Positions 1 through 59,754 of a stretch of 59,754 nt of DNA are shown piece by piece (within the stretch, counting starts at the first letter, position 1; every line of letters starts with the position of its first letter). Source of the DNA: Carcharhinus longimanus (taxonomy: Eukaryota); assembly GCA_030264375.1 (NCBI GenBank), contig JASCQW010000001.1, positions 126,328,909-126,388,662 of the forward strand, in the 5' to 3' direction. The position numbers and the translations under genes were made by a program. Below the pieces are notes generated by a model, which was given only the letters and a program-made list of their open reading frames with translations, made no database searches and was not told the origin of the DNA.

Positions 1-349
1 CCAGGGGGTTCAGGTGAATGCAGAGCTCGGAGGAGAGGGTCATGCCCAGGCAGTACTGTGGTGCCAGCTTGATGCGATAGTAGTGCCAGGGATGCAGCGT
101 GGTGAACTGGTTTGCCTTCTGTGCGCTGTACTTAAAAATGGTGCTGCAGATCATTGAGTGTCTAAGTTGACGGCAAGGTGTTTGACTCAGAGGCCACCTG
201 CCAGTGAAATATTGTGGGACCCGTGACTTTAATTTTTTTTTCCCAAAAATGCTGCACTATATGGAGGAGAAAGCCACCATTGCTATTGGTGACTTCAATT
301 ACGTTTTTCTTGCTCAAGGTTGGCCTTTGCCGATATCAGGAAAAATTCC

Positions 350-1445
350 AGCTGTAGAATCAGTTTGGGTGGAAATAAGAAACAGCAAGGGATAGAAAAA
401 ATTGTGGGCATTGTTTGGAGGCTACCAAACAGCATTGGTAATGTAAATCACAATTTAAAGAGGAAATTCAAGGTGCATGTAACATGAGTAATACGGTAAT
501 CATGGATGTTTTCAGTCTACATATGGAGTGGGTAATCCCAATTAGTACTAATGTTGTGGAGGATGAATTCTTGGAATGTATGCAAGATGGTTTTCTAGCA
601 TGGTACATTGAGGAACCAACTAGGAAATGTGTTATTTAGATTTAGTATTATGCAATGAAAAGGACTAATGAATTATCTTGTTGTAAAGGTGATATAAGAA
701 AGAGTGATCATGATATTGAATTTTATGTTAAGTTTGAAAATGACGCACTTCAATCAGAGATTAGGGTCTTAAATATAAAGAAAGAAAGAAAACTATGAAG
801 GTACAAAATTAGTTTAGGTAGATTGGGAGTTGGTTAAATGGTGTGATGGTAGACAGGCAATGCCTGACACTTAAAGGGCTCTCAGAAAGTTTGCAGTGAA
901 AAGTCATTCCTTTAATGAAAAAAATCCATCAAGTGAAGTGTTCTAACCATGGCCACTGAAAGAAATCCCGGATTGGATAAAGAAAGGAAAAATAGAATAT
1001 GAGAAAAAACATATAAACAGACTGTAATATCTTCTGCAAGTATGTAAAAAGGAAAGGAAAACCAAGTGTTGGCCCATAATAAGCTGAGTTAGTAAGGGCA
1101 ACACAATGGCTCAGTGGTTAGCACTGCTGCCTCACAGTGCCAGTGACCTGGGTTCAATTCCCAGCTTGGGTGACTGTGTGGAGGTTGCGCGTTTTCCCAG
1201 TGTCTATGTGCGTTTCCTCTGGATGCTCCGGTTTCCTCCCACAGTCCAAAACCTATGCTGTTTGGGGGTATTGGCCATGCTAAATTCTCCCTCAGTGAAC
1301 CCAAACAGGCGCTGGAGTGTGGCGACCAGGAGGTTTTAACTTCATTACAGTATTAATGTAAGCTTACTTGTGACACTAATAAATAAACCTGTGAGAATTT
1401 ATAATGGAGTATAAGGATATGGCAGATAAACTAAACAAATACTTT
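350..1445 (+). mobile_element. Decayed CR1-type LINE ORF2 fragment (APE endonuclease region and linker), interrupted by a SINE at ~1095-1389
   Basis: Reads VESVWVEIRNSKG (ORF 204..395 end), typical of the CR1 APE domain. Downstream shows many stops/frameshifts. CR1-like sequence resumes after the SINE (gagaatttataatggag...aaacaaatacttt). Confidence 0.8.
1095..1389 (+). mobile_element. HE1-like tRNA-derived V-SINE, tail type A
   Basis: Pol III A box tggctcagtgg and B box ggttcaattcc; central V-domain-like gtttcctctggatgctccggtttcctcccacagtcc; tail ...cttgtgacactaataaataaac. Near-identical copies at 15782 and 25638. Confidence 0.9.
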
Positions 1446-2245
1446 GGGGGTGATTTTCCACAAATTCGCCACCAGTGTAAATGTTGACACAGGTGCAAAA
1501 TCTCGCAAGAGTTGGGAAATGAGGTTCTTGCCAGTGAAATCTTGTTTCACAAATTTCCCATCCCTCACCTATGATATAATGAGGTTCCTGCCCTTTAGAT
1601 TTTAATGATATTGCATGTTATTTAAAGGGCCTCCCCATCACCATACCTCTTCACTGAATACTCAAACATCGCTGATTGATGAAGGCGGGAACCAGCTGAG
1701 GAGATGCTGCCTGGGGCACCATGATATGTATAGACCCTGGGTGGTGAGGAACATGCCCTGGCACATGTTGGCATTATCAGGTTGGCACAGGCTTCCTATT
1801 AGCCTGTGCAGACTTGGCACTGCCAACCTGTTTAAGGGGTAGTGCTGGAGCAGGGCCTCTGGGAAGTCCAATTGGGGAAGGGAGGTGGGGGGGGGGGGCG
1901 GGAAGAGGGCTTTGTCCTTTGAAGTATCTCGCAGTGAGGAGGGAGTCCTGTCATTGAGGGGGAGATCGTGGAGGGGAGGGAGAGCCCCAGATAATTGTGG
2001 GTTGGGTGGAGAGCACCCAGTACCTTTGTGATGATGGCAAGGGGTGGGGGAGTGGCAGAAAGTTAACCTCAGTGCTGATCGGTGCACCTTTTACAGATGG
2101 CGGCCCAATCTCTGTGGAACCGGCCGTGCTGGCTCTATTGGCCTTACCCCACCAGACTGCCAGCATGAACCACACACAGTTTTTTTGTGTCAGAGCGGTT
2201 TTCAGTCATGCCCATCACTCTGACAGGTTATGGGAAAATTCTACC
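1446..2245. mobile_element. GC-rich non-autonomous DNA transposon (MITE-like, possibly PIF/Harbinger-derived)
   Basis: Imperfect inverted ends (ggggtgattttcc ... gggaaaattctacc), GC-rich interior with G-runs, no credible ORF. Similar interior sequence at 1-250 and 44450-44830. Confidence 0.45.
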
Positions 2246-2514
2246 ATCTGTGATTGTCTTCTTGGAGGAATATACTAAAAACCACTCAAAAATAGAGGCN
2301 NNNNNNNNNNNNNNNNNNNNNNNNNNNNNNNNNNNNNNNNNNNNNNNNNNNNNNNNNNNNNNNNNNNNNNNNNNNNNNNNNNNNNNNNNNNNNNNNNNNN
2401 NNNNNNNNNNNNNNNNNNNNNNNNNNNNNNNNNNNNNNNNNNNNNNNNNNNNNNNNNNNNNNNNNNNNNNNNNNNNNNNNNNNNNNNNNNNNNNNNNNNN
2501 NNNNNNNNNNNNNN

Positions 2515-2670
2515 ACAAATGTAACCCCACTATTTAAGAAAGGAGGGGGAGAGAAAATGGGAAACTGCAGACCTGTTAGCCTGATGTAACTGGTAGGGTA
2601 AATGCTAGAATCTGTACTAAAGGATGCGATAACAGCACATCGAGAAAATAATGGTTGACTTGGGCAGAAC
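2515..2670 (+). mobile_element. CR1 LINE RT N-terminal fragment
   Basis: aatgtaacccca ctatttaagaaaggagggggagagaaaatgggaaactgcagacctgttagc = NVTPLFKKGG..GNCRPVS, the conserved pre-RT motif. Confidence 0.8.
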
Positions 2671-3462
2671 TTTCTGGCTTGTGGATGAGCACGATCAATG
2701 GGACTGCAAGCTGATGTGAAATCCACTTCCACCTGCAATCGGCCCCTCTAATCAATTTCACGCTGGCTGGCCAATTGACTGCTGTCTGAACTGAAAGGCA
2801 TGATGGCACAGGCTCAGTGCCACCAGCAGAGGTGGGAAGAAGGTGGGCAACAGGGCCTATAACGGCTCTGGCGGTTTAAATTGAGCTCTGTGAATGCTGG
2901 ATGTCTGCGCTCAAGAGTCTTGAGGAGCTGCTTTGAAACTTGCATTTTGGGACACTTCACTTGAGTGAGAGTACTGCTACTGTCTCCAGAATGTTATCGT
3001 TGTCAACCCCCATCCCCACCCCATTTTGTTATTCTGAGTCACTCTATCCCTCTGCATTTCAATTAATTGTCAACACCTGAGAAGGTCACTTGCATTTTAG
3101 GTGATTTTTCCAGAGACATACCCGGACATGAGGCATTACTTGTATTTGTACAAAAATCACAAAAGTAGGTCACCTATCCCTAAACTCCATTTTCTTAGGT
3201 AAATTTTCCATTTATGTTTTGCTCTTTAAAAATAATGTGTCCATCTTTTTCATAACTTTGCAAAACTCTGGTAACCCTGGTCATGGAGGTGGGATCATGG
3301 CATCCAATTCCTGTTTCCATTGGGAAAATCCAATCCTTTATCTGTTTAAGACCAGGGTCTTGTATCACTTTTTAAATTATTTTATCAACTTACCTTGTCA
3401 CCTTCAAAAATTTTTGTACATAAACCACTGGGCATCTCTGTTCCTATGCCAATGTATCCAAC

Positions 3463-3522
3463 GACTTTTGCTACCAAATAAACCTGTTGGACTTTAACCT
3501 GGTGTTGTGAGACTTCTTACTG
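3463..3522 (+). mobile_element. 60-bp Penelope-like terminal fragment with 12-bp target site duplication
   Basis: Flanked by the exact repeat aatgtatccaac (3451-3462, 3523-3534). The same sequence occurs in the 12003-12135 element. Family assignment is from recalled shark Penelope-like termini. Confidence 0.7.
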
Positions 3523-4469
3523 AATGTATCCAACCCCAGAGACTTATCAACTGGGGTCATGTTTCACTTTGCCAGTATTGGTTATTTTTAAAGCCATGCA
3601 TTGCTCTCACCAGAAATACTGTGATGACTACTTGTTTGGTTCTGTGAATGATCAGCTTATTTCAAAATACTGCTTCGCTTCAGGTGATAAATTAGTTATG
3701 TGTAACATCTATTAGGAGTAATCTACTGACACTCTAGAAGGTGCTCTTTGTATCTTGAATTTTATGCATGGTTGGCAGCTTTTTATTTGATTTTTAAAAA
3801 TGCTTATTTGATTTAATTTTTTCCTGTGAAACTCAAAAGGAGCTGGAATGGATATATTGGACAGCATTCTGTCAATTCCTTAGGTGCCATCAAGGCGCTC
3901 AGTGGGTTTGACAAAATCCCACATACACATTATGTTGAGGCCACTGATGTGGATCTAGATTAGCAAAGGGTAATGTCATCTGGTATTTCTGTACTGAGAA
4001 GGAGTAAATAAAGTTTTGTAAACTACTGTGCCCTGCTATACTGTCACTAGCTACTGATTGTCTGTTACTTGTAACAAAGCTGCTGTTTAATTTATAACCT
4101 ATGCCACGTACCTCTCCAGGTTCAATGGCATGTTTGTTTTCTAAACTTATATACGCTCATGAAAGATTGCTAATATGGGTTCCTATGCTATCCCTGGGCT
4201 CCCAATATTACCAGTTACTCTTTGTCTGGCCATACTCTAGTTCATAGAGAGTGACATTGAACAGACATTAAAGATAATGGAAAGATCTGCGAACCATAAC
4301 AAGTGTTACAGTTTGAATCTTATTCAATGTTAAACTTTGTTTTCAATTTATCTGCCTAATTAACAACTAATTTAAACCCTTCTACAAATCTTCATCTATA
4401 CCCTTTGAACTAGAGCAACTAAATATCAGGGGTGGGGGGGACGGAGTGGTGAAGTAACCTGTAAGGGTA

Positions 4470-5110
4470 GATGCAAGAAACTGCAAAGAGATATTAAATA
4501 GGTTCAATGAGTGGATAAGAACATGACAGGTAGAATATATGTATGAAGTTATATAGCATAACTTAAAATGTTGAGTGACTGGGAAATATTGGTACTCAAA
4601 GGTACCTGTGTATCCTTGTACATGAATCACAAAGTTAGCATGCTGGTAAGCAAGTAAATAGCCTTTATTTCAAAATATTTTTAGAAAAGTAAGGAAGTGT
4701 TGGTGTAATTTTATAGGATCACGTGAGATCACATTTGGACACCCGTGTTCAGTGAATTGTGAATTTCAGTACTGTGTCTTCTTCGCAGAATGAATAATAT
4801 ACTTGCCTTAGAGGCAATACAACATAAGTTTATTTGTACTTAATTGTGGAACGAGGGGATTGTCCAAGGAGGAAGAGATTGAGTGAATAGGCCTATATTC
4901 TTTTAGAAAAATTAAGTAATCTTACTAAAACAGAAAGTTATTAAGAGCTTGATGGGATAAATGCTGGGAGGATGTATACCCTAACTAGAGCTTCTAGAAC
5001 CAGGGGTAATTGTCTCAAAATTAGGGATTGGCTGTTAACTGAGACTGAAGAAATTTTTTCACTTAAAGCGTAAATAAATAAATCTGGAATAAATGTAGAA
5101 AATGCTTGAA
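4470..5110 (+). mobile_element. Old CR1 LINE 3' fragment
   Basis: Degenerate match to the CR1 RT C-terminus/3' region seen in better copies at 36430-37190 and 41428-41982. Confidence 0.7.
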
Positions 5111-5285
5111 AATTTTCAGCAGGCCAGGTTATGGAAGGAAAACTGTTCTGAATGGTTATTGTCCTAAAAAATTGGGCTAGATTTTCAATTTTCCATGTGG
5201 GTGAAGTCAGGTGTGGGCGTGTTTTGAAAATATAAGTCTTGGACGGTATGTCAGTCTTCCAAAGCACTGGAGTGTTCAATGGGAG

Positions 5286-5455
5286 TATAAGAACATAATA
5301 TAAGAACATAAGAAATAGGAGCAGGAGTAGGCCATCTAGCCCTTCGAGCCTGCCCCGCCATTCAATAAGATCNNNNNNTCTGGTTCAGGTGTAGACCATC
5401 CCTCTTATAGAGGTCCCACCTTCCCCAGAATGAGCCCCAATTGCTCAAGTACCTG
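5286..5455 (-). mobile_element. Young CR1 LINE, collapsed: 3' tail, 6-N gap, then ORF1 esterase fragment
   Basis: (aacataag)n-aaataggagcaggagtaggccatc tail as at 34247 and 49813. After the gap the minus strand reads YLSNWGSFWGRWDLYKRDGLHLN (SGNH esterase-like ORF1 end). Confidence 0.8.
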
Positions 5456-6061
5456 GTCTGGGACATATCTGTGCACAGCTGTTGGGAGCACAGAAGGAAC
5501 TATTACTTATTATGGCTGCTGATTTAAAATCTTAGCAGAAAACAATTTAGTTGAACTGAGATGCTCATGCGGTGATGCAGATTTGTCATTGTTTGAGCTG
5601 AACAGTTTATGTACCTCATGAGAAAGCATATTGACACTTAGTTGGATGCTGAGGCTACAGGTCCTCTGATCTTCTGTCTGCTCTATTGATGCATGCAATA
5701 GCAAGCTCAGTCATGGCTGCTGTCAGCCTTTGACCTCCAGAACTAGTTGTAGGCTCCAGGCAGCATCCAATTCTACCGACTTGAAACCGATGTTACTTCT
5801 GGTACAATTGGAGATTTTGCATTTCAAAATTGTTGAGTTACTGACACTAACATAGCATGGAGTTGGGATCTGGAAATGACCCAAACGTTGGATTCCCGAA
5901 GATCCAGTTGGTGACTCTTGACAAATGCTGCTTGACCTGCTGTGTATTTCCAAGCTATTCCACAGCCAACTATAAAAGGAAAGCAGATGATATAAAAATA
6001 TCATCTTAGGTGTAAGATGCATTAAAGAAATAAAAGAATATATGAATTGCTATAACTGTGA

Positions 6062-6420
6062 CAATTTGATTATTGACACATGTATAAGTATGCAGTGAGA
6101 GTATTGTTTCTTGCATGCCAAACAGACAAAGCATACCATTCATAGAGAAGGAAACGAAAGAGTTCAGAATGTAGTGTTACAGTCATAGCTAGGGTCTAGA
6201 CAAAGATCAACTTAATGTAAGATAGGCCCATTCAAAAGTCTGATGGCAGCAGGGAAGAAGCTGTTCTTGAGTCGGTTGGCATGTGACCTCAGACTTTTAT
6301 ATCTTTTTCCCGATGGAAGCAGGTGGAAGAGAGAGTATCTGGAATGCATGGGGTCCTCAATTATGCTGGCTGCTTTGCTGAGACAGTGGGAAGTGTAGAC
6401 AGTGTCAATGGATGGGAGGT
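6062..6420 (-). mobile_element. Rex1/Babar-like LINE 3' end
   Basis: Minus strand reads NRLKNSFFPAAIRLLNG then a 3' UTR ending ...aataatcaaat. Homologous copies at 33970 and 57752. Confidence 0.75.
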
Positions 6421-6605
6421 GGGATTATCTACCGAAAAAAAAAGTCAGGGAAAGGGAAGGAATTGAAAACTCACAGGTTCAGGTCTGTTATTAAAACAGT
6501 ACATGGTAGCAAAACACTAAATTCACCAGTTCCAAAAATAAAAACAAGACCAGCACCATGTCAGTTGACCCACTCTCTCACCAGTGCCATGTTGTGGGAG
6601 TTATA

Positions 6606-6745
6606 CAGTGGGATTTTCTGATCCTGCCCAACTTCAACTGGAAATTCCCGCCCAAGGTCAACAGATCTTTCAATGGTCTGTCAAATTCCTGTGGTGGGTG
6701 GGCCAGGAAGATTTATCCTGATGGGATTCCATGCAGAAATTCTCA
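6606..6745. mobile_element. Short MITE-like repeat
   Basis: Shares gaaattcccRccYRaggtcaacagaYctt with 46320-46435. Confidence 0.45.
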
Positions 6746-7286
6746 TTAAAGTCACTGTGTTAAGCTATAGCATAAACATCCCAACCCTCTCCAAAGGCTT
6801 TTTGCTCAATTTGAGTGAGTGACGTGAACATCTAAAATATCATAAGTGTATGGTGTGGGAATGAAGGCTGGAGGTGGCAGATGTCATTTTAATCAATAAA
6901 TCTGCTAGAATGGTCTGATTTACCACCAATGGAAGCTATACGTTAAGCCTGCATTTTCAAACCTTACATTTATGATCATAGCCATATCATTCAGCTCTTT
7001 GCAGAGCTCTGAATGTTTCTTTTTAATTTGAATTTGCCACAGGGGAGTGTGTGATATTTTGGGCTTAAGTTGTCTATGACTGCCTGGTTACCTTGATCCA
7101 TTGAAACTGACAGAAATAGCAGTACGGTGGTCAGTAATTCACTGTAAACTGCTTCCACTTCACTTCTTTAACTTCATTAGAATTGTGTGGGAACCACATT
7201 CAGGTATATAAATAAGCTGTTCACTGAAGCTATGGTGGTAGAGCAGGGGCAGTTTCAAGAAAATTCATGATCAATGTGTTTCTCTA

Positions 7287-8600
7287 GGGCCAGATTTTGT
7301 CGTCAAGATATTGATGCCACTTGTGGGCTGTGGTTTCGTGGCTGTGTTAGCCATGGGCACAATTCCCACAATGGCTGAGATACCAAAGATGCATTTCTTG
7401 ATGGCGACATTTTATTTTGTGATTTTACCAGCCCTCCCCTGATCACATGATCAAGTTCCCACTCAGGAAGGTTGCAAGCCTGATTTGCATCCATTACCAT
7501 CTCATTACCAGACATCAGGGTGCATCATTCATCCAGCTGGTATGATGTTATGTTGACACAAATCACTACCGTTCTTAAAAAGACAGGAATCTGTCTCCAT
7601 GACCTTTGAGATCGAAGTTGGAGGCATGCATGCATTTCACACTATCCACAATGGAGTCATGTGGGAACAATCAGGGGCCAAGTTGTCAGGGCTCTGTGGT
7701 CGACCTTGCAAGGGACAGTAAGGTTGCAGAGGTCATAGAGGCTCCATAGGGTCGGGGGGCTCTGAGGGCGGTGGGCATGAGGGGTGTGGGACTCTTGTTC
7801 TCTGTTTTGCAGCCAACCTGGCCAACTGGGGTGGGTGCGTGCCCTCATGACAATGCTTGTTGGAGCCCTCTGGAGAGGCTGCTTGCTGCTGCTGAGGATT
7901 TACTATCCAGTAATGTTTATTATGGACGGCTGACAGCTATGAGTTCCCTGATGGCTGCTGCTTAAGTTACCAGGGTGCCTGTTAGCACAGCCATATACTA
8001 AAGCAAGAACCAAGTATGCCCAGTTAGTGAGCTGAGATTTTTGCTGTGACACTGACCATCAAGAGGTAACCCTTTGTACCATCAGCTCTCCACAGCTATA
8101 TATCAAAGGCTGACCCTCAGCTTTTAGCAGAAGGGCTAACTGACCTAGTTCATCAAAGACAAAGGCCAAGGGGTTCACCACTTCCCAGAACACCCAATCC
8201 CTGCATTGGCAGTCCCATTGAGTTCTACCCCCTCTTCCCAAGGTCTACCTCACCTCTAAATGTGAATGACTGGTGTGACCAGGAAACCCAAGACCTTCCT
8301 GAAGGAGCTTTCTGTGATTCCATGCACATGGGCAGGTGGGCTCATCATGACATGGTTCCAGGAGGTCCAGGATTAGGGAGGAGACTTGGGTGACCCCTCT
8401 GGACATGGTGCCTCCTATGCACCATGGGGGGAGTGCAGGGAGGTGGCTCAAGAAGGCTAACATCTCAGGGAGCTGGTGATGGAGAGTTCCCTAATGTGAA
8501 CTGTCAACTCAGTGCAGGAGGGTGATAATGACTTGCAGTGAGGCAAGGGCTGTCTGTGATGCTAGGATGCTGACTTGTCGTGTGACAAAAATGTCTTCTG
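7287..8600. mobile_element. Decayed GC-rich DNA-transposon-like region
   Basis: Begins gggccagatttt, like other MITE-type ends in the window. GC-rich, no credible ORF. Confidence 0.3.
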
Positions 8601-8909
8601 GCTGAAGCACTAATAGAGGAAAGCTGGTAGAGAAGTCAAATGTATTAATTCAGTTATGTTTCCTCATTGCAATCTGAATGCCAGCAAACTGTCTTTCTTC
8701 CCCTCTCCAATTGCATCATATTTCTTATTGAAAATTTCAGATAATTCATTACAGAGAAATGTGAAGATTCATTTTGGTAGGATGAACACAGAGTGACAAT
8801 ATAAGATTAGAGGTACAATTCCGAAGGATGTGCAGGAGTAGAGGGGTGTGGGTGCATTTGCACAGATCATTAATGGTGGCAGGACAGGTTAATAGTGAAG
8901 TTTTAAAAA

Positions 8910-10430
8910 ATTCATTTACGGGATGTGGGTGTGACTGGCTAGACTAGGACTGATTTAGTGTCCATCCCTAGTTACCCTTGAGAAGGTTATGTGAGCTGCC
9001 TTCTTAAACTGCTGCCGTCCCTGAGGTATAGATAGACCCACAGTACTGTTAAGGAAGGAATTTCAGGATTTTTATTCAATGTCATTGAAGGAATGGTGAT
9101 ATATTTCCAGGAATGACCAATATATTTCCAAGACAAGATGATGAGTGACTTGGAGGGGAACTTCCAAGTGGTCTGGACCCAGGTATTTGCTGCTCTTGTC
9201 CTTCTAAATGGTAGTGGTTGTGAGTTGTAAGCTGTTGGGTTTGGAGGACGCTGCCTAAAAAACCTTGGTGAGTTCCTGCGGTGCATCTTGTAGACGGTAC
9301 ATGTGGCTACTACTGTTCATCGGGTGGTGGATTGAATGAGGATGGTTCTCACTTCATTGAGCATTGCCAGAGCTGCATTCAACCAGGCCAGTGGAGTGTA
9401 TTCCACCACACTTCTGTCTTTTGCCTTGTAAATTGTAGACAGGCTTTGGGGAATCAGAAGGTGAGTTGCATGCCAGAGGATTTCTAGCCTTTGATCTGCT
9501 CTTGTAGCCACAGACTTTATGGCTAATCCAATTCCGTTTTTTGTCAGTTGTAACTCTTAGGATATTGACAGTTGGGGATTCAGCATTGGTAATGTCGTTG
9601 AATGTCAAGAGTGATGGTTAGATCCTCTGTTGTTGGAGATAGACATTGCCGGGCATTTGGGGTGGCATGATGGCAGTGGTTAGCATTGCTGCCTCATAGA
9701 GCTATGGACCTGGGTTTGATTCTGGTCTTGGCTGATTGTCTGTGTAAAGTTTGCATGTTCTCTGTGTCTGCGTGGGTTTCCTCCAGGTGCTCTGGTATTC
9801 TCCCACTGTCTGAGGATGTGCAGGTTAGGTGGATTGACCGTGCTAAACTGCCCCTTGGTGTCCCAATATGTGTAGGTTAGATGGGTTAGCCATGGTGAAT
9901 GTGCAGTGTGATAGGGTGGAGGAAAGGGCCTGCCTAAGATACTCTGTCAGAGAGTCAGTGTAGACTGAATGGGCTAAATGGCCTCCTCCTGCACTGTTGG
10001 GATTCTATAAGAATGTTACTTACCACTTGTCAGCCCAACTCTCCACATTGTCTAGGTCTTGTTGCACTTGGGCATGGACTACCTCAGTGTCTGAGGAGTT
10101 ACAAATGGTGCTGAATATTGTGCAGTCATTTGTGAACATTCCCATATCTGATCTAATGATGGAAGGAAGATCATTGATGATGCAGCTGAAGACATTTTGG
10201 CCTAGAACACTACCGTGAGGAATTCCTGCAGTGATGACCTGCAGCTAAGATGACTGACTTCCAGGCGCCACAACCATCTTCCTTTGTGCCAAGTATGACT
10301 CCAATCAGTGGAGAGTTTTCCCCCTGATTCCCATTGATTATAATTTTGCTAGGGTTCCTTGATGCCACACTTGGTAAATTGCTGACTAGATGTCAAGGGC
10401 AGATACTCTCACCTCACCTCTGGAGTTCAG
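8910..10430 (-). mobile_element. Second non-LTR family (CR1/L2 group), RT C-terminal half and 3' UTR, with SINE inserted
   Basis: Minus ORFs TFNDITNAESPTVNILRVTTDKKRNWISH and ATRADQRLEILWHATHLLIPQSLSTIYKAKDRSVVEYTPLAW match the post-RT LGV...W..H / YK..VR..EY motifs. Confidence 0.8.
9660..10008 (+). mobile_element. HE1-like V-SINE, tail type B (CR1/HER1-like tail)
   Basis: Same head/V-domain as the 1095 SINE, but the 3' end is gactgaatgggctaaatggcctcctcctgcactgttgggattctat. Confidence 0.85.
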
Positions 10431-12002
10431 TTAATAAAGCATACAGCATTCTAGGCTCTATTAGTATGGGCATAGAGCATAAAGGAAGTTATGTTAAATT
10501 TGTATAGAATACTGGAAAATTCCATCTAGTGCTAGTTCCACAGTTTAAGAGATATATAGGCGTACAGTGAGAGTGCAGAAAACATCCTCAAGAATGAGGA
10601 TGAGGAACTTCAGCTACATTGATAGATTGGGGAAGAGAAGGGTGAGAGATAGTTTGATAGAAGTATTCAGAATCATAATGGGCCTGGACAAAGCAGGGTA
10701 AAACAGATCTTCCTGGTGGAAGATTTGAGAAGGAGAGCAATTTTAAGGTTATTGACAGATGAAGCAATGAAGATAGGAGGAAAAATTTTCCTAGAACAGG
10801 TGGTTAAGATGTGGAATGCACTGGCTTGAGATTGTTGGAGACAGATTAAATTGAAGCTTTAAAGCAAGAATTGGGTTGTTATCTGAAAAAGCAGAATGTA
10901 AGGGTTGCAGAGAGACAGGGCCTCTTTTGAGAACTGGTGCAGACACAATGGACTGAATGGCCTTGTGGTTTAACAATTCTGTGATTACAACCACATCAAA
11001 GTTGAAGTAGATAAAGCAGAGAATGTTATTAGAAAGTTACACAAAACTCAGCATGTTGTATATGAAAAATGGCATTCTGATATGCAATATTGCACTGGAG
11101 ATTTTAATTTGGGGGAAAAAGAACCTAACTTATTATTTGATCTAGTCACATGATTAATGATGATAAATATAAATTTCTATAACAATTTCAGTGCAATTTC
11201 ACAGTGTGCTGCTTTTTGGAATGACGGTAGGTTTTGTTAGTTAAAATGAAGCCTAAATTAAGCTGTTAGTGTCTTTGGTAACCTAGAAGATGCTTCATGA
11301 ATTCTTGAAACCCATATAATCTTTATAAATATAGTAAGGTGGGCATTTGATTTTAGACTTGTAAGTGGTGTTTGGACTCCATTCCACTCTCTTCTAATCT
11401 AAATCCAAAGCCATAAAATGGCTTCTAAGTAATGTTTTCCATTTTCCAAAAATAGCATTCGTTGCACAGAGTTCTTATTGGGCAGTTTTTCTTTACCTTG
11501 TGAACTGTTAAAATTGTGGGGGTGGGGTGCAGGGGTAAGTGCTGCTATTTCAGCTACCTATGTGCCCCTTGCACGTCAGGCATTATAATTTGGCTCACAC
11601 TTCAGTGTTCAGTTGAGAGAGGGGCTGTATTTTGGCTTCTGAGGTGTAAGCTTGAGCTGGGAAATTTCTTGACCTGCCCACCTGCTTCAGTCAGAAGTGC
11701 CTTAAAGCACAAACATTTTCACTTTAAGGAGCGGGTACAGAATGAAGTCAGGAGTGCCAACCACAGAAACAGATGCTAGCAGGACAGCAGTATGGGCGAG
11801 TACCAATGCAGACTTGTTAGAAGGTTCACCTGGTTCACAGACATTTTGGTTCCAGTTGTTTTTGAAAAAAATTGGGCTCACGAGCCTTCATCTCCTCAAC
11901 TGCCCCCTCCCCCATGACACCGCGCATCCAAAATTTCAATTCAATACTAACTCACCCATGTTCCACCATTGACAGACCTCGTGAGCCATGTGAGGATGAA
12001 AA

Positions 12003-12135
12003 ACAGTAAGAAGTCTCACAACACCAGGTTAAAATCCAACAGGTTTATTTGGTAGCAAAACATGTTGGACTTTAATCTGGTGTTGTGAGACTTCTTACTG
12101 TGTTTATCCCAGTCCAACGCTGGCATCTCCAGATC
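12003..12135. mobile_element. Penelope-like fold-back mini-insertion with ~13-bp TSD
   Basis: 39-bp inverted arms 12003-12041 / 12063-12101 with 2 mismatches. Flanking direct repeat aggatgaaaaaca at 11993-12005 and 12136-12148. Confidence 0.75.
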
Positions 12136-14361
12136 AGGATGAAAAACAACAGACTTCTGAAAATCTAATACTGCTCTCACTATTATGACTTGAAAATCAA
12201 AATACTCCCATCTGAGAAAGTGTCAGAGATTTTGAACCTTTTCAAGGGGCTAATCTCTTAAAAAAGCAAATTTACGTTCATGCATCCAATCTTTCAATAG
12301 CGTCTTTAATCTGTAAATAAAACTGAACTCAGAACCGTCTGCTGAGATAATTATAGTTTTGAAATTAGGCCAAGCATTCATAATGAGTAGCCTATATAGA
12401 AGTGTCAACAAAGAATTACATTGCAATTCTTGAGCAGATGCTGCATCAACTGACCCTATCAGTCAAAGTACCAGCAGAGGCTTTTTTTAACAATCACAAG
12501 TAGTTATAGCTAGTTGATTTTACAAATTCAAGAGGGAGGATGGAATTTACGAAAATTCCAGATCATGACAGTTAGGCAAACCTTATCCACCCTTCAAGAG
12601 CATTCACATCTACTCCATAAATTCATGACTGCCATGCTGTGGGTTAAGGCCCTTGCAACAGCCAAGATGTGGCCTATATGTAGTCAGCACTAAGTTCAAA
12701 TGGCCCTGCTGAATTTAGGTTTCCCTCCTGTCTGATTTANNNNNNNNNNNNNNNNNNNNNNNNNNNNNNNNNNNNNNNNNNNNNNNNNNNNNNNNNNNNN
12801 NNNNNNNNNNNNNNNNNNNNNNNNNNNNNNNNNNNNNNNNNNNNNNNNNNNNNNNNNNNNNNNNNNNNNNNNNNNNNNNNNNNNNNNNNNNNNNNNNNNN
12901 NNNNNNNNNNNNNNNNNNNNNNNNNNNNNNNNNNNNNNNNNNNNNNNNNNNNNNNNTTAATTAAAGACAACAAACCTCGGCTTGGAGTTTCCTGAGCTGT
13001 CACTCTCAGCTTAGAAACTGAGCTGGTTGTTTGCCCCAGCATGTGTTTGTACCCAGAGCTTGCAGTCTATTTCTCACAAATGATTGAAAACATATGCAGT
13101 CACACATTTGTGCATGATCTTCACCATTTTCCTGAGGGTTATGTTAATTTCCCATCAGAGCTGTGACACAAGATGGGGAGATTCCCTATGGAATTTCAAG
13201 GTAGAAGGCTTTTAAAGTGAAGCGACTTGAAGAGTGGAGTTGATTAACTACTTGCGTCATAGCACAAGAGTTTCTCTGTTATTTTTGGGCCAAAATTTGC
13301 ATTATAAATTATGGTCACACCTGTTTGATGATTTGGCACTTAGTGCAACTTTTAACGAAGTTTTCTGGCACAGTTCACAATTCTTGCTATAATTCTCACT
13401 ACAACATGATTCTTGGCTGCTTCCTGCAAAGAGTGTTGTAGCAATGGCCTACTGCAATCCATCCACAACCATCTGTTGTATGTAACACTGATATTGTACT
13501 TAACAAGATATCAAAAGTTTTGGAATTAATATTGGTGAATAGTGCAATATGCTGGTGTTCCAACATGTTGCACTGTAGAGTGGCTCAACAAACCTTCCTA
13601 GCCATATCCTACCCAAGCTGAGTTACTAATTAAAGCTGTGTTTCTTTTGGAAGGTGTTAAGCAATGGTCTGATATTTCCCTGCAGGCATAGTGGAAAAAT
13701 CTATTTTTTGAGCAGGGGAGAGAAAGTAACTTATTGTGCTGTTTCTCTGGAGGATCCAGAGGAGAACCTCCTTTGAATTTCAAAGCAATAGAGGTTTACA
13801 GGGAGGCTATTCTGCTCGTTGTCTCTGGCCGATATTCGCCGTGCATCCAAACTCTCCTTAGTAATGTGTCATTCTTTGCTTTAAATATTTGCCTTAATTT
13901 CCCTTAAAAGAAAGGTGCAATGGTGTCTATTTAAACCATTCTCCTGAGCAAAACGTTTCATGTTCCAGCAATCTTCTGCATTTTCCTANNNNCCCTTACA
14001 ATATGGTATTAAGTGAGAAGGCCAACTTAAATTCATAAAGCAAACACATGACATTCCACGTAGACAGCAGAAATTTCATTCTTGTTTATTTGCTGAACGT
14101 TGAAAAGGATGTGGCCAAATATTGGACTAATATGTTAACCGGTTTCTCTAGCACAATTGGCAGAACTTAAGCAAAAATAAATATTTGACTCAAGATCAGA
14201 CTGAACATAAAAGCAAGTAAAGCCCTTAGTTCTTAGAATAATCTGTATCATGGGACATTTGTAATTACTTATATTTATTTGAAAAAGTGGCAGTACTCTG
14301 TTAAGCACTTTTCTTGCAATTGGAAATCTCTGCACATGTAATGTTTCATTAATTTCAAAAG

Positions 14362-14440
14362 CTTAAAGTGGTGAACCAGTGCATGGTGGCAATGCAAGGG
14401 CACTTTGCAGAAAGCAGAAGTTATTCCTCGAGTTTTAGAG
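14362..14440 (+). CDS. Possible upstream/first coding exon of the host gene (LKVVNQCMVAMQGHFAESRSYSSSFR)
   Basis: Consensus donor AG|GTGAGT at 14440/14441 is phase 1, compatible with the phase-1 acceptor at 24940. In-frame ATG at 14383. Acceptor is weak. Confidence 0.3.
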
Positions 14441-14959
14441 GTGAGTTCCATCAAAACATACTGCACATCATTACTGCCACTGAATTTAGAGATCAAATTC
14501 CGCTGATTTTTAACAGGTCCAGCAGAGACGGAGGAAGAAAACGTTTTCACAAACAAGTAATTAAGGCAATTTATTACAATATTTGGTTGGTAGATTTTAA
14601 TTGCCAGCATGCTTTCAGTGGGAACTCACACTGGCAAGTTAAGTTGCTGTTCGTCTATGAGAGAATGTAACTTGGTCTGTTGTAATGACGGGGCAGCATT
14701 TAAACCCCACTGATTGGCTTCACACCCGGGCCACGTAAAGAGCTTGAGGTGTTGACAAGTTACATGACGCCAAGGCCTCCTGCTGAAATAAGACAAGTGG
14801 TATGATTAGGTTCTGGAAATGCCTCATGCTTGGGAATGGTGGGATGGTAAGGAATGTCATGAGTTGTGGCAGAGGTGACTCTTTACTTGGGTCTCGATAT
14901 TCACTCTGACTTGGTACTATAATGGACTATAAATAATAGGAGAATCTATAGAAATATTT

Positions 14960-16310
14960 GTTTTTTTCAATGGAATTCAGTGAAGTGTCTCATAAGAAAG
15001 AGCTTATTAAACAGTCACAGGGCTCATAAGATGAGGGAAGTATGGTTTCATGGATTGAGGATTGGCTAATGAACAGAAAGCAGTGGATAAGAATAACCTA
15101 ATTTTTGGCGTGGCCAGCTGTAACTAGCTGGGTGCAACAATGCTTGTGCCTCAGCTAGTTTCAATTGATGCCAATGAATTAGATTGGAGAAGATGGTATA
15201 ATTTATCTGAATTTGATTTTACAAATCTAGATGGGAAAATAAGCTGAGGTGGTTGAATAAAGGCTGCAAAATGATGTCAGCAGATTAAGTGATTGGGCAC
15301 AGGTGGAATATAATTTGAAGAAGTGTTAAATTATCCATTTTCCTAGAAAGAATAGAAAGGCAGAGTATTTTTCAAAAGGTGAAAGATCAGAAATGTTTCC
15401 TGAGTGTCCTTGTACATGCAAGTACAGCTAGGAATTAGAAGAGCAAATAATATGTTAGCCTTTATTGGAAAGGGATTGGCATATAAGAAGAAAGGAATCT
15501 TATTGCAATAATACAGAAGTTTGGTGAGGTCACACTTGGAGAATGGAGTATAGTCTTGCTTGTCTTACATAAGGAAGGATATATTTACTTGAGAGGGAGC
15601 GCAAAGTAAGTTTACTAGACTGAATCTTAAGAAGAGGTGATTGTGCAGTGAATGGATTAGGCCCTGTATGCTTCGAAATTTCGAAGAATATGAGATAAGC
15701 TCATTGAAACATATAAATTTTTTAAGAGGTTAGATGTTGGGAGAGTATTACCCTGACCAGAAGGTGTAGAGATTTCCGGATAGGGGTGGCACAGTGGTTA
15801 GCACTGCTGCCTCACAGCTCCAGGGACCTGGGTTGAATTCCCAGCTTCAGTCACTGTCTTTATGGAGTTTGCACATTCTCCCCATGTCTGTGTGGGTTTC
15901 CTCTGGGTGCTCTGGTTTCTTCCAACAGTCTGAAAGATACACTGGTTATTGACCATGCTAAATTCTCCCTCACTGTACCCAAATAGGTGCCAGAGTATGG
16001 CAACTAGGGATTTTCACGGTAACTTCATTGCAGTGTTGATGTAAGCCTACTTGTGACTAATAAATGAACTTTAACTTTATAAGGGGTGAACTATTTTGGA
16101 CTGAGATGAGGAAAAGTTTTTTTCCACCCAGAATGTTACGGATTATTAGAATTTCCTTTCAGTTGTTGAATATCCTCAGAGTGAGATTGACAGATTTTTG
16201 GTTACTAAGGGAATCAGGAAGTATGGGGAGAGGGTGGGAAAGTGGATCTGATGAGGAAGTGTAGCCATGATTTTATTGATGGTGGATCAGGCTCAAGGGG
16301 CTGTGTACTT
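14960..16310 (+). mobile_element. Old CR1 LINE RT-to-3' fragment, interrupted by a SINE
   Basis: Degenerate RT segments (tggattgaggattggctaatgaacagaaagcag; atccattttcctagaaag; ttggtgaggtcacacttgga) and a CR1 3' UTR. Confidence 0.75.
15782..16077 (+). mobile_element. HE1-like V-SINE, tail type A
   Basis: ggtggcacagtggttagcactgctgcctcacag head; tail aagcctacttgtgactaataaatgaacttt. Confidence 0.9.
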
Positions 16311-18539
16311 CGGTTTAAAGGATGGTAGAAGCGTGAAGCTCTCTTCCACCAAAATCAGTAATAATTTTTAACATCAGAGTTTGCTAACCAGTTGTTGTAA
16401 AGAATGTGTTGATGAAATTAGGATACAGATGATCTATGTCCTCATCAAATAGTGAGTGGTATAGGCTTGAGGAGCTAAATGATCTACTCCTGTTTTATAC
16501 TCCAGTGAGAGCCAAAACAGTTTGTTAGGATAGAGGCCAACAATTTCCATTGCATCGCTAGCTGATGACACCTTTTCAGCATTTTAGCCAGAAGCTGAAG
16601 AAAGGTTTAGCAAACTGACCATTAAAATTTTCCGTTGCCCTTTCCAGTATCAAGAAGCCCTCAAATGTAGCCTGGCAAGAGTTTGCATGGTTATAATTAT
16701 TTCCTGCATTCTTTATAGTTTGAACATTTTTGATTGAGCCTCCAAGTGATGAAAATGAGGAGGAAGGAGTAGTGAGACAGATTCCCTGCTCAAGACAAAC
16801 ATGGTCATGTAAGAGAGAAAGTGAGCCCAGACACTTGACTGACAGCATATGTGCAATCAGATTGAAGATAATCATCAACTTCTTCCAGCAAAGAGGGCAT
16901 CCTCCACCTGTATTACCCATTAAACCCAGAAATCCATATGTTTATTTCATCTTATCATTTTATAATGCTCTACTGGTGCTGCTACTTATCAATGTAAGTA
17001 CCCTTTCTGGCTTTTCACACTTCACCCTAACCTTTTCTACAAAGTTCTACTTCAGTGCTGGCATGTGGTACAGTTGTGACTGGGAATAACATTGCAGCTC
17101 TTGAAGATAATCTCAGTGAAACTAGTATCTTTGTGGGATATATCTACATATTCATTGCAAACCACTAGTTCTGAAAACAGTCTCATTTTGATGAATGTTC
17201 TGCATCAGAGCAGGCCATGGAATCCCAAAAAGTTTCTAAAAGATCAGAGCCAAGATGCTCATACGTCCATCTTTGGAAGAGGTCATTATTAGTATTTCAG
17301 CAGAGACCTCTATTCTTTAGTGCCCCTTCTTGGTATTTTAGATCTCTGTGTTGATTTCCTGGATTGCCACAGTCATTGGAGTCCCTAATTTTATGTTATA
17401 TTTGCTGCTTTGTAACATCAAAGTGTTACCAGCTGCATCACGTAAGAGTAGGTTGTCTCTATCGCCTGGGACAGTGCCAGACTGAGATGTTACCATTGGC
17501 AGGAGAGGCATTGGCCAATTAACAGCCACTTAAGGACCTCATCCACCTGCACCTAGTACATTACATTCAGTAAGCTGGTCATTTTAGCTCTGGTGGCTGT
17601 TGTGCAATGGAAGGAGATCTACTTTGGGGCCCCTGAACCAATTCAAGGCATCCCATCAGCCTTCAATTGGCCAACAGCACTCTAAGGGTCCCAAATTGTT
17701 GTGGAGCAGCCATCATAATCATGGGCGTGTACCCCCTGCGCAACCTTTCAGCCAGTGGAGGGGGAGCAAGTGGTGATAGGAGTGCTTTGTAAAATTCAAC
17801 CCACAATCTACATTGCTAATTCTTTATGGGCTGGGCCCCTAAAATCTTAGTACTTGAGCTCCTCAGTTGAAAATAGCAGCCACATCAACAATGTAGTGTG
17901 TTTCTGATCCCTTCCCTTTGACAAAGAGAGAAATATATGACAAAACAGAAATTTCAAACACAAATGTATTGGAAAAGTTTCAGCATGAGAATTACCTGAT
18001 GCATTTTTGTTTGAAATGAACAGGCATCAGTTCAACAATTACATTCAGTTTGATTGTAACCACCTCAACCCTCTCCCCAACCCCAATCCATGAAGTTTTA
18101 GGATAATATTGGTCATGCACTGCAGATCAGTCAAGCAAAAGTTAAGTAAGATTCAAGACCATCCAATAGCTGTCATTTATCTTAGCACCAGTCACTCGTG
18201 AAGACATTGGGTAATAAATTGATGGTAGTTGATACCCATCAGTTCCTTTCCTTAGAGTATCTGGAAACATTACTTCAATGGCTTAATTGAACAGCTACAT
18301 GACTAATGATATCTAGGATAGCATGTAGATTCAAGCATTTTGCAAGGTAATAACTCTGTTGACATTGACAAACTACATAAAATTTTGATTGTCTTTCATT
18401 CCACATCAATCCTAATCCAATACCTCCTAGACAACAACTGTTTGCAAAAAACTGGGATCTTGTCCTTCTAACTATTTGGGTAGTTTAAAGTGGACAGGAA
18501 AACCATATTTATAGCATTTAATCTAACATGCTTTTTTAA

Positions 18540-19070
18540 TTCATTCATGGGTAGTGTTAGCAAGCCTAGCATTTATTGTCTATCGCTAACAGCCCTCGAG
18601 AAGGTTGTGGTCAACTGCCTTTTTGAGCCATAGTGGTCACTGTCATTTTTTAAGATTAATTTATGGGCTATGGGCGTCACAGGCTAGACCAGCATTTATC
18701 GTCCATTCCTAGCATGATATGAGGAGGTTCTGAGGAACAAAGAAACCTTGGTGTGTTTGTCCACAGAACTCTGAAGGCAGAAGGGCATTTTGGAGAAGAG
18801 ATGAAAAAGGCATATGGAACACTTGCCTTTATCAGTTAAGGCATTGATTACAAAAGCAGGGAAGTCATGTTGGAGTTGTAGAGAACTTTGCTGAGGCCAT
18901 AGCTGGAGTGTAGTTCAGTTATATGTAGTTTTGGTCGCCACATTTCAGGAAGGATGTGATTGTATAAGAGTGGGGCAGAGGAGAGAATATTGGGGAAACA
19001 TTTAAGTTATGAAGAGAGGTTAGATAGACTTGGGTTATTTTCATTGGAGCAGAGAAAACTGAGGAGTGAC
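18540..19070. mobile_element. Two minus-strand 3' tails of the second LINE family followed by a + strand CR1 fragment
   Basis: agcatttattg...ccctcgagaagg tails (18540-18710). 18720-19070 resembles the CR1 RT C-terminus (LELYRTLLRP.LE). Confidence 0.65.
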
Positions 19071-21769
19071 TTGCAGGCTATCACTACCCTCCCTTAACCA
19101 ACTGCCAAGCTGTCTTTGACATTTGCTGCTTACTGACAGCATGTAAATGAGGTTGGAGCTTCATTATTGATAGATGGCAACTGAGTTCCACAAGCTAATC
19201 ATATACTGAGTATCTTAAGTTAAAATATCCCCGAATGAATGAATCAACAGTCAGTGTTCACTTTGATAGTCAATGAATGATTAAAAATACCTTTGTGCAC
19301 CTTATATATATTAAATGTACACCAGTATTTAAAATGATAAAGTATAAATAAGACCTAATAACTTTAAAGCTGTCATCAAATTTTTGGATTAGGATCTTTA
19401 TGGTGAAGCTTTTAAACATTTTAGTTTTATAAAAGGTGGAAGTGAGGAGATTCTGAGCCTGAGGAATGTGGAGTTTTTCATTATTGACTTTTGCAACTGA
19501 ACAAAGGCAATGTCCCAACAATATAGTGAATTTACTTCACAAAAAAAATCATGTGAAACCAATGCCAGATATATTAGAAGTTTCCTCAATGTATTAATCT
19601 TTGAGATTCAATGCTCTTGCACATATTCAGGGAATAAAATCCTGTCAGAGATGGCTCCCATTACTAAAAGTGGCCCAAACAACAGCAAAGCAATGCTACA
19701 AGAAGCAACTCCCTCCATAAGTTTGGTCATTAAAAGTATCGTTGATTCCTTAAAGGCATGCTTTCATTGCCTAGGCAGGTCAGGCATGTACAGTTGTAGC
19801 CTGGTGTGGTCTTTAGAATTGTGCTTTGAAAAAAATGTGGATTTTGGCATTGCCTGCTTGAAGGCTTGAATTCTATTGGAAGCAGAACTACAAAGATGAT
19901 ACATTCACAATGACCTGAATGCAACAGATTCCACATTTTCTGCTTAGTCACACACCAGAAAATATCTCATCACCGAAGTTGGTCTTGGCTGTGTAACACC
20001 ATTGACACCAGAGTCTTACCACCTTCTCTCCCATTTTTGAAGTAAGGGATATTTCCTTAAATCACTTCCCATCTTCAACACAACATCTCAATCATCCTTC
20101 CTACATGACCCTGCCAATAATCATCACTAGATTCAATAACTCATCAAATGAAGGTATCATTCTGTTTGTTTCTACGCTCCTTTGTTAATAGACTGAGATG
20201 CCAGTGAACAGGAAAGATAGTTCAGAAAAAAATAATGTGCTTCTCTTGGTTTCCTGCACATGCTTTGCATCTATTCCAGTGCTTCTGTTAAGCATCTATT
20301 GAGAGGCTACATCATGACAGATGATTGTCTGCATAAAGGAGAATCAAACTGAAAAAAAGTCTTTTTCTCATGATAGCTTGACTAAAACAACTTTCTTTTC
20401 TCATGATTCTCTTTTTTTTGTCCCACAAAATCTGAATTGAATGTAAAATAATAAGCTTTGCAGTCTATACATATATCTGAGCAGAAATGTTAACCCCTGT
20501 CAGTTGAAACATTTAGATATCTTTTAGGTCAATATTTTCATGCTACTCATAAACGTTAATAAAAGTGTATTTGCTACACCCATAAATTAACCAGAAATGG
20601 GGTTAAAGTTTGGAAAATCCACATCTTTGTTTAAACGTGTAGAGAGGGACTTTAAACAGTCAGTGCTGGGGCATTTCGAATTCACAAATTCATGAAGCTG
20701 CCACCAGTTGGATGAAAGAAGCAGCATTCTGTTCCTTAACATTAACGTGCCTGATAAATCAAAATAGAAAGGAAAAGTGCTTTGAAAGTTAGGATTCTAG
20801 TACTCACCTGAGTGCTGTCATCAATGATATATGTTGGTTGTGAGACCCATAACCTGAGACAACCTGGTGCATCAGTTCCAGGTTATAAAGAAACAATTGA
20901 AAATAATTTGCTGAATCTGAAATTACATGCTATTACATGAAATTACATTGTTTAGAATTTTCTGTGAGTGAAGGACTGACTCCTAATGCTCCTTCTGATT
21001 GAAGTGTGCATTTGTTATGTATCTTGAAGGACATCAAGGGCAACTGTTTGCTTATCAGGCATTAGGTGACCAAATTCATAGCAGAAAGCTCTGTTGCATC
21101 ACAAAAGTATATGCATTGCTTGCATGTGATGTCATAAGTTCACAAGAGTTACAAATGAGGAAGGTCAGTCAGCCCATATTATTCTTCCCAGAAAATCTTT
21201 TAAAGTTCTAAATATATCAACATCCAATTGATTTTAAAAGGATCTGGGCTTTTCATATCCACCAGTCTTCCATGAATTTCTGTGATTCCTTCTAAATTTA
21301 TCTTTCGCTAGTTTGCACCCATTCTCGCTATTTGTTAAAGTAATTTTCTGAATTTACCTTTTTCCATTCTATAGTTTGTGTAAGATCACCTTACAGTATT
21401 TCCTTTTGAGGCTTTAATCTAACTCTAAAAGGAAACTGAAACTATTGGATTGGCCATCCGCTTTACATCCCACCCAGTAAAATCAGGCAGAGTGTAAAAG
21501 GTGAAGTATGAAATGACTGAGTGATTCTGATTCCATTGGTTTTCCCTTTAAATCTAGTCACTATTTACCAAGGAGTAAAGTTTTCCTTTGGATTCATTTT
21601 GGGAATTGGGCACATAATATTCTCAAAAATGTGCTGGGTAAGTTAGAGTTAAGATTTCAACAAAAATTCATTGCTGAATCATAAATATGCAATCTTCCAT
21701 GAACCAGGAAGATTGAGGAAAATAATAGAATGTAATTTTTTTTTGTATTTTATTTTAAAAGGTGCAATG

Positions 21770-22680
21770 TTAACAGTGTCAATGTGAGATACCGTTTTAA
21801 ATAAAGTTGAGACTAGGTTTATCATCAAAAATATATTGAGTCCACTTATCCAAAACCTGATTTAAAATCAATGAAAATTACTTTAAAAAAAATGAAAGAT
21901 TTAGTAGTTCCATTGATATAGACTAGTCAGTTTCCGAAGAGTGCCATGATTGCTACACTTTATAAGATGTTTATGTTTCAAACTCTCTCTCTTAAATTGA
22001 ACAGAATATCCTGGAATGTGGGGTGGTGTGAAGTTGTAATGAATTCTCCCTGGTGACTGACCCATGCGATCTGGTTGCCATGGGGATGGACTCATGTCAA
22101 GCCATATTAAAATTAAGATGCCAGATGTAACATTTGGACACACAAGAGAAAGCAGCTGTTCATGCTACTTAAGATTTATAAAATCTGAGGCCAGCAGACT
22201 GAAGGTTGTTACGCCAAAGAGAAGGAAAGGAGTGTTTTTGAGTTAATCACCCTGCAAACTACTGGTGAGGACAGAACTCTTGCTTGAGGGAACAAGCTTA
22301 CTGTGGAGAATTGAAGGCCAAAGAATCACCAAAGGATCCCTTGTTGCTAGAAGTCCATTCACATATATTCTGAAGATTAAAGGATTTAAAAGGACTCTGG
22401 AAGATACATCCTCGTGTAGCAGGAAGAAGAGAGTCCACTACAACCAGGAGACATTTAGGATTCTTAATACAATTCTATGTTGCTAAGAATGTGCTGTAAT
22501 GTACAAACATAATGTGGGATTTTTGGCTGTATTAAAAAGTTTGGTGAATGCCTTGCCTGTAGTTTAGTGGATGAATTTCATCCTAAGTAATGTTGATTTT
22601 AGTTTGTTTACAGTAAAAATCATAAAACTCAAAATCTTGTGTGATTCCTTTATGCTGGTCACTATGAAATACCTAGTAGT
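21770..22680. mobile_element. Possible old solo LTR
   Basis: Compositionally distinct block resembling LTR U3/R/U5. No TSD or internal gene found. Confidence 0.2.
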
Positions 22681-23654
22681 GCCTCTGCATCGAAGGAAAT
22701 GAGTCATAAACAATTATTGGTGGGAATTTCTCAACTTCAGTCTGTGGGCACGGCTGTTTTGGTGGGTGGGGTCAGATTTGGATGAATTGAGCCTTAAGGA
22801 ACTGAGCAACGAAAAACAGAAAACATGAACATGTGTTTTTGGATGTAATTCACACATCATTACAATTTCCCAAATTTTTGTGCAGTTTCAGCTAATTCTT
22901 CCTGGGTTGTGCTGATGCTCAAATGTAATCATGAGGAAAGTCCATCACAAAAGTCCACATTCTCGTAACATGCTTGTTTTGATATGTATGTTGTAAATTG
23001 GCTTTCAAACTGTTTGAGCAATCACTGTTTGCTTTGTTTAGTTAAACATGAGGTAATGGCCCAGAATTTGCTGTAGCTGGTCAATGAACAGTGTCCACCA
23101 TTCATTAGAGTTACCCTTGTCCATTTAAATTCCAAGAGATTTGGCACTGGAAGTGTGAGGGGGGAAATGCTGCGGGGGGGAGGATCTCAAATGGACATCA
23201 TGATGGAAGTCGAAGATTGTGGAATGGTTAGCACAGATTCTGAACAGAAATGCAAGTTAGTAAATTAAATTTCAAATAAGATACTGATACCAATAAAAAG
23301 AGCGAAAGAAAATATAAAAGAAAAACACTAAAATGTAATTGAAAGAAAATTTCAAACAACTATTAAAGCAATGATGCTCCACAATTGTAATAGTTAAGTT
23401 TCAGTGCTATGAAAATTGTTTCGTAACAAATTACGCGTGTGTTATTAAAAAGGGTTACAGACTGAAATGGGAAAGCCAAGCTTATTTTGCATATATCTTG
23501 CAAGTGCATAAATTTCATGTGGTGTATTGTATGTAAACGATGAAGGTCACAATGAGATGATACTTTTGCAGAGCTAATGAGCAAGTCAGAGGCTGGGAAT
23601 TCTGTGGTGAATAACTCACTTCCTGACTCCCCGAAGCCTGTCCACCCATCACAG

Positions 23655-24145
23655 GTCACAAGTCAGGAATGTAATAGTACTCTCCACTATGTTGGATGAG
23701 TGCAGCTCAAACAGCACTCATGATGTTTGATGCTATTCCACAAAAAGCAGCCCAATTGATTGGCACCCCATCCACCATTTTAAACTTTCACCCCCACCTC
23801 CAATAATGTACAATGGCAGCAGTGAGTACCATCTACAGGATGCACTGCAGGAATTTAACAAGGCTTTTATGACAGCATCTACCAAATCTGTGATGTCTAC
23901 CACCAAAAAGGACTAGGGCAGACGATGTATGAGAATATCACCACCTGCAGGTTTCCTCCAAGGCATACATCACCTTGAATTGGAACTATATTGCTGTTCT
24001 TTCAGTGTCACTGGATTAAAATCCTGGACCTCCCTTCTGAACAGTATTATGCACGTACGTGTACCACATGGGTTGGCAACAGTACAAGAAGGTTGCTTGC
24101 CACCATTTTCTAAAGGGCAGGCCAATGACACTGACATCCTGTGAA
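23655..24145 (+). mobile_element. Second LINE family 3' fragment, inside a MITE-like element (~23058-24306)
   Basis: Reverse-complement homologue of 8910-9450. Outer ends tggcccagaatttgc / gggaaacctgggcca are imperfect inverted repeats. Confidence 0.7.
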
Positions 24146-24939
24146 CAAGTGAAAGCAAAGGTGAAATGGCATATTGCGGATAGCAACTCGCAGATTTTTG
24201 CATTTAATTACTCACCTATCCTTGCTTGAACTTTCTGTATACTTTGCACGTTAGTAACAATGAGTTCCTTAAGCCTCATTATAATTTTGGCAGGGAAACC
24301 TGGGCCAAATTAATTCATTATTTTGAACCTGATTGCCAGTATTGGACAAGTCCAATTAGTCATGAGAAAGGTACATAAGTGGTTGGATTTTTTTCGGTGT
24401 TATCAGTGGGTATATCATTTTCACAGGAAAAAGTAAAGGGGGTGAATCACTTGTGTTTTCTCCTAGGATGTTTTGGAGTATGTTCCAGCCTTCTTTACTG
24501 CATTCTTTTTCTTATATTCATTCTTCATCTAATTAGCCATTGAAGTTGTGTAGGTGAATAGTCTTCGTCCAGGCTGTTGGGAAGGCCAGTGATAACCCTT
24601 TTTCACTGCCTGCCTCCACTTGATGCAACACAATGAAGCTCATGTTAGGAGATGAGAGGTATGACTCCTGACCCTGTGTATCTTTCCATGCCACTGAGTG
24701 TTATATCCTAACATTCATCAATGGCCTGGTGTGTGGTAACACAGCAAAACTGTATCACATAATTGCAGGTGTAATGTCCACTATGTTCCTTCAACTGAAA
24801 TCAGTTTGTTTTTGTGTGTAACCAGAACAGGTGTACAATGATGTCGATTTCAATATTAAAAGTGTAAACAGCACAAAGGCTGCTGCTGACATGCACCTTT
24901 TAGTAACACAAATTAATGAACATTATCTGTTTTCACTAG

Positions 24940-25145
24940 GAGGAAAGGTTTATCACGATTGGAGAGGACGTATATCACAAGATTCCCATGGAACTTATTC
25001 TGTTGTAGTGATGGAACCAGCTCCCCAAACAGCGTGGCCTAAAACTAAGGTTTCAAAAGCTAGAAAACAGATGTCAAAACCACAGAGCAATGTGAAAAAA
25101 GCTCTCGACTCCATCGTACACCAAAAGGACAACGTAGACCAGAGG
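24940..25145 (+). CDS. Internal coding exon of an unidentified gene (phase 1 to 0): GKVYHDWRGRISQDSHGTYSVVVMEPAPQ...DNVDQR
   Basis: Acceptor ctgtttttcactag|g, donor agg|gtatga, open frame (ORF 24831..25151), non-repetitive, phase matches the next exon. Confidence 0.8.
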
Positions 25146-25424
25146 GTATGAGAGAATTGCTTGTAGATGAGTCATACTGTTGTTAAGGTTGGGTATGGTT
25201 ATCTCAAGACTATTTTATTTTAGAAATTATAATAGCATGAGAGAATCACTTAATTTTTTAAACCAAGTTTTTTAGGCAGAAATTACATTTATAGGTGAAA
25301 GTTTGTGATATTTTCTTTTTGAAGAGACAGAAACATATTTGTTTTAATATCACTATGATTATCAAGTAATTCCTATCCTCTAAAAGCTTAAATCATTAGT
25401 AACCACAAGTTATGTAGAATAGCC

Positions 25425-25636
25425 ATAGAATCATAGAATTATAGACGTTTATGGCACAGAAGGAGGCCATTTGCTTCATCATGTCTATACTGACCCTAAA
25501 ATATCCAGCTCTTGGCCTGTAGCTTCATAAATTATGCAGTTTAAGTGCATCTCCAAAATTTAATTTAAAGAAAATGGTGGGTTCTGCTTCAATTATTCTT
25601 GCAGACAATGAGTTCCAGATCACAACCACCCCCTGA
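25425..25636 (-). mobile_element. CR1/HER1-like LINE 3' tail
   Basis: (catagaat)n then ggcacagaaggaggccatt...gagttccagatcacaaccaccc. Confidence 0.65.
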
Positions 25637-25637
25637 A

Positions 25638-25943
25638 TAGGGCGGCACAATGGTTAGCACTGCTGTCTCACAGTGTCATGGGCCTGGGTATGATTCCTGG
25701 CTTAGGTCACTGTGCGGAGTTTGCACGTTCTCCCTGTGTCTGCATGGGTTTCCTCGGGGTGCTCTGGTTTCCTCCCACAGTTTGAAAGGCATGCTGGTTA
25801 GGTGCATTGGCCATGCTAAATTCTCCCTCGGTGTACCCAAACAGCACCTGAGTGTGGCGACTAGGGGATTTTTACAGTAACTTCATTGCAGTTTTAATGC
25901 AAGCCTACTTGTGACTAATAAATAATCTTTAACTTTTAACTTT
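25638..25943 (+). mobile_element. HE1-like V-SINE, tail type A
   Basis: gggcggcacaatggttagcactgctg head, V-domain, tail cctacttgtgactaataaataa...(ttaactt)n. Confidence 0.9.
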
Positions 25944-25964
25944 AGATGTAAAATTTTACATCTT

Positions 25965-26232
25965 TAAGGGGTCAGCCATTCAGGACTGAGATGAGGAAGA
26001 ACTTCATCACTCAGAGAGTTGTGAACCTGTGGAATTCTCTACCACAGAAAGTTGTTGAGGCCAGTTCATTAGCTCTGTTCAAGAGGGAGCTGGACATGGT
26101 CCTTGCAGCTAAAGGGATCAAGGAGAGAAAGTGAGAGTGGGATATTGAACGTGCACGATCAGCCATGATCATTATTGAATGATGTTGCAAGCTTTAAATG
26201 CTGAATGGCCTATTCCTGCACCTACTTTCTAT
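25965..26232 (+). mobile_element. CR1 LINE 3' end
   Basis: FRTEMRKNFITQRVVNLWNSLP, then 3' UTR tggcctattcctgcacctactttctat. Confidence 0.8.
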
Positions 26233-26274
26233 TTTTTTTACTTTCTTCTAAAACCTGTACCAATTATGTGGGCC

Positions 26275-26408
26275 CTGATGAAGAGTCATCTAGACTCAAA
26301 ACATCATTTTTTTTCTCTCTCCACAGATGCTGTCAGACCTACTGAGGTTTTCCAGCATTTTCTGCTTTTGTTTCATATTCCAACATCAGCAGTAATTTGT
26401 TTAAATTA
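26275..26408 (+). mobile_element. Penelope-like terminal repeat fragment containing a degenerate minimal hammerhead core
   Basis: CTGATGA-a-GAGTC-atcta-GACTC-AAAAC, followed by cacagatgctgtcagacctactgag...ccagcattttctg. Confidence 0.65.
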
Positions 26409-26861
26409 ATGCCTCTTGGAAATTGACCTCTCTGCTAAGGGAAATCAGTCCTTCCTGACAACTGTACTTCACTTTAGGATACATCTCAGTTAAATCTCCC
26501 TTTGGCCCCCTTCGTTACAAAGCAAACAATCCAAAGCAAGCTAACGATACTACCTTTCATCATAGCCAAAATTCTCAATTCCTGACAACATCTTCATAAT
26601 CTCCTCTGTACCCTCTCTCATGTAGTCCATTTAATCCTGGTGATTAGTACTGTATGCAATATCCTAGCTTTGGCCTAACTAATATTTTCTAGTTCTAGTG
26701 AGCGGAATCTCCCATTCTGAAGACAAAGTGTGAAATTTTCCGGATCTTTGGCAACGGAGGGTGCAAGTCACCAAAATTATCATTGATGTTGGCAGGTCCA
26801 GAATGTTTTAATACTTTGGGAATAATAACTCCCAAAACCTCATACTGCTAATTATTTTCAG

Positions 26862-26935
26862 GAAACTGCAGTGGGAGGCTTTCCTGAAAAAAAGATGTGG
26901 GAAAATGCTCCATTAGAAAGTCCAGAAAATCAGAG
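26862..26935 (+). CDS. Internal coding exon (phase 0 to 2): ETAVGGFPEKKMWENAPLESPENQ
   Basis: Branch-like ctaat plus attttcag| acceptor, donor ag|gtaatt. Its 74 nt bridge the phase-0 donor at 25145 and the phase-2 acceptor at 40101. Not in the ORF track. Confidence 0.75.
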
Positions 26936-27729
26936 GTAATTTCATTTATGTGACCTTCAAGCAACACATTGTGACAACTTGATTATTAGTTCAGAACACC
27001 ATATATCAATATTTAAATGTTTGTATACATGGGTATCTAGAGAGGTCTATTGAAGAATTACTATTATTTTGTTTCCGTCAATTGTGGATATTTTATAAAG
27101 GCCTGAGTTCTTCAGTGACTCAACCTTCTCCAACTGCCCACATCCAAGTCATGCTCCAATGAGCATCGATTGAGTGCAGACAAGAAATCTGGGCCTCATT
27201 TGGGAGGAAGTCCCACCTTTGAAAGCTGTCATTGGGATCTTGGGAGAGAGAGGCTGCAGGGGAGGGAGGCCTGGAGGCCGCTGGACCTTAAAAGGAATTT
27301 GCCCAACTTCAGGGGCCTCCTGATGGATGCACCCTGTTCCATTCTCAAATCCCACCTGAGATGTAACTTAATTGTATTTCAGGCTTCCCCTATGGAGGTT
27401 CAATCTTCCTGCTAGTCTAATAGGCAGGAAACAGCCCCTAAAAGGGCCTAATTTTGAGCAAGGGCAGGCTTCCTGTACAAGGCCTTGCTCACCTTTGGTT
27501 CAGGTGGGAAGGAACCCAGAGGAAATCCCATCCCTTCAACTTCACGCCCTCCTCTCTCCTCCCAAAACCTGCCAGGAGGGAGCATAAAATTCTGCCAAAG
27601 ATATCTGTCTTCTAATATACTTTGATTTCTTTGCTTGATACTTAAGAGCACAGCATAATGTTATGCTATTGCATTGATAAATCAGGGGCTGGAGCTGTTT
27701 ATTCTCTCAAGGGATGAGACCTTCATTGA

Positions 27730-28390
27730 CTTGACCAGCATTTGTTGGCTATTCCAAATTGTTCTTGAGAAAGTGATGGTGAACTGCTTTCTTATACCAT
27801 TGCTGTTGATTTTGACCCAGTGGCAGTGAAGGAATGGCAAAGACATAATATCAAGTCAGGGTGACATGTAACTTGGAGGGGAACTTGTAGATGTTGGTGT
27901 TTCCATGAATCTGCTGGAATGTACTGGCAGATGCATGAGACCACAGCAGCTGGAAATCTAAATTCAATTAATAAATAAATCTGAATTTTCTTTTACATGT
28001 TCATGAAATGTAGCCATCACTGGTAAGGGCAGCATTCATTGATGATCCTTAATTTCCCTTCGGAAGATGGTGGGAGTCGCCCTTTGAACTGCTGCAGTCC
28101 ACGATGGCATATGTACACCCATAGTGATGGATCTCTTAGTTAGGGTGCTATATAACTTAAAGGGGAACATGCTGTTTTTGTTGTCCTTTTTGGTAGAAGC
28201 TGTGTGTTAGGAAGGGGTTGTCAAAGGAGCCTTGCTGAGTTGCTACGGTGCATCATGTCATTGGTGTCATGTTGTACCATTGTTGAGTGGAGTGAATGTT
28301 TAAGGTGGTGAATGGTATGCCAATTAAGCAGGTTGTGTTGCCATGGAGGAGAGTGGTGAGCTCCTCAAATTGTATTAGAACTAATTCATC
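27730..28390 (-). mobile_element. Two decayed 3' fragments of the second LINE family
   Basis: ccagcattt...cttgagaaagtgatggtgaactgc and cagcattc...cccttcggaagatggtgg...ctgcagtcc, homologous to 8910-9400. Confidence 0.65.
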
Positions 28391-28599
28391 GAGGGAGGCT
28401 GGGGAATTTTTTAACACAGGAAAATATTAGTATCAATAGTGATGCCCTGGAAACTACCATCTTAAATTTTAAAACCGGTAGAACCAAGGTGCAAAAGCAA
28501 GCAAAAAGGAGGCAGTAACCACCAACCAGAAGAATGGACAAAAGGAGGGCCAGGAGTCAGTAACCACCCTAGGTATGTTACCCAATCCAGTCTGTGGCT

Positions 28600-29118
28600 C
28601 TAACAGCAGAACAGCCACGTTCTGAGTGGAATCAAAATCTGACATCGCAGGAACAGGTAAGTGATTATTTGATGAATATTTTGCTTGTTTGTCTTCAAAA
28701 CTCACCACTGTGATGTTTTTACTAATTCTAGTAAGTTTTACTAGTAATAGTAAAAGATGTTGGAAGTAGCAATGTTCAATAATTATAGATTGGTCAAGAA
28801 AAATGAATTAATTAACACATAATAAAGGTGCAGGGCAGGTGATAGATTGTGACTACAGAATGTAGGGCCCCTGGTACTGGAATAACTCTAGGCAAACACA
28901 TCTACAGGAAGTATCTGTGCCTTGAGAAGCTTCAGCTCAGAGTCAGTGAGCTGGAGGCCAAGCTGTAGATACTGCAAAGCATTGGGGGGATGTTACAAGG
29001 GCACTTTGTACCAGGAGGCTGTCACAGCCCTTAAGATAGGTTCTTCTGATTTGATCAATTTGTTGATGACACAAATATAGGTAGGAAAGTAAGTTGTGAA
29101 GAGGACATAATGAGACTA
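28600..29118 (+). mobile_element. CR1 LINE 5' UTR/ORF1 zinc-finger-coiled-coil fragment fused to a short RT fragment
   Basis: GKHIYRKYLCLEKLQLRVSELEAKL (ORF1-like); tttgttgatgacacaaat = FVDDT (FADD motif). Confidence 0.6.
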
Positions 29119-29119
29119 T

Positions 29120-29640
29120 TGTTAGCGCGAGTGGGCGAATTGACCACTACAGACTCAGGGTGAAGTTCAATAACGGCACAGCTTTATTTTCTTTTTATGT
29201 CGACGGAGAAGCACAGTCAGGACATACAATCGGACTGTCCCGAAAGCGCTCTAAAGACTCCCCCACAATGGGCTACAGTTATATTTGAACTTCGCGTTTC
29301 AAATGCTAATCCTTTATTTACAGTATTTGACTTTAGCCATCCTGTTTCGATGTTTTCAAGTGTTGGAGCAATTGTTTTATGTGTGTGTTAATCGTTTTTG
29401 TCTGGTTGTTTCCTTAACTGTGTTAATTTTAGGTGTCTCCATGGGTTGTTTGACTGGTTTAGAAGTGCTGATTTTGATGGGGTGGGGATGTGTTCTTTAA
29501 TTTAGTTCCTGTAGGTGCCATCCTGTCCAATTTCCCTTATGTGCTAGCCCTCATTTGCATTCTAAAAGCATGCTCTTGCCTACTGATCAGTGTCTGTTAC
29601 TTTGTGATTTTAGTGGAGGGCTCTGAGGATAGCTTTAGTT
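29120..29640 (-). mobile_element. Putative LTR (solo or truncated), CpG-rich
   Basis: On the minus strand: TATA-like aaatataac (~29280), AATAAA (29183-29188), ends ...gctaaca at 29120. High CpG versus flanks. No TSD found. Confidence 0.45.
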
Positions 29641-30385
29641 TGCTTCCATTTTGTGTGCCCAATTTCATAAAACTTGTTGTCCGATAACAGAGCTTAACTT
29701 TGGTTTTCAGACTGTGGGTATCTGAACCTGCTGGGGGTGGTTTTCCAGCCAGGTTGGAGATGGAACTTAATATTTTTAGGGAAGCTTTTCTAACCCCTTT
29801 CTCCATGTGGGGTGAGCAGTGTGAATCCTGAAGAGTGCTACTCAGTCATGAAGAAAGCTGCTGAAACGCTCTCCTGCTCCTATTCCAAGAGTGAAATGAC
29901 TGAATCAAACTCCACTGTCCACTTGCCAGTCCAAAATTGGGGACTTTCAGATCACAAGATCCTGTACCCATCACCTCTCATCATTTGTCATAAGGCTTGG
30001 TTGTATGGGGGAGAGTTTGTTGGTTTCTCTCGGTAGATGTTGTGTGCGGGACACCTTTTAATGTGGCAATGCAGCTGCACATCAACACACTCACACAATC
30101 CTTGACAGAAGGTAGATCCAGTGCTAGTGGAAAGGGAACCTCAATAACTGGGGAGCTCCCTACTGCTGCAACCTTCATCCACCATTACAGCCATTGACAT
30201 CGCTGTGTATGTATATATATATAGCCTGATCTGCCGTTGAGATTTTGGATTCTGCTTTGGCTGCTTCCTCCCCTTGGGATGACCCTACTAAGACGTTAAG
30301 ACTCCCAGTGGCATTGCTCTTGGGGTCAATGGAGCACTCAAGCCTCTCCACCATGGCAAGGTGACAATCCATGGAAAGGTGCACT
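29640..30385 (-). mobile_element. RTE-clade LINE 5' UTR to start of the endonuclease ORF
   Basis: Minus strand gtcaccttgccatggtggagaggcttgagtgctccattgaccccaagagcaatgcc...gtagggtcatcccaagg resembles Rex3/Expander/BovB 5' UTRs as recalled. Ends in MKLGTQN (cf. APE-start xGTWN). Confidence 0.55.
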
Positions 30386-31121
30386 CGTTAATTGTTCCTA
30401 GAACTTACCAATGCATGATTGGACGCAACACCTCATAAACAACCCTGACCTCAACCCCACCTCTGCTGATCACATGTCTATTCTGCCACACTTACAATAT
30501 TAAAAGCCCTGGGTTTTGAAAATAGTCCCCAGGAATTTCACCTCAACTTTCTTAGGGTCAGATGTGGCCTAACTTTCACCTCCAAGCTGGAGCAGATCTC
30601 CAGCTCAGTCAACCTGTGAAGCTGTGATAGACCTCATAGCCTGATAGTTGCATTTTCTGCAACTATCCACCTCAAAAGACCTCAAATCCAGCCCTATAAC
30701 TCAAATATTATCTGTTTTGTCATTTCATCAACCATTGAGACATTTTTCACAATGCTGAACCATATAATTTAAAAAATCAAGATCAAATCTTTCCACAATT
30801 ATTGACAAATTCGGCTTGTTCAGCTCCATGATGGCATTTTAACACGACACCAAACAATTATGAAACCATCTGCAGCCATGAACAGTAAAAGTAGTGCAGC
30901 ACAATTCACTGACTCCTTCAGAATGATTATGACCCTCGGCCATTAACCAGGTGAAACTTGTCCATGGAGGCACACAATTAAATGGAACATTAGACAATCA
31001 TTAGCCTGCCAGTGTCCATTTCCATTGCCTTCAGTGCAGAGGGACTGTTTTTCAGAATTACAGTGACTGGTATGCTCCTCTTCCTCTCCATATCTCTGCT
31101 GACATGACTCTTTTTCTGGGA

Positions 31122-31471
31122 TATAGAACCATAGAATCCTCACAGTGCAGAAGGAGGCCCTTTGGCCCATCGATTCTGTGCCGTCCCTCTGACTGAGCAT
31201 TTTCCCCAAGACCACCCTATCCCCATAACCCCATGCATTTACTCCACTAATCCCCTAAACTACAAATCTTGGGACACTAAAGGGCAATTTAACATTGTCA
31301 ATCCAACCAACCTGCGCATCTTTGGACTTGTGGGAGGAAACCAGAAAAGCCGGTGGAAACCCATGCAGAAATGAGGAGAATGTGCTAACTCCAGAAAGAC
31401 AGTCACCGAGGCTAGAATTGGGCCCAGGTCCCTGGGGCTGTGAGGCAGCAGTGCTAACCACTGTGCCACCA
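31122..31471 (-). mobile_element. HE1-like V-SINE, tail type B
   Basis: Reverse complement of full head (ggtggcacagtggttagcactgctgcctcacag), V-domain and (ttctatgg)-type tail. Confidence 0.9.
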
Positions 31472-31813
31472 TGGGATATAATTCCATGACTATCAGTGGT
31501 TTCTAGTACCTTGCCAAATTGACTAGGCTTCATTGCTGAGCATTCGTATCTTGTGTCAGCAGAATATCCAATCGATTAGCATCTCTTTGAAATCTCAGTA
31601 CTGTGGTAAGAACCCAACCACCTCCCATCCCATCACAATGAGTGAGAGATGGTCGGGAAAGGTGATGATTAAAAATGAAAATAACTGAAAAGTATCTCCA
31701 GCTCGCCATATACATGTCAGTTGCAATTTTTATAGCAGCAGATTTCATTGCATCAAAGTGTATAGCCATAGAGAGACCAGACATTTCATTTATATTAGGA
31801 ACTAACAGTACAA

Positions 31814-32015
31814 TTAAGTTTAAGTTTATTTATTAGTGTCACAAGTAGGCTTACATTAACGCTGCAACGAAGTTACTGTAAAAATCCCCTACTCACTGCA
31901 CTCCAGTGCCCGTTTGGGTACACTGAGGGAGAATTTAGCATGACCAATGCACCTAACCAGCATGTCTTTTGGACTGTGGGAGGAAACCGGAGCACCCGGA
32001 GGAAACCTATGCAGG
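31814..32015 (-). mobile_element. 5'-truncated V-SINE, tail type A
   Basis: aagtttatttattagtgtcacaagtaggcttacattaac...gggaggaaaccggagcacccggaggaaacc. Confidence 0.85.
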
Positions 32016-32338
32016 CACTGAGTGCCCAATTCAAAATTCATAGTTGCTGCGCACGTCCCCCGGGGGTTTGGAAGCCAAACACTGCAAGGGAAGGTGGAGT
32101 TGCTGGCTCTCCAAGCTAAGTGCCTTTTACAGCACTCCTTGTGGACGAGGAGGTTCAGAAGCCTACCTCCCAGTCACTTGAGGAAGCTTTTGGTCTCCTT
32201 CTGCAGTTTGTGGCTTCTCGCTCCCTCTTAGCATGATCNNNNNNNNNNNNNNNNNNNNNNNNNNNNNNNNNNNNNNNNNNNNNNNNNNNNNNNNNNNNNN
32301 NNNNNNNNNNNNNNNNNNNNNNNNNNNNNNNNNNNNNN

Positions 32339-32745
32339 CTGGGCCTTTAGCCATTGGGAGTTTAAAAGATTGAGAGGTTATTTTATTGAAACATATAAGA
32401 TCCTGAGGAGGTTTAATAGGGTGGATGCTGAAAGGATACTTCCCCCTGTGGCATGGACTGGAATGAGGGAACACAGGTTAAAAGAAAGGATCTCCCATTT
32501 AAGACAGAGATAGAAGAAATGTTTTCTCTCAGAAGTTTCTGAATCTTTGGAACTCTCTTTCCTGGAGAGCAATGGAGGCAACATGTTTGAATATTTTAAA
32601 GGATAGATTCTTGACGAATTGTGAATATAATGCTATTGGGGTTCAGCAGAGTTGAGGCCACAATCAGATCAGCCAATATCTTATTGAATGGCAGTGCAAG
32701 CTTGAGGGGGCTAAATAACATCCCTGCTCTTAATTTGTATGGTTG
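32339..32745 (+). mobile_element. CR1 LINE 3' end
   Basis: LGL..L...RLRG..IETYKILRRFNRVD-like sequence plus 3' UTR. Confidence 0.75.
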
Positions 32746-33969
32746 TGTATAGGTAAAAGCATCATCTCATGACACAGCTGAATCAGTGCTGCTACATGAA
32801 TGAGTATAGAGAAAGGATTTTTTTTGGTGTAGAGTTAAAAATATAACAAGATGGATGGACGTTGTAGAATAAGTTGATCTTGTCTCACCTCTACCACAGC
32901 TCTGCAAGTAGATGAGGAAGACATTTGCCTGGCTATGCAGAGTTGACAAAGTCACCTTATTCATACTGTGCATTTAGTATGGTATATTGGTATAGCATCA
33001 TGTAGGGAGATGTACAGTGTGCATATTCTACATTCTAACACATGCTCCTTTAACATCTTCGTAGAAGACTGGATATAATTTGTTTCAACTTAATAGTGAT
33101 GATAATCATGCTTGAGCGATTAGTTCAAGATTTAAAACAAAATTGCAAACTATGAACATAAAACCATCAAAAGGAATAGGGAAAGGGAAGCAGATAAGCC
33201 TTGCCCAACCTCACACAGGCACCCTGAGTGTCTGTTCAGGAATCAAAGGCAATCAGTGTGTTGAGAGGTGGAGGACATGGAGGCAGAAATAGTTTGGAAT
33301 GGGGTTGGTGGCAGTGGAGGGAGGCTTCATCGTCAATCCTAAGGAAACACTCTTGCCCCCTCCTAGCAGCAAGGAAACGTGAAGTAAAAATTCAACATTT
33401 TCCTCCTGAACTTTTTGCCCATTCTCCCCTTCCAGATATGTTTGATCTTCCAGGAAAGCTGTCACTGATTCCTACACTGACCTTATACTAAAAGGGCAGA
33501 GTGGGTCCTAATGAAGCCACAGTGCTGAGATCTGCGTTATTGAAATCAGGGCCCTGCTGCCTTTCTGCACATCTGTGTGCTGGCTCAAAGGGGCAAGTTA
33601 ATATTCAGTTCTGTCAGGAGTGCAGCAGGATTGGAGGGAGTAGACCATTCCTCTGCCCCTGGCTCCTGTCAAGTTTCTGTAATGGAGTTAAAAATGGAAC
33701 GGTAATATTGTACCTTGTTTTTCATTCTTTATGACTCCATTCATTTACTCTTTCGCTTCTTCGTTCAGTCCATCACACAGAAATAAAATGCAGCATAAGA
33801 TGCTACCATATCTGGCCTCATACAATTCTATTTTAAGGGATGTCTCACAATTAACATTTTCAAAATATGTGCTTCTGCTGCCCCTGTCACTATTGATTAG
33901 GAGGAGGTGACCTCAGTCCAAAGCCTTAACTGAGCTCTCCACAGCAGCATGTTTGTGTCACCTATTTCT

Positions 33970-34650
33970 TTTTGATTTGATTTGATTTATTATTGTCACA
34001 TGTATTGATATAGAGTAAAAAGTATTGTTTCTTGTGCCCCACACAGACAAAGCATACCATTCATAGAGAAGGAAAGGAGAGAATGTAGAATGTAATGTTA
34101 CAGTCATAGCTAGAGTGTACAGAAAGATCAACTTAATATGAGATAGGTCCATTCAAAAGTCTGATGGCAGCAGGGAAGAATCTGTCCTCGAGTCGGTTGG
34201 TGCATGACCTCAGACTTTTGTATCTTTTTCCTGATGGTAGAAGGTTGAACATAAGAACATAAGAAATAGGAGCAGGAGTAGGCCATCTGGCCCTTCGAGC
34301 CTGCCCTGCCATTCAATAAGANNNNNNNNNNNNNNNNNNNNNNNNNNNNNNNNNNNNNNNNNNNNNNNNNNNNNNNNNNNNNNNNNNNNNNNNNNNNNNN
34401 NNNNNNNNNNNNNNNNNNNNNATCATCCCTTGCTACCACCCTGATGCTATCCTTAATCAGCAGAGCTACGCTCCCCCCTTTTTCCTCCCGCCTATCCTTC
34501 CTAAACACTTGATACCCCTGGACATTCAGTTCCCAGTCCCTGTCACCTTGCAGCCACGTCTCTGTAATGGCCACCAGTAGAAGAGAGAATGTTCGGGATG
34601 CATGGGGTCCTTGATTATGCTGGCTGCTTTTCCAAGGCAGTGGGAAGTAC
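33970..34650 (-). mobile_element. Rex1/Babar-like 3' fragment with a nested young CR1 (34247-34575)
   Basis: Homologous to 6062-6420 on both sides of the insert; (tttga)n tail. Confidence 0.75.
34247..34575 (-). mobile_element. Young CR1 LINE, interior hidden by gap
   Basis: 3' tail at left. At right an intact APE segment VAITETWLQGDRDWELNVQGYQVFRKDRREEKGGSVALLIKD. Confidence 0.85.
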
Positions 34651-34654
34651 ATTT

Positions 34655-34800
34655 GAATCATAGAAACCCTACAGTACAGAAAGAGGTCATTCGACCTGCA
34701 CTGACCACAATCCCACCCAGGCCCTAACCCCATATCCCTACATATTTTACCCACTAATCCCTCTAACCTACGCATCTCAGGACACTCAGGGGCAATTTTA
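34655..34800 (-). mobile_element. V-SINE 3' fragment, tail type B
   Basis: gaatcatagaaaccctacagtacagaaagagg...ggacactcaggggcaatttta. Confidence 0.7.
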
Positions 34801-36429
34801 CATTGACAAGCACCAGCACATATAGATCTGTTTTCTGCAGAGATCAGTTAATGAATTAAGTATAGAGTATTAGTGAAGAAGAGCAGGCTCAGGTAGATTT
34901 AGAAAACCCTCGACATGCTAATAAATCTTCAGCCAGCGTGTCCATTGGTTTATCAAGTTATTTTCAACTGCCTGATTCAGCTGCATCAAATTGCTTTAGC
35001 TGTTCCCTGCAGATGAGTATCATATCTCACATCATTTTTATCTTTGCTCTGTAAATCCTTTTTTCCAAAAGTATATAACTGATTACTGTTATGGGCATGT
35101 CAGGGGGTCCACCACTGTGGTTAAATGTGTGCTCCAAACTCATTTTGGTGAACGGTGGGAATGCAGAGGGAATCTTATTGGCAACAGCGAATTAAAGGGT
35201 TGCTACTGGGGCCTCTGTGCTGGCAACTGCAGTTCTATGATCGAGGTAGCAGGGGAAAGGAGAAAATATCTTCATATTGATGCACCCTCAGAAGGCTAGT
35301 GAGATTTTTTTGTTAATGTACTGGGACCAGGCAGACATGGCCCAGTGAATGGATGAGTAAGCCCTCCAGTGGCAGTGCAGAGCCCTGGGGGTTGCCACAG
35401 CAACTGGGGATTTGGATGGAAGGGGGTGCTTCCGTTGGAAAGGAATTCCAATAGGAAATGTTACCTCAACGTATCTGGCAGTCTCCCAATGTAGTGGGAT
35501 GTAAAATGGCCATTAATAGATTGGTTAATTGGATTAATTGGCTGTTTGCCTTTGATTGGCAGACCTTGGAGTCTTTGCTACCCCACCTTTGGAAGTACTC
35601 TGTGCAGCAGATGATGCGGGGCTTCCCTCATGCTGCCTTTTGTCATCATTTTATCAAATCCCCATCTCTCAGCTCATCTCGGGAAGGCTTGATGAAATCC
35701 TGGCCTTTGCTTTGAATACTCCGAGTATTGAGTTTAAAGTATTTTCTGGATTTATTCACTTGCTGCTTCTGAGTCCCATCAGTTATATGAGTCTCTGTTG
35801 ATTTGCTTGATGCTTTCTTAAATGTTCTGTGTCAAACTCTCAGTTCCCAAGTCTTCAAATAAATTGTACCCCTCATGAATAGTTTACCATCTTTGAAAAT
35901 GTTCCATGTGTTGTTTGCAAAGATATATTTCTTCTTTCTGCACAATTCTTTCAGCCAATTGTTGAGATAAAGTATATCTCTATTCCTCTCCTAAAACCTG
36001 ATTGGATCAAAGACTATGACCCTGACATCCATATTCTTAAATTCATCAATCAAACTGCAACAGGTTTTTTTATAAGTGAACAGATTTGTTGTTAATGATA
36101 TCTTTATTACCAATAAGTCAATAATAGTTGCCAAATCCCACTTGACCATCATTCAGCTCTCGTGCATCGTGCAAGCTACAGATAGTATGACCATGGACCA
36201 CATGCAGTGCCCCCATTCCCTTCCATGCACCTCCACACTCTCCTTCCACATTTGTATTTTCAGATAGCCAAAAGCTGCCACCTGGCCAGTCATGACAGCC
36301 TCACGATGAAGGGCTGCACCAGAACTCCAATGAAGGAACCCAGAAGGAGTATCTTCTGGGCATGGTCACATACCAGTTGGACAACATGGACCTTGTGATT
36401 ATGGAACATCTACCAGTTTGCACATGTGA

Positions 36430-37192
36430 GGTAACACATTTTGGAAGACCCAATGCGTGTAGGAATTATACAATAAATGGTAGAACCTTTAGGAGTATTG
36501 ACAGGCAGAGAGATCTGGATATACATGTCCACTGATCACAACTGGCAACGCAAGTGGATGAGGTAGTCTAGAAGGCATGCTTGCCTTCATCGGTTGAGTA
36601 TAAAAATTAGCAGGTCATGCTGCAGCTGTACAGAACCTTAGTTAGGTCTCATTTGGAATATTGTGTACAATTCTGGTAGCTACACTACTAGAAGGATGTG
36701 GATGCTTTGAAGAGGGTACAGAAGTGATTTACAAGGATGTTGCCTGGTATAGAGGGTATTTGCTATGGGGAGAAATTGGAAAAACTCACTTTCTTCTCAA
36801 TGGAACAACAGAGGTTGATGTGCGACCTGATAGAGGTTTACAAGGTTGAGTGGCATAGATAGAGTGGATAGTCAGATGCTCTTTCCTTGGGTAAAAAATT
36901 CAGGTACTAGGGGACATAAGTTTAAGGTGCATGGGGAAAAGTTCAGAGGAGATTTGCGAAGCAAGTTTTTTACACAGAGGGTGATGGAAGTCTGGAATGC
37001 GCTGCCCGGGGAGGTGGTGGGAGCAGGTACGATAGCGAAATTTAAGGGGCAACTAGATGAATACATGAATGGGATGGGAATGGAAAGATGCGGATTCCGT
37101 AAATGCTTATGGTTTTAGGTTAGGCAGGTAACATGATTAGCGCAGGCTTGGAGGGCCGAAGGGTACGTTCCTGTGTTGTACTGTTCTTTGTT
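36430..37192 (+). mobile_element. CR1/HER1-like LINE 3' portion
   Basis: LQLYRTLVRSHLEYCVQFW; TRGHKFKVHGEKFRGDLRSKFFTQRVMEVWNALP; tail gttcctgtgttgtactgttctttg. Confidence 0.85.
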
Positions 37193-37332
37193 AACATTGG
37201 GCTCTTAGAGACAAAACTGATTGCACCCTACAGCACAGGAATCCCACATCACATTATCCACATTTTCTCTCTTTCTGTCTCTCTTTGGCCAGAGCAAAGA
37301 TTATGATGATTTTTGTCCTTCTGAACAGAGGA

Positions 37333-37502
37333 GACAATGGAGTAGTGTTAATGTTACTGGGCTAGTAATACAGAGGTCCAGGCAAATCTTCAGGTCCAAA
37401 GGTTCAAATTCCAGAAGCTAGTGGAATTTGTAATCAATCAATAAAAATCTGGAATTTGAAGCTATTCTTAGTAATGGTGACCATGAAACTATTGATTGTT
37501 GC
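37333..37502 (+). mobile_element. Older tRNA-derived SINE head (different family from HE1)
   Basis: A-box-like tggagtagtgtt, B box ggttcaaattcc. The 3' part of what appears to be the same family is on the minus strand at 52410-52655. Confidence 0.55.
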
Positions 37503-37509
37503 ATGCTAA

Positions 37510-38420
37510 ACCACAATCAACATCCTTGGGGTTACCATCGACCAGAAACTGAACTGGACTAGCCATTTAAGTACTGTGTCTACAACAGCAGCTCTGAGGT
37601 AGGAATCCTGCAGTGAGTAGCTCACCACCTGACTGCCCAAAGCCTGGCCACAGGCACAAAGAGCGTGATGAAATACTCTCCACTTGCCTGGATGAGTGCA
37701 GCTCCAACAATAGTCAAAATGTTTAACATCGTCCAGGACAAAGCAGCCCATTTGATTGGCACTCCATCCACAAACATTTACTCCCTCCACCATTGATGCA
37801 TGGTAGTAGCAGCAGTGTGTACTAGTTACAAGATGCTCACCAAGGCTCCTTAGTCAGCACCTTCCAAAACCATGACTGCTACCATCTAGAAAGACAACTG
37901 CTACCATCTAGAAAGACAAATGCATGGGAACACCAGTCCAAAGATGCGCGGGACAGGTGTATTGGCCATGCCAATACACCTGTCAGGTAAATGCATNNNN
38001 NNNNNNNNNNNNNNNNNNNNNNNNNNNNNNNNNNNNNNNNNNNNNNNNNNNNNNNNNNNNNNNNNNNNNNNNNNNNNNNNNNNNNNNNNNNNNNNNATGG
38101 GGATTGGACCTGGGTGGGATTGTGAAAGGTGCAGACTCGATGAGCCAAATGGTCATCTTCTGCACTGTGGGGATACTGTGATCACCTGGAAGTGCCCTCC
38201 AAGCCTCACACCATCCTGACTTGGATATATATCACTGTTCCTTCACTGTCATTGGGTCAAAATGCTAGAACTCACTCCCCAACAGCACTGTGGGTATACC
38301 TATACTACATGGACTGTAGTGTTTCAAGATGGCAGCCCTCACCACCTTCTCATGGGCAATTAAAGATGGGAAATGAATGCTGGCCTAGCCAGCGAAGCCC
38401 AGATCCTATGAAGGAATAAA
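37510..38420 (+). mobile_element. Second LINE family 3' portion with a V-SINE fragment inserted at ~37935-38180
   Basis: TINILGVTIDQKLNWTSHL; tail gggcaattaaagatgggaaatgaatgctggcctagccag...atgaaggaataaaaaa. Confidence 0.8.
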
Positions 38421-38422
38421 AA

Positions 38423-38940
38423 AGTGCTCTTTCTGTCTATAAAGAATAAGCCCTGTGTATTAATATATGTACCTTCCAGTATATACAAATGCGCCACACT
38501 GAGAGCAACTGACAATCTTAAATTAATTATCTGTGTAATTCTTATCACATTGACGGTTATTTAGCAAATGTTATTCAATTGCGGAATCACACATGTTGTT
38601 GGATGCTGTTTTGTAAGCACAGGCTGGTTGAGTATGGCTGGAACATGTTGTTTGATAATAATCTCCATTCTTTGGAATATATGGCCCTAGCACGTACCTA
38701 GCATCACATTGATTTGAAATTCATATACCATGTTACATATTTCTGTGATGGGCAGAATATCGTTTTGGCTGGAAAGCAGCATCCTGTTAGATACTTGTGC
38801 TGCTGCGACACTGGCTGTGTGATTACATTTTTGAGATACAATGATCTTCCAGTGTAATCTAAGGTGGACTGGGCACTCTTTAGAGCCAAACGTGATGGCC
38901 ATAGGCCCGTTCAGTATTCTCCACAAATAGGATGCTCTCG
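38423..38940 (-). mobile_element. Penelope-like element fragment (RT-endonuclease linker and GIY-YIG), decayed
   Basis: Minus ORF FGSKECPVHLRLHWK...QNDILPITEICNMVYEFQ; inverted homologue of 38945-39260. Confidence 0.7.
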
Positions 38941-38944
38941 TGAA

Positions 38945-39585
38945 GCTAAAAAGATTTTCTTCTATCACACAAATGCATAAAGTGGTATATGAATTTCAGT
39001 GCCAACACAATGCTAGGTATGTTGGCTGTACATCCTAAAGACTAACGGATTATATCAAACAGCTTCATTATGGACAAGGTACAGACCATATCTAAACAGC
39101 CCTTGCTTGCAATAGTCAAAATACAGTGTCCAGTTTGCTAAGGGTTATGTTGACAACCAAGTAAGATTGGCAGTCAGGCTCACCGTTTGATGCATTTGCT
39201 TGCACTGGAAGCTACATATATTAATACATTGGGCCTTGTCCTCTGCAGACAGAAAGAACAGGTACACACATTGCGCCTGTCTTTTGTATCTGTTTTAGCT
39301 AAACAAAATAAGTGACAGTGATTTGTTGCTTCATTCCCCAGGGAATGCCTTGACAAATCTGATTTAAGTTGCCTGGTTTAAATTTCAAATGGTGTTTGGC
39401 AATTATTTGTCAGTCATCATCAACTGGAGCATTCTCCATGGCAATGCTTCAGCCAATCGGAATCCGATTGCCAACCAATCAGCATTCTGAGTTTTCCCCT
39501 GATAACTGGGGTATTTTTGCAATGTGTCCTCATAAGGACAAGATGAAAAGCTTCAACAAATCTCTATTTTCAGCAATACTAAATG
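38945..39585 (+). mobile_element. Penelope-like element GIY-YIG end and 3' region, decayed
   Basis: KVVYEFQCQHNARYVGCTS*RLTDYIKQ (GIY-YIG equivalent VVY...YVG.T..RL) and ALEATYINTLGLVLCRQKE. Confidence 0.75.
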
Positions 39586-40100
39586 AAAAATAAAGCAAGG
39601 GAAAGACAAATTGGATGGTGATAGAGAAGTAAGAGTCAAAGGAAAAGTATGAAAATACTTTTAAATTTTGTATATTTAAAAGTCTCTTAAGAATTTATTA
39701 CATATGCACATGTTTAAATATTTCCCTTTCTGAGCTGATGCCATTGACTGGTATTACGTTAACACTTATCTTGTAATTAAAGGGGATGGGGGAAGAGGGG
39801 GACATTGAGTGGAGACAAATCATTGACCAGCTAGTTATGCTCATTTGAACCCACAGCATTCATCTTCTTTGCATGAACTGGCCATTATACACTTTAGCAA
39901 CATGTATAGTGAATTTGTCACTATTTTGGCAATAACATTTGGAACACAATAATATTTCAACTTTTTTTTACATAATTGCAACCAAACAAACTAATGCAGA
40001 GGAACAAAACCTTTCCCCCAACAAATTTGAATCTTTTAATTAATATTTAAGATTTCTTTATTTTACCCTATTTTCTGTTAATGTAAAAGTATCTTTGTAG

Positions 40101-41046
40101 TTCACAGAGAACAGATCCTGAACACAATGGGTTATATCCTTTGATGTCTTTTGACCAAGTTCAACAAGAGGTTAACAGATTCTGCATGGAAAAAGGCTCC
40201 GATGTTCAATTCTCAGCAAATTCTCCGGTTTCAACCATTGACCAAGCTCAAAATGCAGACATACCAATGAAACAGAAACATTCTGATAGTGCTGACAAAT
40301 ATAAAAATGGGTCTATAATGGATGATCAATCTCTTAACAATTTCAAAAAGAATGAAAGCATTTCTATCAAAATGCCAGGCCAACCTGAAGATGCATCTAA
40401 AGCAAACAGCAGACAGATTATTGGTTTTGAAACTTCATTGGATAGCCAGAGTTCGATTTCTCCAAGCAGTGACAGGGATAAGAAACATAAACTTAACAAA
40501 AGATGTAAAGTTGGAGGACAGTCTAATGGACATGCTCTGTCAGCAGTGACAACTACAAATAAGGAAAAGCAAAATAATTTAATGGAGAAGATAGATAAAA
40601 AGGCAATATGTACTTTCTCTGTACAAAAAGGAGAAAGCATTTTTCTGTTTAGTCGTGATGATTGCACCCATTTACAACCACAGTCATTTAAAGAATATAT
40701 TCTAGAGACTTCCTACAATGAAGATTACTTTATAGAACAATATCCAATGAAGACTGATCAAGATCAGCAAAAGCATTCCTTGGTGGTTGAACTAATTGAT
40801 TTATGTGAATGTAAAACGTCCACTTTTGATTATAAACAAACAATGCAGACAATTGAACTGAGAGTTTTAGGTCGTGGTCTAAAGCTACAGGATTCTTCAA
40901 GAGTGAAAAAATATCCTAAATTAGCACTAGATATCGTAAAACATCCAATACTGCCAACCCAACCTAAGAAAATGGAGGGTTTCCAAACAATCAAACCCAC
41001 CAAAGGAGGACGACCAATTGCCTTGCCCTTTCAGCCTAAAGATACA
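40101..41046 (+). CDS. Large 946-nt internal coding exon (phase 2 to 0), hydrophilic S/K/Q/D-rich, unidentified protein
   Basis: Longest real ORF (40141..41172). Acceptor tctttgtag|t at 40100/40101, donor aca|gtaagg at 41046/41047. Phases match both neighbouring exons. Confidence 0.85.
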
Positions 41047-41427
41047 GTAAGGACTAATACTCTGTCAATAAGTAAAATGCTACATCTCCTCATTATAAGA
41101 TCAAAAGTTGATGTTTTAGCAGAATTGTTTATTACTAAGTCATTTTTTTCTTACTGTAAACTGAATGCATAATGCTTTCAAATTTGTAGTGTAGAGGGCA
41201 AATATTAACCTAATTTTAGGTGAAAAAGAAGGCATTCCAGGTTTGCCAAATTTGAAAATTTTCTTCATAATTCAAATTATTGCAATATTTGTTTGCTCAT
41301 TACATATTGTTAGTTTTGATCTAATTAGAGAAATTTCAAGTGGAATTTTCCCCTCTGGAGACTAAGTGCCATGGCAGGTGGATTTCATGGCATTTTTCCT
41401 GCTGGGCAGTGAAGTGGAAAACAATAC

Positions 41428-41982
41428 GAGCAGGAGTAGGCCATCTGCCCCCTCAAGCCTGCTCTGCCATTCAATAAGATCAAGGCTGATCTTTTCATGG
41501 ACTCAGTTCCACTTACCTACCTGCTTACCATAACCCTTAATTCCTTTACTATTCAAAAATATCCTTGCCTTAAAAACATTCAGTGAGGTAGCCTCAACTG
41601 CTTCACCAGGCAGGGAATTCCTCAGATTCACAACCATTTTTGTGAAGAAGTTTCTGCTTAACTCAGTCCTAAATCTTCTTCCCCTTATTTTGAGGCTGTG
41701 CCCCTAGTTCTAGTTTCACCAGCCAGTGGAAAGAACTTCCCTGCTTCTATCTTATCTATTCCCTTCATGATCTTATATGTTTCTATAAGATCTCCCTTCA
41801 TTCTTCTGAATTCCAGTGAGTATAGCCCCAGTCTACTCAGTCTCTCCTCATAAGCCAACCCTGTCAACTCCAGAATCAACCTAGTGAATCTCCTCTGCAC
41901 CCCCTCCAGTGCCAATATATCCTTTCTCAAGTAAGGACACCAAAACTGGACACAGTACTCCAAGTGTGGCCTCACCAGCACT
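41428..41982 (-). mobile_element. Young CR1 LINE 3' end
   Basis: LVRPHLEYCVQFWCPYLRKDILALEGVQRRFTRLI...TRG; tail shared with 5286, 34247 and 49813. Confidence 0.9.
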
Positions 41983-42129
41983 TATGTTAACTTCATAACT
42001 TTGCTGTTTTTAAAGTGAGCATTTCATGCTCAGAAGCTGATTAACACACATTGACATGTCATATGGTGGAGTGGGCACTGATCTGTCAGCCCATCCATCA
42101 CATAATTGAATCAAAGATCTAGGCATCGT

Positions 42130-44830
42130 ATTTAAATGTCAGCCAAACACATTGCTGTCAGAAGACCAGCGTCAAAAGTAGTGACAGATTACAGCTCTGA
42201 CACTCAGCGGATTCCTGGAGTTAAGGCACCCACTGAGTCTGAGCCTGATAATAAGCCTCTGGAAGCAGTCGTCTCTAAATTGCTGGAGATGCACCGCCAG
42301 GTGATGGAAAACCAGAAAGAGTTGTGAGAGACAGTAACATACTTGAGTGATTGATGTAGAAGTCTGTCTGTATTCTGTCTGATATCTTGTCTCCGACATG
42401 TGAGTGGCTCGAGATCCCCATGGGAAGGGTGGTGGCCACCTTGGAGACCTCATTCCAGCAGAGTCTGCCAGATTTGTGCTTGGACCTGCACTCCATTGCT
42501 ATAGGCATTAATGGATCCAACAGTGATTAGGCAAGAGGGGGCAGGGCATCCTGACCTCTTTCCAGGAGCCCTTCTCCTTGGGGTTAGACTGGGACCCTCT
42601 TGAGGAGGAAGACCACAGCTGGAGATCCAGTGTTTACCCATTCAGGTGATTCTGGTTGTTCAGAATATCCTAATCGCTGCAGCATGTGATCCCATCAGCT
42701 CCAGCACCAAGTCTAGTAGGATGCACCTGCCCCACAGCAGGACACCCAAAGCAGGCCAGGACCATCCAAGTTTCAATCTTCTAGGGGATGCCCGCCAAAG
42801 TAATCCAAGTTGACAGGATGTAGTAGTCAGCAGGCTGACTCAATCTCTGCTGTGGATGTCAAGGATCTACCAGAGCTGGCAGTAGGCTTAAAAAAACTCA
42901 AGATATTTTGACATTGTGTCATTGGTGTCCAATCATTGTTAATATCATGCATCTTTCTAAATACATGTGCTGTTCATGAAATTGGTCTCCTCATTTGAAA
43001 GCATCCTGTATATGCCCCTACATACTCTTTTATTGCAAGGATGAGCCATGCTCCCACTGAGGGTTCACTTCTATTTGTGAGGTGTCAAGATAGTTACCCA
43101 ATTGTTGTGTTGTGACAGGGAGATGTGTCTTCACAATATGTTGGTAACCTCTACTTAAAAACAATATGGAGTCATGCATGCCCAATAGTTTTGGAAAGTT
43201 AGCTGTGACTGTATCTTCGTTGGTAGTGCCAAAGCACAAGACCTGCAGCCACAATAGTCTCTCCAAGCATATGCACATCTCTTTGTCCATAGAAAAGTTT
43301 CTCATTAAGCTAGCAATGACTGCATCAAGCACTTCAGGTTCCTTCCATTCACCATCCAAAGAGTCTTCAGCCTCCTCCATGTCTCCTTCTAATAAGGGAT
43401 TCTTCCTTTGAATTGCTAGGCTGTGGAAGGTGCAACAGACCACAATTATATGGGACCACAATTATAAGTAGCAGCAGGTCAAAGAATGACGAGATCATGC
43501 AGCTGAATGCATGGTTGAGGGATTGGTGTAGGGTAGANNNNNNNNNNNNNNNNNNNNNNNNNNNNNNNNNNNNNNNNNNNNNNNNNNNNNNNNNNNNNNN
43601 NNNNNNNNNNNNNNNNNNNNNNNNNNNNNNNNNNNNNGCGGCGCGGGCTTGTTGGGCCGAAGGGCCTGTTTCCCGTGCTGGGTTGTTCTTTGTTCTTTGT
43701 TCTTTGTTCTTTGGGACATCCTCTGTGGAGATTACTGCAGAGTCCCACCTGAGTGGTTGAAACATCAGAAGTGCAGCTTCAGGATGCTAATGGTCTTCCA
43801 GTGGATGAATTATATTAACCTATGTGCCACATAGTGTCTCTCCTTGTTTGAACAGGTATCCCTTATCGCAAAGCAGCCAGCCCAGTATTTGCTGAAGCCT
43901 TTCAAATATTTAAGGGAGTGACTCAGGATAAGTCTTGGGAATTCCCAACATGCTTGGTACAACCATGCATGGAGTTTCTGGTAAGCGCACAACAGCGGAA
44001 TATTCAGAGAGTGGAACCCTTTCCTGTAAAAAAAAAGTCAGGGCTGCTGCCATGGAGCTCTCAAAGCCACATATATGCATTCGTTTGTATGCTGAACTCT
44101 AGAGAAAACAGGAGATCTCTAAGCCGGTCTTTTCAGTGTGCTCTGATTGAAATCTTTCATCATTCAACCATTCGTCTGGACAGCTGGGAGCTTTGCATCC
44201 GTATGAAAGGGAGGGGGAGGGTGCGGTGCCTGAATGCACTGGTGAAACCAACTTCCAAGCACCTGGGCACCATAAAACTAGAGCACCATGATGCACCAGT
44301 GAACTGGGAGATTTCCTCGCACCACCGCACCTCCCTGCCCACCCACCCACCCACACCTGGTTCATTGTGACATAATCTCCCCCCACACAGACACAAGATG
44401 CGAAGAATTGGGACATCTGGGTCCCTTGATGGACTGACATGCTTCCCCACTCCATCATTACCCCCTTCATGATCCACCCCTGTATGACCCTCCTCCCTAC
44501 CCCCCCATGCATGGACATCCATCATAGCTCCACTGTCACACCCCCTTGGCACTGCCCCTCCACAGAGTGCTCAGCTGGCACTGCCCATGTGCCCAGTAGG
44601 CAGTGCAAGACAGGCATTGCTTGGCCAGGCCCCCTGACCACCCAGGAACTTCAATGACCTCCGATTCTCCCGGCTTGACCGTGGCACCTAGTTTCAGTGG
44701 TGATTTGTGCTGGTATTATGTCATGCTGGAGTGGTGGGGGGCTGGGGGGATTTTTTACCTCTCGCACTGTTTTCACAACTTACTGCGCCAATTGACGTTT
44801 GCAGCAGGCTGACAAGATTGCACCTCATAT
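42130..44830 (-). mobile_element. Decayed PIF/Harbinger transposon: HARBI1-like DDE transposase remnant on the minus strand (~43280-44200), probable second-ORF remnant on + (~42136-42900)
   Basis: Minus strand: VFSRVQHTNECIYVALRAPWQQP*LFFYRKGFHSLNIPLLC, GWLLCDKGY, SHIIVVCCTFHSLAIQ (cf. IDCTHV..NRKGFHSLN, GDxGY, CCxLHN). Confidence 0.75.
43457..43711 (+). mobile_element. Young CR1/HER1-like LINE inserted in the transposase, interior hidden by gap
   Basis: ORF1 esterase-like SRSKNDEIMQLNAWLRDWC before the gap, (ttctttg)n tail after it, TSD tgggac (43451-43456, 43712-43717). Confidence 0.8.
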
Positions 44831-45137
44831 AATGATAAAGTCCTATTGTAGAGGGCATCTATTACCAATCTCATCTTTTGGGGACTCTGAGATGTCACAT
44901 ATATTTCCTGGAATAATCCCAACAGCAAGAAAATGGAGCGTGGCAGTGACTCTCAGGGGCCTTTGACAGTGTATTTCCTCCCAGTGCATGAGACATTAGA
45001 TCCTCCTGCTGAATGTCGCAGATATGATCCACCACATCTCATGACCGATGAGCAAGGTATTGTCTGTCATTCATCTTCAATTAGGACCATTGGTCACACA
45101 AGTCACCTCCATTGAATAGGACTAACCTCCTCATCCA

Positions 45138-45212
45138 AAAGAACAAAGAACAACCCAGCATGGGAAACAGGCCCTTCGGCCCAACGAGCCCGCGCCGCCG
45201 CATCACCCTACA
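45138..45212 (-). mobile_element. Young CR1/HER1-like 3' tail abutting a gap
   Basis: Near-exact reverse complement of 43638-43695. Confidence 0.8.
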
Positions 45213-46941
45213 NNNNNNNNNNNNNNNNNNNNNNNNNNNNNNNNNNNNNNNNNNNNNNNNNNNNNNNNNNNNNNNNNNNNNNNNNNNNNNNNNNNNNNNN
45301 NNNNNNNNNNNNNNNNNNNNNNNNNNNNNNNNNNNNNNNNNNNNNNNNNNNNNNNNNNNNNNNNNNNNNNNNNNNNNNNNNNNNNNNNNNNNNNNNNNNN
45401 NNNNNNNNNNNNNNNNNNNNNNNNNNNNNNNNNNNNNNNNNNNNNNNNNNNNNNNNNNNNNNNNNNNNNNNNNNNNNNNNNNNNNNNNNNNNNNNNNNNN
45501 NNNNNNNNNNNNNNNNNNNNNNNNNNNNNNNNNNNNNNNNNNNNNNNNNNNNNNNNNNNNNNNNNNNNNNNNNNNNNNNNNNNNNNNNNNNNNNNNNNNN
45601 NNNNNNNNNNNNNNNNNNNNNNNNNNNNNNNNNNNNNNNNNNNNNNNNNNNNNNNNNNNNNNNNNNNNNNNNNNNNNNNNNNNNNNNNNNNNNNNNNNNN
45701 NNNNNNNNNNNNNNNNNNNNNNNNNNNNNNNNNNNNNNNNNNNNNNNNNNNNNNNNNNNNNNNNNNNNNNNNNNNNNNNNNNNNNNNNNNNNNNNNNNNN
45801 NNNNNNNNNNNNNNNNNNNNNNNNNNNNNNNNNNNNNNNNNNNNNNNNNNNNNNNNNNNNNNNNNNNNNNNNNATGCTGAGACAGCCAGTGACACCCATG
45901 TCCCATGAAATAATTTTAAAAGAACCCTGTGTGTGACAATGCTAATCTTTAAGATTTAGAATAGGATAGAGTGACACAGAGGGCAACCTCCTCCCAGGTG
46001 TTTCGGGAAAATCTACTATGGCTCCAGTAGCTATCAAAGACAAGGTTGTTTGTTGTGTTACGCTGCCACTTGTCTACAAATGAGTGTCTGCATCCTCCCC
46101 TATCATGTTTGCCTGACACTTTTTAAACTGCTACCCGATTATCTTGGCAAAGGCTGATGATAATGTTTGGAATTTTTTTAAAAGTATATTTATTGTTCAC
46201 AAGTAAGGCTTACATTACACTGCAATGATGTTACTGTAAGGTTTCCAAAGACATTTTCAATTCTGACCACTGCTTTAATTGTCCCCATGACTTGCAAATA
46301 ATTTTTCTCTCCAACCATATGTTAGACGGGCTTTTCCGGCCGCACACACCCCAAGGCCAGAAATTCCCACCTGAGGTCAACAGACCTTGAAATGATCCGC
46401 CAAATTTTCTGTCTTGCCTGCTACATTTCCCACAGTGTCTCTGGATCAATCTGGTGCTGTGCTAGTTATGATAGGAAATGAGCATTGTACTTTTCGAGTG
46501 AGATTTGCTCCAATTCTCAACGTATAATGGCATTAAACCAAAAACAAAAATCAGTCCCACTGTGTGAAAAATGATTAAACTCCTCCATGTGCTGTAATTT
46601 TGCATAACAGGTCACAAAGACATGGGAACGGCTGATTTTTGTCTTCAGTCATGGAGATTGATATTGTCGAATATTTTCAGATCCAAAAGATGCAACTGTT
46701 TGTCTTGCATCACCACTATAACCAGCAAGCAATGCAGTGAATTCAGGGCATTAGTTGCTATTCTACTAATTATCACTGCACAGTAAAATGAGAAAAGTCA
46801 CATTCAGATTGATACATGGTTCAGTTATTCTTCAGTAAATTTTCTTAGGAAGAATTGCTTTTTGGCTATTGCGGAAGAAAAATGTTCCTTCACTTTTTTG
46901 GTAACTGCTGCTGTGATTTCTGTGTTATATTTACATTGTAG

Positions 46942-47105
46942 GATGAAATTGCAAAAGCCTTTGAATATCAGAAGGATGTTAATGCCGCTGTGAATATCCA
47001 TCAGCTCTTCTCAGGTTTAATCAATCAGGAATATACCTTGGAGTTTCTAGCAAGTCAGAGTACAAAGAATCTGAAACGATGGGAGAAACGTTTGAGATGG
47101 GAGAT
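46942..47105 (+). CDS. Internal coding exon (phase 0 to 2): DEIAKAFEYQKDVNAAVNIHQLFSGLINQEYTLEFLASQSTKNLKRWEKRLRWE
   Basis: Acceptor tttacattgtag|gat, donor at|gtatgc, open frame in the required phase. Not in the ORF track. Confidence 0.8.
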
Positions 47106-49812
47106 GTATGCTCTGATTAGATAAGTTTAAATAAGTTAAAGATGCTATCTGAATGTGGATGTTACTGTGTTATTTTATATCAAGTATATGCATGGAAGGT
47201 TTTGCTGATATTATTCCAGCAGATTACTAGAAAGACAGCCTTTTTTGGAAGAAAAATTTCTCCTGCAACATTCCAAATTGATAGTTTACTGGTTAACTGG
47301 TTGACATTCTCTGCCTGAGATTGGTCTCGCATGAAACAGAAAAATCAAGAAACATTCTGACTGAGTCATACTTCTGAAATGTTGGCAAGTGGGGTTGCAC
47401 ACCCCATTTAAGACTAGTTTAACATTTGCCATGACATTCCCATATTAAAATGTCCACCTCTTCTAAGGCTAATAGTGATGCTCTAATATTTTCACTGTTG
47501 ATCTTATAACCTATATGTTGTAACTTTGTGGTGGTGTATTATTGTTGTGGCTTTTGTTTTCTGTTCAATAATGTTTAGAAGGTGCATAAATTGGGAACCA
47601 AAGTTTCACTTTCTATTGTAAGCGCATATTGGATAGGCAATGATTATAATACAATAGTTACCAACCTGATTTCATGGTCAGTTCTTGAGAGGGGCAGAAG
47701 ATTAGACACCATATATATTATTCGGTCAAAACTGAAGAATTGAGGGAAAGTGAAGGAGGAAGTGAATTCTGAAGGGAGAGAATCACAGGTTAAATGAATT
47801 TTGTTAGTTAAATGAGCCTGTTCTCCTATACAATATATAGTTCTGTTGTTAGCGGTGGGAAAGCTAACTTCTTATTTGAAGTCCGACTCAGAAATTGCAC
47901 CAGACAAGCTTCGGATAAGAAGAAAATCAAAGTTTTTGTTTAGAAGTTTCATATTCTCCTTAAAAGCTTCAATGCTCAAGCTCTATTTTTTTACAACAGA
48001 AGCAAATGAAATGTCATAAATCCTGAAATACAGAGACGTCTGGCAAACTAATATGAGGAATGGAGAAAGATAATGTTTTAGAAAACATCCTTTGTTAAAA
48101 TTGTCATAATTTAGTTTGTCTGGAAAATATTTTTTAATGTGAGAAGAGTGGAGTCAGTATTCTAATTTACTTAGACTAATTTATTGTCATTATTAGCAGA
48201 CAAATCAATTAAGTGAGTTCATGCCTTCAGTTAAATAACAGACTAAAGATGGCGATGACAAAGGTGCTAAACTTTGCTTTGCTGAAATCTTACTGATCTC
48301 GAGGTGAATTTTTTAACAAGTCATTTTCAGACAGGAGCTGTGGAAAATCAGGGGGGTAATGTAACCAACTACAAAAAGTTGCAGACTTATCCTGTGCATG
48401 TCCAAAAATAGACCGATTAAATAAATATATAAAGGAGAATGTAAGCAGCAAAGTATTTCATATATAGAAGGAATAACATAAAATTTACATTTTGTTTGTA
48501 ATAGTTACAATAGAGGGCTACAAGGACGTAACAAATTCAATAAGATGAATCAATTGTGGCTAACAAAATAAGTTAAAGATTGAATTAGATCAAAGGAAAG
48601 TGGCTTAAAAAGTAGCTAAAAAAAAGTAGTAGTCCAAGGATTGAGAGCAACTTAGTATCCAGCAAAGGAAAACTAAGAAACTGATAAGAGAAAAAAGAAT
48701 ATGAATAAAAGCTAACAAGAAACATGAAGATGGACACTAAAATCTTCCTTAGGTATGTGATAAAAGGAAAGATTAGCAGAGAAAAAGTGGATCCATTGCA
48801 GGCAGAGACAGGAAATTTATAATGGGAAATAGGGAATGGTGAAGAAATGAAACAATTACTTTGTGTCTATCTTCACAGAAGAAGATACAGAAAATCTCCC
48901 AGAAATGCTAGATAATCAAGGGATTTGTGAAAATGAGGAACTGAACAAAATTGGTATTAATAAAGAGGTAGTACTTGAAAAATTAATTGGACTGAAAGCT
49001 GATAAATCACCTGGGTCTGATAAACTACATCCCAGAGCATAGAAGGAGGTTACTATAGAGGTAGTGGATGCAGAGTTCTGCAGATTCTGGAAAGGTTCTT
49101 GAAAACGGAAAGTAGCTCCACTATTTAAAAAGGGAGAGAGAGAGAAAACAGAGAACTATGGACTGGTTAGTTTGATGTAAGAATAAGGAAAATATTAGAA
49201 TCTATTATAAAGGATGTGTTAAATAGAAAGTTAGAGAATATTGATTTGTTTGGGCAGAGTCAACAAGAATGTATGAATGGAAAATCATGTTTGATAAACC
49301 TGTTGGAATTTTTTGAGGATGTTACCTGTAGCACTGATAAACAAGAATGAGTGATGTGATGTATTTGGATTTTCAGAAGGCTTTTGATAAGATCCCATAC
49401 AGCTTAGCGAGCAATTACAGTACATGGATTGGGTATGATATAATGGGATGGATTGAGAATTGTTAACAGATAGAAAACAGAGAGTAGAAATAAATGAGTC
49501 ATTCTGAAGTTTGCAGGCTGTGACTAAAGGGTATCACAATGGTCAATTCTGGGACCACTGCTGTTCATAATCTATATAAATGATTTGGATATGGGGACCA
49601 AAGGTAATATTTCCAGATTTGCTAATGACACAAAACAAGTGGAATGCAAATTGTGAGAAGGATGCAAGGAGGCTTTGAGGGGTCTTGAACAATCTAAGTG
49701 AGTGGGCAAAAATATGGCAGATGGAAAGTGATATGAATAAGTATGTGGTTATCCACTTTGGTAGAAAGCACAGAAGAGCAGAATATTTCTTAAGTGTTGA
49801 AAGGTTCAAAAG

Positions 49813-51182
49813 AACATAAGAACATAAGAAATAGGAGCAGGAGTAGGCCATCTAGCCCCTCGAGCCTGCCTTGCCATTCAATAAGATCNNNNNNNNNNNN
49901 NNNNNNNNNNNNNNNNNNNNNNNNNNNNNNNNNNNNNNNNNNNNNNNNNNNNNNNNNNNNNNNNNNNNNNNNNNNNNNNNNNNNNNNNNNNNNNNNNNNN
50001 NNNNNNNNNNNNNNNNNNNNNNNNNNNNNNNNNNNNNNNNNNNNNNNNNNNNNNNNNNNNNNNNNNNNNNNNNNNNNNNNNNNNNNNNNNNNNNNNNNNN
50101 NNNNNNNNNNNNNNNNNNNNNNNNNNNNNNNNNNNNNNNNNNNNNNNNNNNNNNNNNNNNNNNNNNNNNNNNNNNNNNNNNNNNNNNNNNNNNNNNNNNN
50201 NNNNNNNNNNNNNNNNNNNNNNNNNNNNNNNNNNNNTCCAGTCTACTCAATCTCTCCTCTTGAGCTAACCCCCTCATCTCCAGAATCAACCTGGTGAACC
50301 TTCTCTGCACTCCCTCCAAAGCCAATATGTCCTTTCACAAATAAGGGGACCAAAATTGCACACTGTACTCTAGTTGCGGCCTCACCAGTACCTTGTGCAA
50401 TTGCAGCAAGATCTCCCTGCTTTTATATTCCATCCCTCTTGCGATAAAGCCCAACATCCCATTTGCCTTCTTGATCACCTGCTGCACCTGCAGACTGAGT
50501 TTTTGTGATTCATGCACAAGGACCCCTTGTCCCTCTGCACAGTAGCTCACCATTTAAATAATAGTCCATTTTACTATTATTCCTTTCAAAGTGGATAACC
50601 TCACACTTGCCAATGTTATACTCCATCTGCCAGATCCTTGCCAATCACTTAGCCTATCCAAATCTCCCTGCAGACTTTCTGCATCCTCCACGCAATTTGC
50701 TTTCCTACTCATCTTTGTATCATCCGCAAACTTTGTTACCCTACACTCGATCCCCTCCTCCAGATCGTCTATGTATATGGTAAACAGTTGAGGCCCTAGC
50801 ACCGATCCCTGCGGCATGCCACTAGTCACCAACTGCCAACCAGAAAAGCACGCATTTATTCCAACTCTCCGCTTTCTGTTAAATAGCTAATTCTCAATCC
50901 ACGCTAACACTTTACCTCCAAGTCCACGTATCCTAATCTTCAGCAGCAACCTTTTGTGAGGCACCTTATCAAACGCCTTCTGGAAATCTAAAAACACCAC
51001 ATCCACTGGTTCCCGTCTGTCAACTGCACTCGTTACATCTTTGTAAAAATCCAGTAAATTCATCAAACATGACTTCATGAAACCATGCCGTGTCTGCTTG
51101 ATTGAGCCATTCTTTTCCTGGTGTCCTGCTATTTCTTCCTTAATGATGGATTCCAGCATTTTCCCAACTACGGACGTTAAGC
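49813..51182 (-). mobile_element. Young 5'-truncated CR1 LINE (RT domain)
   Basis: FLDFQKAFDKVPH, PQGSVLGPQLFTIYIDDL, FADDTK, LVRPQLEY; TSD caaaag at 49807-49812 and 51183-51188. Confidence 0.92.
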
Positions 51183-51356
51183 CAAAAGGACCTGGGTGTC
51201 CTTGTTTACAAGTCACAAAGAGCTGACATGCAGATGCAGTAAGCAATTAGGAAGGCAAATGGTATATTAGTCTTTATTGCAAGAGGATTTGAGTATAAGA
51301 GTGATGATCTCTTGCCGCAATTATATTGAGCCTTCATGAAACCACACTTTGATAGT

Positions 51357-51560
51357 GGGCAGAATTGACTGTGCAACCTGCCCCCTGTTTTGTGGTGGCA
51401 GGATGTGGCCTGCCATTTGCCGGCAGGAAGAACTTCCCACCATTGTCAATGGGATTTCCAGTTGAATGCACCCTTCACTACTGTAAAATCCGCAACAGGT
51501 GTGTGCTGTCAGTGGGACTGGAAAATTCCAGTGGCGTGAACAACTGGAAAGTTCCGGCCA
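51357..51560. mobile_element. MITE-like insertion within CR1
   Basis: Interrupts the host between ...acactttgatagt and ttgtatctagtttgg. Imperfect inverted ends gggcagaatt / aagttccggcc. Confidence 0.55.
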
Positions 51561-51803
51561 TTGTATCTAGTTTGGGTTTCCTTATCCAAGGAAGGATGTA
51601 TTTGAATTAGAATGAATACAACAGCGAATCACCAGACTACTCCCTGGGATGGATGGATTGTCTTATGAGAAGAGATTGAGGAAACTGGGCCTGTATTCTC
51701 TAAAGTTCTGAAAAATAAGTGGTCATCTCATTGAAACTTAAATTCTTACAGGGAATGATGAGGTTGACATGGAGAAGATATGGCCCCTGGCTGATGAGAT
51801 GGG

Positions 51804-52093
51804 ATAGAATCCTTACAGTGCAGAAGAGGCCATTTGGCCCATCAATTTTGCACCCACTCCTCTATCCCTGCAACCCCACACATTTAACATGGTTAATCCA
51901 TTTAACCTGCAGATCTTGGGACATTAAAGGCAATTTGACATGTCCAATCTACCTAACCTGCACATCTTTGGATTGTGGGAGGAAAACCGGAGCACCTGGA
52001 GGAAACCCACGTAGACGAGGGAAAAACATGCAAACTCCACATAGTCACCCAAGGCCGGAATTGAACCAGGGTTCACAGAGATGTGAGGCAGTA
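51804..52093 (-). mobile_element. HE1-like V-SINE, tail type B, slightly 5'-truncated
   Basis: atagaatccttacagtgcagaagaggccatttggcccatc...gggaggaaaaccggagcacc...ggaattgaacc...tgtgaggcag. Confidence 0.88.
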
Positions 52094-52409
52094 GGGCGAA
52101 AGGACAAAGGACAATGTCTTAGAATAAGGAGAAAATCATTTAAGACTGAGATGAGGAGGAATTTCTTCACTTAGTGGAATCTTTACCCTAGAGGGTTTTG
52201 AAACTAAATTATTGAACACGTTCAAGGCAGAAATTGATAGATTTCTGGATACTAATGATATCCAGGGATATTGGGATGGTGTGGGAATGATGAGATGAGG
52301 TAAATGTTCAGCCAGCTTAAGCCTGCTCTGATGTTGCCACGATAGTGAATTTCTTTAAACAAATTTTAAACAATATAATCCACAGAGTTCACCAAATTAT
52401 TAACTGCTA

Positions 52410-52655
52410 AGATATGGGTAAGGCCAGCATTTATTGACCATTCCTAATTGCACTTGGGAAAGGGGTGGTCTTGAGCCATCTTCTTGAATGTGGTTTGCTA
52501 AGTAATTTCAGAAGACAGCTATGAGTCAATCACACTGCTTTGGATCAGGATTTATATTTAGCTAGATGGGGGCACAGATTTCCAGTCCTAAAGGATATAC
52601 GTAAACTAGAAGGTCTTTTACAACAATCCAGTAGCTTTGTGGTCATCATCACTGA
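52410..52655 (-). mobile_element. Older SINE 3' part carrying the second-LINE-family tail
   Basis: Tail gccagcatttattgaccattcctaattgcacttg joined to a non-LINE body that overlaps the end of the 37333 head. Confidence 0.5.
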
Positions 52656-52909
52656 TAATATCCAATGTTTATGAATTTCATCTGATACCCTTTGAAGTTC
52701 GAGGAGGTTGTGATGATAATTTTATCGATAGGCATCTATCTTCCCGATGTTTATGTAAAATATAATTTGAAAGAGAAGAGAACAAACAGAATGAAATTGA
52801 GGAATGTTCAAAGGATATGAGTAGGAAAGGGACAGGGAGGAGGGGATTGGGACAAGAGTGGGAAAAATTCATCAAAAGGAGTGAGGTCCACAGGGTGAGC
52901 GGGGTGTTT

Positions 52910-53735
52910 TTTCTTTATTCGTTTGTGGGATGTGAGCATCATTGGCAAGGCCAACATTTATTGGCCACCCCTAATTATTCTTGGGAAAGTGATGGTGCCC
53001 AGCCTTCTTGGACCACTGTAGTCTACGTAAGTAGTTACACATGGGTCGGGATTGACCAGCTCACAGCATCTATCATGAGGTTCTAGTCTCTTTACCTAGG
53101 GAAGATTATACTTTCCTTAGAGGCTCAAGACCACCCCTTTCCCAAGTGCAATACTGGTTTACTAGACTGATTTGTAGGATGAGGTGCTTTCCGTGCCTGG
53201 AGACATTAAGTAGAATATACCGATAGGCCCGAATTTTCTGTCTTTATTTGGGCAAATGTTTGTTTCAAGTAGGAAAAGCAGAGGGCTGCCCATTGGCTGC
53301 CTTGCCAGGTTTTCCTGCCAAATTTTGCAGTGCATCTTGTAGGTAGTACACACAGCTGGTACTGTTCATCGAGGGTGGAAGGAGTGAATGTTTGTGGATA
53401 GCATGCCAATCAAGGGGGCTGCTTTGTCCTGGATGGTGCCAAGCTTCTTAAATATTGTTGGAACTGCATTCATCCATGTAAATGGTGTGTACTCCATCAC
53501 ACTCTTGACTTGTGCCTTGTAGATGGCAGACAGGTTTTGAAGAGTCAGAAACTGATTTACTTGCCACAGATTCTTGGCCTCTGACCTGCTCTTGTAGCCA
53601 CAGTATTTAAATAGCTGGTCCGGTTTAGTCTGTATGCTAACCCTAGGATGTTGATAGAGGGGGATTCAGCAATTGTAATGCCATTGAATGTCAAGGGGAG
53701 ATGGTTAGATTCTCTCGTTAGTGATGGTCATTGCA
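52910..53735 (-). mobile_element. Second LINE family 3' fragment interrupted by a CR1 patchwork (53030-53325)
   Basis: Homologous to 8910-9650 on both sides of the interruption. Confidence 0.7.
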
Positions 53736-54785
53736 TATAAACATTTTAACACCTGATAGGATTGATCACCTAGAGGGAATCCAGATCGGAAGCCCTAATC
53801 GTTCCCATGCTTGAATGCCGAACATCCCAATCTCCTTGTGCAAAAGCCAAACTTCCTAACTTCACCCTGCTCGACGATGGCTATCTCCGACTTCCAGCTC
53901 TTGATGTGGCTGGCCCATCTTGACCTCTTCCTGGACAATGGTGGCCATTCACAATTTCTGCTTACTGGATAGCCTAGCTTCTAGACCTTCCAGTTGATGG
54001 CAGTCCTACTCAGCTCCTCCCACTCAACATCACACTCCTAGCAGTCACTCCCAAAGGCAGAGACAGAGGACCTGGTGCATTGCATTAGGAAGATATAAGG
54101 CAGAATGTAGGCTAAGGCAAGGGCAGAACTTCACCTTGTACACCTTGCAAGGTCTGAAGAAAGCATTGGCCACACACTGCATCATTAGCAAACAGAACTC
54201 TCCTTATATGAGGAAGGCAAGAAAGGAGGTAGTGAAGAATCTGGCATGTCCTATTCACTCATTGACCACTGTTGCTCTGGCAGTGTCTAAAGCAGCCAAT
54301 CTGGTGTGCAGACTATCCCGGTTGAAGAATGCTTGGTCTAAAATTGCTGTTGTTGCCGCATTGCGTTGGAAAATATATGCTTGAGCCATTTCCAACACCG
54401 CCCCCCCCCCAACCCTGTTTCTGAGCTGTAATTTTCTATGTTTCTATGGTTCTCCCAGGCCCTGCACAAGAGTAATTGCAGCAACAAGGCCTATATGTAC
54501 ACAAGGGAAAGCTTGATAAGCATGAGAGAGAAAAGATATATTGGTATGGTTAGATGACAAAAAGTTGGAGACATATACATGGGCAAAGATGCTTGTTTTT
54601 GTGCTGCAAATACATATTATCTTTGTAATAAATGAAATATTATCAAAGCATTTTCAATCAATATGTAAACAAAGTTTAAATTCTTAGCTCTATGATTGCA
54701 ATTTTCCAAGTTGTATTCTCCCTGGCTACCATGTCAGTGTCATTCGTTAAATCCATTTGTGTCTATTTTGTGTTTTTTCCTTTAG

Positions 54786-54932
54786 CCAGCTGCAAATACA
54801 CAGAGGTAGGCTGTTGAACGTTTATAACCGACCACTAAATGTGGAAATGATGGCATGGCAAAAGGTTCTGCTCAAGAAGAGGATGCAGCACAAAATTGAT
54901 AGGAGGAGGATATTCCGCTTGTATCAAAGACG
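54786..54932 (+). CDS. Internal coding exon (phase 2 to 2): QLQIHRGRLLNVYNRPLNVEMMAWQKVLLKKRMQHKIDRRRIFRLYQR
   Basis: Strong pyrimidine tract tttgtgttttttcctttag|c, donor cg|gtaaac, open in the phase required by the 47105 donor. Not in the ORF track. Confidence 0.8.
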
Positions 54933-55247
54933 GTAAACAAATTAACACCTGTCTTATGTCTTACATTTCCTGAACTTTTTGTTTCTGAATTTCCTTTCAT
55001 GCTGCACACTGTTCTTTGGTTGGGAGATAATTCTTCCTCCCCCCGCACTCCCCCAACCAAACAGGACATGCCCAAGTGTGGCCTTTGTGCCAAGTATGAC
55101 TCCAACCAAGAGAATCTTCCCCCGATTCCTAGTGACTCCAGTTTTGCTGGAGCTCCTGATACCATACTTGGTCAAATGCTGCCTTGATGGGGTGTTAACT
55201 GACCTGATTCTTGTGTACAGGACATACCTGGCCAACCTTTCAGTTTG

Positions 55248-55822
55248 CACAGAAAGAGGTCCTTTGGCCCATCATGTCTGTGCTGGCCATCAAGCACCAA
55301 TCTATTCAAATCCCATTTTCCAGTACTTGGTCCGTAGCCTTGTATGCTATGGTGCTTCAGGTGATCATCTAAATGCTTCTTAAATGTTGTGAGGATTTCT
55401 GCCTCTACCACATTTCAGCAGTGAGTTCCAGATTCCCACAATTCCCTGCATGAAATCTATGCTCCCTAGTTATTGACCCCTCTACAAAAGAAAAAATTTT
55501 CTTCCTATCACCACTGTAACGTTCATAATTTTGTACATCTCAATCAGGCCCTCCCTCAGCCTTCTCTGCCCTAAAGAGAACAACCCCAGCCTATATAACC
55601 TCTCTTCATAGCTGAAACTGTCCAGCACAGGCAACATCCTGGTGAATTTCCTCTGCACCCTTTCTAGTGCAATCACATCCATCCTATAGTGTGGCGACCA
55701 GACCTGCACATAATACTCTAGCTGTAGCCTGACGAGCCTTTTATACAGCTCCACCATAACCTCCCTGCAGGCAAGTATTTCATATGCCTTTTTAACTACC
55801 TATCAACCAGTCCTACTGCCTT
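55248..55822 (-). mobile_element. CR1/HER1-like LINE 3' portion
   Basis: MVELYKRLVRLQLEYYVQVWSPHYRMDVIALERVQRKFTRMLP... Confidence 0.85.
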
Positions 55823-55869
55823 TAGGGGCCAAGAAGGCAAACAACAGTAAAATGGGGTAATAAGAACAC

Positions 55870-58800
55870 TGGTCTATGGTGACATGCCTCCTTGTAGGCA
55901 ATAAGTTATCAGGGGTCATATGACCCATTGGGCTAATTGCAGAGAGGCAATTGTTTGACAGTTGGAAATGACCGTTGGAGTCCAGGAGTAGTTGAGTTTA
56001 CAAGCTTTCTTATCATTGTCCTATGTACATAGATGTTTTGTCCCAAATAAGCCTCTGGTGTCTTTGTCTGCTTTGTTCATCAAGTTCTTGCAGTCATTAC
56101 ATTCGGCATCAGGTAAAGCAGAATTATTTTCTGTCATCCGCTATAAGTCAGGAGAACTGTCCTTGAGTTACAACTCTTTTAGGAAACACTACTACAACAA
56201 CTTGAGTGCTAAAATGCCTTTAATTGGGAAATTGGATTCTGAAACAGAAGAGCAGAACCAGTTGTGGAGCGTCTTTGATTACTTTTTAGGGCTAATGAAA
56301 TCAGGGTGGGGGGATGAAAAACAAAAGATAATGCTTCTAAAAATGCCTGTGGGGCTCAGACGTATCACCTAATTCAAAGTCTGACTTTTCCAGACACCTC
56401 AGATTAAAAAAAATTCAAACAATTGGTAGAACTGGTCAAAGAGCACTTTAACCCAAACCATTGGTGATAATGCAGTGATATAAATTTAACTCTAACCCGG
56501 GGAGATGTTAGCAGCCTTCGTGGCGCAGTTAATGCAATTAACTGAACAAAGTGAGTTTGGTTTGACACTCAAGATGTTAACCGGGAGGTTCGTTTGTGGT
56601 GTGAATAACTTCACCACACAAAAACAAACTAGTAGCAGATGCAGAACTTACCTTGACTAGAGCATTAGATATTGCTCAGGCTACAGAAAATGTAAAAAAT
56701 GTACATTAGAGTCACAAAACTAGGCAAGGTCAACCAACTTTGGCGGGAAACCCTAGTGAGTTGTGGCGTCAGAGATGAGGGTGTTGAAAACCATGAGTCA
56801 GAGAACAAGACAGAGGACAGAGATACAGACAGTCCATTCTGCGGACTAAGAATGCTACTGGTGCAGGGGACAGCACCCCAGGCGAGGCGTCAATATAAAG
56901 ATGCAACTTATTTCACCTGTAATAGCAGGGGTATATTAGGATTAAATGCAGAACTCAACAAAGCCTACCAAGGGCCAACAAAAAAAATACAACTCTGATG
57001 CATAGTTTAGAAACTGATTCTGAAGCATAATCTGAAGTTTACAGAGTTTACTGAGGAAGTTAACCCCAATTGTAATTTTGTTAACGGTGAACAGTCGACC
57101 ATAGAAAATGGAGATGGATACAGGAGCCTCGAACATATCATAGGAGAGCAGAGAAATCGATATTTACAAGGTTGTTTCCCTGAAATTTTGAAGCGCAACA
57201 GTCAGGCTGGCCATGTACACTGGAGAAGTCTTGAAGATACTTGGTACCACAGCAGCGCCAGTAACTTACCAACATCAGTCACCTCAGTTACCAATCATTG
57301 TGATCACGAGCCAAGGACCATGTCTCATGGGCCAAGATTGCCTCTGTCAGATCCAGTTGAATTGTCTGGAGATTTTCAGTATTATTGAAGGCAATTTTCA
57401 TGGAAGAAGTACTTCAGAATGAATTGAATACAGGGTTTCAAGGCAAAGATCTATGCTGATCCAGAGTCAACACTCAAGTTCTACAGAGCTTGTCCAGTGC
57501 CCTATGCTTTAAATGAAAAATAGAAGCTGAGCTCAAGCGGCTGGAATACTTAGGAATAATTAAGCCTGTGCAGTTTTAAGAATCGGCTTCTCCCATTGTC
57601 CCTGTTGTTAAACTGGACTGGACTGGACTGTCAGGATATGTGAAGATTATAAGCTATTAATCAGGCAGCAAAACTGGATCAGTACCCTAAACTGAAAATC
57701 GAAGATCTGTATGAAAAATTAGCTGGCAGGTTAACTTGTACAAAACTTGACAAATTTGATTTGATTTATAATTGTCACTTATTAGTATATAGTGGAAAAT
57801 ATCATTTCTTGCATGCTGTACAGACAAAGCGTACTGTGCGTAGAGAAGGAAATGAGAGAGTGCAGATGTAATGTTACAGTCTTAAGAGTCACACTTCTCA
57901 GCAGATGGAGTTGGATAAGACATCTATGCAATTTGTAACAATCAAAACCCACAAAGGCTTATATCAATATACACAACTGCTGTTCAGACTATATTTGACA
58001 TGCACGATATTTCAATGTGCTATGGAAAGTTATTACAGGAGCTGCCCAAGTTAGTTGGTTATTTAGATGATGTATCAATTACAGGAGTTTCTGAAGAAGA
58101 ATACTTAGCAAATTTGAAGAAAATTCTGAAATGATTAAAAGAAGCAGGGATAAGACTCAAGTGAGAAAAATGTACATTCCAAGCCCACAAAGTAACATTT
58201 GGGATTCAGGGATCCCATAGAGAAGAAGATTAAAGCAATACAGGTAGCACCAGCCCCCAGAAATGTATCAGAACTTGAAATCATTTTTGGGGATGGTGAA
58301 TAATTATGAATAATTTATCACAACTTATCACATAGCTGGCTCCCTTACAATACTTCTCGGAAAGTACCAAAGATGGCAATGGAATGAACATCAAAAAGAA
58401 GCATATGCCTGGATTAAAATAGCCTTGCAGTCTTCAAGCCTGTTGGTCTAAAGATCCTTGAAAGAAATATGCTGACTTGTGCTCCCTCGCTCTATGGAAT
58501 AAGAGCGGTATTGTCCCACAGACTTGAGGATGATGTAATGAGACCTATTGCTTTCACTTCCAGAACACTAATAGATGTTGAGAGAGTCTACTCTCATCAT
58601 AAAGGAAGGCTTGGCTATTATTAAAGGGATGAACAAGTTTCTTCAGTACATTTATGGATGTAACTTTATGATAATTACCAACCATAAACCATTTTTAGGA
58701 TTGTTTAGAGAGTACAAAGCCATTCCCCCATCGCTTCTGTGAGAGTCCAAAGTTGGGCCTTGCTGCTGTTGACATATGACTAAATGCTCTAACATAAGGC

Positions 58801-59754
58801 AGGCACCACATAGCCAATGTGCATGCTTTAAGCTGCCTTTCTTTGCCATTAAGTATTCCACTGCCACAAGTGCCCCAAGAAATTGTGCTCACTCTTAACT
58901 TTCTGGACCCAAAAGGACCCCATTTTGTCTAGAGTCAAATGACTGGTCCTTCATGGTTGGCAACAAGACAAGCCCAAACAATTTTAACCTTTTCAAATCA
59001 GAAAGGATGAGCTAAGTTGGGAAGATGCAGTACTGTTGTGCTGAGTCAGGGTAGTTATTTCTGCTCCTGCTCGACCAACACTATTACAAGAATTGCACTG
59101 TGCACATCCCTGTATGATGAAAATTAAAATGTTAGCCTGGAGTTATGTGTGGCTGCCTTGAAGACTTCGTTAGATACTGCAACCAGTGTCAAGTACTGCA
59201 AAGTGTACTGCCCTCAGCTCTTCTGTACCCATGGGAATGGTCAGTTTGACCGTGGATGTGACTTCATGTTGGTTTTGTAGGTCCTTTCTTAGGCAGCATG
59301 TTTCTCCTCATTCAAAATGGATGGACATTCAGAGGTGAAAACAGCAATATCCTTAGCCACAATTGATAAACTTCAGCAGACAGTCGCCACACATTGGATG
59401 TCTAGGTGCTGGTCTCTGACAATGGGACTGTGTTTACAAGCAGATAATTTCAACACTTCCTGCAATGGGATTCTACATGTTAGAACAATTCCCCACCACC
59501 CAGCCTCAAATGGGTTAGCTGGAAAAGGCATCCAGACATTTAACTCTGCCATAAAAAAAGTGGTCCTCCTTGCCCATTTTTTATTAATGTATGGAACAAC
59601 TCTTTATGCCACTATGGAGTTACCCTTTTGAATTGCTCATGGGAAGACATCTTCGGATAAAACGTGATCTAAATTTCCAAATTTAATGGGGAGGCTGGAG
59701 AACGTAGAGATATCATGATTCCACTAAGGTTGAGAGGGCTTTTCAGGCAAAACA
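55870..59754 (+). mobile_element. Decayed Ty3/Gypsy LTR retrotransposon (Mag/K02A2.6-like), gag-PR-RT-RH-IN, truncated by the window end
   Basis: gag MPLIGKLD from 56214 and LVKEHFNPK; protease MEMDTGAS (57108); RT YLDDV (58060); RNase H AVLSH...RPIAFTSRTL; integrase PWEW..LHV.FVGPFLG, DNG, PHHPASNGLA. Many stops/frameshifts. Putative 5' LTR ~55870-56100 is uncertain. Confidence 0.9.
57752..57881 (-). mobile_element. Rex1/Babar-like 3' tail inserted in the Gypsy RT
   Basis: tttgatttgatttataattgtcac...cagacaaagc...gttacagtc, homologous to 33970-34105. Splits the KLD|.SH..QQ RT motif. Confidence 0.8.

What the first reader, a model, noticed from the sequence alone, without database searches (positions are those of the whole stretch)
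24940..54932. Unidentified multi-exon gene: five phase-compatible exons, three invisible to the ORF track
Seen: GT-AG exons 24940-25145, 26862-26935, 40101-41046, 46942-47105 and 54786-54932 join (phases 1-0, 0-2, 2-0, 0-2, 2-2) into a stop-free ~512 aa frame. It has a short W/Y-containing N-part (KVYHDWRGRISQDSHGTYSVVVM), a long hydrophilic, probably disordered exon, and a basic, probably helical C-part (KRWEKRLRWEIQLQIHRGRLLNVYNRPLNVEMMAWQKVLLKKR). I recognise no family. Inference: a fast-evolving or poorly annotated protein. It continues beyond the window.
Basis: partly seen in the sequence, partly recalled or inferred. Interest (0 to 1): 0.7.

Follow-up and report, generated by a model that had tools for sequence, protein, structure and literature searches.

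The report
Shark IQCM gene, middle five exons
The five exons are the middle of a shark copy of the named but little-studied vertebrate gene IQCM, which likely encodes a calmodulin-binding sperm or cilium protein, so the gene is real but not a new family.

Summary
All five exons have AG/GT ends and join into 511 codons with no stop. They map in order, almost edge to edge, onto residues 297-810 of a 1055-aa catshark protein. They are exons 11-15 of a 20-exon, 1053-codon, stop-free model spanning about 300 kb. The IQ motif lies in the next exon, beyond the window (28 bits, above Pfam's cut-off). Homology, a tree and neighbours (a doublecortin-family gene and a mineralocorticoid-receptor-like gene) make it the IQCM ortholog. 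Three extras: a DWRG motif in exon 1 is kept from brachiopod and amphioxus to mammals; exon 4 holds a decayed IQ motif that is intact in invertebrates; and a predicted EF-hand-like lobe follows the IQ motif. The large exon changes fast at the amino-acid level (16 non-synonymous, 2 synonymous; not significantly above neutral). No RNA junction, expression or binding was shown. Two look-ups found no earlier scan note on this gene. Low interest.

The parts
24940..25145 (+). IQCM coding exon 11 of 20 (phase 1-0), in the predicted disordered linker
   Evidence: AG/GT, open frame; 62% identical to XP_038647896.1 residues 297-365, E 7e-19
24957..24968 (+). DWRG short motif, isolated in the linker and conserved across the family
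   Evidence: Found in Lingula, amphioxus, ray-finned fish, lizard and mammal homologues; an HMM from 23 non-shark segments ranks this exon first of 1515 open-frame pieces, E 4e-5, next 0.72
26862..26935 (+). IQCM coding exon 12 (phase 0-2), linker
   Evidence: 69% identical to the catshark protein, 81% to S. torazame
40101..41046 (+). IQCM coding exon 13 (946 nt, phase 2-0): long hydrophilic, predicted disordered exon; only its last ~15 codons are conserved outside cartilaginous fish
   Evidence: 57% identical to the catshark protein, E 5e-93; low pLDDT in the homologue model; no indel or stop against organisms B and C, 16 non-synonymous: 2 synonymous changes against C; alignment
46942..47105 (+). 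IQCM coding exon 14 (phase 0-2), start of the conserved helical C-terminal region
   Evidence: 81-85% identical to Scyliorhinus proteins; best hit, E 1e-6, of an HMM built from 19 non-chondrichthyan homologues
46996..47028 (+). Decayed IQ motif (IHQLFSG in place of IQRIFRG)
   Evidence: Aligns without gaps to the canonical IQ motifs of amphioxus and Lingula homologues; no Pfam IQ hit in this exon
54786..54932 (+). IQCM coding exon 15 (phase 2-2), long basic helix leading to the IQ exon; its start may hold a second decayed IQ motif
   Evidence: 48-55% identical to Scyliorhinus proteins; second hit, E 7e-4, of the non-chondrichthyan HMM; in phase with IQ exon 16 at G000:C1:126402552

Best explanation
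The five exons are exons 11-15 of an intact-reading shark ortholog of IQCM (IQ motif containing M), whose protein likely binds calmodulin or a calmodulin-like light chain through its IQ motif and likely acts as a non-enzymatic scaffold in sperm or motile cilia. Shown here: the exon chain, the 1053-codon frame, the IQ motif in exon 16, orthology by homology, tree and neighbours, the DWRG motif and the decayed IQ motif in window exon 4. Predicted: an N-terminal helical domain (about residues 1-105), a ~600-residue disordered linker (window exons 1-3), a long helix (window exons 4-5) running into the IQ helix, and then an EF-hand-like lobe without canonical calcium ligands. Inferred: calmodulin docks on the IQ helix, DWRG docks on a conserved partner, the linker is a fast-changing spacer, and the protein works in the testis as other IQC proteins do. 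Odds: identity about 0.96; calmodulin-family binding about 0.75; main role in sperm or cilia about 0.6.
For: Identity: the exon 4 hit is named IQCM-like. Atlas feature hits for that homologue are IQCM clusters at 0.97, 0.96 and 0.95. The own model matches proteins named IQCM in coelacanth (E 1e-66), gar (8e-44), lizard (2e-46) and three mammals (1e-46 to 2e-39). In the tree the own sequence sits with Scyliorhinus (SH-aLRT 96) inside a 64-row clade (100) that holds every vertebrate row named IQCM and follows the expected species order, with amphioxus outside. Neighbours: DCX-domain exons at C1:126.05-126.12 Mb on the minus strand, and two steroid-receptor zinc-finger exons at C1:127.07-127.09 Mb; the one tested is best matched by an ancestral MR DNA-binding domain. 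A cattle GWAS table lists DCLK2 and IQCM at one locus (PMC8341487, passage). Mechanism: PF00612 at 28 bits in exon 16 and in 36 of 44 aligned homologues at E <= 0.1; AlphaFold order/disorder pattern; calmodulin-, troponin C-, centrin- and light-chain-type lobes dominate the fold matches for the part after IQ (Z up to 8.0, rmsd 2.3-2.8 in the top five, 72-86 aligned). Human IQCM was called testis-specific (PMC7436996, passages). IQCD, IQCF1, IQCG, IQCH and IQCN act in sperm, and IQCH binds calmodulin through its IQ motif (bioRxiv 2023.06.23.546221, passages).
Against: No spliced read supports any junction in this species, so the model rests on genomic DNA and on predicted RefSeq/UniRef proteins. 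No expression or binding data exist for the shark gene. Exon 19 was found only on another contig (C105), so the C1 copy may lack it (it is 156 nt, phase 1-1, so its loss keeps the frame). The tree is the quick version (SH-aLRT only). The MR hit is only 2.5-4 bits above the ancestral SR2 and glucocorticoid receptor hits, and the name DCLK2 for the neighbour is recalled, not tested. EF-hand fold scores are middling, Foldseek gave no E <= 0.001, and 0 of 44 homologues hit a Pfam EF-hand. IQCM mRNA is reported in duck olfactory tissue (PMC13141697, passages), so it may not be testis-only. The structures are of homologues (catshark, Mobula), not of this protein.
Confidence: 0.85

Rival explanations
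1. The gene is IQCM, but the big exon 3 and exon 4 form an optional cassette, and the main product is a short form that joins exon 2 to exon 5, like tetrapod IQCM.
For: A Pristiophorus protein named isoform X7 has no match to window exons 3 and 4 and runs from exon 2 to exon 5 sequence; the phases (2 to 2) allow it. Four tetrapod IQCM proteins have no match to that block. DWRG-to-IQ distance is 104 aa in lizard and 178 aa in X7, against 550 aa here. Exon 3 shows no sign of amino-acid constraint.
Against: Exon 4 is among the best conserved exons against Scyliorhinus (81-85%) and is homologous out to invertebrates. Exon 3 keeps its frame in six shark and ray species. Long forms also occur in sturgeon, bichir, amphioxus and Lingula.
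Confidence: 0.2
2. The locus is a decaying or truncated IQCM copy (exon 19 moved to another chromosome, linker drifting neutrally) that no longer makes a working protein.
For: Exon 19 lies on C105, not C1. Exon 3 has pN/pS of 2.2-3.1 against organism C, not distinguishable from 1 (p 0.40-0.12).
Against: No stop in 1053 codons, and all 19 introns have AG and GT ends. No indel in 946 nt of exon 3 against organism C, while nearby intron contigs carry 28-38 gap letters per 1.5-1.9 kb. Exon 5 shows 3 non-synonymous: 4 synonymous changes. Exon 2 of the gene is 97% identical to catshark. The C1 intron where exon 19 belongs is 24% N with eight 100-N runs, and the C105 exon sits among such runs, which fits a misplaced contig.
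Confidence: 0.05
3. It is an unknown, shark-specific gene family unrelated to named genes.
For: No Pfam hit above cut-off for any of the five exons. Most of exon 3 has no relative outside cartilaginous fish. Several shark relatives are named 'uncharacterized'.
Against: Exons 4 and 5 are the top two hits of an HMM built only from non-shark homologues. The exon 1 motif is conserved to mammals. The next exon carries the IQ motif in phase. Tree and neighbours agree with IQCM.
Confidence: 0.02

Closest known systems
Scyliorhinus canicula XP_038647896.1 (uncharacterized LOC119963211, 1055 aa) and S. torazame XP_072353941.1 (IQ domain-containing protein M-like)
   Same: One alignment over residues 1-1052, same order of blocks, 45-97% identity in 19 of 20 exons.
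   Different: Another species; last exon only 30% identical. In S. torazame the gene is recorded as two separate predicted proteins (722 and 273 aa).
Tetrapod IQCM (IQ motif containing M; Anolis, Ctenodactylus, Cynocephalus, Jaculus records)
   Same: One IQ motif plus the conserved C-terminal domain (27-54% identity per exon); DWRG-type motif in lizard and several mammal rows; DCLK-type neighbour.
   Different: 472-596 aa against 1053 aa. They lack the block encoded by window exons 3-4, and no match to the shark N-terminal helical domain was found.
Invertebrate IQCM-like proteins (Branchiostoma, Lingula, Acanthaster)
   Same: DWRG motif (amphioxus, Lingula), long linker, and the region from the end of window exon 3 to the C-terminus (E 1e-57 to 1e-40).
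   Different: Amphioxus and Lingula carry two and three Pfam IQ stretches; in the shark the upstream ones are decayed.
Other sperm IQC proteins (IQCD, IQCF1, IQCG, IQCH, IQCN)
   Same: IQ motif; reported roles in sperm through calmodulin (bioRxiv 2023.06.23.546221, passages).
   Different: Analogy only. None appeared among the 20 hits that were named, and no direct comparison was run.
Calmodulin / myosin light chain / centrin EF-hand lobe
   Same: Predicted four-helix lobe after the IQ motif, Z 7-8.
   Different: 6-18% identity in the top rows, no Pfam EF-hand in 44 homologues, loops lack the usual acidic ligands by eye. It is fused to an IQ-bearing chain.

Membership tests
IQCM (IQ motif containing M) | Sequence homology of the C-terminal domain to proteins named IQCM | tested here: met
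   blastp of the own model: coelacanth 1e-66, lizard 2e-46, gar 8e-44, mammals 1e-46 to 2e-39 (names)
IQCM (IQ motif containing M) | IQ motif (PF00612) | tested here: met
   Exon 16, 14 kb past the window: 28 bits against a cut-off of 20.3; in phase with window exon 5
IQCM (IQ motif containing M) | Placement among vertebrate IQCM proteins in a tree | tested here: met
   96 rows, quick IQ-TREE with SH-aLRT only; rows aligning over fewer than 110 residues were left out. Own sequence with Scyliorhinus (96) inside a 64-row clade (100)
IQCM (IQ motif containing M) | Conserved neighbourhood, between DCLK2 and NR3C2 (human order recalled; DCLK2-IQCM adjacency in cattle from PMC8341487) | tested here: met
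   DCX/DCLK-family gene about 100 kb upstream, head to head; MR-like zinc fingers about 550 kb downstream on the same strand. Family-level identity is shown. The exact paralog is best-hit (MR, narrow margin) or recalled (DCLK2).
IQCM (IQ motif containing M) | Single-copy gene | tested here: inconclusive
   12 matches, none a clear duplicate of another; 11 on C1 and one on C105, but the search used a stricter first look. Exon 4 DNA has one match.
IQCM (IQ motif containing M) | Testis-enriched expression, as reported for human IQCM | not testable with these tools
   No RNA run was listed for this species
IQCM (IQ motif containing M) | Calmodulin binding through the IQ motif | not tested
   Inferred from the motif; no complex was predicted, since it would pass by likeness to solved IQ-calmodulin structures
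EF-hand (calmodulin-like) domain | Paired helix-loop-helix fold | tested here: inconclusive
   Confident model (pLDDT 87); top VIA rows are mostly EF-hand lobes but Z <= 8.0; Foldseek best E 0.043
EF-hand (calmodulin-like) domain | Canonical calcium-binding loop sequence (Pfam EF-hand match) | tested here: not met
   0 of 44 homologues at E <= 0.1; own exon 18 no hit

The most novel reading that the evidence does not exclude
IQCM is an ancient animal sperm or cilium scaffold with an undescribed design: a lone DWRG docking motif kept from brachiopods to mammals, a fast-evolving disordered tether, an ancestral run of three IQ motifs, and its own built-in calcium-blind EF-hand lobe that could compete with calmodulin for an IQ helix. 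Sharks keep the long ancestral form with two IQ motifs decaying and can splice it down to a tetrapod-like short form, so they show the step by which the gene shrank.
Probability: 0.25. Interest if true: 0.42.

Novelty: new member of a known kind. Interest (0 to 1): 0.17.

Why it matters
Mainly an annotation result: it names the gene and shows that several 'uncharacterized' shark and ray proteins, some split in two, are IQCM. IQCM was listed as testis-specific and without a mouse model in 2020 (PMC7436996, passages), and four literature searches listed no study devoted to it. The conserved DWRG motif, the decayed IQ motifs and the predicted EF-hand-like lobe give concrete residues to mutate when someone studies it. 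None of this would greatly surprise a specialist.

Tried and rejected
Pfam on the five single exons and four other long window ORFs: no hit above cut-off. Exon 3 against proteins of 553-2000 aa: none of 1206 candidates passed, a false negative, since searches show clear relatives. Expression: no RNA holder listed. The runs laid covered introns like exons, so they behave as DNA and say nothing about splicing. Positive selection on exon 3: not shown (16:2 against organism C, p 0.40-0.12; 20:2 over B and C, two-sided p 0.20-0.056; organism B depth under 4). An apparent excess of changes in exon 5 (7 in 147 nt) was dropped: nearby introns differ by about 2.5-3% and 4 of the 7 are synonymous. Extra exons in the window: tblastn with 11 further homologues found none beyond the five at E <= 0.05. 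Rfam: no match. Foldseek: no E <= 0.001 for either model. Matches of the N-terminal helical domain are unrelated helical bundles (Z <= 8.4), so no fold is named. No long near-identical overlap between the C105 block and the C1 intron, so misplacement of exon 19 is not proven. Functions claimed for IQCM in a goat paper (matrix remodelling) and a duck paper (microtubule dynamics) were not adopted: the passages seen gave no experiment on IQCM. Earlier scan notes: nothing relevant. No complex prediction was run.
Full report
1. Observation. The five intervals all begin after AG and end before GT. Joined, they read 511 codons without a stop in one frame, against 30 and 51 stops in the others. Only 2 of 1549 YAG-started 946-nt stretches in the window are open in the needed phase.

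2. Identity. Exon 4 found one protein among 9 candidates: S. torazame 'IQ domain-containing protein M-like', 81% identical, E 1e-18. Its cluster holds a 1055-aa S. canicula protein, XP_038647896.1. All five window exons align to that protein in order and almost edge to edge, over residues 297-807. With it as guide I located the other exons in the own genome. The result is 20 coding exons from G000:C1:126,219,452 to about 126,520,960, all 19 introns bounded by GT and AG, 1053 codons and no internal stop. The window holds exons 11-15. Exon 16, 14 kb past the window, carries an IQ motif at 28 bits, above Pfam's cut-off of 20.3, and continues exon 15 in phase 2. Exon 19 was found only on contig C105. 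It fits in phase, and the C1 intron where it belongs is 24% N, so I read it as a probable assembly misplacement, which is unproven.

3. Orthology. A phmmer search with the catshark protein gave 111 relatives at E <= 0.001; I named 20 of them by cluster look-up. Those from gar, coelacanth, lizard and three mammals are named IQCM. The own model matches them at E 1e-66 to 2e-39. The Atlas gives IQCM clusters as the top three feature hits for the shark homologue (0.97-0.95). A quick tree of the C-terminal region (96 rows, SH-aLRT only; rows aligning over fewer than 110 residues left out) puts the own sequence with Scyliorhinus (96). Both sit inside a 64-row clade (100) that holds all vertebrate rows named IQCM, with amphioxus as sister. 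The neighbours agree. A doublecortin-family gene lies head to head about 100 kb upstream. Two steroid-receptor zinc-finger exons lie about 550 kb downstream on the same strand, and the one tested is best matched by an ancestral mineralocorticoid receptor, narrowly ahead of glucocorticoid receptor. The human order NR3C2-IQCM-DCLK2 and the name DCLK2 for this neighbour are recalled; a cattle table lists DCLK2 and IQCM at one locus (PMC8341487, passage).

4. Anatomy. AlphaFold on the catshark protein with 71 aligned rows gives confident helices at about 1-105 and 706-1055, and mostly low confidence at 107-700. (a) The W-containing peptide of exon 1 is a DWRG motif. The pattern occurs in 43 of 129 sequences; two of these have it only at an unrelated place, and many of the rest are fragments. 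Carriers include Lingula, amphioxus, sturgeon, gar, lizard and mammals. An HMM from 23 non-shark segments ranks this exon first among 1515 open-frame pieces (E 4e-5, next 0.72). (b) Exons 4 and 5 are the top two hits of an HMM built from 19 non-chondrichthyan homologues (E 1e-6 and 7e-4, next 0.91). Exon 4 aligns without gaps to a canonical IQ motif of amphioxus and Lingula but has lost the Q and both R residues. A second, weaker remnant spans the exon 4/5 junction. Six invertebrate-clade rows scanned with more than one Pfam IQ stretch in five cases plus amphioxus; the five vertebrate fish and ray rows and two tetrapods scanned have one each (2, 3, 3, 2, 1, 2 and 1 stretches in the seven non-vertebrate rows; 1 in each of the six vertebrate rows). 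(c) After the IQ helix, a model of the Mobula homologue (pLDDT 87) resembles calmodulin, troponin C, centrin and light-chain lobes (Z up to 8.0). This is a middling score: Foldseek gives no E <= 0.001 and no homologue has a Pfam EF-hand (0 of 44). (d) Four tetrapod IQCM proteins and Pristiophorus isoform X7 lack the exon 3-4 block.

5. Rate of change. Contigs of related organisms cover exon 3 with no indel or stop, while nearby introns carry many gaps. Against organism C, exon 3 has 16 non-synonymous and 2 synonymous changes (pN/pS 2.2-3.1, p 0.40-0.12). Exon 5 has 3 and 4, taken from a cut table (Fisher p 0.03 between the exons). This shows a kept frame with little amino-acid constraint. It does not show positive selection.

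6. Likely working. Shown: gene structure, IQ motif, conserved motifs, orthology. Inferred: calmodulin or a related chain binds the IQ helix, and the protein is a scaffold in sperm or cilia. Support comes from papers of which I read only matching passages. Human IQCM was called testis-specific and lacked a mouse model (PMC7436996). Five other IQC proteins act in sperm, IQCH through calmodulin (bioRxiv 2023.06.23.546221). Iqcm appears among spermatogonial genes (PMC10837949) and among duplicated sperm-linked genes in rat (PMC13477028). Against a testis-only role: IQCM mRNA in duck olfactory tissue (PMC13141697). A pig and a goat GWAS name it only as a candidate. Four searches listed no paper devoted to IQCM. 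The library lacks most subscription journals, and I read no supplements, where expression or proteomic data may lie.

7. Verdict. Splicing, expression and binding remain untested. Interest 0.17.

Noticed in passing
L005 / G000:C105:62245817-62245972: The only copy found of IQCM exon 19 lies on a different large contig from the other 19 exons, among 100-N runs; probably a misplaced contig, possibly a real move.
   Followed up: partly
window 26935 to 54786: Exon 2 can splice in phase to exon 5; Pristiophorus isoform X7 has this form, which resembles short tetrapod IQCM.
   Followed up: partly
window 40110 and 40179: Two in-phase AG sites inside the start of exon 3; Pristiophorus isoform X3 matches exon 3 only from about 40210, so an inner acceptor may be used there.
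   Followed up: no
L008, L010 (G000:C1:126219452-126274121): The N-terminal ~105-residue helical domain is highly conserved in sharks (up to 97% per exon) and detectable in sturgeon and gar; the exon scanned had no Pfam hit above cut-off, and no match was found in four tetrapod IQCM proteins.
   Followed up: partly
proteins P0067, P0085, P0092 and related rows: A more distant invertebrate group (Lineus, Lingula, Lottia; one named VWFA domain-containing) shares only the IQ-plus-lobe region, so the module may be reused in other proteins.
   Followed up: no
P0003 and P0001 (S. torazame); P0030 and P0006 (Narcine): Public annotations split the gene into two predicted proteins; the S. torazame N-terminal one appears to read on past the end of the big exon into intron sequence.
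   Followed up: partly
window 1100-1390, 15780-16080, 25640-25940, 31130-32020, 51800-52100 and others: Several families of 200-350-nt interspersed repeats (68-87% alike, SINE-like by size) fill the introns; no Rfam match in the window.
   Followed up: no
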